A stretch of DNA of 59,407 nt from a virus (Duplodnaviria > Caudoviricetes): the IMG/VR virus record IMGVR_UViG_3300042375_000244, positions 1 to 59,407 of that record. One strand, given 5' to 3'. A model generated the notes under the pieces. That model worked only from the letters and a program-made list of their open reading frames with translations. It ran no database searches and was not told where the DNA came from. Below are positions 1-59,407 of this stretch, piece after piece. Position 1 is the first letter of the stretch. Each line of letters opens with the position of its first letter. The position numbers and the translations under genes were made by a program.

Positions 1-122
1 AAGGTCGATGTACGTCACGTTGTTCTTCTGCCCGATCCGGTGAGCACGGTCCTCTGACTGGATGCGAACCTCCAAATCAAAGCTGTTGGCGTAGTAAATA
101 ACCGTCGAGGCTTCTGTCAGGG
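1..122. repeat. Terminal direct repeat, left copy (circular overlap)
   Basis: Bases 1-122 match 59286-59407 and lie inside the SNF2 helicase frame, so this is an assembly overlap of a circular/permuted contig. Confidence 0.95.
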
Positions 123-1350
123 TCAAGCCGTATCCGCCAGTGCGCGACTGCCCAACAAAGAAGCGCAGCTTGGAGTCCGGGTTCTGAAACTCCAAGACGA
201 TGACCTGTCTTTCTTCCGGGTGGGTCTTCCCAGCATAAACCGCAACCGACTCAGCCCCATACTGCTTGGCTAGAGCTTCTTGAATCATCCGCAAGTCCTC
301 GACGTAAACCGCCCAGATGATGACCTTTCCTGTCACCTCCTCCAAAACTGTCAGCAGTTCTGTCAGCTTGTTCGTTGACAGCTTTTCGATCTGTCCGTCG
401 TCTGTCTTGATGAAGCCCGAACAAATCTGTTGGAGTCTTAGCATCTGTGTCAGAACATTCTGAGCTGTCACCATCCCGCCGTCCTTCTCCAACAGCGTGA
501 CAGCATTGTCCTTCATCTGTTTGTAGGCCACGGCCTGTTCGTCTGTCAGCTCAACCGACCGCTTGATGTAGAGTTTGTCCGGCAGGTCGAGGCAGTCCTT
601 CTTCAGGATGCGGTACGAGAAGCCCTCAAGTTTGTAGGACAGCTCGTCCAAGTTCTGATACCCGACAATCTGATTAAAGCTATGCGATCCGAGTGTGCGC
701 CTGACGATCTGGGCATACCGACCTTGGAACGAGAAGAAGGAGTTATACCCCAGCGTATGTGGACCAAGGAACGCGCACTGACTATATAGATCCATAGGCG
801 ATTGAGTGACGGGCGAGCCTGTCATGATCCGCCGATACGCTGCCTTTGATCCGACCTTGATGACGTTCTTCGTCCGCTTGGCCTTCATGTTCTTGATCGT
901 CGTGCTCTCATCAATCGCCACCAAGCACTTGCCCAATGCGACAAAATCAGTCGCGTAGTCCGTACCCTTCTCCGTGGATAAAGCCTCGATGTTCATCACG
1001 ACAATCTTCAAACGGTTGCTTGGTTTAAGGGCGTCGTCCAACGGACCACGGGCCTTCTTGGTCGAAGACGGGGACCACGCAACAATGTCTGTCTCAGCCA
1101 GAATACTGTCGGGCAAATGCTTGGGCAGCTCTGTCTTCTCCCAGTTCTTATAGACGCCCTTGGGAGCGACGATCAGGACAGCGTTGATCTTGTTCTCTTG
1201 AAACAACGCGCCAATCGTGTCGATTAAAATCTTGGATTTGCCTGTCCCCATCTCGCAGAACAGGGCATAATCAGGCTTCGACCACGACCTGTTCAGCGCC
1301 TCAACTTGATGCGCGAACGGCTGCATCTTGTATTGGTAGTTTGCAATCAT
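1..1350 (-). CDS. SNF2-family (SF2) helicase, 5' part; continues across the junction to 59181 (484 aa total)
   Basis: Absent from the ORF track. Manual translation from ATG 1350 (AGGAG upstream): MIANYQYKMQPFAHQVEALNRSWSKPDYALFCEMGTGKSK (Walker A); later IDES and QSEDRAHRIGQ motifs. Confidence 0.9.
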   Translation of the reverse strand, partial: MIANYQYKMQPFAHQVEALNRSWSKPDYALFCEMGTGKSKILIDTIGALFQENKINAVLIVAPKGVYKNWEKTELPKHLPDSILAETDIVAWSPSSTKKARGPLDDALKPSNRLKIVVMNIEALSTEKGTDYATDFVALGKCLVAIDESTTIKNMKAKRTKNVIKVGSKAAYRRIMTGSPVTQSPMDLYSQCAFLGPHTLGYNSFFSFQGRYAQIVRRTLGSHSFNQIVGYQNLDELSYKLEGFSYRILKKDCLDLPDKLYIKRSVELTDEQAVAYKQMKDNAVTLLEKDGGMVTAQNVLTQMLRLQQICSGFIKTDDGQIEKLSTNKLTELLTVLEEVTGKVIIWAVYVEDLRMIQEALAKQYGAESVAVYAGKTHPEERQVIVLEFQNPDSKLRFFVGQSRTGGYGLTLTEASTVIYYANSFDLEVRIQSEDRAHRIGQKNNVTYIDL

Positions 1351-1373
1351 TGAACCATCTCCTTTCTGAGAGA

Positions 1374-1437
1374 GTACTAACACAAGATAAACTTAATATC
1401 AACAGGGGTTGACTGCATCGAGAACGGATGCTAGGTT
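1374..1437. promoter_or_regulatory. Divergent sigma70-type promoters for helicase (left) and replication operon (right)
   Basis: Plus strand TTGACT(1409)-17 nt-TAGGTT(1432); minus strand TTGATA(1402)-17 nt-TAGTAC; AT-rich gap between divergent genes. Confidence 0.55.
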
Positions 1438-1461
1438 GACTCGTTAACGGGAGAACTCCGA

Positions 1462-1767
1462 ATGACAGTTTATGTAACTCAAGAACTAAAGGGACGTGAC
1501 TTATCGAGCGCGCTGGAGTTTGGCGAGCTTCAAGTCGTCGTGCCTGCAAATGTGGAAGTCACGCCTGAGAACATGGACGAGGTGAGGCAAGCCGTCTTTA
1601 GCGTCATGGCGCCTTTTGACTGCCAGAGGGACTATCTACTCTTGTCGGGGGACCCTGTTGTCATGGGTTTTGTCTGGCAAGTTGCCGCAGAAGAAGCCTA
1701 CGAGAAGTCGTTGCGTGTTCTGCGTTGGGACCGGATAGAAGGCCGGTACATTCTGTTCGACATCTAA
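1462..1767 (+). CDS. Hypothetical protein (replication operon)
   Basis: GGAG RBS; first gene behind the promoter; globular-looking 101 aa. Confidence 0.75.
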   Translation: MTVYVTQELKGRDLSSALEFGELQVVVPANVEVTPENMDEVRQAVFSVMAPFDCQRDYLLLSGDPVVMGFVWQVAAEEAYEKSLRVLRWDRIEGRYILFDI

Positions 1768-1787
1768 CTCTAAGAAAGGAATAGAGA

Positions 1788-2348
1788 ATGATCTACAATC
1801 TTGAAGATATGGAAGGCGTTGCGTCCGACCTACAGAAGGTAGACGAGGACGGACTGTCAAAGGTCGCGTCACTGGTACGCAAGCAGCTTGTTCTGGAACA
1901 GCGCGTTGTTGATCTGGAGACGGAGCTGAAAGCCACGAAGGCGCAACTGGACTCGGTGTCCGGGGACCTTCTGCCCGCCGCCCTGTCAGAGCATGGCCTG
2001 TCGCAGCTAAAGATGGCTGATGGCAGCGAGGTTACTGTCTCACGCTACTACTCTGCGTCCATCCCGAAGGATCGCACCGAAGAAGCGTTCGGGTGGTTGC
2101 AGCAGAACGACTTCGCTGACATCATAAAGAATCAGATCAGCACATCGTTTGGTCGAAACGAATCAAACCGCGCGAACGAATTGTTCGGACGGTTGGAACA
2201 AGAGGGGTATGTCCCCTCCCAAAAGCAGTGGGTGGAGCCAATGACGCTCAAGGCTTTTGTCAAGGAGCAGGTCGAAACTGGGAGAGAAATCCCGTCAGAC
2301 CTGTTCGGTGTATTCATTGGTGAAAAAGCAAAGATCCGGAGAAAGTAA
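1788..2348 (+). CDS. Phage hypothetical protein with coiled coil (replication module)
   Basis: AAGGA RBS; abuts the next gene; C-terminal VEPMTLKAFVKEQ motif of the kind seen before SSB-like genes in PolA phages. Confidence 0.75.
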   Translation: MIYNLEDMEGVASDLQKVDEDGLSKVASLVRKQLVLEQRVVDLETELKATKAQLDSVSGDLLPAALSEHGLSQLKMADGSEVTVSRYYSASIPKDRTEEAFGWLQQNDFADIIKNQISTSFGRNESNRANELFGRLEQEGYVPSQKQWVEPMTLKAFVKEQVETGREIPSDLFGVFIGEKAKIRRK

Positions 2349-3170
2349 ATGGCTAACGCAGTTGCAAAGAAAGAAGCAGCTTCTAGTGAAGTCGCCGTGT
2401 TTGACGCAAGCGCCTTCGAACAGTTCGCTAACGCGGGCATGGAAGACGTTCGCTCAGAAGATATGTCCATACCGTTCTTGCGTATTCTCGCGCAGCTCTC
2501 GCCCCAAGTTAACAAGCGGGACGGAGCCTACGTGGACGGTGCAGAAGCCGGGATGATCTACAACACTGTCGCCAACGAAGCATACAACGGTGAGACAGGT
2601 GTCACGGTAATACCGTGCTACTACAGCCGTCGCTATGTCGAGTGGAAGCCACGCGAGAAGGGTGGCGGCTACGTCGGCAGCTATGCGGCAGATGATCCAA
2701 TCGTCGCACGCGCTCGCAAGGACGAGAAGGGTGTTGAGACCCTCCCGAACGGGAACCTTCTGACAAACACAGCGCAGTTCTTTGTGTTGATGATGCACGA
2801 GGAACTCGGGCCGCAGCGTTGCTTGATTACGATGAGCAGCACGCAGCTCAAGAAGGCGCGCAAGTGGATGACGCAGATGCAGTCCCTGCAAGCCCGAGGC
2901 AAGAACGGAATGTTCACGCTTCCCATGATGAGCCAGAAGTACACGCTTCGCACAACCGAAGAGCGTAACGACAAGGGCTCGTGGTTTGGGTGGGACGTTT
3001 CGCGTCAAGGTCCTCTCGACATGGCCTCCGAAAGCGACCTGTTCGAGATGGCCCTGACCTTTGCCAAGTCCGTCAAGGCTGGCGAAGTGAAGGTGAAGGA
3101 AGATATGTCAGACGAGGGCTTTGCAAAGAGCTCTCCCGGTAGCAGGCAGGCGGACGACGTACCCTTCTAG
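2349..3170 (+). CDS. Putative single-stranded DNA-binding/annealing protein
   Basis: Acidic C-terminal tail ending DDVPF (SSB-type tip); directly upstream of primase. Confidence 0.6.
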   Translation: MANAVAKKEAASSEVAVFDASAFEQFANAGMEDVRSEDMSIPFLRILAQLSPQVNKRDGAYVDGAEAGMIYNTVANEAYNGETGVTVIPCYYSRRYVEWKPREKGGGYVGSYAADDPIVARARKDEKGVETLPNGNLLTNTAQFFVLMMHEELGPQRCLITMSSTQLKKARKWMTQMQSLQARGKNGMFTLPMMSQKYTLRTTEERNDKGSWFGWDVSRQGPLDMASESDLFEMALTFAKSVKAGEVKVKEDMSDEGFAKSSPGSRQADDVPF

Positions 3171-3189
3171 GTCGTCTAGCTTATGTCTT

Positions 3190-3225
3190 GGGGGAACCGA
3201 GATCGCGATTTCGGTTCCCCCTTTT
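3190..3225 (+). terminator. Rho-independent terminator
   Basis: GGGGGAACCGAGATC-GC-GATTTCGGTTCCCCC stem followed by TTTT after the SSB-like gene. Confidence 0.8.
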
Positions 3226-3248
3226 CCTGTCCTCTCGGAGTCTGAGAA

Positions 3249-4775
3249 ATGGACTTAGCTACCCGGTTCTTCGCCCTCTTCAGAGGGAACGATAGAGCTC
3301 ACGGGACATTCAATGTTCAGGCCGACCGAGAGCGGGACGGGAAGAAACAGGGTGTTGCGCGCGTTCTCAAAGAAACAACGACCATTGACCATTGGTCCGG
3401 GCACCTTGCTGGTACGCAAGGGCTCGGCATTATCCCGATCAAGGATAACAACGCCTGTCACTGGGGCGCGATAGATATTGACGTCTACAATCTGGACCAC
3501 AAGGTCCTGACATCGAAGATCAAGAAGCTGGACATCCCCGGCGTCGTCTGCCGCAGCAAGTCTGGCGGGGCGCACCTGTACTTCTTCTTCAAGGAGGAGG
3601 TCAAAGCCTCGACACTCCAGCCGAAACTTCGGGACATCGCATCCATCCTTGGCTACGCGGGATCAGAGATCTTCCCCAAGCAGACCGAGATCCTTGTCGA
3701 GCGCGGTGATACCGGCAACTTCCTCAACATGCCCTACTTCATGGGCGAAGACACAACACGTTACGGGTTTGACAAAGATGGCATCTCCCTTGGACTGTCC
3801 GAGTTTCTGGATTATGCGGAGGGCGCACGACTCGACATTGACGCGTTTCTCGACATCAAAACAAACCCTGTCAAAGACGACAGCATACTCCCGAACGGCC
3901 CGCCCTGCTTGCAGCATCTCTGCACGGAAGGCTTTGGAGAAGGTAGTCGCAACAACGCGCTCTTCAGCCTTGGCGTATATGCGCGACTGTCAGACAAGCA
4001 GAACTGGGAGCACGTAATCCAAAAATATAATATGGATTATATGAAGCCTCCGCTTCCAGCGAACGAGGTTGCTACGATCATCAAGCAACTTCAAAAGAAG
4101 GACTACTTCTACAAGTGCGAAGACCAACCGCTTGTCAGCTTCTGCAATAAAAGTCTTTGCATGACGCGCAAGTTCGGCGTTGGTCCCGGCGAGTTGAACA
4201 ACGAGCTATCAAGTCTGACAAAGATCAACGGCGATCCGCCGATCTGGTTGCTCAACGTGGACGGAAGCCGTGTCGAACTAAGCACAGAAGCCCTTGTCTC
4301 CCAGATCATTTTTCAAAAGGAGTGCGTGGCGCAGGTGAACAAATACCCTGTCGGCATGAACAGCAAGGCATGGCAGGCAAGGATGCAGGTGCTTCTCAAT
4401 AACCTGACAATCATTGAGGTTCCGCCCGATGCGACACTGAAGGGTGCGTTCGAAGACTTACTAACGTCATTCTGTTGTGACAGAGCCAAGGGTGTGGAGC
4501 GCGAAGATATATTACAAGGCATCGCAGTCTGGGCAGAAGGCCGAGTGTACTTCCAAATAAAAGACGTGATGAAGCATCTTCTGGTCAACGACTTCAAAAC
4601 CTACACGTCAAACAAAATATCCCTGCGGGTGAAAGAGCTTGGAGCGGAGAAAATGTTTTGGAATGTGAAGGGTAAGGGCGTCCACGTCTGGGGTTTCCCT
4701 GAAGAGTTCTTCGGGGATGGCAGCGCCGTCACTCTTGACCTGCCAGAGCGTACCGACAGAGGCAGCATCATATGA
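3249..4775 (+). CDS. AEP-superfamily primase with PriCT-like domain
   Basis: WGAIDID and RSKSGGAHLYFF catalytic motifs; GPPCL...GEGSRNNALF PriCT-like segment; Cys cluster YKCEDQP...FCNKSLC. Confidence 0.8.
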   Translation: MDLATRFFALFRGNDRAHGTFNVQADRERDGKKQGVARVLKETTTIDHWSGHLAGTQGLGIIPIKDNNACHWGAIDIDVYNLDHKVLTSKIKKLDIPGVVCRSKSGGAHLYFFFKEEVKASTLQPKLRDIASILGYAGSEIFPKQTEILVERGDTGNFLNMPYFMGEDTTRYGFDKDGISLGLSEFLDYAEGARLDIDAFLDIKTNPVKDDSILPNGPPCLQHLCTEGFGEGSRNNALFSLGVYARLSDKQNWEHVIQKYNMDYMKPPLPANEVATIIKQLQKKDYFYKCEDQPLVSFCNKSLCMTRKFGVGPGELNNELSSLTKINGDPPIWLLNVDGSRVELSTEALVSQIIFQKECVAQVNKYPVGMNSKAWQARMQVLLNNLTIIEVPPDATLKGAFEDLLTSFCCDRAKGVEREDILQGIAVWAEGRVYFQIKDVMKHLLVNDFKTYTSNKISLRVKELGAEKMFWNVKGKGVHVWGFPEEFFGDGSAVTLDLPERTDRGSII

Positions 4776-6289
4776 ACATCATTCTTGGACCACCGGGTAC
4801 AGGAAAGACCACCAGACTTCTGACACTGGTCGAGCAATACATGGAAGCTGGCGTCCCTGCCGATAGGATCGGATACTTCTCCTTCACGCGCCGGGCTGCA
4901 CAAGAAGCCGTGTCGCGCGCTTGCATACGCTTCAAGATGGGCGCAAAGGAGTTCCCCTACTTCCGCACCCTGCACAGCCTTGCCTACCATCAGTTAGGTC
5001 TGGGCAAGAGCAGCATCATGACGGGCAGGCATTACAGGGAAGTCGGTGAGTGGCTCAAGATCGGGGGGTTCTCCGACGGTATGACGTTGCCCGAGGGTCC
5101 GTTTGCAGATTTCGGATTCGGAGACAAGTTCCTTGAAATCATAAACATCTCCCGCATCTGTCAGACCCCACTGCGCGAGGTGTACAACGGATCGTCCGTC
5201 CCGCTGCGTACAGACTGGAGCCGCGTTGACTACGTTGATCGCGGCCTCAAGGCATACAAGAAGGACAACTCCGTCTACGACTACACCGACACGCTGGAGA
5301 TGTTCATCGAGAGAGACGTAGCCCCGAAGCTGGAGGTCGTCCTGATCGACGAGGTGCAGGACCTGTCACCACTACAGTGGAAGATGGTCCACTCCATCAT
5401 ATCCAAGGCGAAGACCGTCTACATCGCAGGCGACGACGATCAAGCCATCTATCGCTGGGCCGGAGCTGACGTGGACTACTTCGTCAGACTGGAGGGCAGC
5501 GTGGAGGTTCTTGGTCAGAGCTATCGCATCCCGTCCAGCCACCACACCATCAGCCAAAAGGTCATCAACCGGATCTTCAACCGCAGACAGAAGGACTTCA
5601 AGCCCCGCGAAGAGGAGGGCGAGGTCCAGTGGCATCGGCACAGCGAAGAGGTTGATCTATCGCAAGGTGACTGGCTGCTTCTGTCACGCACACGCAAGGG
5701 CTCAAACAATCTGGAGCAGGAGGTTCGCCAGCGCGGCTATCTGTACTCGTACAACGCCAGCAACAGTATCGAGTCCGAGGTGGTCGATGCTGTCAGGAAC
5801 TGGTCTGACTTGCGGGACGGCAAGAAACTTCGAGCCTCCGAGGTAAAGCGCGTATACAAATACATGGCGCTAAATACCGAGGTTGAGTTCGGACACAAGA
5901 CACTGCCCGGCGTAGACGACATGAAGCTGCTCGGCATTGATGATCTGCTCTTGGACCACGGCCTTCTGCACACACGCCCGTGGGAAGAAAGCCTGACGAA
6001 GATCCCGGAGTCTGACAGAAGATATCTACAGATCTGCCTTCGCAACAACGAGTCCTTCACAGAGAAGCCGCGCATTGTGATCTCCACCATCCACGGAGCC
6101 AAGGGTGGCGAAGCAACAAACGTGGTTCTTCTGACTGACGGCATCCGTCGAAACAACAGCCTCTGGAAGAAAAACATTTACGACGAGGACGACGAGGCGC
6201 GGGTGTTCTATGTTGGTCTGACACGCGCCAAGAAACGTCTACATCTCATTCATCCAATGGTATCCAAAGGCTATGACATCCCACACTGA
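4772..6289 (+). CDS. UvrD/Rep-like SF1 helicase
   Basis: GPPGTGKT, IDEVQD, AGDDDQAIY, QSYR, STIHGAKGGE, YVGLTRAK motifs; ATGA overlap with primase. Confidence 0.93.
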   Translation: MNIILGPPGTGKTTRLLTLVEQYMEAGVPADRIGYFSFTRRAAQEAVSRACIRFKMGAKEFPYFRTLHSLAYHQLGLGKSSIMTGRHYREVGEWLKIGGFSDGMTLPEGPFADFGFGDKFLEIINISRICQTPLREVYNGSSVPLRTDWSRVDYVDRGLKAYKKDNSVYDYTDTLEMFIERDVAPKLEVVLIDEVQDLSPLQWKMVHSIISKAKTVYIAGDDDQAIYRWAGADVDYFVRLEGSVEVLGQSYRIPSSHHTISQKVINRIFNRRQKDFKPREEEGEVQWHRHSEEVDLSQGDWLLLSRTRKGSNNLEQEVRQRGYLYSYNASNSIESEVVDAVRNWSDLRDGKKLRASEVKRVYKYMALNTEVEFGHKTLPGVDDMKLLGIDDLLLDHGLLHTRPWEESLTKIPESDRRYLQICLRNNESFTEKPRIVISTIHGAKGGEATNVVLLTDGIRRNNSLWKKNIYDEDDEARVFYVGLTRAKKRLHLIHPMVSKGYDIPH

Positions 6290-6497
6290 ACCAATGCTTA
6301 TGCGTGCGGTCTGTGGCTGTGGCCTTGAGGCGCAGCTCATAACCCGCCAGTGGCTAAAAAAGGAATGGCCTGTCTGCTATTGCGACAAGCCCATGAGGAT
6401 AGAAAATGTCTCAAGCGAATCTCTTCCCGACTGCCTCAGAGTGGGTAATGCCCGACGGGTTCCCGAACCTGTCAGGCGCGACGGAGATAGCGATTGA
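6273..6497 (+). CDS. Possible small Cys-rich protein
   Basis: CGC...CYC motifs; fills the helicase-polymerase gap but overlaps polA by about 90 nt. Confidence 0.35.
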   Translation: MTSHTEPMLMRAVCGCGLEAQLITRQWLKKEWPVCYCDKPMRIENVSSESLPDCLRVGNARRVPEPVRRDGDSD

Positions 6498-8289
6498 TCT
6501 GGAGACCTACGACCCTCACCTAAAAGAGAAGGGGAGTGGGTGGCCTACACGAGACGGACACATCATAGGTGTGGCAGTCGCAGTGGAAGGTCGCGCGTGG
6601 TACTTCCCTATTCGCCACCAGACCGGCGGAAACATGGACCCGCAGGTCGTCCTGCGCTGGGTCGCACGCATCTGCGCGGTCCCTGACAGGGACTACATCT
6701 TCCACAACGCACACTACGACGTGGGCTGGCTTCGGGCCGAGGGCGTGGAGGTCAAGGGCCGTGTTGTTGACACTATGGTCGCCGCCCCACTGATCGACGA
6801 GAACAGGTTTAGCTATGCCCTGACAAATCTCGGGCGCGATTATCTGCATGAGCGCAAGGACGAGCGACTGCTGCGCGAAGCTGCCGCCGAGTGGAGCGTG
6901 GACGCCAAAGCGGAGATGTACAAACTCCCTCCCCAGTACGTCGGTCCCTACGCAGAGCAGGACGCAGCACTGACCTTGCGTCTGTGGCGTCACCTTCAGG
7001 GCCTGATAATCAAAGAGGACGTGTCCAGCATCTTCGATCTGGAGCTTGGGGTTCTGCGGACCACCATCGACATGCGCTCACGCGGCGTTCGTGTGGATCT
7101 GGAAGGCGCTGACAGGGTTAAGAAGGACTTGGAGAAGCGGGAGAAGGACATCCTCCAAAAGATCAAGGCCGACTACGGGTTGGATGTGGACATCTGGGCC
7201 GCGGCCAGCGTCGCCAAGGTGTTCGACAAAGCCGGGATCGAATACCAGAAGACCGAGGCAACCGGCGCTCCGAGTTTTACCAAGAGTTTTCTGACATCGA
7301 GCGACCATCCACTGCCACAGGGGATCGTCGCGGCGCGCGAGTTTAACAAGGCGCGCACGACCTTCATCGACGCGATCCTCAAGCACCAGCACAAAGGACG
7401 CATCCACGCCGACATCCACCAGCTTCGGTCTGACAGCGGCGGCACCATCACGGGGCGCTTCAGCTATAGCTCACCAAATCTCCAGCAACTTCCTGCCAGA
7501 AACGAGCTGATCGGTCCGATGATCCGTGGGCTGTTCCTGCCGGAAGAAGGGGAGAAGTGGGGGAGCTTCGACTACTCCTCCCAAGAACCAAGGATCGTGG
7601 TCCACTACGCATCCCTTATGAAGCTGCCAAGAGCGAACGAGTTCGTCGAGAAGTACAACGCTGACAAGTATTCCGACTTTCACCAGATCGCCGCCGACAT
7701 CGTGGGCGTCCCGCGCAAGCAAGCAAAGACCATCAACCTTGGACTGTTCTACGGGATGGGTATCACCAAGCTGGCGGCGCAGCTCGGTCTGGAACTGTCA
7801 GACGCCAAGGACCTGTTCGCCAAGTATCACGACGAGGTGCCCTTCGTCCGTGGCATCAGCGAAGTCGCCTCCGCCCGCGCCGGGGAGTTCGGTTCCATCC
7901 GCACCCTGCTCGGCAGGAAGTGCCGCTATGACAAATGGGAACCCTCTATGTTCGGGGTCCACAAGCCCCTGTCCCACGAAGAAGCCTTCGCAACCTACGG
8001 CAAGGGCATCCGGCGCGCCTTCACGTACAAGGCCCTGAACAGCCTGATCCAAGGCTCTGCCGCCGACCAAACCAAAAAGGCGATGGTGCTGCTGGCCGAA
8101 GAAGGTATCCTGCCCATGGTCCAAATCCACGACGAACTGGCGGTGTCAGTCCCCGACGAGGCGACGGCGCGGCGCGTGCAGGAGATCATGGAGACGTGCG
8201 TCAAGCTGGTGGTTCCGTCCGTCGTAGACGCGGAGCTTGGAGAGTCGTGGGGAACTGCTACAAAGAAGATCGACGATGCTTGGAAATGA
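6406..8289 (+). CDS. polA: DNA polymerase family A with 3'-5' exonuclease
   Basis: ExoI DLET, ExoII HNAHYD, ExoIII YAEQD; TGRFS, motif A DYSSQEPR, motif B KTINLGLFYG, motif C QIHDE. Confidence 0.96.
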   Translation: MSQANLFPTASEWVMPDGFPNLSGATEIAIDLETYDPHLKEKGSGWPTRDGHIIGVAVAVEGRAWYFPIRHQTGGNMDPQVVLRWVARICAVPDRDYIFHNAHYDVGWLRAEGVEVKGRVVDTMVAAPLIDENRFSYALTNLGRDYLHERKDERLLREAAAEWSVDAKAEMYKLPPQYVGPYAEQDAALTLRLWRHLQGLIIKEDVSSIFDLELGVLRTTIDMRSRGVRVDLEGADRVKKDLEKREKDILQKIKADYGLDVDIWAAASVAKVFDKAGIEYQKTEATGAPSFTKSFLTSSDHPLPQGIVAAREFNKARTTFIDAILKHQHKGRIHADIHQLRSDSGGTITGRFSYSSPNLQQLPARNELIGPMIRGLFLPEEGEKWGSFDYSSQEPRIVVHYASLMKLPRANEFVEKYNADKYSDFHQIAADIVGVPRKQAKTINLGLFYGMGITKLAAQLGLELSDAKDLFAKYHDEVPFVRGISEVASARAGEFGSIRTLLGRKCRYDKWEPSMFGVHKPLSHEEAFATYGKGIRRAFTYKALNSLIQGSAADQTKKAMVLLAEEGILPMVQIHDELAVSVPDEATARRVQEIMETCVKLVVPSVVDAELGESWGTATKKIDDAWK

Positions 8290-8416
8290 GATATTCATGT
8301 ACAGAAAACTCATCATGTTGCTGCAAGAGAACGGGTTGGGCGAGACCGAAGCGGAAAGACTTGCCGCCCACATCCTCGAAATGCTGACAGCGTTTGTCAA
8401 CAAGAAGTTAATCTGA
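8276..8416 (+). CDS. Small hypothetical protein (46 aa)
   Basis: Manual translation MLGNEIFMYRKLIMLLQENGLGETEAERLAAHILEMLTAFVNKKLI; fills the gap after polA. Confidence 0.5.
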   Translation: MLGNEIFMYRKLIMLLQENGLGETEAERLAAHILEMLTAFVNKKLI

Positions 8417-8428
8417 TATAAAGATCGC

Positions 8429-8794
8429 ATGTCTATCTTGGTCGCAATCAGAGAAGAACGGGACGAACTCAAGCGCAAGCTGGAGGACATCACCCATACG
8501 CGGGACACGGAAAGCCTTCCGTTCTCCATGGCCTTTCTGTTGCCCCGGCAACTAGCCCACATTCTTCGCGCCATCTACATGGACCCGAAGGCTGTCAGTC
8601 GGGAAGAGGTCCTTGGGATTATAAGCTACACAGGACGGGTCAAGATGCAATCGACGAAGGTCGTGGATGTTGCGATCTGCCGTCTGAACAAGCGGCTTAA
8701 AGAGCACGACTTGCGTGTCAGAAATCTTCGAGGCGTTGGGTTCTACTTCAATGCAGAAGACAAGAGCCTCATCAAGAAGCTCTTGTCCGTCTAA
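8429..8794 (+). CDS. Receiver-less OmpR/PhoB-type winged-helix DNA-binding protein, CtrA-like recognition helix
   Basis: VSREEVL...KVVDVAICRLNKRL...VRNLRGVGFYF fits the OmpR/PhoB C-terminal fold; N-terminal coiled coil instead of a receiver domain. Confidence 0.8.
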   Translation: MSILVAIREERDELKRKLEDITHTRDTESLPFSMAFLLPRQLAHILRAIYMDPKAVSREEVLGIISYTGRVKMQSTKVVDVAICRLNKRLKEHDLRVRNLRGVGFYFNAEDKSLIKKLLSV

Positions 8795-8799
8795 AGCTG

Positions 8800-9144
8800 T
8801 CAGGCGTACATATCCCGCACCTGCTGGAGCGACAGGAAGGTGATCGTGGGCGACAGGTCCAGATCATCCGGCGCCGCCAAAGTCTCCCCCTCCTCGTCTG
8901 CGTCGCCAAGAACAAGGCCGTTCCCGGCAAGAGGCTGCGCCCACCCTTCCAGCATGAAGAAGTGCTGCGGGTTGTTGAGCAAGCCCTCGTCGTCAACGAA
9001 GACGCTCAGGCTGTGGCCCCCTGATTCGGCATACACGATGTCGAACAGATCGCATCCGATGTGAGTGTAGATGGTCTTGTAGTCGCCGTTGTAATCAACC
9101 GGCGTGATGGTCTTCGTCTCGGAGTCAATGAGGTAGGCTTTCAT
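8800..9144 (-). CDS. DUF3846-like phage protein
   Basis: MKAYLID...IGCDLFDIV...VFVDDEGLL...LAGNGLVLG pattern; start placed at ATG 9144 behind AAAGG. Confidence 0.7.
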   Translation of the reverse strand: MKAYLIDSETKTITPVDYNGDYKTIYTHIGCDLFDIVYAESGGHSLSVFVDDEGLLNNPQHFFMLEGWAQPLAGNGLVLGDADEEGETLAAPDDLDLSPTITFLSLQQVRDMYA

Positions 9145-9179
9145 CGCGCATAACCTTTCTGCGTTGTTGCGATGAGGGG

Positions 9180-9207
9180 AGATTAACACACCCGATAAGC
9201 ATGTCAA
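9180..9207 (-). promoter_or_regulatory. Sigma70-type promoter for the DUF3846-like gene
   Basis: TTGACA-16 nt-TAATCT on the minus strand. Confidence 0.55.
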
Positions 9208-9225
9208 TCCCCCTTCAGTCCACGC

Positions 9226-9495
9226 TTACTCTTTTATTCCGGGCCGCGCACTGCCGCCCTTGCGACCAGCCTCCACCGCCAGCTCCCGGTTCGTGGAGAA
9301 CGCACGCCGCTCGGCGGGGACGTTGTTCCCGCCCTTCCTGCCAGCCTCGCTCGCCTTGTCCCTGTTTACAGAGTACGTCCGCTTCTCCGGAGGAACCGAA
9401 AGCCCGCCACGCTGCGCAATCTCCCGAAGCCGCTCCGGCGTCATAAGCGCAAACCCACGCAAGGCCTTGGGCTTCTCAATCATTTCGTCTGTCAT
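9226..9495 (-). CDS. KGG-repeat general stress protein (YciG/GsiB-like)
   Basis: RGFALMTPERLREIAQRGG plus two NRxxAxEAGRKGG repeats. Confidence 0.85.
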   Translation of the reverse strand: MTDEMIEKPKALRGFALMTPERLREIAQRGGLSVPPEKRTYSVNRDKASEAGRKGGNNVPAERRAFSTNRELAVEAGRKGGSARPGIKE

Positions 9496-9508
9496 GCTGC
9501 TACCCCTG

Positions 9509-9835
9509 TCACTTGTCGCCAATAGCGTCCTGTATACCCCAACGCGGGCAAGGCTCGGCCTTGCCTGTGTCGCACGGCTCCTCACACTCGCAGGTAAATC
9601 TGCGAAGCAGGCTATGCAACGTCGTCAGCGTCCTCGCACTTCTTCGTGCGTCCAGATACCTGTCATTGCGACAGGTAGCCAACTCGCTCTCGCTCTTAAT
9701 CAGATCGGCGTTCAGCCCCCCAAACACATAAAGCATGTCCAACAAGACCTGCCTGTTCATGGTGATGAGGTTGCTCTTGTCGTTCACCAGCCGCTTTTGA
9801 AGTATGTCCAAAAGCTCTTTCGATGCGCTTGTCAT
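9509..9835 (-). CDS. Hypothetical protein with Cys-rich C-terminus
   Basis: Part of tightly packed leftward operon; CECEEPC...C. Confidence 0.6.
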   Translation of the reverse strand: MTSASKELLDILQKRLVNDKSNLITMNRQVLLDMLYVFGGLNADLIKSESELATCRNDRYLDARRSARTLTTLHSLLRRFTCECEEPCDTGKAEPCPRWGIQDAIGDK

Positions 9836-9836
9836 G

Positions 9837-10040
9837 TCAGGATCTCGTCATTTGTGCGTTGTCGTTCTTGTATCTGGACAGCACTCTATTCGCGTCCTCC
9901 TTCCGCACAAGGCGGCGCTCCGGCACGAAGTACACCTTGTCATGTGACAGACTCACCAGACGTGAGTCCGTGCGCTCGACTTCCTCGGGCGACTTAACAC
10001 TGACCACGGTCCTTCTGTTTGCGTGACTGACCATTATCAT
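9837..10040 (-). CDS. Hypothetical protein
   Basis: Leftward operon packing; 4-nt overlap with upstream gene. Confidence 0.55.
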   Translation of the reverse strand: MIMVSHANRRTVVSVKSPEEVERTDSRLVSLSHDKVYFVPERRLVRKEDANRVLSRYKNDNAQMTRS

Positions 10041-10414
10041 TTGCCCTCATCCCCCTGCGGCTGCGGCGGGGCGGCACGTATGACAGGGGCCAGCTTTGCC
10101 GCCATCGCCTTGATGTCCGCCTCCTCACGGTCCAACGTCGCACCCAATTCCGCGTCAGCAAACTGTCCCGCCAGCGCAAGGTAATCAATGCCGTTCAAGA
10201 CGCTGTTCAAGTTGCGGAAGCTCTTCTTCATACGCGCCATCTCGTAGCTGTGCATAAAGATCGAAGCCTCATACAGGCTCAAGCGCGTGCCAGTAATGCT
10301 CTCGAAAATCCTGCAAGCGCGGTCCATCACGTCCTCCTCCGTGCCATGCTGCTCCGAGCGTGTGCGAAGAAGTGTTGCAGATTGCGCCAAGATGTCTTTG
10401 TGATTCATACCCAT
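10037..10414 (-). CDS. DUF6378-like phage protein
   Basis: ILAQSATLLRTRSEQHG...RIFESITG...YEASIFM...ARM...IDYLALAGQ pattern. Confidence 0.65.
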   Translation of the reverse strand: MGMNHKDILAQSATLLRTRSEQHGTEEDVMDRACRIFESITGTRLSLYEASIFMHSYEMARMKKSFRNLNSVLNGIDYLALAGQFADAELGATLDREEADIKAMAAKLAPVIRAAPPQPQGDEGK

Positions 10415-10418
10415 GTTC

Positions 10419-10550
10419 CTAATCCTTCTTGATGGTGTGCTTGCAGGTTACGCATTTCCAAGTGTTGTCGTGTAGGTTGTAGACAACCGCATGGCCTCTT
10501 CTCTGGTGCATGAGGTAACACCAAAACCCTTTCAAAGCGTCGAGTATCAT
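10419..10550 (-). CDS. Small hypothetical protein (43 aa, CxxC)
   Basis: Manual translation MILDALKGFWCYLMHQRRGHAVVYNLHDNTWKCVTCKHTIKKD; exactly fills the gap, ATGA coupling. Confidence 0.55.
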   Translation of the reverse strand: MILDALKGFWCYLMHQRRGHAVVYNLHDNTWKCVTCKHTIKKD

Positions 10551-10936
10551 CTTGCGATCTCCGCTTCTATCTGACCACTGACCATTGAAAACATTCCTTG
10601 GCCCAAATTGTTTCTGTCATCGTTGAGCACGTTCAACGCCTCGCCGTCCAACAGGATCGCGCAACACGCCATGACGTGACCGAGATGATGCACGCCGCTG
10701 TCAGGCGCATACGTCTCGCCATCAAACCACGCCATCAAATGACGCATTGCTGCATCGTAATATACAGACGAACTAACAGTATGCTCGCGCCAGTTCATGC
10801 GGCCATACTTCTGTTCGCCGTCCATCATCGCGTGCGCTAAGTGTAATAGCGCAGTGGTTGGAACACATGACATTGAAGGCTTTCTTAATCCTAATACTGT
10901 CTTCGGGTTGTCGTCGGGGTAAGTATGCTCTGTCAT
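10547..10936 (-). CDS. dATP/dGTP diphosphohydrolase-domain protein (DUF5664-like)
   Basis: NPK...K..MSCVP...GEQKYGRMNWR...YYDAAMRHLMAWFDGE...DSGVHHLGHVMACCAILLD signature. Confidence 0.85.
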   Translation of the reverse strand: MTEHTYPDDNPKTVLGLRKPSMSCVPTTALLHLAHAMMDGEQKYGRMNWREHTVSSSVYYDAAMRHLMAWFDGETYAPDSGVHHLGHVMACCAILLDGEALNVLNDDRNNLGQGMFSMVSGQIEAEIAR

Positions 10937-11169
10937 TTGTGCCTGTCTCCCAAGGGTTTCTCTTCGATCACCAGCTTCGACGTACCCAAGTGAGTTCGAG
11001 GTGCTGACAGAAAACGCATACCAAACTTAATACTACGAGTTCGTATTACTTGCGCTGTCATCGTTGTATCCAACGCATCAATAACATCCTGTATCGTTCC
11101 ACCACTTCTAAATATCTTTCGAACCTTCATGATTTCTTCAGAGGTCCAATCGGGATAAGTTATTCTCAC
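10933..11169 (-). CDS. Small HTH protein, GcrA N-terminal-like
   Basis: DWTSEEIMKVRKIFRSGGTIQDVIDAL...AQVIRTRSIKFGM resembles the WT.E...G.S...IA..L HTH of GcrA. Confidence 0.5.
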   Translation of the reverse strand: MRITYPDWTSEEIMKVRKIFRSGGTIQDVIDALDTTMTAQVIRTRSIKFGMRFLSAPRTHLGTSKLVIEEKPLGDRHK

Positions 11170-11384
11170 CTTGATCTCCTTCTCTTAAATCCCCAGCGCA
11201 CGATTGCACTCATGCGGCCTTTCTCCCGGTTGCAGAAAACCATTGGGCGTATGACCAGATCTCGGTTTCTATTAATCACGCCGATGATGACATTCTTGGT
11301 TATTCCTCCCATCCGGCGCACAATATCCCGTGATGCAATGCCGTCGTTCCACAGCCGGATGATCTCAGCGTTTCTTTCGTTCAT
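11166..11384 (-). CDS. Stand-alone GcrA N-terminal domain protein
   Basis: IIRLWNDGIASRDIVRRMGGITKNVIIGVINR closely follows GcrA LW..G.SASQIA..LGGVTRNAVIGKVHR. Confidence 0.75.
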   Translation of the reverse strand: MNERNAEIIRLWNDGIASRDIVRRMGGITKNVIIGVINRNRDLVIRPMVFCNREKGRMSAIVRWGFKRRRSR

Positions 11385-11547
11385 GCCCTGTCTCCACATA
11401 GACACACGCTGTCTTGCTGCTCTTGGCGCACGACGGGCATTTTGAGGCGTTTATAGCTTTGATAACATCATCAACGTCTATCGGCATGTCTGACACGTCG
11501 TAGATCGTCCCGCACTTGCAGATCAAACGCAGCTTGTCATCGCTCAT
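11365..11547 (-). CDS. Small zinc-ribbon protein
   Basis: CKCG...CPSC; AGGAGG RBS. Confidence 0.6.
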   Translation of the reverse strand: MSDDKLRLICKCGTIYDVSDMPIDVDDVIKAINASKCPSCAKSSKTACVYVETGHERKKR

Positions 11548-11774
11548 CTGTTCCCCTCCTTCAGTGCATCCGTCGCAGTCCCCCGCATGTGGACCGCCAA
11601 CCCCCAGATCGTAGTGCGGTCAGGTATCTCCGCGCCGACTGGTGTCTCAGCAATGGAATGGAGGGCGTATTCTAAATGCTCGATGCGGTCGGCTGCGTGT
11701 TTCGTGTCGCCAATGCTGGCGCTCAATCCCGAAGCTAAATCGCGCCGCAGCCGCGTTACAAGATCGTCAGTCAT
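11544..11774 (-). CDS. Hypothetical protein (MTDDLVTRLR...AADRIEHLE type)
   Basis: GAGGAG RBS; N-terminal pattern common in alphaproteobacterial phage accessory genes. Confidence 0.7.
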   Translation of the reverse strand: MTDDLVTRLRRDLASGLSASIGDTKHAADRIEHLEYALHSIAETPVGAEIPDRTTIWGLAVHMRGTATDALKEGNR

Positions 11775-12108
11775 CTGCCGTCTCCTCAACCATTATTTTT
11801 TTTGCGCGCAAAGTTCTCGTGGAGAAAAACCCGTCATGCTCGGGGTTATTGCGCATCCACAACCGCCCATAGTATGCCCGGTAGTTGTTGTTTAACTTGT
11901 ACTCTTCACCTCGTGTCTCGATAACTGTAAACCACCGCATCCGTTCAAAGATCGCACCTACTCCAAAATTTCTCCTGTTAGCGTAAGCCGCTTCAATGGC
12001 GAACCTGCTAAACAGCGAATAAACCTTCGGGTTGATCTCGTGGAAGGTCCAAAATTGGGCCTCTAGCATGTTCTTTGGTCTGTCAGGTGTTCCAAGATCA
12101 TCGCTCAT
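11767..12108 (-). CDS. Phage hypothetical protein
   Basis: FHEINPKVY...IFERMRW...YKLNNNYRAYYGRL...FF pattern; GGAG RBS. Confidence 0.7.
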   Translation of the reverse strand: MSDDLGTPDRPKNMLEAQFWTFHEINPKVYSLFSRFAIEAAYANRRNFGVGAIFERMRWFTVIETRGEEYKLNNNYRAYYGRLWMRNNPEHDGFFSTRTLRAKKIMVEETADD

Positions 12109-12326
12109 CTACCGTCTCCCCATGCAGCATTGCACTTCACACATTCCTTGAGCGTCTTGCTCCGCAACTCATAGCCACGGGCCAGCAAAACCGTGCCGCA
12201 GTCGCACAAGCAACGCCATATGGACCCCGAGCGTTCCTGCAACGTGCGCTTGACACGCGCCCGCTCGACCACCGTCAACCGACCATAGCGGTTGCCCGTC
12301 TCGTCTTTGAATTGGGCGATGCTCAT
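12105..12326 (-). CDS. Small protein resembling the N-terminal zinc-binding domain of HNH/AP2 homing endonucleases, without nuclease domain
   Basis: KDETGNRYGRLTVVER...WRCLCDCG...L.S...C motif. Confidence 0.6.
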   Translation of the reverse strand: MSIAQFKDETGNRYGRLTVVERARVKRTLQERSGSIWRCLCDCGTVLLARGYELRSKTLKECVKCNAAWGDGR

Positions 12327-12925
12327 TCGCCCCCCTCTTTCATCTCACTGTTGGGCATGCCCCTATAAAAGTTGCGCCTCGGGCTGGGCTTATCCCTCCG
12401 ATAGAACATCCGATTGTAATGCTCTTGGCAGTAAGCCTTCTGATGATCGCGCACCGTTTCCGACGCGTCCAAGCCACAGTAAATCCGGAAGCCGTCGTTC
12501 GTGACAGATTCCAAAGGGTAATGGCACTCGTCATACCCAAGGTTCAGCACAGTCTTGGCCTTGGCGTTCTTCGAGAAACAAAACGCAGAGGATTGCAGAT
12601 ATGCAGAATCGGACGCCGCTGGTGGGGTGGTCGCCGCCGCAGGAGGAACCGGACGCACGAAAGCCCCCTCCCCATTTCGTGCGGGCTCTTGCTTTACACG
12701 CCGCCCCTTGCGGGCCAGAGCTGGATTACGGATCGTGGCCCGCAGGTCCCCCTGCAACCGCGCCCGCATTACAATGCCGATCACCTTGTTGCGGGTAATG
12801 TTGAACTCAGCCGCAATCTCGGTGCTCGTGTACAACGGACCATGGAACCCTGACCACATATTCAGGACGCGACCACGCATGTCCTCGTATTCCGCGTCCT
12901 TGCCAGTATTCTTCAGCTCAGGCAT
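12323..12925 (-). CDS. gcrA: GcrA cell-cycle regulator homolog
   Basis: N-terminal TSTEIAAEFNITRNKVIGIVMR; Pro/Ala linker; C-terminal VLNLGYDECHYPL...YCG...AYCQEH, matching the two-domain GcrA layout. Confidence 0.85.
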   Translation of the reverse strand: MPELKNTGKDAEYEDMRGRVLNMWSGFHGPLYTSTEIAAEFNITRNKVIGIVMRARLQGDLRATIRNPALARKGRRVKQEPARNGEGAFVRPVPPAAATTPPAASDSAYLQSSAFCFSKNAKAKTVLNLGYDECHYPLESVTNDGFRIYCGLDASETVRDHQKAYCQEHYNRMFYRRDKPSPRRNFYRGMPNSEMKEGGE

Positions 12926-13328
12926 GGCCGATCTCCTCCACGTTTGGATAAACGTACCGCCCCTTGCCATCGTCCGCGCCAAGCGTCTCTAAATACAAAG
13001 TCGCCATCATCTTCACGAACTCCGGAAGCTTCTCCCACTCGCTGCCTTGAGCCTTCCAAATCGCACAGAGCTGCTCAACCATCGCTATCGTGGCCGCGTT
13101 CATAATCACAATTCGCTGGCCGTTCTTGCTCTTCGCGCCAACAATGTCCGGGTTCTCGTCCAGAAACTGAACGACCTTTTGCATCGTTCCAGCGACCACG
13201 GCACAAATAATCGACGTCGAATGTTCCATAGGCGTCATGTTGGACGGGCGCTCCCCAATGAAGGCGATCTCTATTTCAACCGAAACCACCGGGTCAGACT
13301 GGAAGTCGGCTTCTTTGTTAGTGACCAT
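12918..13328 (-). CDS. Hypothetical protein
   Basis: Leftward operon packing; 136 aa. Confidence 0.6.
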   Translation of the reverse strand: MVTNKEADFQSDPVVSVEIEIAFIGERPSNMTPMEHSTSIICAVVAGTMQKVVQFLDENPDIVGAKSKNGQRIVIMNAATIAMVEQLCAIWKAQGSEWEKLPEFVKMMATLYLETLGADDGKGRYVYPNVEEIGHA

Positions 13329-13752
13329 GGCTCACTGTCCTTGTGTTGCAATAAGGCTTCTGCTTTAGCTTCGACCGGACGCCCGCAGGCTCAAACCGGG
13401 CAAACTCACCACGCGAATAGCGCGGGCAGTCCAAGGCCTTCCCCATCGAAACCATCGAGGCGTTCAAGGAGCGGCTGTCAGAGGTGTAACAATGCGCCAC
13501 AGGGCGTCCGTGGGAGGGGTCGCCTACTGGGAAGCACCTGACGGCTAGGGAGTTCTTGAGGAGCAGGCGTAGGGCGTCCCTAGCCGCCTTGCCGTTGGGT
13601 TCGTCCATCTCCTCGGCGTCGATGCCGTACAGGCGCACGCTTCGTCCTGCAAAATAGAGGGTGTCGCCGTCGTAGGCGGTCGGGTAGCCCTCTATCGCAG
13701 CCGGGGTGCCGTACAGGCTTGCACACAGACCAAGGACCATTGTGCAGAACAT
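13318..13752 (-). CDS. Thermonuclease (SNase-like) with hydrophobic N-terminus
   Basis: YDGDT...VRLYGIDAEE...DPSHGRPVAHC...LNASMVSMGKA motifs. Confidence 0.85.
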   Translation of the reverse strand: MFCTMVLGLCASLYGTPAAIEGYPTAYDGDTLYFAGRSVRLYGIDAEEMDEPNGKAARDALRLLLKNSLAVRCFPVGDPSHGRPVAHCYTSDSRSLNASMVSMGKALDCPRYSRGEFARFEPAGVRSKLKQKPYCNTRTVSHGH

Positions 13753-13985
13753 CAGAGTTCTCCGGTGTCAGAGTCGCGACGACCGAACGCTGACCACGCG
13801 TCGTGCCCGTCCTCCCGCCAGTCGAAGGCAGTGTCGTCCATCTCGTTGGCTACAGCTTCAGCTTGTTCGAGGGCAGCATCCACGTCAGAAGCTGACACCA
13901 TCAACACATGCTGGAGCCTGACGGTACGCTCAACCACGATTGCAAAGACAGGGGTGGACTTAGAGGCTTTGGGCTTGGTCGCCAT
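13752..13985 (-). CDS. Hypothetical protein
   Basis: Start MATKPK behind GAGG; VSASDVDAALEQA pattern. Confidence 0.6.
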   Translation of the reverse strand: MATKPKASKSTPVFAIVVERTVRLQHVLMVSASDVDAALEQAEAVANEMDDTAFDWREDGHDAWSAFGRRDSDTGEL

Positions 13986-14254
13986 TACGCGTTCCTCTTC
14001 GTGAACAACAAGACAGGCTTGGTGTCGTCGTGACGGTGCAGGGTAATCAGGTCCTCGTCGTGGATTACATGCCACGGGGCAGGGGAGGCGGGTCTGCTGT
14101 CCGGATTCTCAACAAGACAGTTCTCAAGGACGCGAACTATGTCGGCGCGGCCACACGCCCGCGCACTGAACAAAACCATCAGGGCGGCGGCTACGTCGGC
14201 TAGTTCGGAGGAGGAGAGGTGATCGATCTCCCCTTTTTTGGTTTCGAAGTCCAT
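13985..14254 (-). CDS. Hypothetical protein, first gene of leftward accessory operon
   Basis: AAAGGG RBS; TAATG coupling to next gene. Confidence 0.6.
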   Translation of the reverse strand: MDFETKKGEIDHLSSSELADVAAALMVLFSARACGRADIVRVLENCLVENPDSRPASPAPWHVIHDEDLITLHRHDDTKPVLLFTKRNA

Positions 14255-14403
14255 GGTCCACTGCCCTTTCTAAGTCGGTGGTTCGGATCGGTTGCCGTAT
14301 TACGGCTATATGAAGATAAGCACAGTCTCAAGGGCAACGCAAGGGGGTTTGGAGGGTTTTTCAGGGGGAGGGGCTTCGGTGGGGGTTGCTATAAGGGGAA
14401 AAC

Positions 14404-14557
14404 ATATATTGAAAATATAGTCTGTAAGTGTCTGAGTATACGGATATAGTTGGAATAACGTCATGCGCGAAAAAAAAAAAAAAAAAAAACGCTCCCCGGC
14501 CCAATATTTCACTATATCCGTATACTCAATGACTTACAGACTATATCGCCAATATAT
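14404..14557. repeat. AT-rich long inverted repeat flanking an A20 tract (candidate origin or packaging site)
   Basis: 14415-14450 and 14511-14546 are reverse complements at 33/36 positions, extendable with ATATATT; A-tract 14470-14489 between them. Confidence 0.85.
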
Positions 14558-14736
14558 ATAGTGGGCTTAGGCAAAGTGGGGCGCGCGGCCTGAAAGCGGG
14601 CTTGGGCGTGGCGCTAGACTAACTTTTGTGGAATAAAAGGTGCCTGTTTCTTAGGCATGTGCTGTCAGGCTTGCGTTCGTCGAGCTGTCAACGTATGTTG
14701 ATACCTCGATTTTGAACGGACCCCGGAGGTGTAAGC

Positions 14737-15435
14737 TTGGCTTCGTCAGACCCGAAACGACGCATCCCGATCACGGCCCTAAGGGTCATGGGTGAGCGGG
14801 CTTATGGACTAACGGCAAAGCAGGAGACCTTCTGCTTGAACTATGCCGCTGGCAATATCACGCAGACGGAGGCGGCGCGCCGGGCTGGGTTTTCGAACCC
14901 GGCTTTTGCTGCGTCACGGTTTCTGAACGGGCGCGACTACCCTCACGTCCTGCGCCGGATTGTGGAGCTGAAGCACGAGCTGTCACGCCGGTTCGAAGTG
15001 ACCTTTGAGAACCATGTAAAGAAGCTGGCAGAGATGCGAGACATGGCCTTGGCTGACAAGAACTACTCTGCTGCCATCGCGGCAGAGAAGAACCGTGGTC
15101 AGGTGGCCGGGCTGTATATCGCACGGCACGAGATCATGATCGGCAAGATCGACCAGATGAGCCGCGAGGAGGTGCTGGCCGAGATTGAGAAGCTGCATCA
15201 GGAATACCCTGCTCTCGCGGCAAACCCAGCACCCAAGCAAGACCTGTCACTGATCGAGGATGTAACCTTTGAAGAAGTCCTTGAACCCGTCCCCGATGAG
15301 GTTGGACATGAGCCGGACCGCCAAGAGCCTGAGTACCGAGGCCGGACTTTGGAAGAGCCTCCAAACCGCGACGACGAAGATGGTCCATTGGACGAGGATC
15401 GAAGCCCGCGTAGGCGCTGGCATCCCCGACCTTAA
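14737..15435 (+). CDS. terS: Terminase small subunit
   Basis: LTAKQETFCLNY...TQTEAARRAGFS HTH; AAIAAEKNRGQVAGLYI; start uncertain (TTG 14737 or ATG 14788). Confidence 0.8.
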   Translation: MASSDPKRRIPITALRVMGERAYGLTAKQETFCLNYAAGNITQTEAARRAGFSNPAFAASRFLNGRDYPHVLRRIVELKHELSRRFEVTFENHVKKLAEMRDMALADKNYSAAIAAEKNRGQVAGLYIARHEIMIGKIDQMSREEVLAEIEKLHQEYPALAANPAPKQDLSLIEDVTFEEVLEPVPDEVGHEPDRQEPEYRGRTLEEPPNRDDEDGPLDEDRSPRRRWHPRP

Positions 15436-15739
15436 CGGCGCGATGACGGACCTTGAGTTCTGGCTGGAGCTGAAGGTCGTAAAAACTGTCAGCTTCAAGA
15501 CCGAGGGCTTGTGGAGACCCGCACAGGTGGCGTGGCAGATGAAGCGCGCCGCATCCACGCCTGACAGGATCTGGAATCTTGTCAGCCACCCGGCGGGCCA
15601 GTCTGTCAGATTGTACCGGGGCGACAAGGTGATGAATCTAAACCGTGGGATGGACGCGGTGACGGACTTTGAAACGCACCTTCCTCCGAACTGGTTCGCG
15701 ATGTTGGATTTCATCCGGAGGCGTAATGACAAAACGTAA
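15308..15739 (+). CDS. PD-(D/E)XK nuclease, Holliday junction resolvase/VRR-NUC-like
   Basis: EAGLW...TRIE...GIPDL...FWLELKV...PAQVAW motifs. Confidence 0.75.
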   Translation: MSRTAKSLSTEAGLWKSLQTATTKMVHWTRIEARVGAGIPDLNGAMTDLEFWLELKVVKTVSFKTEGLWRPAQVAWQMKRAASTPDRIWNLVSHPAGQSVRLYRGDKVMNLNRGMDAVTDFETHLPPNWFAMLDFIRRRNDKT

Positions 15740-16106
15740 CCCTGTCAGCTTTAGCATAGCTGTGCCGCAAGATTTTTATGATTTCATGAACGTGGCAATC
15801 ATCCACGCAAGGCAGACCCGCAACATCAAGATCTCAAGGCGGCGCGTCTGTCTGGCGTCAGGTCTGTCACACGCGACCCTGTTTGAAGCGGAAAAGCGCC
15901 AGCGCGACCTGTCTTTTGGAACGATCATACGATGCTGCACGGTGCTGGGATACGAACTCAAACTTGTCAGGTTGCCGCCGCCACGCGCGATTGCGGAATA
16001 TGACGAGGCAATCCGAGAGCGGCCCGGCGCGCGCAAGAAAAAGCCGACCGGAGGCGTGAACTTTTTCAAAAAGAAAAACACCGCACCTCCGGAAGAGGCG
16101 CGGTGA
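15726..16106 (+). CDS. XRE-like HTH DNA-binding protein
   Basis: ISRRRVCLASGLSHATLFEAEKRQRDLSFGTIIRCCTVLGYEL; basic tail. Confidence 0.65.
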   Translation: MTKRNPVSFSIAVPQDFYDFMNVAIIHARQTRNIKISRRRVCLASGLSHATLFEAEKRQRDLSFGTIIRCCTVLGYELKLVRLPPPRAIAEYDEAIRERPGARKKKPTGGVNFFKKKNTAPPEEAR

Positions 16107-16172
16107 CGGTCGGTTTCCAGTGAAAGGGCGCGGTGACGGTCGATTCCTAAGGGCGCGGTGACGGTCGATTCC
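16097..16172. repeat. Three direct copies of a ~22-bp unit GGGCGCGGTGACGGTCGATTCC
   Basis: Copies at 16097-16118, 16126-16147 and 16151-16172, where two transcription units converge. Confidence 0.85.
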
Positions 16173-16362
16173 CAGAGGGCAGGCTATGGCGAAGGTGAAG
16201 CTCGGCCTCGCGCGCGTCCGCGTGAAAGGCCAGCGTGCCGGAGGGCGTCAGGCTGCGCCATTGCTGGCGCGTCGGGGAGTAGGCGAACCAACCTAGTGCG
16301 TCGCCGTTGTCGGCTGTTACGATGCTCGGTTCTTGGTCGCCGTTGTGTGCGTTCTCGTCCAT
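16147..16362 (-). CDS. Small hypothetical protein (putative early)
   Basis: MDENAHNGD start behind the repeated CAGGAGACCTATCCCATG leader. Confidence 0.65.
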   Translation of the reverse strand: MDENAHNGDQEPSIVTADNGDALGWFAYSPTRQQWRSLTPSGTLAFHADAREAELHLRHSLPSGNRPSPRP

Positions 16363-16622
16363 GGGATAGGTCTCCTGCGCCTTCGGCGCGTTAGTAGGGG
16401 TGGGCGCGTTGCTCAGGCTTCGCACGTGTCCCACGGTGCGCCGCAGGCCTCCGCAAGCTCGTTGTTTGCGTCAAGGGTGCGTATCCGTTCAAGCAAAGCT
16501 TCGCGGAGCATTTCGGACGTAACGTCCGAAGCGTCCTCGCGATCCGTCTCCAATGAGAAAGCAAGTTCGAAAGCGTGGTTGAAGCGGGCCATGGGATAGG
16601 TCTCCTGCGCCTCTGGCGCGTT
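16359..16622 (-). repeat. Duplicated ~34-bp RBS leader upstream of two small genes
   Basis: CCATGGGATAGGTCTCCTGCGCCTnnGGCGCGTT at 16359-16392 and 16589-16622. Confidence 0.85.
16413..16592 (-). CDS. Small acidic hypothetical protein (59 aa, putative early)
   Basis: Not in ORF track; manual translation MARFNHAFELAFSLETDREDASDVTSEMLREALLERIRTLDANNELAEACGAPWDTCEA behind AGGAG. Confidence 0.7.
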   Translation of the reverse strand: MARFNHAFELAFSLETDREDASDVTSEMLREALLERIRTLDANNELAEACGAPWDTCEA

Positions 16623-16671
16623 GTCTGGGGGTGTGGGTGCGCCCGACGATTGCCGGGCGCTGGTGGGCTTC

Positions 16672-17598
16672 CTAGGCGGCCTCCTGAACGGGCGCGCCGC
16701 CGTGTTCCTTGAGCATGGTTTCCAGCCACAAGGCGGGGTTCTTGATCGTTGCGTCGTCCATATGCGCCGCGCCGATATAAAGGCTGGCGGCTGCGTCGGG
16801 GATTGCGCGGGCTAGGATTGCGTGCGCGTGCGCGCGGATTGCGTCTTGGCCTCCCCTGTACGGCCAGTGTAGATTTTGCGTGTCTACTGGCGCGCCCGTG
16901 ACTTCATAGGCTGCGCCATAGTATAGGCTCCGCGCCGTGCTGGTGTGGCATAGCATGTGCGCTGCGCGGGCAAGGTCCAGCGGGGCGGTGTCCATACGCG
17001 TGAATATGTGACAGGCGTCATGGCGTCGCTGGTCCCGCAGATGTCCCGCCGTTACGCTGACGCCAACATATAGCGAGACCGGGCGGGCGGCTGACAGAAG
17101 GCGCACGAGCGCCAAGATTGCGGCGCCTCGCTTTTCAAGGTCAACGCTGTCGATGCCTGCGCTGCTGGCAATGTCCACAATGATTGCGAGCGGTGCTTGG
17201 TCGCTGCTGATGCGCTGACGCTGACGCATTGCCAGCGGGTGGCCTGCCAGTGCTGCCGGGACGCACGGGACGCCCCCGGCGACTGCTGCAACCGTGCGCC
17301 AGCGCCGCGAGACTAGGTGCAAGGCCTCGAAGCGGGTCAAAAACTCATCGGAGCGCGCGACAATGGCGGGGTTTCCCTCGCGGAGGCAGCGCATGCTGGC
17401 GTCGAATGACAGCCCGCCGCGCCACGCGTCGCCCTTGTCCGAACGGGCGGGGCGCGCCTTGTTGACGCTCTTGAAAAGCGTCGCCGTCTGCGTCATGTCG
17501 CCAATGGCGTATGTGTCGAGCGTCGTCTTGCATCCATCGCGCGCCGCTATGGCGTCGATTGCAGGAAGCGTGAACTTGTGCATCTTAGACCCCCTCAA
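16672..17598 (-). CDS. VWA-like partner of MoxR AAA ATPase
   Basis: VPAALAGHPLAM then LAIIVDIASSAG (MIDAS-like) and RGAAILALVRLL; adjacent to the AAA gene; true start may be the MHKF Met. Confidence 0.65.
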   Translation of the reverse strand: MRGSKMHKFTLPAIDAIAARDGCKTTLDTYAIGDMTQTATLFKSVNKARPARSDKGDAWRGGLSFDASMRCLREGNPAIVARSDEFLTRFEALHLVSRRWRTVAAVAGGVPCVPAALAGHPLAMRQRQRISSDQAPLAIIVDIASSAGIDSVDLEKRGAAILALVRLLSAARPVSLYVGVSVTAGHLRDQRRHDACHIFTRMDTAPLDLARAAHMLCHTSTARSLYYGAAYEVTGAPVDTQNLHWPYRGGQDAIRAHAHAILARAIPDAAASLYIGAAHMDDATIKNPALWLETMLKEHGGAPVQEAA

Positions 17599-18976
17599 TC
17601 ATGCGGCGCTGGTCGGCGCTCAACCCGGCGAGATAGGTTAAGTCGGCTGCTTCGTCGCTCGTAAAGCCCGCAGCGATAAGTGCCGCGCCCGCTTGCATCT
17701 GGCGCAAGTCAATCAGATGCTTGAGACCCACGGCGCGGGCGCGCTCGCGTGCTGCTTGTACGCGCCGCGCAAATGCCGCATCGCCAGAGATTGCAACCTC
17801 CAGCGCCGGGTCTGCATCCCACTGGAGCTTGACCGGAAAGCGTGACAGAAAAGCAGCGTCGAGGCGATTGCGCCCGACAAAATCAGCCGTCGCGCCTGTC
17901 CCGTGCGTGTTACCTGCGCCGATGATGACGCAATCCCGATGCCGCGCGACCATACCATCAGGAAAGCCCGCATATCCGTTCGCGAGCGCCGCGTTGAGCG
18001 CCAGCGTTACGCCTGCATCCCAGCTATCAAGCTCATCAAGGATAACCAGCCCGCCCTTTTCAAACGCATCCCGGAAAGGCGTCCGATGTGTCCGTCCGTG
18101 CGCGTCCGTAAAGCCCAAAAGCTCATGCGACATGCTCATCGCGCCGTGCGCGTAGTACTCCAGCCCAAGCGCGCTCGCTACCTGATGCGCCGCGTGGGTC
18201 TTGCCGGTGCCGGTCGGCCCGACTAACATCGCGTTTGGCGTATAGCCTGAGGTCATACGCGACGAGCATGTGCGGAGTAGGCGCGCAAGCTGCGGGTGCG
18301 TGTGTCCCTCGGTTTTGCCGGTTGTGCCGTCGTGCCGGGCAACCTCGATCCGGACGGTCTGCACGTTCTCAAGGCGGCGCTCGACGATGCGCGTAATCTC
18401 GGGCGCCAGCGCGCCGAGGATGTGCGGCAACACCATCGCGCCAAGTGCTGCGCCTGCCGGGTCGGCGGCTGTCACGGCTGCATCTGGCACGACTGCCGGA
18501 GGCGTCGTGGTCGTGGTCGTGGCCGTCTGCGCCTGTCCTGTTTTCGCGGCGCGTGCCGCCTGTCCCTGTTCGGTGGCGCGTATTAGGCACATATACTGCG
18601 CCGACGTTGCCGCGCCGTTTTGTTTGTTTTGAACCGTGTCAATTATGCTGTCACATTTGACGTTCTCCGCGCCGTCCCATGGCAGGAAGGAGCGGATCTC
18701 TCTGTAACCTTCAACGGCTGCGGCAAATGTCGCCGCGTCTATGTTGCGTTCCTTCATGTTGTCCTCCTGCGTTGTGGTGTTGCTCGCCTCTGCTGCTGCG
18801 AGCACGGCGTAGATGTCAATTCCAAGAGCCTTGCAGGCTGCAATGCACTCTGTCGTGCCAAGGCTGCTGGCGTCCAATCCGTGTTCGCGCCGGTAGGCGG
18901 TCCAGCCGTGGTGGCTGGTGATCGCCCGGCGCACGATTGATCGGCGCGCTACTCCTAAAATAATCTGGTCGCTCAT
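17585..18976 (-). CDS. MoxR/CobS-type AAA+ ATPase
   Basis: LVGPTGTGKT, VILDELD, LNAALANG, IIGAGNT, GRNRLDAAFLSRF. Confidence 0.88.
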   Translation of the reverse strand: MSDQIILGVARRSIVRRAITSHHGWTAYRREHGLDASSLGTTECIAACKALGIDIYAVLAAAEASNTTTQEDNMKERNIDAATFAAAVEGYREIRSFLPWDGAENVKCDSIIDTVQNKQNGAATSAQYMCLIRATEQGQAARAAKTGQAQTATTTTTTPPAVVPDAAVTAADPAGAALGAMVLPHILGALAPEITRIVERRLENVQTVRIEVARHDGTTGKTEGHTHPQLARLLRTCSSRMTSGYTPNAMLVGPTGTGKTHAAHQVASALGLEYYAHGAMSMSHELLGFTDAHGRTHRTPFRDAFEKGGLVILDELDSWDAGVTLALNAALANGYAGFPDGMVARHRDCVIIGAGNTHGTGATADFVGRNRLDAAFLSRFPVKLQWDADPALEVAISGDAAFARRVQAARERARAVGLKHLIDLRQMQAGAALIAAGFTSDEAADLTYLAGLSADQRRMIEGV

Positions 18977-19008
18977 GACTTACCCTTTCTCGGCTTAGTC
19001 TACGGTTC

Positions 19009-19038
19009 ATCCTATTTCAGCGCCGCGTCGGCTGTCAA
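19009..19038 (-). promoter_or_regulatory. Sigma70-type promoter for the AAA/VWA cassette
   Basis: TTGACA-18 nt-TAGGAT, about 30 nt upstream of AAAGGG RBS and ATG 18976. Confidence 0.65.
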
Positions 19039-19190
19039 CCAAATTGGATGCTGATTTTTAAAAATGTTGGTCAGCATCACTGACCTAACTAACTCCCAGC
19101 CCCGCCCCCTCATCTCCGAACCAAATCCACCAGGTCAGTCCACCTGGTCGCCGGTCCAAGATCCCCTCACCATTGCGCCCGGTCCGTGAT

Positions 19191-19355
19191 CTGTCAGCCG
19201 GTAATCTGACAAAAGCCCCACGATTATCTGACACCGATCTGTCAGCCGGCAAACTGTCAGCGTCTTGTCACCGGCCCACGCCCCCTGCTGTTCTGTCAGT
19301 GGTCGATGATCGACGGAGGCTGTCAGGCTGTCAGCGGCTGTCAGGCGGCTGTCAC
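19191..19355. repeat. Array of 11 TGWCA pseudo-palindromic motifs, most as CTGTCAG
   Basis: TGTCA at 19192, 19240, 19255, 19266, 19294, 19321, 19329, 19339, 19350; TGACA at 19207, 19229. Confidence 0.85.
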
Positions 19356-19386
19356 GGGTCCCTTGCCCCTTGACCTCTGCCCATGG

Positions 19387-19402
19387 TGTAACGTTATAAC
19401 AT
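19387..19402. promoter_or_regulatory. Zur/Fur-family-like operator
   Basis: TGTAACGTTATAACAT; reverse complement ATGTTATAACGTTACA resembles alphaproteobacterial Zur boxes as recalled. Confidence 0.35.
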
Positions 19403-19608
19403 AGGCGACCCCCCTAAACGGGGCGCGTCGCGCACGGACGCACATATATCACTGTTTGTCTCGCTAAATCAGCAACTTCCAGAGGTCCATGGTCCAGGTA
19501 CAGTTTACTCCGGTTTTCCAAACCCCCACCCAACCACCTCTGCAAACCTCACCCCCGTAAACCAAACAAACCCCTCAAGGGACCCTACCCCCACCCCCAT
19601 CAAAAAAA

Positions 19609-19624
19609 TGTTTCACGTGAAACA
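19609..19624. promoter_or_regulatory. parS: Perfect chromosomal-type parS site
   Basis: TGTTTCACGTGAAACA, exact 16-bp consensus palindrome, extending to 18 bp (19608-19625). Confidence 0.85.
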
Positions 19625-19743
19625 TCGGACGGTGGTCAAATCTGCGGGATCTTTTTGCAATCACCATCCTGCTCTGCCCACGGCCCTCTAACCTTTACTT
19701 CTTAACCTTTTGTAAGTAGAACAAAGGTTCACGGAGATCTCTC

Positions 19744-21210
19744 ATGTCTGCATTGGAATTACTGCCTGATGAGGCTGCCAAGCGGTACGCGCAGCTTTTG
19801 GACCGTGCTGTTAAGATGACGAAGCAGGAGACGGCGCGGGAGAGCTTTATTGATTACGTGAAGTACGTGTGGCCGGGATTTGTGGCCGGGCGGCATCATA
19901 AGATTGTTGCTGACAAGCTGGAGCGTGTGGCTCGTGGCGAGTTAAAGCGTTTGATTATCAACATGCCGCCAAGGCATACGAAGTCTGAGTTTGCGAGCTT
20001 TTTGTTTCCCTCGTGGTTCATTGGGCGGATGCCGACGAAGAAGATCATGCAGGCGACGCATACTGCGGATTTGTCGGTTCGGTTTGGCCGCAAGGTCAGG
20101 AACCTGATGGACGGCGAGGACTACCATCAGGTGTTCCCGCAGGTGAAGTTGAGGGCGGACAGTAAGGCTGCTTATCGGTGGGAGACGGACGACGGCGGCG
20201 AGTATTACGCGGCGGGTGTTGGGTCGAACATTGCGGGTCGCGGCGCTGATTTGTTCATTGTGGACGACCCGCACTCGGAGCAGGACGCGCTATCGCCGAC
20301 GGCTTTGGATGCGGCGTGGGACTGGTATATGTCGGGACCTCGGCAGCGGTTGCAGCCGGGCGGGGCGATTGTTGTGGTTATGACTCGTTGGGGCGACAAG
20401 GACCTGACGGCGCGTTTGCTCAAGCAGCAGGCGACGGACCCGAAGGCTGACCAGTGGGAGATAGTCGAGTTTCCGGCGATCTTGGACTCTGGCAGATCTC
20501 TGTGGCCGGAGTATTGGAAGCTGGAGGAGTTGGAGAAGATCCGTGCGTCCATCAGTTCGTCGAAGTGGCAAGCGCAGTATATGCAGCAGCCGACTTCTGA
20601 CACGGCGGCGATTATCAAGCGGGACTGGTGGCAGATTTGGGAACCGGAGAAGGTGCCGCGTTTACAGTATGTTATGCAGTCTTACGATACGGCGTACCTG
20701 AAAACACGGACCTCTGACTTTACGGCGATACAGACGTGGGGTGTGTTTTACCCGAAGGAGGACTCGGGGCCGAACGTGATTCTTTTGGACGCTAGGAAAG
20801 GCCGGTGGGAGTTTCCTGAGCTGAAGCGGATTGCGTATGAAGAGTACAAGTATTGGGAGCCTGACACGATTTTGATTGAGGCGAAGGCTGCGGGTATGCC
20901 TCTGACGCAGGAGCTGCGGCAGATGGGAATACCTGTCGTGAACTTCTCGCCAAGCAGGGGCAACGACAAGCACGCGCGTGTTAATGCTGTAGCGCCTATG
21001 TTTGAGTCTGGTTTAGTGTGGAGGCCGGACGCTTCGTGGGCGGAGGAGGTCGTAGAGGAAATCGCGGCCTTCCCGTTTGCCGATCATGATGATATGGTCG
21101 ATTGTGCTACGCAGGCTTTGATGCGGTTCCGGCAGGGCGGGTTTGTGTCCCATCCTGATGATTACCAGATGGACGACGAACCACGGTCCACCAACAGGGT
21201 ATACTACTGA
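19744..21210 (+). CDS. terL: Terminase large subunit
   Basis: INMPPRHTKSE, GRGADLFIVDDPH, VVMTRW, QSYDTA, HDDMVD motifs. Confidence 0.95.
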   Translation: MSALELLPDEAAKRYAQLLDRAVKMTKQETARESFIDYVKYVWPGFVAGRHHKIVADKLERVARGELKRLIINMPPRHTKSEFASFLFPSWFIGRMPTKKIMQATHTADLSVRFGRKVRNLMDGEDYHQVFPQVKLRADSKAAYRWETDDGGEYYAAGVGSNIAGRGADLFIVDDPHSEQDALSPTALDAAWDWYMSGPRQRLQPGGAIVVVMTRWGDKDLTARLLKQQATDPKADQWEIVEFPAILDSGRSLWPEYWKLEELEKIRASISSSKWQAQYMQQPTSDTAAIIKRDWWQIWEPEKVPRLQYVMQSYDTAYLKTRTSDFTAIQTWGVFYPKEDSGPNVILLDARKGRWEFPELKRIAYEEYKYWEPDTILIEAKAAGMPLTQELRQMGIPVVNFSPSRGNDKHARVNAVAPMFESGLVWRPDASWAEEVVEEIAAFPFADHDDMVDCATQALMRFRQGGFVSHPDDYQMDDEPRSTNRVYY

Positions 21211-23660
21211 TGGCATCTCCCTATTCCGGAATTGAACAAGCCCTTCCCAACAATCCCTCACCCATGGACGAAGGTCCGGGGATGGAGGTCGAGGTTCCAG
21301 AGGAAGAGGGCTTTGAGACAGAAGAGGATGTAACGATTGAGGAAGACGACGAGGGTGGCGCTACAGTCATATTTGGACGTGACATCGAGTCTCTGGACAT
21401 ATCGTCGCTGGGCTTTGGAGATAACCTTGCGGAAGTCCTTGATGACACGGAGCTTTCAACAATCAGCAAGGACCTTTGCTCTTCGATTGAAGAGGATGAC
21501 GCGGGCCGCGAGGATTGGAAGAAGGCGTATGAAGAGGGGCTTACGCTCCTTGGTCTCACGTATGAGGACCGCACGGAACCATTTAACGGTTCTACTGGTG
21601 TCGTTCATCCCCTTCTTAACGAGGCTGTAACGCAGTTTCAGGCTCAGGCCTACAAGGAGATGTTGCCTGCGGGCGGTCCTGTGCGGACGCAGATTGCTGG
21701 GAATACGACGCCTGAGAAAGAGCAGCAGGCGGAGCGCATCAAGGCCTACATGAACTACCAGATTACGGTGGAGATGGAGGAGTACGACCCCGAGTTTGAC
21801 CAGATGCTGTTTTATCTGGGGTATGGCGGGTCCGCGTTTAAGAAGGTTTACTACGACGGGGAATTGCAGCGGGCGGTGTCGCCCTACATTCTGCCAAAGG
21901 ATTTGATTGTTCCGTATGCTTCTAGAGATTTAGGGACGGCGGAGCGTGTAACTCATGTATTGCGTGTTTCGGAGAACAACCTGCGTAAGCAGCAGGTGTC
22001 AGGGTTTTACCGGGACGTGGAGTTGAGTGTCCCGACGGAGACCGAGCGCGATCAGATTGAGGAAAAGACTGACAGCATTTCTGGCATCGAGCCATCCGGC
22101 GAGCCTGACAACTATCTGTTGTACGAGTGCCATTGCTCGTTGGATATACCGGGCTTTGAGGACAAGGACGAGAACGGTGAGCCGACAGGTATCCAGCTAC
22201 CGTATATCGTCACGCTGGATGCGACGAGCGGGACGGTTTTGTCCATCCGCCGGAACTTCAAGGAGGCTGATCCCAAGCGGAAGAAGAAGTCGTACTTCGT
22301 CCACTACAAGATGCTGCCGGGGATGGGGTTCTATGGCTTTGGGTTGGTGCACCTTTTGGGCAATCTCGCCCGCTCTTCGACCTCTGTCCTCCGCCAACTG
22401 ATTGACGCTGGCACGCTGGCGAATATCCCGGCGGGGTTCAAGGCCAAGGGGATGCGTATTCAGGACGCCGAAAGCCCGATCCAGCCCGGCGAGTGGCGGG
22501 ATGTGGATGCACCGGGCGGCGCGCTGCGCGATAACTTGATGCCGCTGCCATACAAAGAGCCGAGTGCAACGCTGATGCAATTGCTTGGGTTCTGCGTGAC
22601 AGCAGGCGAGAAGTTTATCGGCTCAACTGATTTGGGCATGGGTGACGGCAATCAGGAACTCCCGGTCGGGACGACGATTGCGTTGCTGGAGCGTGGTAGC
22701 CGTGTGATGAGCGCGGTCCACAAGCGGATGCACTACGCCCAGAAGCAAGAGCTTCGGTTGCTGGCGGATGTGTTTGCGGAATACATGCCGCCGGAATACC
22801 CGTACTCGGTCGAAGGTCAGAAGCCTAGCATCAAGCGTCAAGATTTTGACGGTCGGGTGGACGTGATTCCTGTCAGCGACCCGAACATCTTCAGCATGAC
22901 GCAGCGGATTGCCTTGGCCCAGCAACAACTGACCTTGGCCCAAGCTGCGCCTCAGATGCACAACACGTATGAGGCGTATCGCCGGATGTATACGGCGCTG
23001 GGCGTGCATGACATTAACCTGATTCTGCCGCCGCCGCCTGAGCCGCAACCGGAAGGTCCGGCTTTGGAAAACGCACGGTCGATGGTGGTGCCGAACGGGG
23101 CTCCGAGTTTGCGGGCGTTTCAGCAGCAGGATCATCTGGCGCACATCGACGCGCATATTGCATTTATCAAGACGCCGTTGATCCAGTCATCGCCGCAGGT
23201 GTACGGGATTTTGCTGGGCCATGTGTTCGAGCATGTGTCGTTTGCAGCTATGCAGACGGTGATGAGCCAGATGCAACAGCTTATGCAGCCGCAGATGGAC
23301 CCATCAACGGGCATGATGACGCCCCCTGACCCGCCACCGCCGGAGATGATCCAGAGCAACGCGGCCAAACTTGAGGCTGCGATGGTCAATCAGATCATGG
23401 CAGCGATTGCTCCGCCTCCGGCTGATGGCGCGAACAACCCGCTTATCGAACTCCAGAAACGCGACTTGGACATCAAGGAGCGCAAGATGGAGGCGGAAGA
23501 AGAGGAGACTGTGCTCAAGATCGACCTTGAAGAGCGCAAGATGGAGATGAAGGCCAAGATGGACGAGGAGCGTCGTCAGTCAAATGAGGACATCGCCCAG
23601 CTCCGGGCGAATGTGTCGCTTGAGCGCGCCAACCTGTCTAACATTGGGAAGGGCTTCTGA
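21210..23660 (+). CDS. Portal protein
   Basis: 816 aa directly after terL; HPLL.EAV.QFQ, GSAFKKVYYD, GFYGFGL motifs; coiled-coil C-terminus. Confidence 0.9.
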   Translation: MASPYSGIEQALPNNPSPMDEGPGMEVEVPEEEGFETEEDVTIEEDDEGGATVIFGRDIESLDISSLGFGDNLAEVLDDTELSTISKDLCSSIEEDDAGREDWKKAYEEGLTLLGLTYEDRTEPFNGSTGVVHPLLNEAVTQFQAQAYKEMLPAGGPVRTQIAGNTTPEKEQQAERIKAYMNYQITVEMEEYDPEFDQMLFYLGYGGSAFKKVYYDGELQRAVSPYILPKDLIVPYASRDLGTAERVTHVLRVSENNLRKQQVSGFYRDVELSVPTETERDQIEEKTDSISGIEPSGEPDNYLLYECHCSLDIPGFEDKDENGEPTGIQLPYIVTLDATSGTVLSIRRNFKEADPKRKKKSYFVHYKMLPGMGFYGFGLVHLLGNLARSSTSVLRQLIDAGTLANIPAGFKAKGMRIQDAESPIQPGEWRDVDAPGGALRDNLMPLPYKEPSATLMQLLGFCVTAGEKFIGSTDLGMGDGNQELPVGTTIALLERGSRVMSAVHKRMHYAQKQELRLLADVFAEYMPPEYPYSVEGQKPSIKRQDFDGRVDVIPVSDPNIFSMTQRIALAQQQLTLAQAAPQMHNTYEAYRRMYTALGVHDINLILPPPPEPQPEGPALENARSMVVPNGAPSLRAFQQQDHLAHIDAHIAFIKTPLIQSSPQVYGILLGHVFEHVSFAAMQTVMSQMQQLMQPQMDPSTGMMTPPDPPPPEMIQSNAAKLEAAMVNQIMAAIAPPPADGANNPLIELQKRDLDIKERKMEAEEEETVLKIDLEERKMEMKAKMDEERRQSNEDIAQLRANVSLERANLSNIGKGF

Positions 23661-24412
23661 TGGAACGCAACCCCTACCTGATGAACATTGGTTCTCGTGA
23701 GAGCGGCGGTGATTACGGCGCTCGTAGCAGAACCTCGTCGGCAGGGGGCAAGTATCAGTTTACGGATTCGACTTGGCTGAGTGCTGTCAGAAAGGCGCGA
23801 CCTGATTTGCGGGGCGCGACTGACAGGGAGCTGCTGAAGCTGAAGACTGACAGAAGCGAAGAAGGTCGGGCGATCCAAGAGCAGACGGCAGACTATTATC
23901 TGCAAAGCGAGGTGGTGCCGTCGCTTACCCGTCAGGGGATTGAGCCGACAGAGGGCAACGTCTATCTGGCTTGGTTTGCTGGACCGGCGGGCGCTGCGAA
24001 GGCTTTGAAGTCTGCACCAGATACTCCGATCAGCAAGATCCTGAGCGAGGATGCGATCAAGGCCAACCGCAACGTAAGGTTGGGTGACAAGCCGTTTTCC
24101 GACTTTACGCAATCTGATCTGGTTACGTGGGCCGGGGGCCGTGGTTCACCGCGAGCTTCTGTTGAGGGTGAGCCCCAGCAAGAGCAGGTGGCGGAATCCA
24201 CGGCGGATGTGCTGGAGGAAACCGTTCCGGCGACCGCTGCCCGCAGCACGTCTGACCGTAGTGGTCGTGACATTCAGAACCTTGCACGGTACTATGAGAG
24301 CATGAACCAGCGTCAGGCTGCGCCTCTCCTTGGGATACCTAATCTGATGGCGGCTCGCCAGCAGGAGGAATCCTCGCAGGATGGAATTGCTTCACTCTTT
24401 CCGTATTCGTGA
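23660..24412 (+). CDS. Lytic transglycosylase (lysozyme-like), probably virion-associated
   Basis: RESGG...SSAGGKYQFTDSTW...YLAWFAGPAGA motifs. Confidence 0.8.
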   Translation: MERNPYLMNIGSRESGGDYGARSRTSSAGGKYQFTDSTWLSAVRKARPDLRGATDRELLKLKTDRSEEGRAIQEQTADYYLQSEVVPSLTRQGIEPTEGNVYLAWFAGPAGAAKALKSAPDTPISKILSEDAIKANRNVRLGDKPFSDFTQSDLVTWAGGRGSPRASVEGEPQQEQVAESTADVLEETVPATAARSTSDRSGRDIQNLARYYESMNQRQAAPLLGIPNLMAARQQEESSQDGIASLFPYS

Positions 24413-26196
24413 GGCGCATGATGGCTACGAAGTCTCTGAAGAAAGCGGTTAAGAAGGCAGCTCGCTTAGGCGAGGGGCGCGATAGGATCATGGCGCATCT
24501 CTCTCCCGGAGAGATTGTGTTGCCGTTGGATTTCCAAAAGAAGTTCCCCGCTGTGGAAGGGGCGCTACGCCAAGCCTTTAAGAAGTCTGGACTCGACTAT
24601 GAGCAGTTTGTTGCAGGCTCCGCACAGAACAAGATAAACCCCCGTACCGGCGCTCCCATGTTTGACGACGGCAGTGATGGCGGCGGCGGTAACGAAGGCG
24701 GCGGCGGTAACGAAGGCGGCGGCGGTGGCAACGAAGGCGACGGCAATTACGGCGGGGCTCCTGACAGCGGCTTCGGCGGCAACTATGGCGGCGGCTTTAG
24801 CGGTAACTTTGGCGGCAGCAACGAGAACGGCAACACCGGCAACAACGAAGGTGGCGGTGGTCCGGGAGGTGGCGGCGATCCAAATAGTGGTGATCCCGGC
24901 GGCGGCTTCCTTGGCGATCTGGGAGGTTTCTTGGGCGGCTTGTTCGGTGACAGAGGAGACGCTGATCCCGAAAGCAATCTTGACGAGTACGGTCGAGATG
25001 TGCGGGACATCTACGGCAATGAGTACATTGGCGACATTACTGGAGTAACCGGGTCTCCATCTAGTCCCGGTTCGGGCCGGGCGGAGGTTGATCCAACCGT
25101 TGATCCGGATGCCCCTGATCCGGATGCCGAGGATGCCGATGCTCAGTTTGGCGTTAATTCGCCCGGACAGCTTGCGTTTGATGCTATGATGAATACTGCC
25201 GTGGGGCTTTTCACCCAAGGGTATTTAACTTCGGACCTAAAGGCCGAGGATATTGTATCAAATCCCTACAACACGCCTTTTGACGCACCTCCGGAAACGC
25301 GGGAGGCTCTTGCTCGGGAAGATGCCGACCGTGCAGCCGTGGATGCCTATCTAACTAACGAGCTACAGAACTATGGGGTTGATCCATACGAGACTGTGAA
25401 CACTGCTCCGAACCTAAGCACCGCCGATCCTGTCGTAGACAACACGGACCTCAATCAAGCTGACGACCCAGACGTTACCAGTGCGGACTTCTTTGACCCC
25501 GTGACCTCAAACTACAATGTATTTGGGCGGGATGAACGTGACGCGGATCGTGCGGCGCTCACCTCCTACATGACTTCTCCGGAGAGCGTCATCACTAACA
25601 GTTTCGGTCTGACTGCTCCATCCTCAGATCTTTCTTTCCTTGGCCCTGCTTACACTGGTCCGAATCTAGCGGATACTGCACTCAGCCCCTACGGCACCCT
25701 AAACCCTAATTTTACTCCGGGCGTTACAGGATATGTTGGGACGAGCTTTAGTGATAGATTGGCAGGAGATGAAAGGGCTGAAGTTGCGCCTACGGTTACG
25801 GGGCCTTCCTACACCGAGGCGGACATTGCGGGACGAACAGGTAACTTGACCGGCCTTGGCAAGGGTGCGGTTTCGCCCGGATACAACATCTCCACCTACG
25901 GGGTTGACCCGTATGAGACTATCTCGGGCGCAGTTCAACAAGGCGCTACAACTACTGGCAGGGGTGGCACTTCTGACAGAGACGGCACTCCTGACGGGGG
26001 TGGGGAGCCTGATCGTCGCAGGCCCCTAACTCCGGAGGAAATCCAATACCTTGCTGACATGGGGTATCTTACCGAGGGTGACGGGGCGTCTACTGCGGCG
26101 ATAGATCCTAGTACGACCCCAATCAAATATGATATATCCAAGTTTATCTCAGGCATTGGCTCCCTTGCCAATTCAGGCAACAGGTTCTCCACGTAA
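24409..26196 (+). CDS. Low-complexity Gly/Asn/Asp-rich protein, probable internal virion protein
   Basis: N-terminal GEGRDRIMAHLSPGE...NPRTGAPMF domain, then GGN repeats and an acidic disordered region. Confidence 0.75.
   Translation: MRRMMATKSLKKAVKKAARLGEGRDRIMAHLSPGEIVLPLDFQKKFPAVEGALRQAFKKSGLDYEQFVAGSAQNKINPRTGAPMFDDGSDGGGGNEGGGGNEGGGGGNEGDGNYGGAPDSGFGGNYGGGFSGNFGGSNENGNTGNNEGGGGPGGGGDPNSGDPGGGFLGDLGGFLGGLFGDRGDADPESNLDEYGRDVRDIYGNEYIGDITGVTGSPSSPGSGRAEVDPTVDPDAPDPDAEDADAQFGVNSPGQLAFDAMMNTAVGLFTQGYLTSDLKAEDIVSNPYNTPFDAPPETREALAREDADRAAVDAYLTNELQNYGVDPYETVNTAPNLSTADPVVDNTDLNQADDPDVTSADFFDPVTSNYNVFGRDERDADRAALTSYMTSPESVITNSFGLTAPSSDLSFLGPAYTGPNLADTALSPYGTLNPNFTPGVTGYVGTSFSDRLAGDERAEVAPTVTGPSYTEADIAGRTGNLTGLGKGAVSPGYNISTYGVDPYETISGAVQQGATTTGRGGTSDRDGTPDGGGEPDRRRPLTPEEIQYLADMGYLTEGDGASTAAIDPSTTPIKYDISKFISGIGSLANSGNRFST
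24679..24735 (+). repeat. 18-nt tandem repeat x3 encoding GGGGNE
   Basis: GGCGGCGGCGGTAACGAA twice, plus a third copy with one extra codon. Confidence 0.85.
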
Positions 26197-26205
26197 GGAA
26201 ATATC

Positions 26206-26436
26206 ATGGCAAACCGTATCCCGGCCCTTGGCGGCAAATCCGGCCAGCAATCAAACCCCAACTTCCGGGGCAAAAAACCTGACGTTGTAGTTGCAACCAA
26301 TCAGGACATTGTTCGTCAGGGCGTTGTCCAGACAGGTGGCCCGAAGGACTTTCCGATCCCGGCGGCAACCAAGGGCGAACAGACTGCCCGTGGTTTCGGG
26401 GCCATGCTCCGTCCGCAGAAGTACACTGTAAGCTAG
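26206..26436 (+). CDS. Small basic hypothetical protein
   Basis: AAGGA RBS; C-terminal ARGFGAMLR motif resembling that of 34509-34976. Confidence 0.7.
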   Translation: MANRIPALGGKSGQQSNPNFRGKKPDVVVATNQDIVRQGVVQTGGPKDFPIPAATKGEQTARGFGAMLRPQKYTVS

Positions 26437-26477
26437 TGTGGCCCGACTAGCGGGGGCCAAGACCGTGAGATGATGGT

Positions 26478-26948
26478 ATGGACCCTGCTACGATTGCGCT
26501 CATCTTCGGCGCAGCAAAGACCGCGTACAACGCCGTTCAGCAGGGCATTAAGGTTGGTAAAGACCTTAACACCATGTGCGGCGATGTCGCGAAATTGTAT
26601 GGGTCGGTTGCTAAACTAACGCAGGCAAGTAAGTCTCCGCCGAAGCCGGGGCTGTTTAGCAAGATGTCCGCCGAGGAGTTAGCCCTCGATACGGTCATGA
26701 AGCGGAAGCAAGCGGCGGAGATGGCTGAGAAGGTCAAGAATGATTTCGTTGCGATACACGGTGTAAGGGGTTGGGAGGAAGTTCTAAAAGAGGTCATCAA
26801 GGTGCGAAAGCAACAACGAAGACTCGAAGAACAGAAAGCCCGTGAAGCCCAGCAGATGCGTGAGGACTTGACTCAACTGGGGATGGTTGTGTTGGCAGCT
26901 TTGGCAATTATGGCAGGACTACTTGCCCTAGCGGTTTGGATGGCATAA
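26478..26948 (+). CDS. Coiled-coil membrane protein (lysis region)
   Basis: MDP.TI...A..A N-terminus, coiled coil, C-terminal transmembrane helix. Confidence 0.75.
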   Translation: MDPATIALIFGAAKTAYNAVQQGIKVGKDLNTMCGDVAKLYGSVAKLTQASKSPPKPGLFSKMSAEELALDTVMKRKQAAEMAEKVKNDFVAIHGVRGWEEVLKEVIKVRKQQRRLEEQKAREAQQMREDLTQLGMVVLAALAIMAGLLALAVWMA

Positions 26949-27658
26949 TGGCAAAACCACCTGTCAAAAAAACAGCAGCAAAGAAGCCACCGGCAAAAAA
27001 GCCTGTTGCTCGCAAGAAGCCTGTTGCCAAGCCTGTTGAAGTTGTTGCACCTCCCAAGCCTCCCGGCGGACCAATCGACAAGGCGCTTGATCTTGTAAAG
27101 TGGATCGACAGCCCGTTTAAGCTGGCGACAGTTATCGGGCTGGGCGTCTTTGGTCTGGCTGGCTACATCATCTACGAGCAGCAGGACAAGCTTGTCGGCT
27201 CGATGCTCAGTCGCGATACAATGCCGGTGTTAATGGACGACCAGCATATAGCGGGTGCAGGTGGCCTACTGATGCGCGATCTAAAGGCGGAAGCCGTGAT
27301 GATCCATTCGGTTGACCTTGGTAAAAACGCTCGTACCACAAAAGTTGTCCTGTCATCGGATGGCAGATACTTGCCGTTAGAAGGACGCAAAGGCGCGTTC
27401 TTCTCCGGATCACCGGCTCGGAACCGCGCGGCAATCGCGATGCTAAACGGCGAGATAGCCTGTGAACCATTCGAGGCGTCGTCTGATCTTGGCGACTGGT
27501 TGCTAAGTCGCAACGTGACCTATCTATGCCGGGGATCTGCACCGCCCGACGCAGGCCACATGGTCGGATATGTTGCAGTTGCTTTCAAACAACAGCCGCG
27601 TGATATAATCGCTGTGAAATCCCGAATTAACCAAACTGCGCGTGAGATCGCAAAATAG
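26948..27658 (+). CDS. Single-TM protein with large C-terminal domain; candidate T4 gpT-type holin
   Basis: Lys/Pro-rich N-tail, one TM (ATVIGLGVFGLAGYII), soluble domain with two Cys; immediately upstream of endolysin. Confidence 0.5.
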   Translation: MAKPPVKKTAAKKPPAKKPVARKKPVAKPVEVVAPPKPPGGPIDKALDLVKWIDSPFKLATVIGLGVFGLAGYIIYEQQDKLVGSMLSRDTMPVLMDDQHIAGAGGLLMRDLKAEAVMIHSVDLGKNARTTKVVLSSDGRYLPLEGRKGAFFSGSPARNRAAIAMLNGEIACEPFEASSDLGDWLLSRNVTYLCRGSAPPDAGHMVGYVAVAFKQQPRDIIAVKSRINQTAREIAK

Positions 27659-27669
27659 GGAGAACTAAA

Positions 27670-28389
27670 ATGAAGATGTCAGCAGCAGGCCTTGCCACAG
27701 TAAAAGAGTTCGAAGGCCTTAGACTAAAGGCGTACAAGTGCCCGGCAGCGGTCTGGACCATTGGCTACGGTCACACGTCCGCCGCAGGCGCTCCAATCGT
27801 TAACCCCGATCTCGTGATTACCAAGGACGAAGCTGAAGAAATCCTCAAGGAGGATATGGAGCAGTACGAGGCTGGTGTTCGCAAGTACGTCAAAGTCGAT
27901 CTGACACAAGGCCAGTTCGACGCGTTGGTTGACTTTGCCTACAACGCGGGCGTTGGCGCTCTGGCTAAATCCACACTGCTGAAGAGAGTCAACGCTGGCA
28001 AGTTTGACGAGGTTCCTGCCGAGTTTATGAAATGGACCAAGGGCGGTGGTAAGGAATTACCGGGCCTCGTTCGCCGTCGCAGGGCAGAAGTTAAACTCTG
28101 GCGCGGCCTCGATACAGAGAAGCCGATCTCTGTTGACGAAGCCCGTGCAGAACCGGATCAGCCCAAGGCGCGTAAATCAATTACCCAGTCCAAGGAGGCC
28201 AACGCTGCCGTTGCGGCGGGTGGGTTGGGTACGATTGCTGTTGTGCAGGAAGTCATGCCGATGGTTCGTGAGGGCGGCGATCTGCTCGGATCGTTCAGCC
28301 CGACCATCCTGATTCTTGTCGTTATCATCGCCGCAGCAGCAGCCGTCTGGTATTTCCGCAAGCAAAGGCTCGACGAGGAGGGTTCGTGA
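27670..28389 (+). CDS. Endolysin, GH24 lysozyme, with C-terminal hydrophobic helices
   Basis: EFEGLRLKAYKCPAAVWTIGYG (E-x8-C-x5-T), FDALVDFAYNAG, LPGLVRRRRAE. Confidence 0.92.
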   Translation: MKMSAAGLATVKEFEGLRLKAYKCPAAVWTIGYGHTSAAGAPIVNPDLVITKDEAEEILKEDMEQYEAGVRKYVKVDLTQGQFDALVDFAYNAGVGALAKSTLLKRVNAGKFDEVPAEFMKWTKGGGKELPGLVRRRRAEVKLWRGLDTEKPISVDEARAEPDQPKARKSITQSKEANAAVAAGGLGTIAVVQEVMPMVREGGDLLGSFSPTILILVVIIAAAAAVWYFRKQRLDEEGS

Positions 28390-28616
28390 TGGGGTTATTG
28401 TTCAGTCCTCTGGGCAAGTACATCCTTATAGGGGGCGTGGTCTTGTCTCTTTTAGGTGGCGTCTACCTCAAGATACGAGGTGACGCCATTGCAGAAGTTA
28501 CCGCAGCGGCGCAAGCCGACGCACTGAGGAGGGTACAAAATGCGATCAGTTCTGGGGATAATGCTGCTGTCAGTCCTGACAGGTTGCTCGAATCTGATGG
28601 GCACAAAAGAGACTAA
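28386..28616 (+). CDS. Inner-membrane spanin (Rz-like)
   Basis: N-terminal TM followed by helical segment; follows endolysin; overlaps lipoprotein gene. Confidence 0.7.
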   Translation: MMGLLFSPLGKYILIGGVVLSLLGGVYLKIRGDAIAEVTAAAQADALRRVQNAISSGDNAAVSPDRLLESDGHKRD

Positions 28617-28734
28617 CCTGTCAGCCTGCTCGGTCTGGAGGGATGTGTCGTGGTCTTCCAAGGACACAGCCCAGACAATTACAGAGGTCAAGATCAACAA
28701 TGCCCGTCGTGAAGGGTATTGCGAGAAGAAGTAA
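28540..28734 (+). CDS. Outer-membrane lipoprotein spanin (Rz1-like)
   Basis: Signal peptide with lipobox LTGC; overlaps the Rz-like gene in another frame. Confidence 0.75.
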   Translation: MRSVLGIMLLSVLTGCSNLMGTKETNLSACSVWRDVSWSSKDTAQTITEVKINNARREGYCEKK

Positions 28735-28770
28735 TCTGTCACGTCTTTAGATAAAATAAGGAAAACCTCC

Positions 28771-28971
28771 GTGTCAGATATTTACATTATTGACAGATTG
28801 TTTAAGGTAATCCGTGAGCGGCGCGAGACAGTCACTGAGGCGATTACAGAAGGCTCGGTTCAGGACTATGCTGCTTTCCGCCACCTTCGAGGCAAACTCG
28901 AAGTGTGGAAGGAGGTTGAGGAAGAACTTCGCTTTCTGCTAAAAAGACAAGGTGATCCAGACGATGGGTAG
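28771..28971 (+). CDS. Small hypothetical protein upstream of GroES-like gene
   Basis: GTG start with AAGGA RBS; helical 66 aa. Confidence 0.7.
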   Translation: MSDIYIIDRLFKVIRERRETVTEAITEGSVQDYAAFRHLRGKLEVWKEVEEELRFLLKRQGDPDDG

Positions 28972-29449
28972 TCTCATACTTCCAAATTGGCTTTCACGTA
29001 AGCCTGTTGAAACAGAGGTTCCAAAGGAGCCCGGCTCAGAGGCCACCGGCCTGCAACAAGCGTTTGTTTCAGAGTCTGACAGGGTTCTCGACCCCACTAA
29101 AATCCCTGACACGGTACTTGGTCGTATGCCCCAGCCAACTGGCTGGCGCCTTCTTGTGCTCCCCTACAAAGGATCCAAGAAGTCAAAGGGTGGCATAGAG
29201 TTTACCGACGCCTACATAGAGTCTCAAAGTCTGGCTACCGTTGTAGCCTACGTTCTTGGCGTGGGTCCTGACGCCTATGCGGACATTAAAAAGTTCCCCA
29301 TGGGGCCTTGGTGCAAAAAGGGTCAGTGGGTCATGATCGGTCGCTATTGCGGAGCCCGATTCCGGATCGAAGGCGGAGAAGTCCGCATCATCAACGACGA
29401 TGAAGTCATCGCAACAATCGCTGATCCAGCAGACATCTTCAATGTCTGA
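28964..29449 (+). CDS. GroES/Cpn10-like co-chaperonin
   Basis: PTGWRLLV...KSKGGI...VLGVGPDAY...GQWVMIGRYCG...RIINDDEVIA. Confidence 0.85.
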   Translation: MGSLILPNWLSRKPVETEVPKEPGSEATGLQQAFVSESDRVLDPTKIPDTVLGRMPQPTGWRLLVLPYKGSKKSKGGIEFTDAYIESQSLATVVAYVLGVGPDAYADIKKFPMGPWCKKGQWVMIGRYCGARFRIEGGEVRIINDDEVIATIADPADIFNV

Positions 29450-29471
29450 CAGCGCAGCAATGGAGATTGCT

Positions 29472-30353
29472 ATGTCCGAAGAAGACAAGAACGAAGACGA
29501 CGGCTCGATAGAAGTCACGTTGGTGGACGAGGCTCCAACGGAAACTCCCGTTGTAGAAAAGGAAGAGACGGTATCAGCGAGAGCTGACAGAGATCTGGAG
29601 GAGCACTCCGAATCTGTCAGGAAGCGAATTGACAAGCTCACCTACAAGGTCCGAGAAGCCGAGCGCCGTGAACAGGCTGCGCTGGAGTTTGCCAAGGGTC
29701 TGAAAGGCCAGCTCGACACTTATCAGGATCGGGCGCATCGTCTCGACAAGTCTCTTGTGCAAGAGTTCGATAACCGACTCAAGACGCAAGAGAAGATGGT
29801 CCGCGAGGAACTCCGCCGGGCAATCGACGAGGGCAACATCGACGCCCAGATCGACGCCCAGAGTTCCTTGGCGGCTCTTGCTGTTGAGAACGACAAGCTC
29901 CGTCAGACCCGCGCGCGTCGCGAGCATGATGAGACCCAACGTGCGGCTGTCGCCGCAGCTCCTCCTCCGGTTCAGCGCGCACCTCAAGCGCCGCAACCTG
30001 ACCCGAAAGCTAGGTCTTGGGCCGAGCGAAATGACTGGTTTGGCAACGACCGAGCCATGACGGCAACGGCCTATGCCATCCATGCAGACTTGATTGAGGT
30101 GGAAGGTTTCGACCCTTCTTCTGACGATTACTACAAAGAGCTTGATTCCCGTATTCGTGGGGAATTTCCCCATAAATTCAAGGCTGTGGCGCAAAATACC
30201 CGTCCGCAGCCGATGGTGGGATCGGCAAGGAATACTGTTAAGTCCGGTGGGAACAAGGTCAAACTGACAGAAAGTCAGATTAAAGTTGCCAAGTCACTGG
30301 GTGTTAGTTTAGAAGAGTATGCAAGACATACTCGATTGCAGCAGCAAGGTTAG
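29472..30353 (+). CDS. Capsid scaffolding protein (putative)
   Basis: Acidic N-terminus, long coiled coil, C-terminal LTESQIKVAKSLGVSLEEYA; upstream of capsid genes. Confidence 0.75.
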   Translation: MSEEDKNEDDGSIEVTLVDEAPTETPVVEKEETVSARADRDLEEHSESVRKRIDKLTYKVREAERREQAALEFAKGLKGQLDTYQDRAHRLDKSLVQEFDNRLKTQEKMVREELRRAIDEGNIDAQIDAQSSLAALAVENDKLRQTRARREHDETQRAAVAAAPPPVQRAPQAPQPDPKARSWAERNDWFGNDRAMTATAYAIHADLIEVEGFDPSSDDYYKELDSRIRGEFPHKFKAVAQNTRPQPMVGSARNTVKSGGNKVKLTESQIKVAKSLGVSLEEYARHTRLQQQG

Positions 30354-30357
30354 TCTT

Positions 30358-30825
30358 ATGACAATAGACCGTAAGCCCCGCTCCGAGAATGTTCGCGAGA
30401 AAGACTCGCGCCCACTTACGTGGAAACCCCCGTCCTCTTTGGACGCCCCGGCCCCTCCTGAGGGGTACAAGCACCGCTGGATCCGAATGGAGGCCAACGG
30501 TATCGACGACCGGAAGAATCTTTCCGCCCGTTTACGCGAAGGCTTCGAGCTGGTTCGCGCCGAGGAATACCCTGAATGGGATCTCCCCACGATTAACGAT
30601 GGCAAGCATGCCGGGGTTATTGCAGTTGGTGGATTGGTCCTAGCCCGTATTCCGTTAGATATTGTTAAGCAGAGAAACGACTACTTCCAGAATCAAACGC
30701 GCGAGCAGATTCAGGCTGTAGACAACGATCTCATGCGAGACCAACACCCTTCGATGCCCATGATACGTCCTGAAAGACAGTCACGGGTTAGCTTCGGCGG
30801 AAATCGTTCCTCCGAAAAACAATAA
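30358..30825 (+). CDS. Head-module hypothetical protein
   Basis: WKPPSSLDAP.PP.GY.HRWIR...REGFELV motif; between scaffold and capsid genes. Confidence 0.75.
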   Translation: MTIDRKPRSENVREKDSRPLTWKPPSSLDAPAPPEGYKHRWIRMEANGIDDRKNLSARLREGFELVRAEEYPEWDLPTINDGKHAGVIAVGGLVLARIPLDIVKQRNDYFQNQTREQIQAVDNDLMRDQHPSMPMIRPERQSRVSFGGNRSSEKQ

Positions 30826-30836
30826 GGATCTAGGCA

Positions 30837-31454
30837 ATGGCAAACATTGATGCCTCGTTCGGGCTCCGCCCGTATCGTATGCTTGGAAGCGCAGCGAACA
30901 CCAATGGCGACATGGTGTTTAATATCCAGACGGCAGGTACGGCAGGCACTGCAAGCGTGATCTATCAGGGCACTCCTGTGATTCCGCTGGCAAACGGTCT
31001 GATTGACATTGTTGGCAATGCCAACGGTGGCACCGTTCCGATTCTGGGCGCTTTCCTCGGCTGCAACTACATTGATCTGACGGGCAAACCCCGTTGGGCT
31101 CCTTCTTGGCCGGGCACGGCTGCGGTGTATGCGGGCACGGCTGCTACGGCAACGATCTCGGCAGATCCCGACCAGCTCTTCCTCATCAACTGCAATGCGG
31201 CTGCTGCGGATTCTCTGGTCCATGCCAACGCTAACTTCGCCACTGCGACAACCGGCAATGCCATCTCTGGCCTCTCTGCTGGTGAACTCGCAGTATCGAC
31301 AGCTAACACCACCAACACATTAAACCTCCGCATTATTGGATTCGAGGATTCTCCTTCCAATTCGGATGTCTCTGTCGCTGGTCGTCTGGCTATCGTCCTC
31401 CTCAACAACCACTTCTACCGTTACAATGCTAACGGTACTGGTGCGGGCATCTAA
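30837..31454 (+). CDS. Putative capsid decoration/minor head protein
   Basis: MAN.DA.FGLRP start; Ala/Gly/Thr/Asn rich; directly before MCP. Confidence 0.7.
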   Translation: MANIDASFGLRPYRMLGSAANTNGDMVFNIQTAGTAGTASVIYQGTPVIPLANGLIDIVGNANGGTVPILGAFLGCNYIDLTGKPRWAPSWPGTAAVYAGTAATATISADPDQLFLINCNAAAADSLVHANANFATATTGNAISGLSAGELAVSTANTTNTLNLRIIGFEDSPSNSDVSVAGRLAIVLLNNHFYRYNANGTGAGI

Positions 31455-31469
31455 AGGGAGTTTTGAGCT

Positions 31470-32378
31470 ATGGCTATAACACGTTCACAACTTCTCAAGG
31501 AACTTGAGCCCGGTCTAAATGCCTTGTTCGGCATGGAGTACGACCGCTACGACAACGAGCATGCTGAGATCTTCGACACGGAGACTTCGGATCGCGCGTT
31601 TGAAGAAGAGGTCATGCTGTCTGGCTTCGGTCAGGCTCCGGTAAAGGGCGAAGGTTCCGCCATCAGCTATGATACGGCTGGTGAGGCTTTCACTGCCCGT
31701 TACACCCACAACACCGTCGCGCTGGCGTTTGCGATCACTGAAGAAGCTGTAGAGGACAACCTCTACGACAAGCTCAGTGCTCGTTACACCCGCGCGCTGG
31801 CCCGCAGCATGTCGAACACCAAGCAGGTGACGGCAGCGTCGGTTCTGAACAACGCCTTCTCGTCCAGCTACACGGGCGGCGACGGCGTTTCGCTCATCAA
31901 TGCCACTCACCCGACAACGGGCGGCGGTAATTGGTCGAACACCCTTGCAACGCAAGCAGACTTGAACGAGACCTCTCTCGAACAGGCCCTGATTGACATT
32001 GCCGGGTTCATCGACGAGCGCGGCCTGAAGGTTGCTCTTCGCGGCATGAAACTGATTATCCCCCCGGCTCTTCAGTTCACCGCCGAGCGTATCTTGAAGT
32101 CGGAACAGCGCACCGGAACTGCTGACAACGACATCAACGCGATCAAGACCGGCGGTTACATGCCGCAGGGCTTCACCGTCAACCACTTCCTCACCGACAC
32201 GGACGGCTGGTTTGTAAAGACCGACTCTCCGAATGGCATGAAGCACTTTGTGCGTTCGCCCATTAAGACGGCCATGGAAGGCGACTTTGAAACGGGCAAC
32301 GTCCGTTATAAGGCTCGCGAGCGTTACAGCTTCGGTTGGTCTGATCCCCGCGCGATGTACGGTTCGCAAGGCGCGTAA
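31470..32378 (+). CDS. Major capsid protein (Mu gpT-like)
   Basis: MAITRSQLLKELEPGLNALFG...SDRAFEEEV...KARERYSFGWSDPR; followed by a strong terminator. Confidence 0.92.
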   Translation: MAITRSQLLKELEPGLNALFGMEYDRYDNEHAEIFDTETSDRAFEEEVMLSGFGQAPVKGEGSAISYDTAGEAFTARYTHNTVALAFAITEEAVEDNLYDKLSARYTRALARSMSNTKQVTAASVLNNAFSSSYTGGDGVSLINATHPTTGGGNWSNTLATQADLNETSLEQALIDIAGFIDERGLKVALRGMKLIIPPALQFTAERILKSEQRTGTADNDINAIKTGGYMPQGFTVNHFLTDTDGWFVKTDSPNGMKHFVRSPIKTAMEGDFETGNVRYKARERYSFGWSDPRAMYGSQGA

Positions 32379-32385
32379 CCAAATG

Positions 32386-32415
32386 AAAAGGGAGGGTTTA
32401 CGCCCTCCCTTTTTT
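32386..32415 (+). terminator. Rho-independent terminator after MCP
   Basis: AAAAGGGAGGG-TTTACG-CCCTCCCTTTTTT. Confidence 0.88.
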
Positions 32416-32434
32416 CTTCTAAAGTTTAAATACA

Positions 32435-32501
32435 CCGGGTGTCCCGGCCTTGTTGACAGCCCCGGCTGACGCTGCATAGACAACAGGGCTAAATCATGCA
32501 G
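32435..32501 (+). ncRNA. Structured RNA element downstream of gpT-like capsid gene, probably Mu-gpT-DE motif
   Basis: Hairpin CCGGG/CCCGG; stem CCTTGTTG(32448)/CAACAGGG(32481); possible pseudoknot CTGCAT(32472)/ATGCAG(32496); location matches that described for Mu-gpT-DE. Confidence 0.6.
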
Positions 32502-32511
32502 GAGAATTACG

Positions 32512-32964
32512 ATGGGCGTTACAACTTTCTCGGGTCCGATTAAGGCTGGCGATGTTCCGAACACGACGGGTACTACGCCCGGCACGATAAGGAACGTCGG
32601 CTTTGTTGCAATGGCGCAGACACAGGCCATCACGCAGGCTGGGACCGCTACTGCCTTGGCGACCCGTATTGTCATTCCGGCTTACAGCCATATCTTGAAC
32701 ATCCAGTTTCTGACCACAGTGGCTTGGAACGGTGCTGCGGCCACCATCAGCATCGGCACCAGCGCCACCTCAACCGAGTTGGTCGTGGCTCACAGCCTTG
32801 CAACTATTGGTCAGTCATCGGCTGGTCCGGGTACAAATGCAACTCGCACAGCCCTCTGGACGAATGTTGGTTCGTCTGACGTTGTCATCTACGCCCTTTC
32901 GGCAAACACTGGTGACGGCGTTGGCGACATTATCGTTCGCTATCTTCAGGCCGAAAATCTCTAA
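32512..32964 (+). CDS. Virion structural protein (putative)
   Basis: GGAG RBS; MGVTTFSGP start; beta-rich Thr/Ala/Gly composition. Confidence 0.75.
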   Translation: MGVTTFSGPIKAGDVPNTTGTTPGTIRNVGFVAMAQTQAITQAGTATALATRIVIPAYSHILNIQFLTTVAWNGAAATISIGTSATSTELVVAHSLATIGQSSAGPGTNATRTALWTNVGSSDVVIYALSANTGDGVGDIIVRYLQAENL

Positions 32965-32979
32965 TAGGGGTGCGCCTAG

Positions 32980-33381
32980 ATGGCTGATGCTGTAACAAGC
33001 CAAATAATCTTCGACGGCACTAAAAGAGCCGTCATGAAGTTTACCAACATATCTGATGGCACCGGGGAAACTGGTGTCATCAAGGTCGATGTATCCGCGC
33101 TTACCACTAACTATGGTGCGCCCTGCACAGGGGTAAGCATTGAGCGGATTGAGGCTGTTACTGTTGGCATGGGCGTGGACATCCTATGGGATGCCACTAC
33201 GGATGCTCTGTGTATGACTCTTGGGGCTGACCAGTTCTTCACATTTGATTTCACTCGCTTTAGTGGACTCACAAACAATGCTGGAACTGGAAAGACCGGA
33301 GACGTTCTCTTCACGACTGTTGGGGCGACGGCGGGTGACAAGTACACAATCATCCTAGAGCTGGTTAAAAACTATGGCTAA
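32980..33381 (+). CDS. Virion structural protein (putative)
   Basis: MADAVTSQ...KFTNISDGTGE; late-operon position. Confidence 0.75.
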   Translation: MADAVTSQIIFDGTKRAVMKFTNISDGTGETGVIKVDVSALTTNYGAPCTGVSIERIEAVTVGMGVDILWDATTDALCMTLGADQFFTFDFTRFSGLTNNAGTGKTGDVLFTTVGATAGDKYTIILELVKNYG

Positions 33382-33655
33382 GGGCATGGGCATCAAAACT
33401 TCTGTCAAATCCGGCAACTTCCGTCCTACAAAGACGGGCGCCGGGATGACAGAAAAAGGTGTCAAGGCCTATCGGAAAGCCAATCCCGGATCGAAGCTGT
33501 CAACTGCTGTCACAGAAGATAGCCCCAAAGGCAAGCGCGCTGCTCGAAGAAAGTCCTATTGTGCACGGTCGGCGGGCCAAGCCAAGATGTTTCCTGAAGC
33601 AGCAAAAGATCCAAACAGCCGTTTGAGTCAAGCTCGTAAGCGGTGGAAATGCTAA
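33374..33655 (+). CDS. Small basic protein (DUF6321-like)
   Basis: GMTEKG..AYRKANPGSKL...RRKSYCARS...KDPNSRL..AR.RWKC. Confidence 0.75.
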   Translation: MAKGMGIKTSVKSGNFRPTKTGAGMTEKGVKAYRKANPGSKLSTAVTEDSPKGKRAARRKSYCARSAGQAKMFPEAAKDPNSRLSQARKRWKC

Positions 33656-33668
33656 CAGGAGAAGTATC

Positions 33669-34055
33669 ATGGCTATGTCTCGTGGTGGAATGGGCAAGGA
33701 AGTAGCTGGCGCTCGCATGAAAAAGCGTGCGATGGGCGCTTCTCGTCAGGGCAAGAAGATGGCTCCTGCCGAAATGATGATGCCTCCCATGGCCCCTATG
33801 GCTATGAAGAAGGGCGGCATGGCGAAGAAGACCTACGGCTCCACCGAAGATATTATGGGCACAGGGAAAACTCCGGCATCGGCCAAGGCTGATTACGCAA
33901 AGAAGATGAAGGTCGCTGGTCTTAAACCTAAGCCAGAGAAGAAGATGATGGGTGGCGGCATGGCTATGAAGCCCGGCGGCATGGGCTATAAAAAGGGTGG
34001 CATTGCCTTGATGATCGTGCTCGGTAAGGGTGGCGGCAAGAAGAAGTCCAAGTAG
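33669..34055 (+). CDS. Met/Lys/Gly-rich basic protein
   Basis: AGGAG RBS; MKKGG and YKKGG motifs. Confidence 0.7.
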   Translation: MAMSRGGMGKEVAGARMKKRAMGASRQGKKMAPAEMMMPPMAPMAMKKGGMAKKTYGSTEDIMGTGKTPASAKADYAKKMKVAGLKPKPEKKMMGGGMAMKPGGMGYKKGGIALMIVLGKGGGKKKSK

Positions 34056-34073
34056 TTTAGAAAGGGTTCCCGG

Positions 34074-34265
34074 ATGGTTAAGGCTGCAAAGAGCAAGGTC
34101 AACGCCTCTGGGAACTACACCAAACCCGAGATGCGTAAGACCTTGTTTAATCGGATCAAGGCCTCCAGCGTGCAGGGTACAGCCTCGGGCCAGTGGTCGG
34201 CTCGTAAAGCCCAGTTGCTTGCCAAGCAATACAAGGCCAAGGGCGGAGGCTATCGGGACAAATGA
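34074..34265 (+). CDS. Small basic protein (DUF5872-like, N-terminal part)
   Basis: NYTKP..RK...IKA...GQWSARKAQLLA..YK..GGGY. Confidence 0.7.
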   Translation: MVKAAKSKVNASGNYTKPEMRKTLFNRIKASSVQGTASGQWSARKAQLLAKQYKAKGGGYRDK

Positions 34266-34507
34266 AGAAGCCTCAGAAGTCCCTCAAGGCTTGGGGAGAC
34301 CAAGACTGGCAAACCAAATCGGGTAAGCCTTCGAGCAAGACAGGGGAGAGGTATCTCCCCAAGGCTGCGATCCAATCTTTGTCACCGCAGGAATACGCGG
34401 CTACAACGAAAGCCAAGCGCGCAGGAAAAGCTGCGGGCAAACAGTTTGTCAAACAACCAAAGTCTGTTGCTCGCAAGACGAGCTCCTTTCGAAAAGTAGG
34501 GCTGTAA
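34262..34507 (+). CDS. Small basic protein (DUF5872-like, C-terminal part)
   Basis: Q.SL..W..QDW.TKSGK.S..TGERYLP..A...LS..EYAAT. Confidence 0.7.
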   Translation: MKKPQKSLKAWGDQDWQTKSGKPSSKTGERYLPKAAIQSLSPQEYAATTKAKRAGKAAGKQFVKQPKSVARKTSSFRKVGL

Positions 34508-34508
34508 C

Positions 34509-34976
34509 ATGGCTGAGAAATCCTCCAAGCAATATAATGTTCCCTCGGCTGTAACGGAGGAGGTTCGCCGCCGTGAGCGCGCGAAGAGGGAACGCGAAGA
34601 TGCTGAACGCTCCACCGACAGCGATGTTTCTGCGGCGGATAAGGCAGGCCTCAAGAGACTTCTTCAAGAGGAGGGGGAAGAGGAGTATGGCGACACTAAG
34701 AGCCAACCTAACCCACAGATCGCACCAAAACCTAAGAAAACTTTTAAGCGGGACCCAAACGATCCTGCGGGCGCAATGAACCGCAAGAACACTCCGGTGA
34801 ACTACGGCTCTTCTGACGAAGAGCTTCGCGACCGTAGCGCGCTCTACGGGGAGGAGGAGATGGGCTTTAAGAGAGGCGGCTCCGTTCGCAAGTACGCGGA
34901 AGGTGGCCTTGTTCGGGGTTCCGTTCGCGGCGGTGGCGTGGCCCTTCGTGGGCTAGGCAAGGGCAAAGTTTACTGA
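34509..34976 (+). CDS. Hydrophilic hypothetical protein
   Basis: C-terminal FKRGG, YAEGG and RGGGVALRG motifs. Confidence 0.7.
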   Translation: MAEKSSKQYNVPSAVTEEVRRRERAKREREDAERSTDSDVSAADKAGLKRLLQEEGEEEYGDTKSQPNPQIAPKPKKTFKRDPNDPAGAMNRKNTPVNYGSSDEELRDRSALYGEEEMGFKRGGSVRKYAEGGLVRGSVRGGGVALRGLGKGKVY

Positions 34977-34998
34977 CACTCGGTTAGAAAGTCCTTGC

Positions 34999-35664
34999 AT
35001 GTATTTGTCGAGCAACATTCCTTACTTCAAATGCTGGGTACGGAAAGAGTTCACTAACGCGCATCAGAAATACCAAGGCGAGTATCTTCATGCCTTGGCG
35101 GTTGCTGTCACAACAATCCCTGACAGATCTCTTAGCTTTCAGGTTATTTTCACCGGGTGTGAGGCGGAGGACGGAAGTCAGCCAAACATCCACGGAGGTG
35201 CAATGTGGGCGCGGATGCCGATCACCGCTCTGGTGGGCGACATTCCTTTGGAGCAATGGCCTGAGCGGATGCAGACGCATCTTGTGCAGCCGTGGGATTG
35301 CAGCTCGTATAACCACAATGCGATGCGAATACAGATGGCCCACCCTTCTCCGTGGCTATGCAAAATAGACAATGAGTTCTATAAGGGTAGGTATCTGTTT
35401 ACCGTTGACTACGCTGAGAGTGAAATTGCAGAGGACCCGTCTCAACACAAGCAAAGTCATGTGTTGATCTTGACCGACGCAGGGAAGTGGACAGGAAACA
35501 TTGTGGCGTTGCCGAACAATCGAGTGCGCGTTACCAGCCCGGCCTATTGGGTGACTGGGGAAGGCGCACCTGATTTCAGGCCAAGTCAGTGGATCTCCTG
35601 TGCAGAGCAAGACGATTCGTACATGGACCCAGACGTGACGTTCAACAACTTGTACAGGGAGTAA
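34999..35664 (+). CDS. Phage hypothetical protein (globular, His/Asp/Cys/Trp-rich)
   Basis: NIPYFKCWVRKE...GGAMWARMPI...QPWDC...QHKQSH...ALPNNR. Confidence 0.75.
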   Translation: MYLSSNIPYFKCWVRKEFTNAHQKYQGEYLHALAVAVTTIPDRSLSFQVIFTGCEAEDGSQPNIHGGAMWARMPITALVGDIPLEQWPERMQTHLVQPWDCSSYNHNAMRIQMAHPSPWLCKIDNEFYKGRYLFTVDYAESEIAEDPSQHKQSHVLILTDAGKWTGNIVALPNNRVRVTSPAYWVTGEGAPDFRPSQWISCAEQDDSYMDPDVTFNNLYRE

Positions 35665-35668
35665 TTAC

Positions 35669-35917
35669 ATGGCTAAGGAATCAATGAAGTCCAAGATGAT
35701 GTCGAGCGGTGGCGCTAAGGGCTACGCTGGCGGCGGCATGGCGATGGTCATGAAGGGCGGCAAGAAGGTCCCCTCTTTTGCAGCCGATGGCGTTGGCAAA
35801 ATGGCGATGGGCGGCATGGTGAAATCCAAGATGATGGCTGGTGGCGGCGCAGTTAAATCTAAGATGATGGCTGGCGGCGGCATGATGAAGCCAAAGGCTA
35901 CCGCTAAAGGAAAGTAA
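35669..35917 (+). CDS. Met/Lys/Gly-rich repeat protein
   Basis: Repeated KSKMMAGGG units; GGGAG RBS. Confidence 0.7.
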   Translation: MAKESMKSKMMSSGGAKGYAGGGMAMVMKGGKKVPSFAADGVGKMAMGGMVKSKMMAGGGAVKSKMMAGGGMMKPKATAKGK

Positions 35918-35920
35918 GAT

Positions 35921-36607
35921 ATGGCCGTTTCGGGAACCAAGACGTTCGAACTCGATGTAGCTGACTACATCGAGGAGGCGTTTGAGCGGTGCGGGATCGA
36001 GATCCGAACAGGATACGATCAGCGCACTGCTCGTCGCAGCTTGAACCTATTGCTTGCCGAGTGGTCAAATCGAGGCCTGAACCAGTGGACCATTGAGCGG
36101 GTGACAATTCCTGTCACCTCTGCCAGTGCCAGCTACGTGCTCCCCTCCACCTTGATTGACTTCCTGACAGTCGTTGTCAGGATGCCGACAGGTGTCGGCA
36201 CGTCGTCGCAGGTCGATCTGACGGTTGATCGCATCAGCCGGGACTACTACCTGAACATCCCGAACAAGCTAACGCAGGGCAGACCCGTTCAGTACGTGGT
36301 TGACCGTCAGATAACCCCGGTACTTTATCTCTGGCCCATGCCGGATCAGAACTATAACCTGATCGTGGACCGCCTCGTCCGCATGGACGATGCGGCGTCT
36401 GGCGCGAACACCCTTCAGGTTCCGTTCCGCTTCTACCCCTGCCTTGCGGCGGGACTTGCCTACTACATCGCCATGAAGAAAGCCCCGGATCGTGTTCAGT
36501 TGTTAAAGGCTGTATACGAGGAGGAGTTTGATCGTGCGATGAGTGAAGATCGTGACCGGGCGGCACTCTCGCTCACCCCCGTAAGAGATTACTACAGGGT
36601 GGTCTGA
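35921..36607 (+). CDS. Head-tail adaptor/connector (putative)
   Basis: IEEAFERCG...RRSLNLLLAEW.NRG...GLAYYIA; size and position fit podovirus adaptors. Confidence 0.7.
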   Translation: MAVSGTKTFELDVADYIEEAFERCGIEIRTGYDQRTARRSLNLLLAEWSNRGLNQWTIERVTIPVTSASASYVLPSTLIDFLTVVVRMPTGVGTSSQVDLTVDRISRDYYLNIPNKLTQGRPVQYVVDRQITPVLYLWPMPDQNYNLIVDRLVRMDDAASGANTLQVPFRFYPCLAAGLAYYIAMKKAPDRVQLLKAVYEEEFDRAMSEDRDRAALSLTPVRDYYRVV

Positions 36608-36608
36608 C

Positions 36609-36914
36609 ATGGCACGGTTTGCACAAGGCTCGGCATCGGTTGCCATCTGTGACAGATGTGGCCTGCAATATCCGTATCTCACCCTGAAAAAGCAGTGGAA
36701 CGGGTTTAAGAACTGCGTTCAGTGCTACGATTCCAAGCATCCACAGCTAGAGCCAATCTATCCTCCCACCGAGCCGCAGGCGATCTATGAGCCCCGCCCG
36801 TCCCGAGTGGAGCCTATGAGCGTGCCGGTCGGCCAAGAAATCTTCCCCTTTATTCTCAACAAGAGCCTTCAGGGGATCACGTCTGTCGGCACCGTAACAG
36901 TGGAGATCACCTGA
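36609..36914 (+). CDS. Small CxxC-CxxC tail-region protein
   Basis: CDRCG...CVQCYDSKHPQL. Confidence 0.7.
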   Translation: MARFAQGSASVAICDRCGLQYPYLTLKKQWNGFKNCVQCYDSKHPQLEPIYPPTEPQAIYEPRPSRVEPMSVPVGQEIFPFILNKSLQGITSVGTVTVEIT

Positions 36915-36915
36915 C

Positions 36916-37551
36916 ATGGGCTGGACATACAGCACTTTGGTGCAGGCTATCGAGGACTTTACCGAGTATAGCGAAGCAAGTTTCGTTAGTAACATTAACA
37001 CGTTCATACAGAACTGTGAAGAACGGATACTGTATTCGGTAGACTTGGACGTGTTTCGAAAGAATGTTACTGGGTCCGCATCCACTGGAAACCAGTACGT
37101 TGCTGTGCCGTCGGACTTCAGAGCGCCGTTTGCTATGAACATTACTTCGGCGGGGTCGAAAGTCTTCTTGCTCAACAAGGACGTTGAGTATCTCCAAGAG
37201 TATAATCCTACCGGGGCGACCGGAATCCCGAAGTATTACTCTATATTCGACGTGGACAACTTCATCCTGTCTCCCGTTCCAAATACAAACTTCCCGCTGG
37301 AGCTGCATTACTACTACAAGCCGCAGTCCATCGTTACGGCGGGCACGACTTGGATAGGGGACAATGCTGAACAAGCCCTTCTTTACGGAAGTTTGTTCGA
37401 GGCCTATACTTACATGAAGGGTGAGCCGGAGATCTTGAACCTGTATAACCAGAGGTTCGCAGAGGCTCTTACTCGCCTGAAGAACTACGGCGAAGGACGT
37501 GAGAACGTCGATGCCTACCGTGATGGGCTCATTCGGATAAAGGCAACCTGA
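36916..37551 (+). CDS. Tail adaptor/tubular protein (putative)
   Basis: TY..L..AI...FI...E.RI...G.PKYY...LLYGSL.EAY.YMK pattern. Confidence 0.7.
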   Translation: MGWTYSTLVQAIEDFTEYSEASFVSNINTFIQNCEERILYSVDLDVFRKNVTGSASTGNQYVAVPSDFRAPFAMNITSAGSKVFLLNKDVEYLQEYNPTGATGIPKYYSIFDVDNFILSPVPNTNFPLELHYYYKPQSIVTAGTTWIGDNAEQALLYGSLFEAYTYMKGEPEILNLYNQRFAEALTRLKNYGEGRENVDAYRDGLIRIKAT

Positions 37552-37841
37552 TGTTTGTTGAAGCGGGACGGACAGGTGCCTTCAAGGTTGAGGTTGAGGC
37601 CACAAGCAACGGCGGACATCCTCCGGAGTTCTGGGCAAAACGCTGCTCCGAACGCTTGTTGGCGGTGGCCGAGTCGGCTCCGCCAGTCCTTCGGGAGCAG
37701 GCTCGGGCTTTCAAAGATCAGATGGAAGAGGTCGTTCTCTTTCATATGAAACGTGCTATACAGAGTGACAGATCCACCGTCGGCCATTTACTGACGGAAG
37801 CGGGACAACCTAAACTTGCCGAACTCGTAAGGAGAGTGTGA
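37551..37841 (+). CDS. Tail-region hypothetical protein
   Basis: TGATG coupling to the upstream gene and overlap with the next. Confidence 0.7.
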   Translation: MFVEAGRTGAFKVEVEATSNGGHPPEFWAKRCSERLLAVAESAPPVLREQARAFKDQMEEVVLFHMKRAIQSDRSTVGHLLTEAGQPKLAELVRRV

Positions 37842-38293
37842 TGGCCTTCACCGGAAACTTTATGTGCACAAGTTTCAAACAGCAGATCCTTGAAGGCGTC
37901 CACGACTTCCGGGCGACCAGCGGGGACGTGTTCAACATCGCGTTGTACACCAACAGCGCCTCGTTTACCGCAGCGACCACGGCGTATACCACCTCGAACG
38001 AGATCACCAATACGTCGGGTACGGCTTATGTTGCGGGCGGTCAGGCTCTGGGCAATATCAGCCCCAGCACTTCGGGCACGACGGCCCTGACAGACTTCTC
38101 GGATGAAACATGGTCATCGGCTTCGTTCACGGCTCGCGGGGCCATGATCTACAACACGACCCCCACGCATACCTACTCGAACCCTTCGGTTGTGATTCTC
38201 GACTTCGGTTCGGATAAGACGGCTGTCGCGGGCGACTTCACGATTGTCTTCCCGACAGCAGATGCGAGCAACGCAATTATCCGCATCGCCTAA
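37838..38293 (+). CDS. Tail/virion structural protein
   Basis: CTSFK..L.G.H.F...IALYT...TT.Y...FTARGA.IYN...LDFG.DK. Confidence 0.75.
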   Translation: MMAFTGNFMCTSFKQQILEGVHDFRATSGDVFNIALYTNSASFTAATTAYTTSNEITNTSGTAYVAGGQALGNISPSTSGTTALTDFSDETWSSASFTARGAMIYNTTPTHTYSNPSVVILDFGSDKTAVAGDFTIVFPTADASNAIIRIA

Positions 38294-38308
38294 GGAGGCT
38301 GGACGCCT

Positions 38309-38944
38309 ATGCCCGCTACGATAGTCGCACTAGACGGGTGGGATAGTGTCGTCGGTTGGGGCGAAAGCCCGTGGGATAGTGGCCGCATCGCCCTTGCTGA
38401 AATGCAGGGCGGTGTCGGTAGTGTTAATGTCTACTCGCCTGCGGTGTTTGTTACGGGTGTATCCGCATCCGGCGAGGTTGGGACTGTTGTAGTACCCCAG
38501 TCTCAGTCGATTTCTGTTACGGGTCTGTCAGCGACTGGCTCGGTAGGCGATGTCACACTTGAGATAGATTCCCCGGTTTCTGTCACGGGTCTGTCGGCAA
38601 CCTGCTCGGTGGGGTCTGTTACACTTAAGATAGATTCTCCTGTCTCCGTCACAGGGGTATCCGCGTCAGGTCAGGTTGGGGATGTCATCGTCCCCCAGAG
38701 CATAGCTGTTTCTGTCACGGGTCTGTCGGCAACCTGTTCGGTGGGGTCTGTCACACTCAAGATAGACTCACCTGTTTCTGTTACGGGTCTGTCAGCAACT
38801 TGCTCGGTAGGGTCTGTCACGATAACGCTAGGGTCCACTGTTTTCGTTGCAGGTGTGTCGGCTACGGGATATGTTGGGTCAGTCCTTCTATGGGATCAGA
38901 TCGTGCCCGCCCAGTCTCCTGACTGGATTGAGATCGCTGCTTAG
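38309..38944 (+). CDS. Tail protein with ~22-aa repeats (VSVTGLSATCSVGSVTLKIDSP)
   Basis: About seven repeats visible at protein and DNA level; AAGGAGG RBS. Confidence 0.8.
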   Translation: MPATIVALDGWDSVVGWGESPWDSGRIALAEMQGGVGSVNVYSPAVFVTGVSASGEVGTVVVPQSQSISVTGLSATGSVGDVTLEIDSPVSVTGLSATCSVGSVTLKIDSPVSVTGVSASGQVGDVIVPQSIAVSVTGLSATCSVGSVTLKIDSPVSVTGLSATCSVGSVTITLGSTVFVAGVSATGYVGSVLLWDQIVPAQSPDWIEIAA

Positions 38945-38953
38945 GAGACTTAG

Positions 38954-39715
38954 ATGTCAACATATTCGACAAACCTAAAGATCGAGTTGATTGGTACGGG
39001 CGAACAGTCCGGAACGTGGGGTGCCACGACGAACACCAATCTGGGCTCTTTGATCGAGGAAGCCATCGCCGGTTACGTCACGCAGGCCGTGACAGACGGG
39101 GCAGCAACTGTCCTGACAATTCCCAACGGCGCTTCTTCCAATGGCCGCAACTACGTCATCGAGCTCAACGGCGCTCTGACAGCCGCCCGTACCGTGGAAG
39201 TTCCTGCGGTTGATAAGCCCTACATCTTCTTTAACAACACGACGGGCGGTTTCGCCGTCACGGTTAAAGTCTCCGGTCAGACGGGCGTGACGATTGCCAA
39301 CGGCAAGAAGGCCATCGTCTACGCCAACAGCACGGATGTCATCGAGGTTGCGAACGCTCCTGTAACGGAGGCGGGTACGCAGACTCTGACCAACAAGACG
39401 TTGAACAGCCCGGTGCTGGTTACTCCCGCTCTTGGGACCCCCGCTTCTGGTGTGATGACCAGCGTCACGGGTTTGCCGCTGACGACAGGTGTCACGGGAA
39501 CGCTGCCCGTCGCCAACGGCGGCACTGGCGCAACAACACTGACGGCCAACAATGTGCTTCTGGGCAATGGAACTAGCGCCCCGTTGTTCGTGGCTCCCAG
39601 CACCAACGGCAATGTGCTGACCAGCAATGGCACGACGTGGACATCAACTGCTCCCGCTGCATCTGGTGTGTCAACCGGCAAAGCAATCGCCCTGTCAATG
39701 ATCTTCGGCTTCTAA
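38954..39715 (+). CDS. Proximal tail fibre protein
   Basis: [22 protein letters not shown]; TQTLTNKT; [10 protein letters not shown] fibre motifs. Confidence 0.8.
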
Positions 39716-39726
39716 GGAGCTTCACC

Positions 39727-40125
39727 GTGGCAAATCCAAATATCGTCAATGTAACATCCATCCTCGGCACAACGACCTACCTGACGCCGAGTTCCACATC
39801 TGCTGTGGTGCTGCTGCCTAATGCGGCTGCGTCAAACACGGTCTTCAAGATCAACCAGATCGTCGCGGCCAACGTCAACGGCACGTCGGCAGTTGACACG
39901 ACCGTCTCGGTCTACAGCAACGGCGCTGTGGCTCAGGGCTCAGCTCCGTCAGGTGGCACGGCATATCCAATTGTCTCGACGGTCTCGGTTCCGGCTGACG
40001 CATCGCTGATCGTGACCGACAAGACGACCGCCATCTACCTGATGGAAGGTACGTCGATCACCGTCACCAGCGGTACGGCGTCTGGCATCACCTACACGAT
40101 TAGCTACGAAGTCATCTCGTCGTAA
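39727..40125 (+). CDS. Tail fibre-associated small protein
   Basis: GTG start behind AAGGAG: (M)ANPNIVNVTSI...ISYEVIS. Confidence 0.7.
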   Translation: MANPNIVNVTSILGTTTYLTPSSTSAVVLLPNAAASNTVFKINQIVAANVNGTSAVDTTVSVYSNGAVAQGSAPSGGTAYPIVSTVSVPADASLIVTDKTTAIYLMEGTSITVTSGTASGITYTISYEVISS

Positions 40126-40134
40126 GGAATTATC

Positions 40135-41505
40135 ATGTCCAGACGTTATAAGGGTGGCGTGATAAGCGCGACTGCGCCGACGACAAGCACGTCCTCGGCT
40201 ACCGGCGTTTGGACGCTTAATCAGCAGATGGTGGCTATTGTCGGTAGCGGCTGGCCGTCGCAGCCTGTCGGATGGATTGCGTTGTTGGGTGGGGCGGGCG
40301 CCCAACAAGGGCGTTCTGTAACTGTAGACAACTCTGGGAATGTTTATGTTGGCGGGTGGTCAAACGCCAGCGGAACAGAAGATTTTCAAATAGAAAAATA
40401 TAACATTTCGGGTTCCATACAATGGCAGCGCACATTAGGCGGGGTTGGAGCTGAAAACGCAAATGGAATTGCCGTAGATAGCTCTAGTAATGTTTTTGTT
40501 TGCGGATATTCAAATGCCAGCGGGTCAAACGATCTTCAAATAGCAAAGTACGACACATCTGGGGCTATCCAGTGGCAGCGCAGGCTAGGCAGCGCAAATA
40601 ATGATACGGGCGCTTCTGTGGCCGTAGATAGTTCCGGCAATGTTTATGTCTGTGGAAGATCGGATAATAGCGGGACTAATGACGTTCAGATAGCCAAATA
40701 TAACACTTCTGGCACTATCCAATGGCAACGTAGGCTTGGGGGAGTCGCAGCCGACTTTGCTTTTTCCGTAGCCGTAGATAGCTCCAGCAATGTCTATGTC
40801 TGCGGTCAAACAGACCCAACGGGGGCGCAAGAGGTTCTAATAGCCAAGTACGACACATCTGGAACAATTCAGTGGCAACGAAAGCTTGGAGGGGCAAGCG
40901 ACGCGTCAGGTAGTGGTATAGCCGTAGACAGTTCTGGAAATGTTTTTGTTTGTGGAACTTCAGTTGCTAGTGGAGACGGCAGATTTCAAATAGCCAAGTA
41001 CAATACATCGGGGACAATCCAGTGGCAGCGCAGTCTCGGTGGGTCAGGAATAACCACTACTGGAACTTCAGCAGCCGTAGATAGTTCAGGGAATGTCTAT
41101 GTTTTTGGATATTCCCCTGTTGGCGGAATAAGTAACTTTCAACTTGCCAAGTACGATACCTCTGGAGTTATCCAATGGCAGCGCAGGTTAGGCGGGGCAA
41201 GCGCAAGTTTAGGCTTTTCTGTAGCTGTAGACGGGTCTGGAAATGTTTACGTTTCGGGGTACTCAAACGCGAGTGGAACGAATGATATTTTGTCTGCAAA
41301 ATTACCCAGTGATGGGTCAGCAACAGGTACATATACCGTTGGTGGCTACTCATTTACCTATGCAGCATCAACATTAACCGACGCAGTTACAACTTTGACA
41401 GACGCAGCAGCAAGCCTCACAAGTGCTGCCAGCAGCCTCACAGACGCCGCCTCTACCCTCACAGACGCCGTATCTACCCTCACATCCTCGGTGACATCGA
41501 TATGA
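40135..41505 (+). CDS. Receptor-binding protein candidate, seven-bladed beta-propeller
   Basis: Seven ~50-aa repeats (AVDSSGNVYV.G...IAKYxTSGxIQWQR.LG); C-terminal 7-aa TLTDAxx repeats. Confidence 0.8.
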   Translation: MSRRYKGGVISATAPTTSTSSATGVWTLNQQMVAIVGSGWPSQPVGWIALLGGAGAQQGRSVTVDNSGNVYVGGWSNASGTEDFQIEKYNISGSIQWQRTLGGVGAENANGIAVDSSSNVFVCGYSNASGSNDLQIAKYDTSGAIQWQRRLGSANNDTGASVAVDSSGNVYVCGRSDNSGTNDVQIAKYNTSGTIQWQRRLGGVAADFAFSVAVDSSSNVYVCGQTDPTGAQEVLIAKYDTSGTIQWQRKLGGASDASGSGIAVDSSGNVFVCGTSVASGDGRFQIAKYNTSGTIQWQRSLGGSGITTTGTSAAVDSSGNVYVFGYSPVGGISNFQLAKYDTSGVIQWQRRLGGASASLGFSVAVDGSGNVYVSGYSNASGTNDILSAKLPSDGSATGTYTVGGYSFTYAASTLTDAVTTLTDAAASLTSAASSLTDAASTLTDAVSTLTSSVTSI

Positions 41506-41756
41506 CCGCGTACATCAAGCTATCAACCAATGAGTACCCGCGTCATGCTGGCGACATTGCCCTTGACCCGGCAGGTGAGTACGCCGTTGTTCAATGGGTA
41601 GACCCGCCGGAGTTTGACCGTGCAACGCAACGCTGTGGCGAGGGCGCTCCGGTAAATGACGGCGGTACGTGGCGCATGACTTGGGTTGTGCGTCAGGCTA
41701 CACAAGCTGAGATTGACGAGGCTAACAAGCCGTTTGACCCAATGAACTTGAGGTAG
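41502..41756 (+). CDS. Tail fibre assembly/chaperone-like small protein
   Basis: YP...P.FD...Q...EG.P...W...W.V pattern after the fibre gene. Confidence 0.6.
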   Translation: MTAYIKLSTNEYPRHAGDIALDPAGEYAVVQWVDPPEFDRATQRCGEGAPVNDGGTWRMTWVVRQATQAEIDEANKPFDPMNLR

Positions 41757-41760
41757 CACC

Positions 41761-43878
41761 GTGAGCACGAGATACCCCGGCGGCATCATCACGAAGACCC
41801 CTGTTGTTCCTACGGGACCGTATGAGAGCGGCACAGCTCCCGGCATATGGACTCTTGAGCAACAGCTACAGGCTCAGAAGGCTGGCATATGGCCGTTGGC
41901 GGGGAATGTTCCAAACTTCATTGAAGACGTATTCTCGACGTACCTGTACACGGGCACTAATGCTTCTCAAACCATTACAAATGGGATTGATCTGAGCGGT
42001 AAAGGTGGGTTGGTTTGGACTAAAAACAGGTCTGCACTTACTGGGGGTTATACCGGGTTCGACCGGCATATTTTATTTGATAACATACGAACAGGAGCCA
42101 CTGGTGGTGGGGCTGGAGGTGGAGGCGTTCTACGCTCAAATGCGGCAACTTTAGATGATGCAACCACAACTTATCTAAGCTCATACAACAGCACCGGCTA
42201 TACTATTGCTTCAAACGCTACAATCTCCAACGCAGAGTTTATAAATCAAAGCGGCACTACTTTTGCCTCATGGACCTTCCGCAAGCAGCCGAAGTTTTTT
42301 GATGTTGTGACGTGGACTGGCAATGGTGCAAACAGGACCATCGCCCACAATCTTGGCTCGGTGCCGGGCGCAATCTGGGTTAAACGAATAGACGCAACGG
42401 GTGACTGGCAGTGCTATCACCGCAGCCTTGCTAACACGCAGTATATGGTTTTGAACACCACGGCGGCAGTAGATACTGGTGCAACGCGCTGGAACTCTAC
42501 AACGCCGACATCTTCAGTGTTTAGCCTTGGTACGGATGCAACAGTCAATGCTTCTGCTGGAACCTACGTCGCCTACCTCTTCGCCCACGACGCAGGAGGC
42601 TTCGGCCTGACCGGCACGGACAATGTGATTTCGTGTGGGAGCTTTGCAGACCCGGCGTCAGGTGGCACTACAGAAGTAACTCTTGGGTATGAGCCGCAGT
42701 GGTTGTTAGTCAAGCCAAATCTTGCAACAACAGATTGGTATTTAATTGACAACATGAGGGGTATGGTTCGCGGATCAGCAACTAGAATATTAAATCCAAA
42801 CCTTTCCGCCGCAGAAAGCAATGGGTTTTCCAATGGCTATTATCAGCCAACAGCAACAGGTTTCACTGCGGGAAATACAGTAACTAGTGGCGGAGGAACT
42901 AATTGCATCTACATCGCCATCCGCCGTGGCCCGATGAAGGTGCCGACTGATGCGACGAAGGTGTTTACGCCTGTGCTTAGAAACGGAACCGGATCGACCG
43001 CAACCGTTACTAGCGCAGGCGGCGTAGTTGACCTTGTAATTCCGTTCATCCGTAATGGGTCTGCTGTTCCAAACTGGTTTGATAGACTTAGGGGTCGGTA
43101 TCTTCAGCTGCGGTCAAATGGAAGCAACCCAGAAAACTCGTATAGCGATACCCTAACGGGATTTGATGTTATGACGGGGTTCAGCGTTGGGTCTGATGCT
43201 GGAGGGTTTGGTGTAAACACCAGCGGCCAATCTATAATCAACTGGTCTTTTGGGCGCGCCCCCGGCTTCTTTGATGAGGTCTGTTATTCTGGGTTAAATA
43301 GCTTTCAAGACCTGTCGCACAATCTTGGCGTGACGCCACAGATGATAATTATTAAAAACAGAACCACCAACGGGACAAATTGGACTGTAGGGTTACAAGG
43401 AATTACAGGAACTGGGAAATATCTTGTTCTTAATTCAACAGCGGCAGTTGTAAGCGACGTTAACTATTTTGGTAGTAGTTGGACAAGTACAAATGTTTTA
43501 GTTGATGGGAACGTTGCCCCAATCAATCAGAGTGGTTCTAACTATGTAATGTATCTATTCGCCACATGCCCCGGCGTATCCAAAGTCGGCTCATACACTG
43601 GCACCGGGACAACGCTTCAGATCAACTGCGGGTTCACGGCTGGATCAAGGTTCGTGCTTATCAAGCGCACCGACAGCACAGGCGACTGGTACGTCTGGGA
43701 CAGCGCACGCGGCATAGTTGCGGGTAATGATCCGTATCTGTTGCTCAACAGCACGGCTGCGGAAGTCACCGGCACTGACTACGTTGACACCTATTCCGCA
43801 GGCTTTGAAATCAGCTCCACGGCTCCCGCTGCAATCAATGCCAGTGCTGGCACATACATCTTCTTGGCAATCGCGTAA
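41761..43878 (+). CDS. Tail fibre/receptor-binding protein with repeated beta-rich domains
   Basis: Repeated FF.VV.Y.G...HNLG..P...K...W modules. Confidence 0.8.
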   Translation: MSTRYPGGIITKTPVVPTGPYESGTAPGIWTLEQQLQAQKAGIWPLAGNVPNFIEDVFSTYLYTGTNASQTITNGIDLSGKGGLVWTKNRSALTGGYTGFDRHILFDNIRTGATGGGAGGGGVLRSNAATLDDATTTYLSSYNSTGYTIASNATISNAEFINQSGTTFASWTFRKQPKFFDVVTWTGNGANRTIAHNLGSVPGAIWVKRIDATGDWQCYHRSLANTQYMVLNTTAAVDTGATRWNSTTPTSSVFSLGTDATVNASAGTYVAYLFAHDAGGFGLTGTDNVISCGSFADPASGGTTEVTLGYEPQWLLVKPNLATTDWYLIDNMRGMVRGSATRILNPNLSAAESNGFSNGYYQPTATGFTAGNTVTSGGGTNCIYIAIRRGPMKVPTDATKVFTPVLRNGTGSTATVTSAGGVVDLVIPFIRNGSAVPNWFDRLRGRYLQLRSNGSNPENSYSDTLTGFDVMTGFSVGSDAGGFGVNTSGQSIINWSFGRAPGFFDEVCYSGLNSFQDLSHNLGVTPQMIIIKNRTTNGTNWTVGLQGITGTGKYLVLNSTAAVVSDVNYFGSSWTSTNVLVDGNVAPINQSGSNYVMYLFATCPGVSKVGSYTGTGTTLQINCGFTAGSRFVLIKRTDSTGDWYVWDSARGIVAGNDPYLLLNSTAAEVTGTDYVDTYSAGFEISSTAPAAINASAGTYIFLAIA

Positions 43879-43889
43879 GGAACACGATC

Positions 43890-44393
43890 ATGACCATCCG
43901 CATCCGCTCTACAGGCCAGTTAATGCAGGACAGCGAGTTTCGTATGCTGCTGAAGGCCGAGGCCAACGCAGCTTGGAAAGCTCCTGAGCTTACGCAGGAA
44001 ATCCTTGATATTATCGGCGCTGATCCCGTGTTCGAAGGACCGCAAGCCTCCGGCGGCACTGTCTACCAATACAGCCAGTATGACGGCATTGAGCAGATCG
44101 AGGGCAAGTGGTTCACCAAGTACATCCTTGGCCCGATCTTCACGGACACCATACAGGATGGCGTCACCACAACTGCCGCCGAGGCAGAGGTTGCGTACAA
44201 GACCGCTAAGGACGCAGAGCAAGCCGCCTCGGTTCGCACAAGCCGCAATGACAAGCTGGCAGCATGCGACTGGACGCAGATTGCAGACAGCACAGCAGAC
44301 AAGCCCGTCTGGGCTACCTATCGTCAGGCTCTGCGCGATGTCACAGCTCAGGACGGATTTCCTTGGAACGTGACTTGGCCGGAGGCACCGTAA
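43890..44393 (+). CDS. Tail fibre assembly chaperone
   Basis: C-terminal R..RN..L..CDWTQ..D...WA.YRQALRD...Q.GFP..V.WP. Confidence 0.8.
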   Translation: MTIRIRSTGQLMQDSEFRMLLKAEANAAWKAPELTQEILDIIGADPVFEGPQASGGTVYQYSQYDGIEQIEGKWFTKYILGPIFTDTIQDGVTTTAAEAEVAYKTAKDAEQAASVRTSRNDKLAACDWTQIADSTADKPVWATYRQALRDVTAQDGFPWNVTWPEAP

Positions 44394-44394
44394 A

Positions 44395-44571
44395 ATGACT
44401 GGACCAGATGAAACACTGAAACACGTCGCGGATGCCGCATCAATCCTCACTGTCATAGGAACATTGACCAACGTGCTTCCACATGCGGCGGCGCTGTTCA
44501 CGATCATCTGGACTAGCATCCGGATCTACGAGACTGACACTGTGCAGCGGTGGTTAGGAAAAAAGGTGTAG
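44395..44571 (+). CDS. Small membrane protein, holin-like (58 aa)
   Basis: Not in ORF track; manual translation MTGPDETLKHVADAASILTVIGTLTNVLPHAAALFTIIWTSIRIYETDTVQRWLGKKV; GGAGG RBS. Confidence 0.6.
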   Translation: MTGPDETLKHVADAASILTVIGTLTNVLPHAAALFTIIWTSIRIYETDTVQRWLGKKV

Positions 44572-44575
44572 TACA

Positions 44576-46444
44576 ATGCCACTCCAAAAGTTGCAGTTCC
44601 GGCCCGGTGTTCTGCGGGATGTGACAGGCTACACCAACGAGGGTGGTTGGCGGGACAGCAACCTTGTTCGCTTTCGCTTGGGCTTTCCTGAGTCCGTTGG
44701 CGGCTGGGAGAAGTACGCCCCAAACTATTCCTTCCTCGGCATTTGCCGGTCCATGCTAAACTGGGTTGCGCTGGACAGCTCCAACTATCTGGCGTTTGGA
44801 ACGCAGCTTAAATACTACGTGGAAGAAGGCGGCTTCAACTACGACATCACGCCCATACGCTCGACAGTGGTTTTGAACGGGCCTTTCGCCGCGACCAACG
44901 GCTCCCCCACCATCACGGTGACAGATGTCGCACACGGCTGCATCACCGGGGATTTCGTTACCTTCAGCGGAGCGGTATCGCTTGGTGGCAACATAACCGC
45001 AGCGGTCCTGAACAGAGAATATTCTGTCACGGTGATCTCGGGCGACACCTACACCATCACCGCCTCCGTGAACGCGAACGCCTCTGACGTTGGAAACGGT
45101 GGAGCTACTGTCACCGCAGCCTACCAAATCAATGTCGGTCTTGACGATCAGGTCGTGGGCAATGGTTGGGGGGCCGGGGTCTGGAGTCGCGGGACATGGG
45201 GCTCTGCGGCCACCATCTCCGTTACAACATCCTTGCGCCTGTGGTCCCAAGACAATTACGGCGAGGACCTGATCTTTGCTATCCGCAACGGGGACATCTA
45301 TTACTGGGATGCCTCGACCGCCAACATCGTCTCTTTGGTCAGCGCCCAGCGGGGCGTTGCGCTTTCATCTCTGTCCACGGACCCCGAAACACCGACCATT
45401 GCCAGTCAGGTTATTGTGTCGGATCGTGACAGGCACGTCATTGCGTTTGGGGCCAACATGGGTGGGGCCACGGCCCAAGATCCACTGTCCATTCGCTTCT
45501 CCTCGCAGGAAGATCCGTTCACGTGGACAGCGTTGCCGACCAATACTGCGGGCGAACTCCGGATCGGCTCTGGCACCCACATCATGCGGGCCGTCGAGAC
45601 AAAGCGTGAAATACTGGTATTCACGGACGTTGCCGTGTATTCGATGCAGTTCATAGGTCCGCCCGATACCTTCGGCATCCAGCAGGTTGCCTCGGGCGTC
45701 ACGGTGAACGGATACAACAGCCTGATCGCGGTGGACGATACTGTCTACTGGATGGGAATAAATACCTTCTACGTCTACTCGGGTCAGACGCAGGAGCTGG
45801 TATGCCCGTTGTTGAACTACGTGTTCAACAACTTCAACAAGGGCGAATCGGACAAGGTGTTTGCCGGGTTGAACTCCGAGTTTAACGAGGTGACGTGGTT
45901 CTACCCCTCGGCGGATTCCACTGAGAACGACTTATATGTTACCTATAATTACGTGGAGCGGGTTTGGTCGCACGGAAATCTTGCTCGCACCGGATGGCTG
46001 GACCGTGGGACACGGAACTATCCTACTGCGGCAAGCCCAGACAACTACCTGTATTATCATGAGGTTGGGACTGACGACGGCAGCACCAATCCGCCGTCTG
46101 CAATAAATTCCTACATTGAAAGCGCGCCCATAGACATTGGGGACGGGGACAAGTTCTCGTTCGTGCGCCGAATTATTCCTGACGTGTCGTTCTACAATGG
46201 CACGAACAGTCCGACCGTAAACTTCATTATGAAGACGCAGGATTATCCGGGATCAAACTATCAGGCCGGTTCGAACGCTCCTGTTGTCCGGACCTCGACG
46301 GCTCCGGTGGACCAGTACACAAATGTGCTGGATGTTCGCCTTCGTGGGCGCTCGATCATCCTTCGTGTCGAAAGCAACAAGGTCGGAACCCGCTGGGGTC
46401 TGGGTTCGCCCCGTATCGAGACGCAAGTCGATGGGCGTCGCTGA
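44576..46444 (+). CDS. Tail nozzle/tubular B-like (P22 gp10-like) protein
   Basis: 622 aa beta-rich protein just before the ejection proteins; no tape measure gene in the genome. Confidence 0.7.
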   Translation: MPLQKLQFRPGVLRDVTGYTNEGGWRDSNLVRFRLGFPESVGGWEKYAPNYSFLGICRSMLNWVALDSSNYLAFGTQLKYYVEEGGFNYDITPIRSTVVLNGPFAATNGSPTITVTDVAHGCITGDFVTFSGAVSLGGNITAAVLNREYSVTVISGDTYTITASVNANASDVGNGGATVTAAYQINVGLDDQVVGNGWGAGVWSRGTWGSAATISVTTSLRLWSQDNYGEDLIFAIRNGDIYYWDASTANIVSLVSAQRGVALSSLSTDPETPTIASQVIVSDRDRHVIAFGANMGGATAQDPLSIRFSSQEDPFTWTALPTNTAGELRIGSGTHIMRAVETKREILVFTDVAVYSMQFIGPPDTFGIQQVASGVTVNGYNSLIAVDDTVYWMGINTFYVYSGQTQELVCPLLNYVFNNFNKGESDKVFAGLNSEFNEVTWFYPSADSTENDLYVTYNYVERVWSHGNLARTGWLDRGTRNYPTAASPDNYLYYHEVGTDDGSTNPPSAINSYIESAPIDIGDGDKFSFVRRIIPDVSFYNGTNSPTVNFIMKTQDYPGSNYQAGSNAPVVRTSTAPVDQYTNVLDVRLRGRSIILRVESNKVGTRWGLGSPRIETQVDGRR

Positions 46445-46737
46445 TGGATGTCAGGCTGGTCCTTCCAACCTTCTCGGCTCCGCCTCCGGAGTACGACCAG
46501 AAGCATATTCAGGACTTGGTTCGGTCTTTGGACGCCTTGGTGCGGGTTATCAGGGCTCCGGGAGAAGGGCGTCAGACGACGATTGTTCTGACAGGACTCC
46601 AGCAAAACGATTACGGCCTTGAGCCCGGCACTATCTTTGAGGTGCGTGGGGCGCTCAGGGTTTCTGTCATCTACAGCCCCTACGTTGCGGGTCTGTCAGC
46701 AACCGCGTCTGTTGGGTCTGTGACAGTAACGACATGA
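46444..46737 (+). CDS. Small tail-associated protein
   Basis: TGATG coupling; P.EYD motif; C-terminal GLSATASVGSVTV. Confidence 0.7.
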   Translation: MDVRLVLPTFSAPPPEYDQKHIQDLVRSLDALVRVIRAPGEGRQTTIVLTGLQQNDYGLEPGTIFEVRGALRVSVIYSPYVAGLSATASVGSVTVTT

Positions 46738-46842
46738 CTTGTTTTTGCAGGTATAAGCAGGTAGGTTTGGTTATGCCAGTATCAGGCTCTGGCCCTGCTC
46801 AAAACCTTTGTCGCTTTAACGCGCGTATCACAGGGAACGACA

Positions 46843-48366
46843 ATGCAGGGCGATAGTGCTGTTCAAGACATGGACTTCCAGCGGGCGTTGAAGGCCTCTC
46901 CCTATGAGGAGAAGGACCTCCCCCAGCTTTCCGCAGACATCGGAGAGTCGTACACACGTCTGGCTCCGGAGCAGAAGCAGCAACTTCAAGAGCTTGCGGA
47001 CGATCTTGATACGTTTAGTATGGAAGACCTGCGCAATATGCGCTACTTCCTAACATATCTTAGCAAGAACCGCCGCCGCTACCGCGACATTTTGCAGAAG
47101 ATGTACGCGATGGGCGCGCTGGAAGAAGGTGGCGTACCTGAAGAATACGATCCCGCGTTCTTCTCCGTTCTCATGGGACTGGTGGATCAGACCATTGCCA
47201 AGCGTGGGGAATCTGGCACAGAGCAGGAAGCCCCCGAGGGTTTTGCAAAAGGCGGGATTGTTAGCTTGAAAGCTGCCGCACGCAGAGTGCAGGCGGCTGG
47301 ACGAGACGGCGATACGGTTTTGGCGCATATCACCCCTGCGGAAGCTGCGCTTTTGAAGCGTATGGGTGGCGCAGGATCAACCAACCCGAAAACCGGGCTT
47401 CCCGAGTACAAGAGCTTTTTCTCAAAGGCTTGGGGCTTTATTAAGAAAGCCGCCCCAATCATCCTGCCGATTGCCTTGAGCTTTATCCCCGGCGTTAACG
47501 TCATCGCTGCGGGCTTTATTGGATCGGGACTTGGCTCGCTCATTGGCGGAGCCAAGCCAAAAGACGCGTTGAAGAGCGCGATCTTCGGCGGTCTAACGGC
47601 AGGCATTGGCGCAGGCATAAGCGGTGCGGTGTCTGGCACAGGCTTCATGGCTGGTGTTCAAAGCGGTCTGCCGAGCGCATTTGGTGGAACCCCCGCCGGA
47701 GACCCCGGCGTCTTCAGTAAGTTGTTTAATCTTAGTGGGTCCGAAGCGGCGACAGGGGCAGGGTCAACTCTTCCTCCGGGAAGTATTCCGGCGGATGTTG
47801 CAGGACCCGGCGGATTTTCGTCAAGCATCAATCAAGGCGACCCCACAGGGCTCTCCGTTGCCAGTTCTTATGCTCCTCGCGTTTCCACCCCCAGCTCCGG
47901 CTTCGGAATCGGTTCCTTGGTGGACAAGGGCATCGGTCTCGTCAAGGAGTATCCCAAGACCGCCCTCGTCGCAGCCGGTGGCTTGGGCGCACTTGCTGCG
48001 GGCGGGATGGGCGGCAAAGACAAGGCTGTCGCACCGCTCAACACAGGGCCAACTACGCGCGAGCTTATGGCTCAGAATCCCGGTCGATACACCTTTAATC
48101 TTGCAAATTTCCGCCCACGGTCCACCACCGGGATGGGATTGTTTTCCGCAGCCGAGGGCGGTCTTGCGTCCAACGGCAACCTGGCAGCCAAGGGTGGCAA
48201 GGTCGATGGTCCGGGGACCGGCACCAGCGATTCCATCCCCGCCCGTCTCAGCGACGGCGAGTTCGTCTTCACTGCAAAAGCTGTCAGGGGAGCGGGCGAC
48301 GGTAGCCGGATGAAGGGCGCTAAGAAGATGTACGAGATGATGAACAAGTTTGAGCGGATGGCGTAA
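46843..48366 (+). CDS. Internal virion/ejection protein with hydrophobic Gly/Ala-rich helices
   Basis: FAKGG...GRDGDTVLAHITPAE...NPKTGLPEY; TM-like region; C-terminal GPGTGTSDSIPARLSDGEFV. Confidence 0.75.
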   Translation: MQGDSAVQDMDFQRALKASPYEEKDLPQLSADIGESYTRLAPEQKQQLQELADDLDTFSMEDLRNMRYFLTYLSKNRRRYRDILQKMYAMGALEEGGVPEEYDPAFFSVLMGLVDQTIAKRGESGTEQEAPEGFAKGGIVSLKAAARRVQAAGRDGDTVLAHITPAEAALLKRMGGAGSTNPKTGLPEYKSFFSKAWGFIKKAAPIILPIALSFIPGVNVIAAGFIGSGLGSLIGGAKPKDALKSAIFGGLTAGIGAGISGAVSGTGFMAGVQSGLPSAFGGTPAGDPGVFSKLFNLSGSEAATGAGSTLPPGSIPADVAGPGGFSSSINQGDPTGLSVASSYAPRVSTPSSGFGIGSLVDKGIGLVKEYPKTALVAAGGLGALAAGGMGGKDKAVAPLNTGPTTRELMAQNPGRYTFNLANFRPRSTTGMGLFSAAEGGLASNGNLAAKGGKVDGPGTGTSDSIPARLSDGEFVFTAKAVRGAGDGSRMKGAKKMYEMMNKFERMA

Positions 48367-48368
48367 CC

Positions 48369-49430
48369 ATGGCTGAAGTCACATCACAAGAACAGATTGT
48401 CCGCGAAGCCCCGGAGATTGAAGCCTATAAGCTAGGGCTTCTTGATCTTGCGAAGCAGCGCGCAGAAGTTCCTGTCGATCTTCCGGAAGCGCAGATTGCA
48501 GGGTTAACGCCTGAGCAACAAACTGCCCGTCTGTTGGCTGCTAGGGGAATAGGTGCCTACCAGCCTTACATGACCGGAGCCGGAGAGGCGTATCAAACCG
48601 CAGCGGCAGGATACGGCGCACTACCTTCTTACGGAACCGAGGCCCTTGGCGCTGTTCGACAAGGGGCCAACGTCGGCACCGGCCTATCGGTGCAGGGGGC
48701 GCAGGCTTACGATCCCCGCTCCGCTGCGGCGTTCATGAACCCCTACCAGCAACAGGTCACACGAGAAGCAACCAAGGAGATGCAGCGTCAGGCTGACATC
48801 GCTCGGGCGCAGCAGTCGGCGCAATCTGTCAGGACGGGTTCCTTTGGTGGTAGCCGTCAGGGTGTGCAGGCGTCGGAGCTTGCTCGTAACCTTGCGGACA
48901 TCCAGTCGAAGCGCATCTTCGAGGACTACTCAACAAACTTCAGTCAGGCGCAGGCGCAGGCCATGAACGCCTTCCAGAACCAGCAGGGTCGTTTGCAACA
49001 AGCTGGACAGACGGCGTTGGGTGCCGGAACTGCTGTTGGTCAGGCTGCGATTTCTGCGGGCGGTTTGCAGCAAGGCGCGGCTGCGGGGCTCGCGGGGCTT
49101 GGTCAGCAGACCGCCGCCCTTGGACAACAGATTTCTGGGTTGGGTCAGGGCGATGCTTCGTTCCTGTACAACCTTGGCGAGAAGACCCGTGGCTACGAGC
49201 AATCTGTTATTGACGCTGCACGACAGAGCAGCATCCAGCAGGAATACGAGCCCTTCCAGAGGATTTCGTTTCTTAGCGACATCTACAAGGGTGCGCCGTC
49301 TTCCCAACAGACGATCAGTCAGACATCGGCCCCGTCGGCCTCGCTTGCCTCGCAGGCGGGCGGGCTGGGTATTGCAGCTCTGTCGGCGTATAATCTGTTT
49401 GGCGGCGGCAAGTCCGGAACGGGCGGCTAA
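48369..49430 (+). CDS. Ejection/DNA-transfer protein (Gln/Ala/Gly-rich)
   Basis: FMNPYQQQV...GSFGGSRQG motif; helical composition. Confidence 0.75.
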   Translation: MAEVTSQEQIVREAPEIEAYKLGLLDLAKQRAEVPVDLPEAQIAGLTPEQQTARLLAARGIGAYQPYMTGAGEAYQTAAAGYGALPSYGTEALGAVRQGANVGTGLSVQGAQAYDPRSAAAFMNPYQQQVTREATKEMQRQADIARAQQSAQSVRTGSFGGSRQGVQASELARNLADIQSKRIFEDYSTNFSQAQAQAMNAFQNQQGRLQQAGQTALGAGTAVGQAAISAGGLQQGAAAGLAGLGQQTAALGQQISGLGQGDASFLYNLGEKTRGYEQSVIDAARQSSIQQEYEPFQRISFLSDIYKGAPSSQQTISQTSAPSASLASQAGGLGIAALSAYNLFGGGKSGTGG

Positions 49431-49466
49431 TCGGTCTAGCGTGGAATTGTAGGTAGGATAACGACT

Positions 49467-52364
49467 ATGGCTGAGGTTGATGGTTATGTGCTTAGCACAA
49501 CTGAGGACGGCGAGCTCATCGCCCGAAATGCCGACGGTCGCACAATATCGGCTGAAGATTATTACGGCCGTCTTGTGGATCAAACCTACATAAACGAGAC
49601 CGGAAGAGCTTCGACCTTTAACGATCCCGGCGGGAGGCAGTATTGGACCGAACTGCTCATGAGTCGTCAGGTACAGCCCGATCAACTGGATGAAGTTTTT
49701 TCCGCTACAGACGAGGGCAGGGCTTTTGACGCACGCACCGGGAACACGGGCGGCATCACAACCATAGACGCGGGCACCACTAAAGTCACTGATGGTACCA
49801 CTAAAGTCACGGACGGCACCACTAAAGTCACAGATGGCACCACTAAAGTCACAGATGGCACCACTAAAGTCACAGATGGCACCACTAAAGTCACGACTAC
49901 GGGTGGAATGTCAGACACACAGGCCCGAAACATTGTTACCCGGATGTATGGGGAGCAGCTCGGACGGACCCCCACGGACACGGAACTTGGTTATTGGGTT
50001 CCAGATGTTGTAGCGGGGCGTCTTGATGAGGCTGGTCTTCTGGCGCAATTTAACGCGTCTCCCGAAGGGGCGATGTTTGACAGAATTGGAGCCTTGTATC
50101 CCTTAGAAGTAGGGCGCCCGGCAGACCTTGGAGGCCAGTCCGAGTGGGCTCGTCAGATCCGGGAAGGAAGCCTGACATACGACCAGCTTGCAAAGCTGAT
50201 GTCCGAGACCACAGAAGGTCGAAACTTCGATCTTGACAATCTTTCCAAGGGATTACTCAGCACAGGGTATGTGGACCCCACGCTGACGGCGAAGTTAACA
50301 AGGCTCAAAGACCTGTATAAGACCAAGCTTGGACGTGATCCCGACGAGAAGGGGCTCAGGTTCTATCTAGGTCAAGAAGGCGAGGACTACGATTTTAACA
50401 AGGCCGTTACCACGAGCCCTGAAGCTCTGGTCCGTGACGCATTTAAGCGAGTGCTTGGGCGCGAACCCGACGCGACAGCCATGACGTACTACCAAGACGA
50501 GCTCAAGAAGGGTCGGACATACGACCAGATAGTTAGTGATCTAAGAAGGTCAGACGAGTATCAGACGAAGGTAAGTCCTGTGCGTGGACCGGGCGACGTT
50601 CTGTATTCTAACCCCGCCACTGCGGCCCGAGCGGCGACTGATTTCGCAGGGTTTCCCTTGACCTCAAAGGCTGTGACAGGAGCCGACGGCAAGGTCACAA
50701 ACAAACTTGAGTTAAACCTCCCTGACCAGAAGGATTTCTCCCTTGGGACCAAAGAGGGTACGTTTGATACGTTTAAGGATTACACACCTACGGTGTTTGC
50801 CGAAAACCCCTATGTGTCGAACATCTTCGGCGGGCCTTCTAAGGCTGACGCTGACAGGACAGGGGTCGGTGGACAAAGGGTATTCGGCAGTCCCGCCACA
50901 GCCACACAGGACTATTCAAATCTCGGTATAGGAACAGCGGGCGGAATCACGTCCTTGGCTGATGTCACCAAGGCGGCAAATGCGGCCCCCTTTACCCTTG
51001 GAAATACGATGGCAAACAATCTCGGGACCAACCTTGGAACCACAGCCGGGACCAACCTTGATCTCACGTCTAACGCAGGAACCATCGGCATGGCACAAGG
51101 TGGAATGATTATGTCAGATCCTGTCATGCGCCGGGCGATGTTCCGTAACGGTGGACCAGTGTCCGCGAAGGGCTACGGGATTACCTCGAACGTCACGACC
51201 CCGGACGAAAACGCCATGGCTATGCAGACCATGTTCCAGCCTCAGGGGTTCAGGGACGGCGGACCAGTGCAGTATTTTCAACAGGGTGGTGAGGCGGGTA
51301 TTATGCAGATTGGTGAACCACCGATCAGCGACCGACCCGACATGGAACGAATAGAGCCTCCCGTAAGTGTGGGAGAGCCTGACACAGCTCCTCGTGAGCG
51401 TGTTGTGCCAAAGACCCCTGTGGGCAGATCCATACGTGACTTCTTCTATCCTTCGGAGAACGCGCAAAAAAACATTGATAGGGCTGCGAATGAGCGTGCC
51501 CGGAGAGACGCCGTGGAAGAGGCCAGAAGAAATAACCCTGTCCCTACTATCTTTGACGAAGTGACGGATGCAGAGCGACAAGCTGCTAAGAAAAGACAAC
51601 AAGAGGCTGTTGAAGCTGCCGGGACAAACCCCGGAGAAGCAAGTCAGTTAGCACAGGCCCGCGCACAGATACGGCAGGCCATCGACGACCGTGATGATAT
51701 AAACCGAGAGGGCCGGGCTACGGTTTCCGAGAGGACGCCGCCGCCCGACGACACCGGGCGCAGGATAGCTGAAAGGGTGCCTGCAACGACATCGTTGGAG
51801 AAGTTAAAGGCTGACCGTGAAGCCAACAAGGCCCAGCGCAGAGAGAACCAGCTTCTTGCTTTGATGCAGGCGGGCTTTGCCATGGCAGCGGGCCGTAGTC
51901 CGAACGCCCTTGCGAACCTCGCGGCAGGTGGCGCTTCTGGCGTTGCAACTTTGGCTGGTCTTGAGAAGGAGCGCCGTGCCGACGACGCTCTGCTACGTCG
52001 CGAGATCCTTGAGACCGAGCTTGCACAAGAGAGAATGGGTGAGGCTAGGGCTGAGAGACAAGCTGCGCGTCAGCAGACGGCTTCCGAGCGTGAAAGCTCC
52101 CGTCTCCAGACTCTTAGCACCAACATAAACAACAGAATACAGAACATCCGGTCGGATATTCTTTCCGCACGCACTAAGCTCCTAGTCCAAGGCATCACCG
52201 ACGAGCAGAAGCGTCCGGTCGAGATTGAACTCGAAAACCTTGCTGCTCAATACAAAGCGGAGCAGAATCGGTTGGAACAGTTGTATGATCGGCTAGGGGT
52301 AAGTAAGCCTCAGACAGCCGAACCACCTCCTAAAGGGTTCAGGCTGGTGGGCGCAAAGCAATAA
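49467..52364 (+). CDS. Large internal virion protein with DUF4214-like repeats and coiled-coil C-terminus
   Basis: Five GRxPxxxxxxY/W repeats, GTTKVTD repeats, several xxGG motifs, Arg/Glu-rich coil. Confidence 0.75.
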   Translation: MAEVDGYVLSTTEDGELIARNADGRTISAEDYYGRLVDQTYINETGRASTFNDPGGRQYWTELLMSRQVQPDQLDEVFSATDEGRAFDARTGNTGGITTIDAGTTKVTDGTTKVTDGTTKVTDGTTKVTDGTTKVTDGTTKVTTTGGMSDTQARNIVTRMYGEQLGRTPTDTELGYWVPDVVAGRLDEAGLLAQFNASPEGAMFDRIGALYPLEVGRPADLGGQSEWARQIREGSLTYDQLAKLMSETTEGRNFDLDNLSKGLLSTGYVDPTLTAKLTRLKDLYKTKLGRDPDEKGLRFYLGQEGEDYDFNKAVTTSPEALVRDAFKRVLGREPDATAMTYYQDELKKGRTYDQIVSDLRRSDEYQTKVSPVRGPGDVLYSNPATAARAATDFAGFPLTSKAVTGADGKVTNKLELNLPDQKDFSLGTKEGTFDTFKDYTPTVFAENPYVSNIFGGPSKADADRTGVGGQRVFGSPATATQDYSNLGIGTAGGITSLADVTKAANAAPFTLGNTMANNLGTNLGTTAGTNLDLTSNAGTIGMAQGGMIMSDPVMRRAMFRNGGPVSAKGYGITSNVTTPDENAMAMQTMFQPQGFRDGGPVQYFQQGGEAGIMQIGEPPISDRPDMERIEPPVSVGEPDTAPRERVVPKTPVGRSIRDFFYPSENAQKNIDRAANERARRDAVEEARRNNPVPTIFDEVTDAERQAAKKRQQEAVEAAGTNPGEASQLAQARAQIRQAIDDRDDINREGRATVSERTPPPDDTGRRIAERVPATTSLEKLKADREANKAQRRENQLLALMQAGFAMAAGRSPNALANLAAGGASGVATLAGLEKERRADDALLRREILETELAQERMGEARAERQAARQQTASERESSRLQTLSTNINNRIQNIRSDILSARTKLLVQGITDEQKRPVEIELENLAAQYKAEQNRLEQLYDRLGVSKPQTAEPPPKGFRLVGAKQ
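49773..49895 (+). repeat. 21-nt tandem repeat x~6 encoding GTTKVTD
   Basis: GGCACCACTAAAGTCACnGAY units, in frame, no spacers. Confidence 0.92.
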
Positions 52365-52381
52365 AATTAAGGATATGACAG

Positions 52382-55300
52382 ATGCCGGTCTATGAAGTCC
52401 AAGCGCCCAACGGTACTATTTTGCAAATCGAGGGGCCGGAGGGGGCTTCGGAAGAGTCCATTCTGTCGTATGCTGAGAAGGTAGCGTACCCGGCCTTCCT
52501 TGCTGGAAAGAAGAAGCCTGAGCCCCAGCAGTCCTTCCTCCGACAGGTGGCCGACATCCCTCTTCAGATTGGAAAGGGTGCGGCCTCTGACGTTCGTAGT
52601 GTTATAGACACCTTTGGTCCGGGCAAAACCGTATCTGAAGGCGCGAGGAGCGTAGAAGCCTATGCTCAAGAGCTTTTATCGGCACAATCCCGCAAGGATT
52701 CCGCTGAGATAGCCCGCATTATGGACGAGGCTAAGGACGAGGGTATCCTTGAGAACGTGGTTGCTGCGGCACGAGCTTTCAGCGTTGCTCCCTTGGATTT
52801 GATCGCTCAAGGTGTGGGCTCAACGATTCCCAGACTTGCCTTGGCTAGAGTTGCGGGACCATACGGGATTGCTGCTCTGGGGGCCTATGGAGCGGCTTCA
52901 GGGGCAGGAACCATCAAGGGCGCCATCTTCGAAGAGACGAAGAAGGAACTTATGGGCCGGGGCGTTTCGGAAGACGTTGCAACAGGATTGGCGCAGAAAG
53001 CTGCGGCCTACGACGGGGAGAACCTCGGCCAGATTCTAATTGGCACAGGCCTTGGCGTGGTGGCCGGTGTTACCGGAGCAGAGCGGATTATTAATAACGC
53101 TCTCCGAAGGATAGGTGGTGCGGCAGCGCGCCGCCAAGTTGGAAGCACGTTTGGAGAAGGGTCCACAGAAGTTGGCCGTGGTGTGTTTGCCCGCACGGCC
53201 CTTGGCGTTGCTGGAGAAGCACCGCTTGAAGCACTGCAAGGCGGGCAAGAACAGCTTGCAAAGAATTTAGCAATTCAACAGGAAGGGTTTGACCGTCCGA
53301 CATTCCAAGGCGTTGCTGGATCGGCAGCATTGGATGCCATTGTCGGCGGCGCAATCGGTGGAACAGCCGGTGCAGCCTTCGGTCGTCGCCCGGACGTAAT
53401 TCCTCCTGTTGTTTCCCCTGGCAGTCCCGGAGCGGAGACTCCCCCTCCTGCAATCCCCCCTGCGGCTCCGGGGCTGCCTACTGCTGTTCCTGCTGGTGCG
53501 CCTCCGGGCGCGGCGGTTGCGGCTGCTGCGGCAAGCCCGCTTCAGACAGACCAATCTATCCAGAATATAGCGGCGGCACAGACCGGCGCAGTAGTTCCGT
53601 CTTCGGGACCTCTCAAGCGTTCGCAAACGGGCGCTCCTGTTCTGGCCCAAGGCGCTACAAATGTAGTAGACCCACAGCTTGTTACTTCGGCTGCGCAAAA
53701 GCTCCCGCTTTTTGGGCAGGGAACTATCGGGAGGGCGTTTGCTGGACAGACGGATGTTGGACAGACGCTTGATCCATCCACACGGCCTCTCGCGCTGGGT
53801 GTGCTTCCGCGCGATCTTGCAGGAGCGAGGCCACGCTATAAAACAACTCCGCTTGAGTTTGCAGATGGTGTCACTCAGGCGCTTTTCATCACCGCTCCGA
53901 GGAAGGACGGGAAAAAGTCAGATCGTGACGCCGACTACCGCAAGTGGTTGGAGAGCCAAGGATACAGTCCCTCGGAAATAGACCTACGCGGAAAAGAAGT
54001 CCGCAACTACATCGGGAGCCTTGTTAAAAAAGCGCCCGGCGTAAGTTTGCTTCCTGTCCCTACCTTCCCGAAGGTTGCTGCTCGCGCGGCTCAACAACCT
54101 GTGGCGGTTGCTGGACAGGTTGCTGGACAGGTTGCTGGACAGGTTGCTGATCCTTCGGGTCGTGTCACCACAACAATAGCTGATGGCTTGGGACCTCGTT
54201 ATGGCATGGAGCCGGGAGCTGCGGCACCTGCGGCACTTGCGCCCGCCGTGGCGGCACCTGCTCCTTCGACCACGGACCTTGGACCAGCGTCCGCGCGCAC
54301 GCCCGAGCCGCTCCGTGTGAAGACGATCAAGACAGGTGTCCCTTCGACCCCCGAGATCGAGGTTGCTCCGCAGATTGTCGAGCTTTCAGACATCATCTCT
54401 TCGGAGATCCCCGGATACGACCCGACTTTGCAACCGCGTGACAGGACGAGGATCGGATCTGACATCCAGATCGCGGACATCATCGCGAAGTTTGACCCCC
54501 AACTTCTGACCTTTGACCTCAGCACCAAGCGCGGTGCGCCTATCGTTAACCAGAACCTGAACGTTGAAAGCGGTAACGGGCGCATCATGGCCCTGCGCCG
54601 CATTTATGAGTCTCGTCCAGAACTGGCAGAGGCCTACAAGAACGAGCTTTCTCGTCTTGGTTTTGACGTTTCTGGGATGAAAAACCCCGTCCTCATTCAA
54701 CGTCGTATAACGCCCCTCACCCCAGAGGAAACCCAGCAGTACCTCGGCACAGCAAACACCCCCGACGTTATGCCAATGAGTGCTTTGGAGAACGCAAAGC
54801 AAGATGCCAAGAGAATCTCGCCTGAGATGCTCGACCTCATCCCGGAGGACCGCGACTACACATATCCTGAGTTTGTGCGTGAGTTTTTGCGTCGTCTGCC
54901 TGCGACCGACCTCAATGATATGTTAACCAATGAAGGTGAGTTGACCCCTGACGGTGAGCGCCGTGTACGGAACGCCGTGTTTGCAAAAGCTTTTGGAGAT
55001 CCGCAGGCTGTCGCCCGCATTGCGGAGTCAACCGACGACAATATCCGGTCGATCTCGAACGCACTCATTGATAACATCGTCAACTTTGCAAAAGTTCGCA
55101 TAGCTGTTGACGAAGGCAATATAGACCCCGGCTTCTCGACGGAGCCTCTCGTTGACGCGATCAACCGAATTTCGCGTATGCGGTCTACGGGAACGTCGCT
55201 TGAGAGATACATCTCGCAGGTAGACGCCTTCAATCCTCTGCCGCCGATGACAGAGAAGTTTATGCGCCTGTTCTATAGCGAAAAGGCGCGGGCTCTCGGA

Positions 55301-58300
55301 CGGGAACGTATCTCGGACGGTCTTGGCTTCTATGCACGGGAAGCATTGAAGGTTCAGCCCGAGGGTCAAAACCTTGGTTTCGGTCTTGGCTTGCCCCAGA
55401 TCACCCCGATGGAATTGATCGACGCTGCAATTAAGCGTGCTCAGGGGGCAACCCCTCCGTCTGCCGTAACTACCGCAGCAATCACGATGTCGTCAGTCAC
55501 CACTAAAGGTTTGGATGGACGCAGGCGTGTGACCTTCTCAGACGGAACCGCGACCGACATTCAACGATACGAGACTGGAACTTCTTCCAAGGTCCCCGGC
55601 TGGCATGATGTAACTTCAGATCTTGGGGAAGGGTCCTATCTTGGAAAGACCCAGAATAGGGCGATTGCCGAACTTCTGAAGCGCAAGAACGCCCAGAAGT
55701 TTGTACCTGACACCGCGCCGATAGGGGTGGTGGATGATCCAAAGCCCACTGACCTTGGACCTTCGAACCAACCTGTCATTGTTGGCGAGGTTCCGCAGTC
55801 GGTCAAAGACAGCACAACCCTTGAGCTTGGACCGGGAACCGCGCAGTGGTTTGAACAAAACCTTCCGGGCGTGGATAACGTGCTGCGTGAGTTGCAGTAT
55901 CGCCTGTATCCGGGGACGCGGTTTACTGTTCAAACCGACAAGCCTCTTGAAGGTTACGGGCGGGCTAAAACATCCGAGGGGTCGGTTGTAATCAATGTCG
56001 ATCCCTTTCAACTAAAGGAAGACTTTGAGAAAGCTGGTGGAGACTACCGAGCCAAGCTCTTGCACACACTTCTCCACGAGATGTCGCACCCAATTCAATT
56101 TTTCTGGGTTAACAATGCGGACGTCAACACGCAGGCAGCTATCTTTGCCCAGTTTCTGAAAGAGCGAAGCGGCACTGCGGTGCAGCGTGCGGGCCTTCTA
56201 AAATACATTCTTGACCAGAAGAACTCCAATGTAGACGTCCAGACTCTCCGCGAGCGCCTACTCAAGACGTTTAGTCTTACCGACGGGCAGTTTAGGAGAT
56301 TGCTCGAAACGGAACGGAACATAGGCGAGAAGTCCCCAGACATCTATCGCAAGAACCTAAGCGACGCCTACTATAGGAAGTACTCGGAATGGGTGGCCGA
56401 GAAGGGGGCTCAGTGGATGTCGAAGGAGCTTCAAGGTCGTCTCCCGCAGACGGTCTTTGAGAAGTTCCAAAAGGAGATGTTCGTAAAGCTTCGCAGCATC
56501 TACGAGACAGTCGCTAAACTCTTGGGCGTTCCAACAAGCACGGGCGCTTTCGAGAAGATGTTGTCAGATATTTGGGGGGTTAAGGTAAGCACCCCCAAAG
56601 CTAGGTTCGGGGTCAAGGACGGCAAGACAAACAAGGACTCGGTTCTCTCTGATGAGGCCGAGGCTGCTTATGAGAAGGCCTTGGACGGTGATCCGTCTGC
56701 CATCAGCAAGCTGCCCGGCGGCGATACTGCACGTCTGAACTCCGAGAAGTTTGCAAAACTCACCACCAAGGTGCGGACATTCTTCGACCCCACGTACATG
56801 ATTGACAAGTATCCAATTCTGTCAGAGTTCCGGAACCTTCTCTTCGGCAAGATCGGCATGGCTACGCAACGTGCGAAAGATCTGTCGGACACAATCTCGA
56901 AGGGGACGCCTGAAGTGCAGGCGCAGTCCTACACCTTCTTGACCACGCGCGACGCCAACCCGAACATCATCACTGACGAGAACGTCCGAAAGGCGTCCAT
57001 CGAGGTGAAGAAGGAAATAAATCGCATCGCGCAGGAGATGGTGAGCAAGAAGCTTCTGTCACAGGAGAGCCTCGACAAATACTATGACCAGTACTTGCCG
57101 CGTATGTATCTGTACTACGAGGCTACAGGTCGTGGGGTTAAGAGCCCGAACAGAACGATCTCTGACCAAGGCTATCTGGATCTTCGCAAGGAGCTTTCGG
57201 AAGAGGAGCGCAAACTTCTTGGTGAAATTAAAAACCCTGCGTTCTTGTCTTATGTGGCGTTGACCCGTCCGCAGAGCGACTTGGCGATGGCCGAGTATTT
57301 CTCACAAATCAAAACTCAGTCCACGAAGGGTTCGGCGGAAGACGCCAAGGAGGAGGATAAGGTCAACTGGATCGCCCCGAACTCCCTCGTGGAGTTTCAG
57401 GGAGAGATGGTGACGCCGTACTGGTTGTTGGCGGAAGCCAACACGATGGACGACATTGCTAGGCTGACCGAAGAAACTGACCCTGCCGCTGCAAAACTAA
57501 TGCGGGAGCGGGCAGATGACATGCGCCGTACCGCTGCCCCGGAGAAGTCGCGTCAGGAAGCTGTTGATCTCCCTGAGAACTACCAGCGTCTGCCGGACAG
57601 CCCTCGGTATGGGGTGTTGCGTGGCGCGATTATTCAGAAGGGGATTTACGACGACATCGTTGGAGGCTTCGTGTCGATCCCTCGTGGGGAAATGCCGTTC
57701 ATACAAAGGCTTCTTGGCGACGAGCAGAGCGCCCTCGTCAAGATAAACCAGATCTGGAAACTGTCGAAGATTACGTTGAACATCCCCTCGCAGGCCCGCA
57801 ACGGGATCTCAAACACGATTGGTATGCACTTCTTCGGCGGGGTGCCGCTGTACCGTATCCCCGGTTATCTCTATCGCGCCGCGAAGGAGATTACGGAAAA
57901 CGGAGACTCCTATAAAGACGCGCAGAAGTACGGCATCACGGGTGGAACTATGTCTGCCGCTGAGATGATCCGGGTTCGCGCCGACCTAGAGCAGTATCTC
58001 CGCAAGGGTGGCGGCAAGGATGGAGGTCTCTTTGGTGCGTTTGCTGCGGCACGTATTATAGCAGGCAAGGGTATCGGCGCTGCCTCTGACACATATCAGA
58101 GGATCGAAGTAGTCTTTAAGATGGCGATGTTTCTCCATGGTCGAGAGAAGGGGCTGTCTCCTTCTGCTTCTGTGGATGCTGCCAACGAGGCGCTGTTCGA
58201 CTACACGCTTGTAAACCCGAACATTCGGTATCTCCGTAACGCGCCGCTCGGCCTGCCCTTCGTGACATATTATTACAAGGCGTTGCCGAAGCTGGTCGAG

Positions 58301-59134
58301 ACGGCTTACAAGCATCCGACCCGACTTGTGCCTTACGTCGCTCTGGCCCTCGCCATCCCCCAACTGACAATGCTTGCGTTCGACATTGACGACGACGATT
58401 ACGAGGCGTTGCGTAAGACAATGCCCGAATACATCCGCAACAAGGGTTCTCTTTTCATCCTCCCCTATAAGAATGAGAAGGGTGATTGGAAGTACATTGA
58501 CACCGCCCCGTTCTTCCCGTGGTCCGCGTTCTCTGACCCAATCGTGCAAGCGACTTTCCGGCAAGATCCCGGTGGTGCCTTGAAGGAAGCGGTTAAACTC
58601 ATCACCTTCTCGGGTCCTATCGTGACAGCCATTGCTGGCATAACCACGGGCCGTGATCCGTTCACGGACAAGGAGATCATTGATCCGCGTCAGACCCCGC
58701 AGAACAAAGCTCTTGCTTTGGTGTCCTATGTCTGGAACCAAGCGATGCCGTCGATGTTGGCGATTGATGCTGTCAATCCTCAGAACGCGGCAGGCGCAAT
58801 CCCCCGTCTGTACAACGATGCGTTCGGTTCAGGCACTGGACTAGACAAGCGCGGTCAGCCCAAGCCTGAGTTCTTAGAAAACGCTGCTCGTCTGTTCGGC
58901 GCTAACATCAATACTCTGGAGCCTGTCACCCAGCGGGCGTTGAACATCAACTACATGACCAACAAAATCCGCGCTTCCGAAAGCCTCCGGGCTCAGATTG
59001 CAAAGGATCAGAGCATGACGCCGGTCGCCCGTCAGAGGGAAATCTTCGCGCTGAACGAGAAGATCCGTGAGGACTACAAGAAGCTCCAAGAGTACGCGAC
59101 GGAGACCGCACGGGCCACCAGCTTGAAGAAGTAG
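52382..59134 (+). CDS. Large polyvalent virion protein (2250 aa): ddrB-like ParB-fold domain and HExxH metallopeptidase-like motif
   Basis: LQPRDR...GAPIV...VESGNGR.MAL (ParB fold); LLHEMSH; Ala/Gly-rich TM-like N-terminal region; helical C-terminal region. Confidence 0.8.
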   Translation: MPVYEVQAPNGTILQIEGPEGASEESILSYAEKVAYPAFLAGKKKPEPQQSFLRQVADIPLQIGKGAASDVRSVIDTFGPGKTVSEGARSVEAYAQELLSAQSRKDSAEIARIMDEAKDEGILENVVAAARAFSVAPLDLIAQGVGSTIPRLALARVAGPYGIAALGAYGAASGAGTIKGAIFEETKKELMGRGVSEDVATGLAQKAAAYDGENLGQILIGTGLGVVAGVTGAERIINNALRRIGGAAARRQVGSTFGEGSTEVGRGVFARTALGVAGEAPLEALQGGQEQLAKNLAIQQEGFDRPTFQGVAGSAALDAIVGGAIGGTAGAAFGRRPDVIPPVVSPGSPGAETPPPAIPPAAPGLPTAVPAGAPPGAAVAAAAASPLQTDQSIQNIAAAQTGAVVPSSGPLKRSQTGAPVLAQGATNVVDPQLVTSAAQKLPLFGQGTIGRAFAGQTDVGQTLDPSTRPLALGVLPRDLAGARPRYKTTPLEFADGVTQALFITAPRKDGKKSDRDADYRKWLESQGYSPSEIDLRGKEVRNYIGSLVKKAPGVSLLPVPTFPKVAARAAQQPVAVAGQVAGQVAGQVADPSGRVTTTIADGLGPRYGMEPGAAAPAALAPAVAAPAPSTTDLGPASARTPEPLRVKTIKTGVPSTPEIEVAPQIVELSDIISSEIPGYDPTLQPRDRTRIGSDIQIADIIAKFDPQLLTFDLSTKRGAPIVNQNLNVESGNGRIMALRRIYESRPELAEAYKNELSRLGFDVSGMKNPVLIQRRITPLTPEETQQYLGTANTPDVMPMSALENAKQDAKRISPEMLDLIPEDRDYTYPEFVREFLRRLPATDLNDMLTNEGELTPDGERRVRNAVFAKAFGDPQAVARIAESTDDNIRSISNALIDNIVNFAKVRIAVDEGNIDPGFSTEPLVDAINRISRMRSTGTSLERYISQVDAFNPLPPMTEKFMRLFYSEKARALGRERISDGLGFYAREALKVQPEGQNLGFGLGLPQITPMELIDAAIKRAQGATPPSAVTTAAITMSSVTTKGLDGRRRVTFSDGTATDIQRYETGTSSKVPGWHDVTSDLGEGSYLGKTQNRAIAELLKRKNAQKFVPDTAPIGVVDDPKPTDLGPSNQPVIVGEVPQSVKDSTTLELGPGTAQWFEQNLPGVDNVLRELQYRLYPGTRFTVQTDKPLEGYGRAKTSEGSVVINVDPFQLKEDFEKAGGDYRAKLLHTLLHEMSHPIQFFWVNNADVNTQAAIFAQFLKERSGTAVQRAGLLKYILDQKNSNVDVQTLRERLLKTFSLTDGQFRRLLETERNIGEKSPDIYRKNLSDAYYRKYSEWVAEKGAQWMSKELQGRLPQTVFEKFQKEMFVKLRSIYETVAKLLGVPTSTGAFEKMLSDIWGVKVSTPKARFGVKDGKTNKDSVLSDEAEAAYEKALDGDPSAISKLPGGDTARLNSEKFAKLTTKVRTFFDPTYMIDKYPILSEFRNLLFGKIGMATQRAKDLSDTISKGTPEVQAQSYTFLTTRDANPNIITDENVRKASIEVKKEINRIAQEMVSKKLLSQESLDKYYDQYLPRMYLYYEATGRGVKSPNRTISDQGYLDLRKELSEEERKLLGEIKNPAFLSYVALTRPQSDLAMAEYFSQIKTQSTKGSAEDAKEEDKVNWIAPNSLVEFQGEMVTPYWLLAEANTMDDIARLTEETDPAAAKLMRERADDMRRTAAPEKSRQEAVDLPENYQRLPDSPRYGVLRGAIIQKGIYDDIVGGFVSIPRGEMPFIQRLLGDEQSALVKINQIWKLSKITLNIPSQARNGISNTIGMHFFGGVPLYRIPGYLYRAAKEITENGDSYKDAQKYGITGGTMSAAEMIRVRADLEQYLRKGGGKDGGLFGAFAAARIIAGKGIGAASDTYQRIEVVFKMAMFLHGREKGLSPSASVDAANEALFDYTLVNPNIRYLRNAPLGLPFVTYYYKALPKLVETAYKHPTRLVPYVALALAIPQLTMLAFDIDDDDYEALRKTMPEYIRNKGSLFILPYKNEKGDWKYIDTAPFFPWSAFSDPIVQATFRQDPGGALKEAVKLITFSGPIVTAIAGITTGRDPFTDKEIIDPRQTPQNKALALVSYVWNQAMPSMLAIDAVNPQNAAGAIPRLYNDAFGSGTGLDKRGQPKPEFLENAARLFGANINTLEPVTQRALNINYMTNKIRASESLRAQIAKDQSMTPVARQREIFALNEKIREDYKKLQEYATETARATSLKK
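54107..54149 (+). repeat. 12-nt tandem repeat x3.5 encoding VAGQ
   Basis: GTTGCTGGACAG units. Confidence 0.85.
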
Positions 59135-59137
59135 AGT

Positions 59138-59180
59138 TTGTCAGAAAGTCAGAAAGCAAGGCTTTATGGTTTTCTGACAA
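59138..59180. other. Inverted repeat between convergent late operon and helicase gene
   Basis: TTGTCAGAAA (59138-59147) and TTTCTGACAA (59171-59180); both arms contain TGWCA. Confidence 0.55.
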
Positions 59181-59407
59181 TCAAATAAGCCATTCTTTGT
59201 ACCCCTCGGACAGCACCTCGCTGGCGATGTTGATCTTGTTCCGGAGCGCCTTGAGGACCTTCTCCTCAACGGTGTTCTCCGTAACAAGGTCGATGTACGT
59301 CACGTTGTTCTTCTGCCCGATCCGGTGAGCACGGTCCTCTGACTGGATGCGAACCTCCAAATCAAAGCTGTTGGCGTAGTAAATAACCGTCGAGGCTTCT
59401 GTCAGGG
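59181..59407 (-). CDS. SNF2-family helicase, 3' end (joins 1-1350)
   Basis: Reads ...TVEEKVLKALRNKINIASEVLSEGYKEWLI* in frame with the 1-1350 part. Confidence 0.9.
   Translation of the reverse strand, partial: LTEASTVIYYANSFDLEVRIQSEDRAHRIGQKNNVTYIDLVTENTVEEKVLKALRNKINIASEVLSEGYKEWLI
59286..59407. repeat. Terminal direct repeat, right copy
   Basis: Matches 1-122. Confidence 0.95.

Follow-up and report, generated by a model that had tools for sequence, protein, structure and literature searches.

The window, that is, the whole stretch of DNA analysed here, comprises 59,407 nt of a lake phage genome and yields a circle of 59,285 bp after removal of a 122-bp assembly overlap. A 768-bp gene-free region lies between a leftward operon, headed by the gene of an AAA+ ATPase, and the gene of the terminase large subunit (TerL). 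This region contains a dense array of the short word TGWCA, located 215-380 bp upstream of the ATPase gene, and homologous arrays are found at the same place and in the same arrangement in relatives. No integrase was detected among the window proteins scanned. The features considered below are as follows.

1..59407, no strand: (C)TGWCA(G) sites genome-wide, 245 in the window and 244 in the circle
8800..9144, minus strand: DUF3846 protein, 114 aa, pI 4.1, last of the leftward gene block
14737..15435, plus strand: terminase small subunit (TerS), common to non-enriched relatives
15726..16106, plus strand: clade-specific XRE-family helix-turn-helix (HTH) protein, 126 aa, pI 10.3, a rival candidate reader of the word
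16672..17598, minus strand: DUF7192 protein (Pfam DUF7192), 308 aa, directly downstream of the ATPase gene
17585..18976, minus strand: MoxR/CobS-like AAA+ ATPase, 463 aa, at the head of the leftward operon (Pfam AAA_5; phrog_249, E = 4e-47)
19009..19038, minus strand: predicted sigma-70-like promoter (TTGACA, 18-nt spacer, TAGGAT) facing the AAA+ operon
19192..19354, plus strand: 11 arrayed sites, the majority CTGTCAG in a single orientation
19437..19454, plus strand: GACGCACATATATCACTG, which aligns with the final bases of the genome of Sinorhizobium phage phiM5
19609..19624, no strand: exact canonical 16-bp parS palindrome, TGTTTCACGTGAAACA, sharing the intergenic region of the array
19744..21210, plus strand: TerL, first gene past the array region
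40135..43878, plus strand: two tail-module genes without motif enrichment (observed/expected 0.5 each)

Enrichment of a short palindrome in and between genes

The window contains 245 copies of TGWCA (118 TGACA and 127 TGTCA, the two being reverse complements), against a mononucleotide expectation of 100, the latter in agreement with the original prediction's estimate of about one copy per 600 bp. None of 100 dinucleotide shuffles reached the observed number (mean 119.4, sd 10.8, maximum 146), and under an order-3 Markov model, which expects 176.5 copies, TGWCA still ranked first among pentamer pairs (z = 5.2). Within genes, 193 sites were counted, compared with 101.7±8.2 in synonymous-codon shuffles (0/300 reached 193; maximum 128) and 89.0±8.9 in codon-order shuffles. 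Since codon-shuffled controls did not approach the observed count, the over-representation that had been proposed for the whole genome, genes included, is real. Enrichment was present in all usable reading frames (frames 2 and 3 each approximately doubled), on both strands and also in non-coding DNA, where the density is 9.25 per kb versus 3.78 per kb in coding DNA. Sites were not biased in orientation with respect to transcription (sense-strand counts in genes: 105 TGACA and 88 TGTCA), and site density was flat around the starts and ends of genes.

The word that is truly enriched is the 7-bp palindrome CTGWCAG, with 62 copies observed and 8.8 expected. TGWCA with one C/G flank was also frequent (127 vs 47.1), while the core with neither flank was not enriched (56 vs 62.9). 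Among one-mismatch variants, the outer base was tolerant (2.7-fold enrichment), whereas no enrichment was seen for mismatches at positions 2 or 3 or for an S centre, and motif information ended at positions -1/+5, with none further out. CTGWCAG is carried across nearly all genes of the lake phage, beyond chance or codon use. The gene intervals 40135-41505, 41761-43878 and 46843-48366 lack the enrichment (observed/expected approximately 0.5). The tail-module genes at 40135..43878 also have low third-position GC and were matched only in G003 (44%) among five relatives compared, so that, judged from sequence, they look recently swapped in.

The argument of the original prediction that phages usually avoid palindromes proved apt: 26 of the 64 six-base palindromes are nearly missing from the window genome, and CCWGG occurs 5 times where 136 are expected. 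Such avoidance of restriction-site palindromes, like codon usage or amino-acid content, could produce TGWCA as a by-product, and it does lift the coding expectation slightly, from 102 to 113. When synonymous shuffles also excluded 39 avoided palindromes, 208 coding sites were observed against 113.2±9.7 (n = 40; 0/40 reached the observed value). Moreover, the relatives G002 and G004 avoid CCWGG strongly (observed/expected 0/142 and 5/115) and yet are not enriched in TGWCA. This explanation was rejected as extremely improbable, and selection of the sites at the DNA level is supported by their survival of codon-preserving controls.

Clustering was a further element of the original prediction. Its manual counts were reproduced (9 in 1-600, 8 in 15480-15970 and 6 in 28560-28800), and its other intervals contained 8 (9480-10090), 3 (23780-23860), 4 (29440-29640), 4 (36100-36180), 8 (38510-38820) and 3 sites (46660-46730), as well as 2 in the inverted repeat at 59138-59180. 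Clustering held for the 19.2-kb array, which has 11 sites in 200 bp compared with a mean of 5.1 and a maximum of 9 in 1000 uniform scatterings, but elsewhere it was weak; spacings of 11-40 bp numbered 43, with 27 expected. The groups at 1-600 and 38.5 kb have ordinary local causes: the former sits within an SNF2 helicase gene wrapping the assembly junction, and the latter consists of tandem repeats inside a protein.

HIP1 (GCGATCGC) is the highly iterated palindrome of cyanobacteria, found in cellular genomes and associated with cognate methyltransferases. CTGWCAG resembles it in being a short palindrome that greatly exceeds expectation across the genome and is put into coding regions via codon choice beyond codon usage; in both cases density is maintained rather than position. 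On the other hand, CGATCG is absent from the window (21.8 expected), and Pfam, PHROG and NCBIfam scans of approximately 60 window proteins, including part of the small ORFs, revealed no methyltransferase family.

Distribution of the word among related and unrelated phages

Among 80 PolA-centred relatives, 12 were enriched in TGWCA (observed/expected 1.60-2.78) and the other 68 did not exceed 1.42; non-enriched relatives have about 1-2.5 sites per kb. The 13 enriched rows form a single clade (SH-aLRT 95), and within the window's family the association between genes and enrichment is a single evolutionary event. Comparison of complete genomes, two enriched (G001 and G005) and three non-enriched (G002-G004), identified six genes present in both of the former and absent from the latter: the AAA+ ATPase, DUF7192, DUF3846 and XRE HTH genes, 33359-33652 (weak match in G001) and 34509-34976. 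Individual sites were conserved in relatives no better than control 5-mers (42/148 vs 0.269 overall; 14/117 vs 0.119; 68/75 vs 0.837; 28/55 vs 0.481). Within the clade, TGWCA density is inherited while positions turn over.

A much stronger enrichment was found in phiM5, a LUZ24-like phage of a different family with a different capsid gene: 423 TGWCA sites (61.5±7.6 expected), 84 CTGWCAG sites (5.05 expected) and 374 TGWCA sites in ORFs (82.2±7.0 in synonymous shuffles). The genes common to phiM5 and the window are the MoxR/CobS-like AAA+ ATPase (phiM5 gp64, 59% identity over 271 aa, E = 5e-96), its DUF7192 partner (gp63, 38% identity over 297 aa, E = 2e-57), the DUF3846 protein and a MazZ-like gene, and only the AAA+/DUF7192 pair also tracks enrichment in the other phages compared. 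DUF3846 is present in every enriched relative examined, yet it also occurs in phage ort11, which has DUF3846 only and is not enriched (TGWCA 102 vs 174). Phage P106B, with only a distant AAA+ ATPase, likewise shows no enrichment (CTGWCAG 3 vs 2.2). Among 50,697 phage records, a full-length DUF7192 homologue was found only in phiM5. Among 43 IMG/VR loci bearing a DUF7192 homologue, at least 4 TGWCA per kb are present in 25, some of them phiM5-like records in which the window's capsid gene is missing, and 18 have at most 2.7 per kb. Thus, the pair alone is not sufficient for TGWCA richness, unless the variants at those 18 loci read another word. Enrichment co-occurs with the AAA+/DUF7192 pair in two unrelated phage lineages, and the independent lineages may perhaps number three overall. 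Because phiM5 is culturable and carries the same two early genes with a stronger enrichment, the function of CTGWCAG is testable.

Context-biased mutation or repair might create the word without benefit, as has been suggested for very-short-patch repair and for certain iterated palindromes. Such a neutral drive would agree with the turnover of site positions, which proceeds at the background rate even though density is retained, and with swapped-in genes that lack the word; the equal conservation of sites and control 5-mers also fits it. It accounts poorly for the ordered arrays at a conserved non-coding place and for the appearance of the same word in two unrelated phages having a common gene pair. 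Moreover, no one-mismatch neighbour of the word is specifically depleted in enriched versus non-enriched genomes, and host DNA is not enriched: 50 kb of Sinorhizobium meliloti pSymB, a replicon of phiM5's host species which may not be the host of the window phage, contains 53 TGWCA sites with 62.5 expected. A neutral origin is accordingly considered quite unlikely.

Candidate readers of the word

Chi sites, which are asymmetric and oriented, and DNA uptake sequences are signatures that hosts encode and that host machines read. Like CTGWCAG, they are short words present in excess, at a density that enables a machine to discriminate between DNAs. In contrast, the word described here tracks phage genes, and the lack of enrichment in pSymB indicates that it is not a host self signature. 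A host nuclease sparing word-rich DNA, as with Chi, or the regulator PhoB could still be imagined as the reader, and an alphaproteobacterial host is hinted at by a GcrA homologue and by DUF3846 relatives in Sinorhizobium phages. The last four array units (GGCTGTCAG, spaced 8, 10 and 11 bp) are approximately one helical turn apart. In PMC2573895, the Pho box bound by PhoB is given as CTGTCAT-N4-CTGTCAT; the phage word is identical to the core that Pho boxes of proteobacteria conserve (letters CTGTCA), and units of the array are likewise spaced 10-11 bp. However, Pho boxes are tandem direct repeats (at least two CTGTCAT with an 11-bp period) with AT-rich spacers at few promoters, whereas the phage word is mostly single, has palindromic flanks, lies inside genes and, even in the last array units, has GC-rich spacers. 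The rhizobiophages ort11 and P106B are not enriched, nor is pSymB, and the phage itself encodes a PhoB-like winged-helix protein (8429-8794) whose gene is missing from enriched G001 and present in non-enriched relatives. A host factor of either type is hence a distinctly doubtful reader.

Stoperators of Cluster A mycobacteriophages (L5 gp71 type) are 13-bp asymmetric sites, a few dozen per genome, that are oriented with transcription and bound by the known repressor of a temperate phage. They are comparable to the present word as phage-specific sites scattered genome-wide, in and between genes, and more densely grouped in a regulatory region, but here a 7-bp palindrome occurs at about 4-10 per kb, unoriented. 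A similar operator network could be formed if the XRE HTH protein bound TGACA-N5-TGTCA and, weakly, single half-sites. The protein is basic and has the XRE fold as in HipB and ClgR; its gene is confined to the enriched clade, and all 19 HTH-bearing IMG/VR loci have TGWCA observed/expected ratios of 1.4-4.65. The window contains three TGACA-N5-TGTCA pairs (about 0.25 expected), and two identical copies are found in the intergenic region of G001. The recognition helix GLSHAT is invariant, and the residue just past it is E/D in C-flank-preferring genomes and K/R in G/A-flank-preferring ones. Against this, the 19 loci belong to the same clade and therefore represent one evolutionary event, phiM5 has a stronger motif yet no XRE HTH homologue, and over 95% of the sites occur as lone 7-mers, a length insufficient for an HTH dimer. 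The absence of orientation bias and the flat density at gene starts and ends also disagree with operators, which makes this network a rather unlikely explanation.

The occurrence of the enrichment with a specific gene set in two unrelated lineages is compatible with dispersed sites recognised by a phage-encoded factor. Our preferred reading, put forward tentatively at a probability of about 0.4, is a selected "self" mark read by an AAA+/DUF7192 phage machine, with the array, in a probable terminal region, as the main site. CTGWCAG (core TGWCA) would be a DNA-level mark held at high density on the phage's own genome by selection, and we infer that its most likely reader is an early machine composed of the MoxR/CobS-like AAA+ ATPase, a candidate component, and its DUF7192 partner. 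The hundreds of dispersed single sites would act as low-affinity copies whose number matters rather than their exact position. As a guess, reading could label phage DNA as self, so that it is protected or handled at an early stage of infection and/or at genome ends. No recognised DNA-binding domain is present in either protein, no Pfam family matched residues 1-192 of the ATPase, and the annotations of ATPase relatives describe cobalt-chelatase-like remodellers rather than DNA enzymes. The sharing of DUF3846 and the MazZ-like gene with phiM5 also weighs against assigning the reading to this pair. With regard to arrayed sites, heptad and met-box arrays (omega of pSM19035, MetJ) are bound at a handful of sites by ribbon-helix-helix dimers; their 7-8-bp recognition units are similarly usable singly or arrayed and in either orientation, whereas hundreds of sites exist here and no ribbon-helix-helix protein was found among the small ORFs scanned.

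In the preferred reading, the dense array beside the AAA+/DUF7192 genes, which probably lies in a terminal-repeat region, would serve as the favoured site of entry or loading. The annotated direct terminal repeat of phiM5 includes three CTGACAG copies past the ATPase gene; they are approximately 50 bp from the physical end and just before TerL, which makes a link of the motif with genome ends or packaging plausible. The right terminal repeat of phiM5 ends with ...GCGCATATATC, which aligns with window positions 19440-19450 and with G005; from this likeness to the phiM5 end, the sole basis for placing the window array in a terminal region, a physical genome end may lie at 19437..19454. The original prediction had envisaged distributed sites for a genome-organising, translocation or packaging factor, with the array as master site. 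Distributed sites are favoured by DNA-level selection and by the gene-set association in two lineages. A role of the array as a terminase or end-recognition site, with dispersed copies secondary, would agree with its position directly upstream of TerL and with the exact parS in the flanking region; however, TerS and TerL are 52-79% identical to those of sister genomes without enrichment, and about 250 copies within genes are more than a packaging signal requires, so that packaging as the primary role appears rather unlikely. The parS palindrome matches the ParB-parS system exactly and is an element separate from the TGWCA word. The -35 box of the predicted AAA+-operon promoter is itself a TGWCA site.

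Excess and form of TGWCA in the phage genome

The window, 59,407 bp long with a GC content of 55.6%, is a complete phage record of IMG/VR; the 122 bp at its start are repeated without change at its end, so that as assembled it forms a 59,285-bp circle. Its nearest named phages are distant (primase identity of 41-44%). Near-identical DNA was found again in 24 lake-water metagenome runs, and no RNA runs were listed among the sequencing runs matching the window's DNA. tRNA and Rfam scans of the window gave no matches, and no integrase was found among the window proteins scanned. The main features are as follows.

Replication genes: Pam3-like replication module, AEP primase, UvrD-type helicase and PolA
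Early genes: leftward block of small genes
Packaging and head genes: TerS, TerL, SU10-type portal and capsid gene
52382-59134, plus strand: virion-module protein of 2250 aa, in which residues 657-775 match a ddrB-like domain of the ParB superfamily (E = 1e-25)
Across the assembly junction: SNF2 helicase gene
12323-12982, minus strand: homologue of the cell-cycle regulator GcrA
10547-10936, minus strand: MazZ-like dATP/dGTP diphosphohydrolase N-domain protein

The 2250-aa product may be an injected multi-domain protein, and the GcrA homologue hints at an alphaproteobacterial host. An inverted repeat at 59138-59180 (TTGTCAGAAAG … TTTCTGACAA) separates the convergent ends of the 2250-aa and SNF2 genes; it resembles a terminator hairpin common to the two genes, and the motif is present in each arm. 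A long A/T homopolymer lies in a gene-poor stretch at about 14461-14499, and the most frequent long k-mers include runs of 9-10 A.

The over-representation of the pentamer TGWCA proposed in the original prediction held under all controls used. The window contains 245 copies, compared with 100 expected from base composition and 119±11 from dinucleotide shuffles (0 of 100 reached 245). An order-3 Markov model expects 176.5, and TGWCA is still the most deviant pentamer pair under it. Within genes, 193 copies were observed versus 101.7±8.2 after synonymous-codon shuffles (0 of 300 reached 193) and 89.0±8.9 after codon-order shuffles. Counts after codon shuffling were thus not similar to those observed, and because both usable reading frames were doubled in TGWCA, the suggestion that codon-shuffled genes might carry as many sites fails; codon usage and amino-acid composition were ruled out as the cause by the codon-preserving shuffles. 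Site density reached 9.25 per kb in non-coding DNA (34 sites in 3674 bp) and 3.78 per kb in coding DNA (210 sites in 55,611 bp). It was flat around gene starts and stops, revealing no association with promoters or gene boundaries, and the sites did not favour either orientation with respect to transcription.

The two commonest hexamers genome-wide are CTGTCA (135) and CTGACA (116), each counted with its reverse complement. Sites with both flanks (C before, G after) number 62 versus 8.8 expected, those with one such flank 127 versus 47.1, and those with neither 56 versus 62.9. These flank-split counts show that the enriched word is CTGWCAG, a 7-bp palindrome that tolerates one mismatch at an outer base. 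Variants of CTGWCAG with a mismatch at position 2 or 3, or with an S centre, showed no enrichment. The word is selected at the level of double-stranded DNA: the flanks mirror each other, sites occur on either strand and in every usable frame, and non-coding DNA is enriched too. Neutral drive is a rival explanation for the excess. Among the one-mismatch neighbours of TGWCA, none was specifically enriched or depleted, and a drive of the very-short-patch repair type was rejected because no such neighbour was specifically depleted; an origin by CpG deamination of CGWCG was likewise rejected, as CGWCG is not depleted (199 versus 177.5).

All cluster counts made by eye in the original prediction were correct. 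As to the clustering it proposed across the genome, only one group exceeds uniform scatter, namely the array at 19192-19354, with 11 sites in less than 200 bp compared with a maximum of 9 in 1000 simulated uniform scatters. The group at 1-600 lies within the SNF2 gene, and the group at 38.5 kb results from tandem repeats in one protein. The gene concerned (38309-38944, plus strand) carries tandem repeats of about 100 bp that encode a repeated peptide and place TGTCA sites at regular intervals, and is duplicated in the enriched relative G001.

The excess is set in a genome that avoids palindromes of the restriction type to an extreme degree. Six-base palindromes overall reach 38% of expectation, and 26 of the 64 are nearly absent, several with 0 versus 12-22 expected. 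Moreover, CCWGG (5 versus 136) and GANTC (103 versus 266) are depleted, and of the palindromic pentamer classes TGWCA alone clearly exceeds expectation. Avoidance does not explain the enrichment, because synonymous shuffles barred from making 39 avoided palindromes stay at 113.2±9.7 (n = 40, maximum 142) versus 208 observed; strong avoidance was also found in sister genomes without TGWCA enrichment. A tie to the missing CTGCAG and GTGCAC sites was rejected, both being absent from enriched and non-enriched genomes alike.

Relatives, site turnover and associated genes

Among 80 PolA-centred IMG/VR loci, the observed/expected ratio of TGWCA was 1.60-2.78 in 12 and at most 1.42 in the other 68. 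A quick maximum-likelihood tree of PolA with 41 rows, from which locus L039 was left out on account of an internal stop, places the 13 enriched rows in a single clade (SH-aLRT 95) whose GC content ranges from 44 to 58%. C makes up about half of the flanks in the members that resemble the window, L020 and L041 included; a G or A flank is weakly preferred in G001, L016, L018 and L019.

In the four pairs compared, the positions of TGWCA sites were not conserved beyond background.

Conservation of TGWCA sites between pairs of genomes or loci
Window and G005: 42 of 148 sites conserved (0.284); control 0.269, all 5-mers
Window and G001: 14 of 117 sites conserved; control 0.119, all 5-mers
L020 and L041 (95% identical): 68 of 75 sites conserved; control 0.837, same-composition 5-mers, p = 0.14
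L011 and L013: 28 of 55 sites conserved; control 0.481, same-composition 5-mers

The window genes at 40135-43878 and 46843-48366 have an observed/expected ratio of about 0.5. They belong to the tail module (SBBP beta-propeller repeats, DUF7483), have a lower third-position GC and are matched in close relatives by few homologues or by distant ones only; they seem to be host-range genes acquired by recent exchange. Because positions are kept at background level and these seemingly swapped-in genes are unenriched, the density of sites is maintained while their positions turn over. Contigs from four metagenome runs differed at 26 positions in 20 kb, with 0 in TGWCA sites versus about 0.7 expected, too few to inform on site selection, and showed no molecule ends from which to place the termini. 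Relatives in bacterial assemblies gave no usable lead to the host: they comprised 46 loci, in bins of very mixed content, and enrichment was seen in none of the 31 that reached 6 kb; CTGWCAG was about equal to its reversed control in the five genomes holding those loci.

By comparing the gene content of whole records between the enriched G001 and G005 and the non-enriched sister genomes G002-G004, several genes restricted to enriched genomes were identified.

Window genes restricted to enriched genomes in this comparison
17585-18976, minus strand: AAA+ ATPase
16672-17598, minus strand: DUF7192 protein
8800-9144, minus strand: DUF3846 protein
15726-16106, plus strand: XRE helix-turn-helix protein
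33359-33652: 98-aa ORF, with a weak match in G001
34509-34976: charged 155-aa protein

No DNA-binding domain was found in the AAA+/DUF7192 pair, and the ATPase N-terminus had no Pfam match. PADLOC returned weak P-loop matches and nothing else, and small ORFs scanned for ribbon-helix-helix and other DNA-binding families gave no match. A stand-alone PhoB/OmpR-type winged-helix domain (8429-8794, plus strand; under Pfam's cut-off) was at first an attractive reader, because Pho boxes are described as CTGTCAT repeats in a passage of PMC2573895. It was rejected, as profile matches were found in the non-enriched G002-G004 and none in the enriched G001. Apart from that passage, full-text literature searches turned up no paper on TGWCA or CTGWCAG in phages or prokaryotes. 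An ORF after TerS (15269-15739, plus strand), in which a PD-(D/E)xK, VRR-NUC-like motif (…IPDL…ELK…) is apparent by eye, was rejected as a linked gene since it is present in all relatives, enriched or not.

Recurrence of the word in an unrelated phage lineage

A search for DUF3846 in cultured phages led to two Sinorhizobium phages, phiM5 and ort11. phiM5 is LUZ24-like, and its capsid gene differs from that of the window. It contains 423 TGWCA versus 61.5±7.6 expected and 84 CTGWCAG versus 5.05; within its ORFs, 374 TGWCA were observed versus 82.2±7.0 by synonymous shuffles, and the sites are evenly spread along the genome. The AAA+ ATPase (59% over 271 aa, E = 5e-96) and DUF7192 (38% over 297 aa, E = 2e-57) are common to phiM5 and the window, as are DUF3846 and the MazZ-like gene. 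In two or more unrelated phage lineages, the word goes together with an early module of two genes. DUF3846 and the other shared genes are alternative candidate determinants. The case for DUF3846 is weakened in that the protein is acidic (pI 4.1) and ort11, which has DUF3846 only, is depleted in TGWCA (102 versus 174); its predicted model (pLDDT 90) had no PDB analogue. Phage P106B, with a distant ATPase only, is not enriched in CTGWCAG (3 versus 2.2). An operator network of the XRE protein is another rival explanation, consistent with the restriction of this gene to enriched genomes; no XRE homologue was found in phiM5.

Among 50,697 phage records, phiM5 alone has a full-length DUF7192 homologue. 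An IMG/VR scan with the DUF7192 alignment yielded 43 loci, of which, by raw counts made without shuffles, 25 reach 4 TGWCA per kb or more and 18 stay at or below 2.7 per kb. The TGWCA-rich loci include two that are phiM5-like, in G015 and in G011, a complete provirus of 42.9 kb; neither capsid type was seen in G012, G013 and G014, all three of which are fragments. The G011 locus encodes a capsid protein 76% identical to that of phiM5, together with DUF7192, and has 9.4 TGWCA per kb. Because it is a provirus, the marked lineage includes integrated forms.

The array, the genome end and possible readers

The 768-bp gap before TerL contains the array, at 215-380 bp upstream of the ATPase gene, and the same place holds 9 sites in 145 bp in G005 and 20 in about 740 bp in G001. 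In phiM5, the gene order after closing the linear genome matches that of the window: the ATPase operon, then the terminal repeat, then TerL. Three CTGACAG copies are found in its annotated 357-bp terminal repeat, at spacings of 12 and 10 bp and some 50 bp away from the physical end. The final bases of the phiM5 genome (GCGCATATATC) can be aligned to window 19440-19450 and to G005. Because of this gene order, the repeat-borne copies and the end alignment, we infer that the window's gap before TerL is probably a terminal-repeat region. An exact canonical chromosomal 16-bp parS palindrome was found at 19609-19624, 255 bp beyond the array. It is kept in G001 (L091:18902-18917), G005 (L104:6002-6017) and 7 of 19 HTH-centred loci; G002-G004 lack it, even when 2 mismatches are tolerated.

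The main reading, to which we assign a probability of about 40%, is that the AAA+/DUF7192 module would be an early reader of CTGWCAG, with the terminal-region array as its main site, and that dense marking would benefit the phage DNA as a whole. The lack of a recognised DNA-binding domain in the pair, the 18 DUF7192 loci that are not TGWCA-rich, the small number of independent lineages and the sharing of DUF3846 and other genes with phiM5 weigh against it. A packaging or genome-end signal is a rival that the position of the array could also suit; the sites themselves occur in nearly every gene. A host factor is a further rival. The word is not a host signature, on the basis of 50 kb of pSymB, a replicon of the phiM5 host, which contains 53 TGWCA versus 62.5 expected.

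An unlikely extension of the main reading is self-marking, in which an immediate-early AAA+/DUF7192 machine would tell phage from host by palindrome density (CTGWCAG at 1-2 per kb in phage DNA versus about 0.1 in host DNA) and then protect, compact or selectively spare the marked DNA; the word read may vary between DUF7192 variants. Such a system, if true, would be a phage-encoded counterpart of the discrimination made by Chi/RecBCD. Iterated genome-wide words are known in cells (HIP1, Chi and uptake sequences) and, in one temperate phage group, as stoperators. The present word resembles stoperators in being genome-wide, but fails their site form and orientation; it resembles HIP1 as an iterated palindrome, but no HIP1-type cognate methyltransferase was found among about 60 window proteins scanned. 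The word is a 7-bp palindrome present in nearly every gene of two unrelated lineages, despite extreme palindrome avoidance, and it goes with a specific early gene pair. If true, the main reading would provide the first function for DUF7192 and for the widespread phage "CobS-like" ATPases. Because phiM5 is cultured and Sinorhizobium meliloti is genetically tractable, the reader of the word and the reason for selection on its density are directly testable.

GANTC is also depleted in the two rhizobiophages phiM5 and P106B and in the host replicon, with 0 versus 197 expected in phiM5, 0 versus 177 in P106B and 88 versus 287 in pSymB.

Follow-up and report, generated by a model that had tools for sequence, protein, structure and literature searches.

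A host-type parS site upstream of terL and a set of GcrA-family genes as probably separate features of an apparently lytic HTVC023P-like podophage

Host-type parS sites of the virulent Bacillus phages phi29 and Nf are reportedly read by the host protein Spo0J, as Meijer et al. are said to have described in 2005. For virulent phi29, the sections of PMC2731898 that treat these sites give their number as five and name host Spo0J as the protein that reads them. Among phages of alphaproteobacteria, a GcrA homolog is described for Caulobacter phage phiCbK (gp222) and its relatives in the pertinent part of PMC3556154, and two 'GcrA-like proteins' appear in the annotation of brucellaphage Y17 as presented in PMC11836647. 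The relevant passages of PMC7403470 cover how the domains of GcrA are arranged and that GcrA binds sigma region 2.

The DNA analysed here, called the window, represents a complete virus record of 59.4 kb (IMGVR_UViG_3300042375_000244, 59,407 nucleotides) and is kin of the HTVC023P-type podophages. [quoted passage not shown] Because the cultured relatives have Pelagibacter, Roseobacter, and Caulobacter as hosts, the host of the window phage is likely an alphaproteobacterium. The original prediction joined the GcrA homolog, two small helix-turn-helix (HTH) genes, a CtrA-like winged helix, a parS site, and a GANTC-free zone into one toolkit, with which host ParB would place the phage DNA and transcription governed by CtrA, GcrA, and CcrM would be rewired or evaded. 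We favor another reading and regard it as probable: that these are separate host-interface features (a GcrA set, an orphan parS, and an OmpR-type regulator, with the GANTC gap due to chance) of a lytic HTVC023P-like alphaproteobacterial podophage, not one coordinated system. The parS site is the strongest part of the observation.

Table 1 Features of the window considered in this study, with coordinates counted from its first nucleotide.
Feature	Coordinates	Strand	Remarks
Stand-alone OmpR/PhoB-type winged-helix protein, 121 aa, without receiver domain	8429..8794	+	Pfam Trans_reg_C; profile match to 2m1b_A
78-aa protein, probably no more than a GcrA-type DNA-binding domain	10933..11169	-	Transitive similarity to G002 GcrA homolog
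79-aa protein, GcrA DNA-binding domain only	11166..11405	-	PDB 5yiu_A, E 4.1e-6
Full-length GcrA homolog, 200 aa from ATG	12323..12925	-	Pfam GcrA 47.4 bits; PDB 7ye1_G, E 2.3e-7
GANTC-free stretch, judged not a feature	16172..20381		4215-nt gap
Iteron- or operator-like cluster of seven CTGTCAG heptamers, within the intergenic region that also contains parS	19191..19344	+	Kept in L003, partly in G061
C-rich block with A-tract, conserved, abutting parS on its upstream side	19576..19608		Kept in window, L003, and G061
Perfect host-type parS, TGTTTCACGTGAAACA	19609..19624		Exact 16-bp match, 120 bp upstream of terL start
terL, encoding the large terminase subunit and opening the rightward structural block	19744..21210	+	Pfam Terminase_6C and Terminase_6N

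The full-length GcrA homolog that had been predicted is well borne out by profile and structure-database matches. Its open frame continues past the ATG at 12925 to a TTG at 12982 (12323-12982, minus strand), and this longer frame matches Pfam GcrA (PF07750) well above the cut-off of 26.9 bits, over profile positions 22-149 of 155. The match to the Caulobacter GcrA chain 7ye1_G extends over both domains (residues 53-194). The alignment, which runs over residues 21-151 of that chain, shows that the 200-aa protein has the N-terminal helix-turn-helix DNA-binding domain; it takes in the chain's C-terminal domain as well, and 5yix_B is matched weakly (E 0.08). All 17 metagenomic homologs (174-206 aa) start with MP at the position of the ATG, in agreement with the start proposed earlier. 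They conserve the N-terminal helix-turn-helix and a C-terminal Cys/His-rich domain, and the Cys/His positions are kept in 18/18 members of the family. Among close relatives these full-length genes are strongly diverged, the window protein being 36% identical to that of G061, the closest complete relative, and giving a pairwise E of 0.23 with that of G002. In this protein a linker lies between the DNA-binding domain and a C-terminal domain resembling the sigma-interacting domain of GcrA. We infer both its binding and its benefit: it may act as a sigma-70 cofactor supplied by the phage, holding RNA polymerase on S-phase-type or phage promoters or redirecting it to them.

Two stand-alone GcrA-like HTH genes had also been proposed, and we recover both, the 79-aa protein through HMM and PDB matches and the 78-aa protein through transitive similarity only. 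The 79-aa protein matches the GcrA DNA-binding domain in 5yiu_A over residues 8-46 and NCBIfam sig70cofacGcrA at profile positions 5-42 (E 1.3e-5), and it scores 23.5 bits on Pfam GcrA, below the cut-off given above. The 78-aa protein has no match in Pfam, PHROG, NCBIfam, or PDB; it aligns over 46 aa with the N-terminal domain of the GcrA homolog encoded by G002 (43% identity, pairwise E 2e-8), for which the PF07750 score is 52.6 bits. In the protein atlas, the cluster closest to the 78-aa protein is one of GcrA domains (score 0.90, taken as a lead only), and the single-sequence fold of the protein is poor (pLDDT 55). It is probably a GcrA-type DNA-binding domain and nothing more. [quoted passage not shown]

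The winged-helix gene immediately follows the DNA polymerase gene. As a single sequence, its product matches Pfam Trans_reg_C (PF00486) with an E of 3.2e-4 and 21.2 bits, under the 26.2-bit cut-off; its family profile (A3) matches the stand-alone chain 2m1b_A with an E of 1.6e-5, and through that profile the Trans_reg_C recognition helix and wing are found. Its 28 homolog clusters are 121-130 aa long, and PF00486 is recorded for 6/28 in precomputed tables. The best NCBIfam matches are to the C-terminal parts of PhoB, TctD, and TorR, with RpaB among the matches too; none of the ten NCBIfam models listed is a CtrA model. The match is confined to the effector domain (residues 54-107), a receiver domain with its phospho-acceptor Asp is absent, and the window holds no CtrA box (TTAA-N7-TTAA). 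Of the "receiver-less CtrA-like winged helix" proposed originally, the OmpR/PhoB type and the lack of a receiver stand, and the CtrA label is not supported. Homologs occur in G061, G059, and G002. We suggest that it is an OmpR-type regulator belonging to the phage itself and passed down together with the replication module.

GANTC sites are absent between positions 16167 and 20382, where 6.6 are expected, across a stretch that takes in a DUF7192 gene, a CobS-like AAA+ gene, and the intergenic region and that reaches into terL at its 5' end. The coordinates of the zone proposed originally are correct; its significance is not upheld, given that the largest-gap p is 0.049-0.053 and that the homologous zone in G061 contains seven GANTC sites, and we rejected the gap as a feature. 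It would be due to chance. Genome-wide, the observed/expected ratio of GANTC is 0.46 under a mononucleotide model and 0.67 under a Markov model, a depletion close to that of CCNGG (0.47). A link to GANTC methylation, the mark of the promoters that GcrA prefers, is not supported either: no adenine methylase (N6_N4_Mtase) was found in the window, and non-coding DNA shows no enrichment of GANTC (10/103 sites, against 7.8% of bases).

We consider it unlikely that these elements form one toolkit. In favor of such a system, the winged helix, GcrA, and parS are common to the window, G061, and G059 in the same order and at the same spacing, GcrA and parS lying about 6.6 kb apart, and a functional link among the three may exist within this lineage. 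The concept also has a precedent, as phi29 pairs its parS with sites for the host master regulator Spo0A in the sections of PMC2731898 concerned, and under the mononucleotide model GANTC shows the strongest depletion among 16 comparable palindromes. Against it, in addition to the missing CtrA signal and methylase and the marginal, unconserved GANTC gap, both small HTH genes are missing from G061 (tblastn), and the parts occur singly. Of 12 genomes that are either complete or at least 90% complete, two contain both parS and GcrA, two parS only (G010 and HTVC027P), two GcrA only (G002 and GB2A), and six neither (Fisher one-sided p 0.41), and the two genomes with both are close kin. This split does not support co-occurrence of parS and GcrA; independent distribution among relatives had been named beforehand as an outcome that would refute the toolkit. 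What remains of the proposed toolkit is its GcrA-family genes, a host-type parS that is not due to chance, and a likely alphaproteobacterial host; the CtrA label, the GANTC zone, the methylation link, and the co-occurrence fall away.

The parS site at the center of our preferred reading of separate features is an exact copy of the 16-mer that we take to be the bacterial parS consensus palindrome, as had been claimed. It is the sole parS site within three mismatches in the window, and about 1e-5 such sites are expected per window by chance. The window and G061 (TerL 92%) share a conserved island around it in an intergenic region that has otherwise diverged, and the C-rich block and A-tract are likewise conserved in the window, L003, and G061 while the intergenic DNA around them has diverged. 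The first 10 nt of this block form one arm of an inverted repeat (I5) with positions 19356-19365. An orthologous perfect parS is present in G061 and G059; the sister strain L003 (94% identical) has a one-mismatch version with a central C-to-T change, conserved no better than its surroundings.

To sample relatives more widely, we used TerL as the family marker. In a first sample, parS was absent at 78/79 loci. A TerL-profile sample of 80 loci, selected regardless of parS, included 74 with at least 100 nt upstream, and 11 of these contained parS with at most one mismatch (8 perfect, 3 with one mismatch), in each case 27-137 nt upstream of terL. About 0.0006 such sites are expected by chance in both samples pooled (153 loci); the recurrence of parS upstream of terL in these related marine phages is not a chance event. 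The one-mismatch versions, TGTTCCACGTGAAACA, TGTTTCACGTGAAACC, and GGTTTCACGTGAAACA, presumably correspond to natural chromosomal parS variants. In six parS-bearing lineages TerL is 60-87% identical and the flanks cannot be aligned. The parS-bearing tips are scattered over the TerL tree, where no fewer than 10 changes are required to account for 14 carriers; with shuffled labels the number averages 13.5 and never falls below 10. Either parS is gained and lost rapidly, or recombination affects the upstream region. The complete relative G010 has three parS sites, one of them about 130 nt upstream of terL. The site is absent from G001-G005, HTVC023P, 023Pt_psg01, DSL-LC04, CRP-902, and GB2A and, being missing from most relatives, is therefore dispensable.

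We find it decidedly unlikely that the palindrome is instead an operator through which a protein encoded by the phage regulates the late or packaging promoter, and that its identity with parS is a coincidence. Its fixed position before terL, the conserved promoter-like blocks that it adjoins, and the several HTH proteins encoded by the phage would suit an operator, but 16/16 positions equal the bacterial consensus even where TerL is only 60% identical, the one-mismatch versions look like those of chromosomes, and relatives have further sites in other parts of their genomes, close to or within portal and Cpn10-like genes. Moreover, no tested regulator gene tracks the site, the winged helix being absent from G010, G006, G007, and HTVC027P. 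Very improbable is a neutral passenger, taken from host DNA or arisen by chance and persisting without function, since the single copy in the window, the patchy distribution, and the mutated site of L003 have to be set against an expectation of about 1e-5 per genome and against recurrence at one position in many diverged lineages, as a perfect site amid diverged flanks.

Under the reading of separate host-interface features, the parS would be served by the host. Neither ParB nor ParB_N was found in the window, no ParA-type family is among its Pfam hits, and ParB_N was not found in G006-G010; with no ParB on the same replicon, the window's parS is an orphan. As 0/50 parS-bearing IMG/VR records encode a ParB, host ParB, which the original proposal also invoked, is the likely reader. 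The ddrB-ParB domain of a 2250-aa protein is absent from 13/13 relatives, four of which carry parS. Host ParB would bind the orphan site, load, and spread on the phage DNA in a CTP-dependent manner. Of three conceivable benefits, we rank as likeliest that the host segregation machinery positions or passes on unpackaged phage genomes, as in phi29; second, that many phage copies soak up ParB, such that host segregation and division stall; and third, that ParB regulates the late or packaging promoter next to the site. The fixed position before terL could point to a local promoter role instead of a segregation role. To our knowledge, Pelagibacter, Roseobacter, and Caulobacter do not sporulate; any benefit to phages of such hosts must therefore differ from the spore entrapment of phi29.

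Each of the three features has a counterpart among known systems. The recognition helix and wing motif of the phage winged helix match those of stand-alone Trans_reg_C proteins (PDB 2m1b) and of OmpR/PhoB effector domains, whereas CtrA, itself an OmpR/PhoB response regulator, differs from it in its receiver, in its specific sequence traits, and in its box, which does not occur in this genome. The full-length GcrA homolog has the two-domain layout of Caulobacter GcrA (PDB 5yiu, 5yix, and 7ye1; as laid out in the portions of PMC7403470 that concern it), with sequence matches to both domains. It is longer (200 versus 173 aa), and the best score of the three GcrA-type proteins on the NCBIfam equivalog NF050816 is 40 bits, far below the cut-off of 280. 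As the available descriptions of phiCbK and Y17 indicate, Pfam GcrA-family proteins have been annotated in alphaproteobacterial phages before, including more than one per genome; the window phage differs from these in belonging to another virus family, that of the HTVC023P-like podophages, and in combining one full-length gene with two that encode the DNA-binding domain only. For parS, the phi29 account cited above describes five sites in a phage of a sporulating host, with entrapment in the spore as the known use, whereas here a phage known from its sequence has one site (one to three in relatives), held just upstream of terL. The window phage, with no ParB, no integrase, and lytic relatives, is nonetheless of the phi29 type (virulent, with a host-type parS and no partition genes), and as that account describes for phi29 and Nf, a lytic phage devoid of partition genes would here carry a host centromere sequence through which a host ParB-family protein acts on phage DNA.

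The perfect parS site that the original prediction had placed in this phage is confirmed: an exact 16-mer lies 120 bp before the start of the terminase large subunit gene (terL), in a 767-bp divergent region between an AAA+ gene and terL. It is the sole window site within three mismatches of parS, and the expectation is approximately 1e-5 per window. The window comprises the whole 59,407-bp virus record, which has overlapping ends and a completeness rating of 100%, and its portal shares 47-49% identity with the counterparts in the Pelagibacter phages HTVC023P and HTVC027P and in phage 023Pt_psg01, compared to 33-41% for portals of Roseobacter, cyanobacterial, and Caulobacter phages. No integrase, ParB N-terminal domain, or N6/N4 methylase was found in the window, tRNA and Rfam scans of it gave no match, and nucleotide and GcrA-protein searches of a named phage collection likewise returned none.

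Coordinates of the features discussed (window positions unless another record is named)
Feature	Position	Strand or direction	Remark
CTGTCAG clusters	114-549; 19191-19344; 28567-28624		
Primase, UvrD-type helicase, family-A DNA polymerase genes	1.4-8.3 kb		
Winged helix	8429-8794		121 aa
Small-gene block	8.8-14.3 kb	leftward	
dATP/dGTP diphosphohydrolase, N-terminal domain	10547-10936	-	PF18909, 94.8 bits
78-aa gene	10933-11169		
79-aa gene	11166-11405		
Full-length GcrA homolog	12323-12925		200 aa
terS and two small genes	14.7-16.1 kb		
DUF7192 and CobS-like AAA+ region	16.1-19.0 kb	leftward	
DUF7192 and CobS-like AAA+ ATPase (phrog_249) pair	16672-18976	-	
Inverted repeat, 10 nt	19356-19365; 19576-19585		GGGTCCCTTG / CAAGGGACCC
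parS	19609-19624		exact 16-mer
terL	19744-21210		
Structural block	from 19,744	rightward	terL, then portal first
2250-aa protein	52382-59134	+	ddrB-ParB domain at residues 657-775 (PF18763, 90.7 bits)
Reverse-orientation match to window terL region	L003:1-325		
Repeat array in G002	L014:9459-9716		
HTVC027P apparent open frame	L227:2719-2990 (record 16218-16489)		
GcrA-profile frames in Caulobacter phage GB2A (W06)	28973-29251 (profile 2-94); 18343-18504		

Several other elements occur in the same region. The heptamer CTGTCAG is present in 62 copies on both strands across the window, compared to 8.8 +/- 2.8 in shuffled sequences (largest value 17), and seven copies lie 270-420 nt upstream of parS in a cluster that is kept in L003, a strain 94% identical to the window, and partly in G061, the closest complete relative; this set may represent iterons, operators, or an origin. 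A perfect inverted repeat encloses 210 nt just upstream of parS, with both arms conserved in L003 and G061, while in other carriers GGGNCCC-type motifs are found beside parS or the terL start. The neighboring DUF7192 and CobS-like AAA+ genes form a pair that is kept in G061. The short reverse-orientation terL match at the start of L003 is probably an assembly artefact.

To assess how widely this site is distributed, we combined searches that depended on parS with others that did not. The first 80 TerL relatives sampled yielded a similar site in L003 alone, where it carries a central C-to-T change. An IMG/VR scan for the perfect 16-mer returned at least 137 stretches, and of 80 loci fetched from these, eight encode a TerL 54-63% identical to that of the window, with the site mostly 18-128 nt before terL; three further loci have homologs of the portal or of other structural proteins. 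Across six of the parS lineages the TerL proteins are mutually only 60-87% identical and the upstream DNA is unalignable, and the site is perfect in each. In a sample selected independently of parS (the best 80 of at least 600 family stretches in a TerL profile search), the 74 loci with at least 100 nt of upstream sequence contained eight perfect and three one-mismatch sites, all located 27-137 nt upstream of terL. Taken together, 12 of the 153 loci in the two TerL samples, which were not de-duplicated and have at least one contig in common, carry parS, compared to approximately 0.0006 expected.

Individual genomes illustrate this pattern further. The complete relative G010 (TerL 61% identical) has three parS sites, one of them roughly 130 nt before terL, and the fully syntenic G061 (TerL 92%) retains an orthologous parS within a conserved island, the remaining intergenic DNA having diverged. 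The cultured pelagiphage HTVC027P has a 15-of-16 parS near terS, inside an apparent open frame that is annotated as intergenic; by eye, this frame resembles the window protein at 15269-15739. On a phylogeny of 120 non-identical TerL proteins, from which identical sequences, matches under 420 aa, and loci having less than 100 nt upstream had been left out, 14 parS carriers fell in at least three separated places, and their distribution required at least 10 changes, compared to a mean of 13.5 for shuffled labels, which suggests frequent gain and loss of parS or recombination of the upstream region. Orphan parS sites seem to be widespread beyond the HTVC023P-like family; several parS-bearing IMG/VR records (L107, L147, L118, L151, and L163) have 3-5 perfect sites within 1 kb, and some are roughly 15 kb in length with inverted terminal repeats. 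The parS of the window is a recurrent, position-specific element, unaccompanied by a ParB gene, in an abundant phage family, and it is of greater interest than could be known from this one sequence.

As parS is normally bound by ParB, we considered which protein might read it. The ParB N-terminal domain missing from the window is also absent from the relatives' genomes G006-G010 and from all 50 of the parS-bearing IMG/VR records searched (L084-L163, a subset of the 72 listed). The 2250-aa protein contains the window's only ParB-superfamily domain, of the ddrB-ParB type, which we rejected as the parS reader: none of 13 relatives has this domain, four of these being parS carriers, and the same search detects the window copy. 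The protein itself looks polyvalent and is possibly injected. The evidence therefore points away from a phage-encoded reader, and since none was found, host ParB would be the most economical candidate.

The original prediction had grouped parS with GcrA-like genes, a CtrA-like winged helix, and a GANTC-free zone in a single toolkit for the host cell cycle. The full-length GcrA homolog holds up, with a Pfam score of 47.4 bits and a match to Caulobacter GcrA (7ye1_G, E 2.3e-7) over residues 53-194 that spans both the DNA-binding and the C-terminal domains. It has 17 metagenomic homologs (50-94% identity, 174-206 aa, PF07750 in all) that share the predicted ATG start and conserve both domains. 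Of the two small genes predicted to be GcrA-like, the 79-aa one corresponds to the GcrA DNA-binding domain alone (5yiu_A, E 4e-6; Pfam 23.5 bits, under the cut-off). The 78-aa protein matches no family directly and is not significantly similar to either the 79-aa or the full-length protein; it aligns with the GcrA homolog of the relative G002 in the N-terminal domain (E 2e-8), and among atlas clusters the nearest to it is one of GcrA domains (0.90), so that we regard it with moderate confidence as GcrA-type. AlphaFold2 models built from the single sequences of the 78-aa and 121-aa proteins (pLDDT 55 and 40, respectively) were too poor for searching. Beside these genes, the window encodes the N-terminal domain of a dATP/dGTP diphosphohydrolase, an enzyme type tied to modified-base pathways.

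Neither the GcrA protein nor its alignment retrieved related loci from viral contigs, and because the sole match among genome contigs was weak and irrelevant, the host could not be inferred from GcrA. Homologs in relatives were missed by tblastn of 26 window proteins against the 80 TerL loci and were recovered by Pfam search. In Caulobacter phage GB2A the GcrA profile hits two separate frames, one of which matches the C-terminal part only (profile positions 103-153, E 0.0014), a pattern that suggests split GcrA domains. The GcrA trio offers natural full-length and DNA-binding-domain-only variants for dissecting subversion of a sigma-70 cofactor.

The winged helix belongs to a conserved stand-alone protein family (28 clusters) whose profile hits 2m1b_A, a stand-alone Trans_reg_C chain (E 1.6e-5); the single sequence is under the Pfam cut-off. 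The proposed likeness to CtrA is unsupported: the best NCBIfam matches are effector domains of PhoB, TctD, TorR, and RpaB, no CtrA-specific signal was detected in the protein, and TTAA-N7-TTAA is absent from the window. The gene adjoins the polymerase gene and is also present in G061, G002, and a further relative, G059; it would most simply be the phage's own regulator. The window's GcrA homologs and its OmpR-type regulator are real and ordinary; GcrA homologs have been reported in phiCbK-like phages (PMC3556154) and two GcrA-like ORFs have been annotated in a brucellaphage (PMC11836647).

The GANTC-free gap of 4,215 nt is real, but its status as a feature did not survive. A gap this long arises in approximately 5% of random placements of the 103 sites, whether or not these are weighted by local composition, and the homologous stretch of G061 contains seven sites; the zone is treated here as chance. 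Across the window, the 103 GANTC sites compare with 226 expected under a mononucleotide model or 155 under a Markov model, making GANTC more depleted than any other among 16 comparable palindromes, albeit barely (0.46 vs 0.47 for CCNGG), and non-coding sites are not enriched (10/103 vs 7.8% of bases). A left-end cluster of four sites in 300 nt was also rejected as a feature (p 0.71). In G002, which has GcrA and no parS, the corresponding intergenic stretch before terL is occupied by roughly 10 tandem repeats spaced every 26-30 nt, each with a GAATC, a GANTC site (12 sites in approximately 420 nt); this could be a methylation-sensitive iteron array.

We then examined whether these parts occur together in genomes whose completeness is 90% or more. 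Both parS and GcrA are present in the window and G061, only parS in G010 and HTVC027P, only GcrA in G002 and GB2A, and neither in G003, G004, 023Pt_psg01, DSL-LC04, HTVC023P, and CRP-902. The association among these 12 genomes, a non-random set in which G010 was found via parS, G061 via the winged helix, and the rest via TerL or portal, gave a one-sided Fisher p of 0.41. Both elements are also present in G059. Because G061 is closely related to the window and has its gene order, their agreement counts as one event, and tblastn did not find the two small GcrA-type genes in G061. The elements are thus distributed largely independently, a pattern that the original prediction had itself taken as counting against it, and a single co-occurring toolkit is unsupported. 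As the winged helix, GcrA, and parS are co-inherited in the window's lineage, a functional link may nonetheless exist there.

Among the matches listed in our literature searches for orphan chromosomal parS sites on lytic phages, nothing relevant appeared. A precedent is nevertheless known in the virulent Bacillus phage phi29, which has five parS sites by means of which host Spo0J aids entry of the genome into the prespore (PMC2731898). The main texts of papers on HTVC023P-type and CRP-901-type phages make no mention of parS, ParB, or GcrA (PMC9599517, PMC10149686). That the site keeps its place before terL may point to some connection with late expression or packaging, for which the literature searched offers no published model.

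To our knowledge, the cultured hosts of the HTVC023P-like family do not form spores, and the benefit of parS must therefore differ from that in phi29. We rank first the inheritance or placement of unpackaged phage genomes, which host ParB might promote; second would come titration of ParB by many phage copies, and third a late promoter controlled through ParB. This last option suits the constant location of parS ahead of terL, yet compact genomes have few other non-coding places. Our broadest reading, tentative and on balance doubtful, is that parS, lying 30-140 nt upstream of terL, has been gained repeatedly as a cis-element under selection and loads host ParB onto phage DNA across widespread lytic marine and freshwater HTVC023P-like podophages, including the 15-of-16 site of HTVC027P, possibly tying late transcription, packaging, or what becomes of unpackaged genomes to host segregation, and that in the window's lineage it is combined with phage GcrA sigma cofactors that hold the host replication-competent.

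If host ParB truly loads at these sites, lytic phages that rank among the most abundant in the ocean would exploit the bacterial centromere system while encoding none of it, and spore entrapment, the only known rationale, would be inapplicable. This raises the questions of whether a lytic phage might place, silence, or hand down its DNA through ParB, and whether many parS copies might stall host segregation and division. A lytic phage with a host-type parS is already known in phi29, and the site described here is a variant of the phi29 kind, but one found in a family with spore-less hosts.

Follow-up and report, generated by a model that had tools for sequence, protein, structure and literature searches.

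Why does a phage that encodes no recognisable partition proteins carry, just upstream of its large terminase gene, what looks like the centromere of a bacterial chromosome? The window analysed here, by which we mean the whole 59407-bp stretch of viral DNA, contains the 18-bp perfect palindrome ATGTTTCACGTGAAACAT at 19608-19625, enclosing the 16-mer TGTTTCACGTGAAACA at 19609-19624. The consensus of parS, the site read by the chromosomal partition protein ParB, is TGTTNCACGTGAAACA, and the 16-mer agrees with it at 16 of 16 positions, as a chromosomal-type parS should. The same exact 16-mer also adjoins parB in marine alphaproteobacterial chromosomes. On comparative sequence evidence, we consider it probable that the palindrome mimics the host centromere and that host ParB loads on it.

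The palindrome and the genome around it

The record represents a complete virus of 59407 bp (rated 100% complete) with a G+C content of about 56% and 122-bp direct terminal repeats (1-122 and 59286-59407). The features on which the argument draws are as follows.

19609..19624, no strand: 16-bp host-type parS TGTTTCACGTGAAACA; with the flanking A and T it makes up the 18-bp palindrome 19608-19625
18977..19743, no strand: gap of 767 bp between divergent operons, containing the site (from the ORF list)
19032..19354, plus strand: nine same-strand CTGTCA words, with four tandem GGCTGTCA at 19318-19354
19744..21210, plus strand: terL, first gene of the packaging/structural operon (Terminase_6C/6N; phrog_38, E 1e-112)
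21210..23660, plus strand: portal protein, SU10-type (Pfam and PHROGs)
17585..18976, minus strand: AAA_5-type ATPase, heading the leftward operon that borders the gap (Pfam and PHROGs)
14737..15435, plus strand: small-terminase-like gene, 4.2 kb from the site (Terminase_2, E 1e-5; phrog_51, E 5.8e-13)
12323..12982, minus strand: GcrA-like cell-cycle regulator homologue (PF07750, E 3.4e-12)
10547-10936, minus strand: N-terminal domain of a dATP/dGTP diphosphohydrolase (PF18909, E 3e-27)
54350..54706, plus strand: ddrB-ParB superfamily domain in a 2250-aa protein (52382-59134)

The other genes recognised by Pfam and PHROGs among the 68 ORFs encode a primase, a UvrD-type helicase, a family A DNA polymerase, adaptors, a lysozyme and tail proteins; many ORFs have no assigned function, and a tRNA scan of the window found none. 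The PF18909-type family is linked to phages with modified DNA bases. Judged by TerL, the closest cultured phages are Pelagibacter phage HTVC027P (61% identity), 023Pt_psg01, DSL-LC04 and Pelagibacter phage HTVC023P, and a megablast search of 18000-22000 against cultured phages gave no match. The gene order from the start of the record is common to the window and the linear HTVC027P record. A length of 122 bp is not a usual assembler k-mer overlap; since the repeats bound a record that starts at the same gene block as linear HTVC027P, they may be real physical ends.

The exact parS match described in the first-pass annotation is thus present in the sequence, and so is its setting, non-coding DNA said to lie about 120 bp upstream of terL: the palindrome ends 118 bp before the terL ATG (19744), and no ORF of at least 40 aa overlaps it. 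The only ORF of at least 60 aa in the gap (19173-19373, 66 aa) has no family match in Pfam or PHROGs, and an Rfam search of 18800-19900 returned nothing at gathering score, its one lncRNA match being at chance level (E 0.86). A second parS match, with up to 3 mismatches allowed, was found nowhere in the 59407-bp record, nor was a half-site array.

The statement that the phage lacks ParA, an HTH-containing ParB and an integrase is likewise upheld. None of the three was found in Pfam and PHROGs scans of the 68 ORFs, and a six-frame search for ParB_N, HTH_ParB, AAA_31 and the tyrosine-integrase family Phage_integrase, run over the full record, was negative where control genomes were positive; serine recombinase families were absent from the Pfam scans of the 68 ORFs. 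The sole qualification is the ddrB-ParB domain of the 2250-aa protein, which has no parS-reading HTH. This domain was considered as a partner of parS and dropped: it was not found in four cultured relatives nor in the parS-bearing contig of locus L241, so that its presence does not co-vary with the site and nothing ties the two together. The 2250-aa protein is probably virion-borne. The setting of the site is also not that of a chromosomal centromere, which lies near parAB and the cellular origin, the record being a complete phage without parA or parB.

A palindrome in a leader region could also act as RNA or single-stranded DNA, either by forming a hairpin in the leader of terL or by weakly terminating leftward transcription. 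A stem of 7-8 bp can form (-10.9 and -11.8 kcal/mol in 45-nt contexts, z-scores -1.5 and -2.0), and on the minus strand the palindrome is followed by a run of seven T. However, the terminator scan does not list it, 10-15 of 200 shuffles fold as well, the adjacent T-run is not conserved in relatives, and both neighbouring genes point away from the site, with no gene transcribed towards it. Moreover, a hairpin would allow compensatory changes, yet the sequence holds to parS. We find this reading barely credible.

About 270 bp to the left of parS lies the CTGTCA/GGCTGTCA array. The window holds 12 copies of GGCTGTCA against 2.3 expected, a count reached in 0 of 100 shuffles, and the array is retained in the four nearest contigs (L002, L304, L305 and L347) despite only about 68% identity of the surrounding DNA. 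By its sequence it resembles iterons, and thus looks like a candidate origin or regulator array beside a centromere-like site.

The first-pass annotation had called an exact 16-mer very unlikely by chance in a sequence of this size. Taken for the window by itself the estimate is sound, with 7.9e-6 exact matches expected from base composition and 4.1e-4 with at most one mismatch. Nevertheless, some 250,000 windows were scanned, and a few exact chance matches are expected over a scan of that size; therefore the window alone cannot exclude chance. What excludes it is the recurrence of the site in relatives.

Recurrence of the site in diverged relatives

At least 137 stretches of viral contigs contain the exact 16-mer. 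When 62 proteins of the window were compared with these by tblastn, 14 loci matched, 11 of them with matches that included TerL. In seven loci with TerL 46-63% identical to that of the window (L092, L109, L119, L122, L143, L184 and L216), parS lies 37-151 bp upstream of terL; in the sister clade (TerL about 62% identical) the exact site recurs 37-157 bp upstream of this gene. In L146 and L238 the order is parS, terS, terL. Two loci with a far more distant TerL (L105 and L145, 26-29% identical) each have five exact parS copies spread over about 770-910 bp upstream of terL.

To lower ascertainment bias, the sister clade was resampled by TerL similarity, a sample that is still seeded with parS-bearing sequences. 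The exact site is present in 17 of the 80 resampled loci, against about 1e-4 expected, and in 11 of 74 after removal of the six contigs known from the parS scan. For the 66 loci with at least 250 bp of upstream sequence, the number with a site in the last 250 bp before the terL start is 12 for exact matches, 14 when one mismatch is allowed and 15 when two are; in three further loci of the clade the site comes just after terL. Two more exact sites came from a sample of 80 genome-contig loci, the first 49 bp before terL and the second 1.8 kb beyond it. The near-matches are mostly natural parS forms, namely TGTTCCACGTGGAACA, which is changed symmetrically in both half-sites, TGTTCCACGTGAAACA, and changes of the outermost base; the two-mismatch match of L358 is not such a form. 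Between sub-lineages the flanks are unrelated, and the 16-mer itself is retained.

The 200 bp upstream of terL in L224-L268 contain motifs resembling GGGCCATGTTTCTCACAAATA and TTAACTGTCTTATAAT, and the palindrome GGGGCCCC immediately precedes the start codon of terL. The position of parS varies among these conserved promoter-like elements of the sister clade.

The site is nonetheless missing from most of the family. No site with at most two mismatches was found in 79 of 80 viral loci retrieved with the TerL query, in 51 of 54 metagenome loci, in 77 of 80 genome-contig loci and in about three quarters of the sister clade. A TerL tree (a quick IQ-TREE search on 57 distinct rows) requires at least two gains or losses of the site, with the pair that includes the window nested among eight site-less rows. 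Since most members of the family do without it, the site must be dispensable, as would be expected of an accessory element for recruiting a host factor but not of a pac site or an essential operator.

This pattern bears directly on the idea that the reader of the site is encoded by the phage, the palindrome being an operator or a terminase pac site that merely resembles parS. The site does stand at the head of the packaging module, in L146 and L238 immediately before terS and terL, and the numerous phage ORFs of unassigned function leave room for such a reader. However, a phage-specific site would be expected to co-vary with the phage, whereas one and the same 16-mer accompanies TerL proteins that are 26-63% identical; most close relatives lack it although they have terS and terL in common; and the window has no further copy or half-site array. 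As regards packaging, the terminal repeats and the gene order shared with HTVC027P hint at physical ends far from the site. We therefore judge a phage-encoded reader highly improbable. Neither ParB_N nor HTH_ParB was detected in four longer family contigs that carry parS, for which completeness is rated at 42-84%. As the phage has no ParB, the preferred reading is that the site is read by the ParB of the host.

Among the cultured relatives, HTVC027P (MN698241.1) carries CGTTTCACGTGAAACA, a 15/16 match to parS, at 16412-16427 between gp31 and gp32, 4 kb from terL. This phage is described as obligately lytic, with a latent period of about 18 h (PMC12753301), and in the transcriptome reported there gp30, gp33 and gp34, near the site, belong to two "extra" temporal clusters. 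With its near-perfect site and published infection time courses, HTVC027P on Pelagibacter HTCC1062 offers a direct test system.

Two alleles in the lineage of the window

The TerL query against viral sequences yielded 80 loci, of which only L002 (TerL 99.8% identical) has a site with at most two mismatches; L029 has a three-mismatch match to parS. The metagenome scan gave 54 loci, three of which (L304, L305 and L347; TerL 99-100%) share with L002 a one-base variant and represent at least two flank haplotypes. All four of these contigs of the lineage read TGTTTCATGTGAAACA, with T at 19616. On the other hand, contigs from three further sequencing runs match the window at every position of the site (X3 over 19601-19842, X4 over 19588-20392 and X6 over 19537-19749). 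Thus both alleles exist in nature.

Within this lineage the site shows no measurable constraint: the window and L002 differ at 1 of 18 positions of the palindrome, and they are 97.1% identical in terL and 90-96.6% identical in the flanking gap, so that one change in 18 bp matches the local divergence. The eight next relatives on the tree, with TerL 75-78% identical, have no site, and coding DNA lies directly upstream of their terL. The first-pass annotation had named absence from relatives as a finding that would speak against its proposal, and the outcome is divided: relatives at this distance have no site, the four nearest contigs keep it apart from one central base, and in a separate clade it is exact.

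A sample of 401 genomes from the class to which the Pelagibacteraceae genome described below belongs has TGTTTCATGTGAAACA in 40 and a reversed control pattern in 1; forms with A or G at the variable position were likewise found in 1 of the 401. Ten genomes with TGTTTCATGTGAAACA were inspected over 17-kb regions (15 kb in one case, at a contig end). In eight of the ten a parB homologue is no more than about 5 kb from the word, usually at 1-5 kb, and in five of those eight the word is paired, with the copies 2-3 kb apart. The consensus parS is absent from the inspected region in seven of these eight. Five of these genomes are small (1.6-2.1 Mb) and have 48-55% G+C, against about 56% in the window. 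The places of parS with the central T include G229:C3:170295-175105 (locus L466), and one genome of 1.4 Mb and 31% G+C has six copies around parB. Judged by sequence and by position beside parB, both alleles of the phage lineage are natural chromosomal centromere words.

These observations have to be weighed against a neutral origin, in which the palindrome is a chance match or a piece acquired by recombination, without function in the lineage of the window. Such a passenger would accumulate changes at about the local neutral rate, as the single substitution does; the imperfect allele is the commoner one, found in four of the five assembled contigs of the lineage; the next relatives have no site; and the whole scan should produce several exact matches by chance. 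Against this, 15 of the 16 positions are unchanged across all five contigs and at least two haplotypes, and the sole variable position toggles between two chromosomal centromere alleles, a restriction to exactly these words that is unexpected for a neutral relic. In addition, the same site occurs at the same place in a second clade, at about 1e5-fold above expectation. We consider a neutral passenger very unlikely.

Host partition machinery and its possible use by the phage

All or part of the window was found in at least 24 sequencing runs, from lake water, freshwater and one drinking-water metagenome, with no RNA run among those listed. The GcrA-like gene hints, by homology, at an alphaproteobacterial host; the nearest Atlas clusters of its product are GcrA clusters with mostly viral members. 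A DNA search of window positions 1-20000 against ten genomes that use the T allele gave no match. MAGs of many phyla into which family contigs had been binned were rejected as hosts, the assignments being read as mis-binning. Four marine alphaproteobacterial genomes with family contigs in their assemblies, a Pelagibacteraceae single-cell genome and MAGs of Pelagibacter, Rhodobacteraceae and Maricaulis, all have one ParB and 1-2 parS words each, either exact or changed only in the outermost base; in the three with both on one contig, site and parB are about 2-4 kb apart. The first-pass annotation had illustrated its proposal with Caulobacter, where ParB binds polar PopZ and MipZ. This part finds no support: the nearest cultured relatives are HTVC023P-type Pelagibacter phages, and the runs come from the waters named above. 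Its central proposal, loading of host ParB, is in agreement with the comparative evidence, that is, the recurrence of the site, its restriction to chromosomal variants, the phage contigs without ParB, and the presence of ParB together with the same word in the bacterial genomes.

In the preferred reading, a dimer of host ParB would recognise the palindrome, form a CTP-dependent clamp and, as it does on chromosomes, spread into a few kb of adjoining DNA. Both the gap that separates the divergent operons and the first part of the packaging operon would then be coated. ParB is reported to link parS to ParA and Smc and to require CTP (PMC8494293, PMC7053999). Should ParB load in this way, three consequences can be envisaged. 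The leading one, which we would place just short of an even prospect, is that unpackaged phage DNA is hitched to host segregation and positioning through ParA, SMC or the pole. Phage DNA hitched in this manner would be kept and inherited in cells with a stalled infection, a non-sporulating counterpart of the phi29/Spo0J system discussed below.

The second consequence, offered tentatively, is that ParB beside terL gates the packaging operon. In its full form, a ParB complex 40-160 bp upstream of terL would restrain the packaging/structural operon until the multiplying parS copies dilute ParB, and would thereby serve as a copy-number timer. The bias of place agrees with this (15 of 66 sister-clade loci within 250 bp upstream of terL, and the three just after it), as do several loci with the site between a TATAAT-like element and the start codon, the mere 1-2 chromosomal sites in each of the four genomes searched, and the repression of parS-adjacent promoters by ParB reported for Pseudomonas aeruginosa (PMC5521831). 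However, the distance and order of the site relative to promoter-like motifs vary among relatives, and in most of them the same operon runs without a site. In the window, a search of the plus strand from the site to terL found no sigma-70-like promoter, and the site of HTVC027P is remote from terL. The gap upstream of terL may also simply be the largest room available for a non-coding element. As an account of the site in its own right, local gating seems to us unlikely.

The third consequence, rather doubtful even if ParB loads, is that ParB is sequestered by the replicating phage DNA, which upsets segregation or division in the host. Put as a complete explanation, tens to hundreds of phage copies would outcompete the 1-2 sites of the host and derail segregation or division, so that the infected cell stays undivided. 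The low number of chromosomal sites, located beside parB in the four genomes searched, makes such competition easy to picture; the phage also carries a GcrA-like cell-cycle regulator, and a single site per genome suffices as a sink. Yet a sink leaves the preference for the region upstream of terL unexplained. The usual doubling time of such hosts exceeds 18 h; with the latent period of HTVC027P thus shorter than host doubling, blocking division may gain the phage little. We regard titration as quite unlikely to be the explanation of the site.

A broader and more speculative proposal, which we would not expect to hold, is that centromere mimicry is a widespread phage strategy matched to the host allele, with the ParB-CTP clamp sensing copy number or cell cycle to time packaging. 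The choice between CACGTG and CATGTG would then track the chromosomal parS allele of the host and act as a determinant of fitness or host range, and the recurrent position of the site at the start of the packaging operon would reflect use of the clamp as a sensor of phage copy number or host cell-cycle state. The two natural chromosomal alleles found in the lineage lead to a definite prediction, namely that the allele of the phage matches that of its host.

Host-type parS on a phage has a precedent. The virulent Bacillus phages phi29 and Nf, like the window, have host-type parS without partition genes of their own, and phi29, with five parS sites, is reported to use host Spo0J, the partition protein helping to move the phage genome (PMC2731898). 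The window resembles this system in its lack of ParA, ParB and integrase, in the presence of a host-type parS in all five contigs of the lineage (with one base variable) and in the recurrence of the site in a second clade. It differs in having one site, 19.6 kb from the ends of the record, in contrast to the five sites of phi29, for which the demonstrated use is spore entrapment (PMC2731898), and in belonging to an unrelated family of 59-kb podophages with known hosts in SAR11, phi29 being of a different family and host type.

SAR11 cells, the cultured hosts of this phage family, do not sporulate, and therefore the pay-off must differ from that of phi29. We know of no virulent phage other than phi29 for which use of host ParB has been shown, and there it serves spore entry. 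In comparison with chromosomal ParABS, the phage has the same 16-bp word as the parS next to parB in the four marine alphaproteobacterial genomes; there the centromere lies near parAB and the origin, whereas here it lies on a phage without ParA or ParB. Plasmid prophages such as P1, N15 and those of some mycobacteriophages are temperate and have their own ParA/ParB beside an element-specific parS. Their cassettes also include a centromere-like site, but the window has no parA-parB of its own and carries the universal chromosomal word.

Thus the kind of system is already known from phi29. New here are the phage family (aquatic podophages with cultured hosts in SAR11), the repeated placement upstream of terL, the cultured member with a near-perfect site and the pattern of two alleles. 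In the openly accessible literature searched, we found no host-type parS described for lytic phages of Gram-negative bacteria, pelagiphage-like or other, and the term "ParB" is absent from the main texts of PMC9599517 and PMC12753301, the main papers on the HTVC023P/HTVC027P group. Podophages of this type are described as widespread and among the most abundant pelagiphages (PMC9599517). If ParB does load, 16 bp would give lytic phages a cheap route into the segregation, SMC-loading and cell-cycle machinery of their hosts, with a bearing on the persistence of stalled infections in slow-growing aquatic bacteria.

The orphan host-type parS is thus placed in HTVC023P/HTVC027P-type podophages and, in addition, in phi29-like, microvirus and other viral contigs without adjacent parAB. 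In 79 viral loci with parS, none of the 179 flanking ORFs matched ParA or ParB families. Among the neighbours in these loci are the phi29-type packaging ATPase (Podovirus_Gp16; 8 loci), protein-primed polymerase (DNA_pol_B_2; 5 loci), terminases (7 loci) and microvirus genes (2 loci). By a crude ORF caller, the first parS falls inside an ORF of at least 70 aa in 42 of the 79 loci, and hence the non-coding location seen in the window does not generalise. Individual contigs with an exact parS and no adjacent ParA/ParB include the microvirus-like L090 and L118, L142 with a T7-type portal, and L137, where the site is beside an AAA_5 ATPase. Finally, a BLAST search of the palindrome against cultured phages gave 281 records among the matches listed, several with multiple places per record; candidate parS-like matches are found in podophages of Clostridium perfringens, in Microbacterium, Gordonia and Listeria phages, and in Roseobacter phage DSS3P8.
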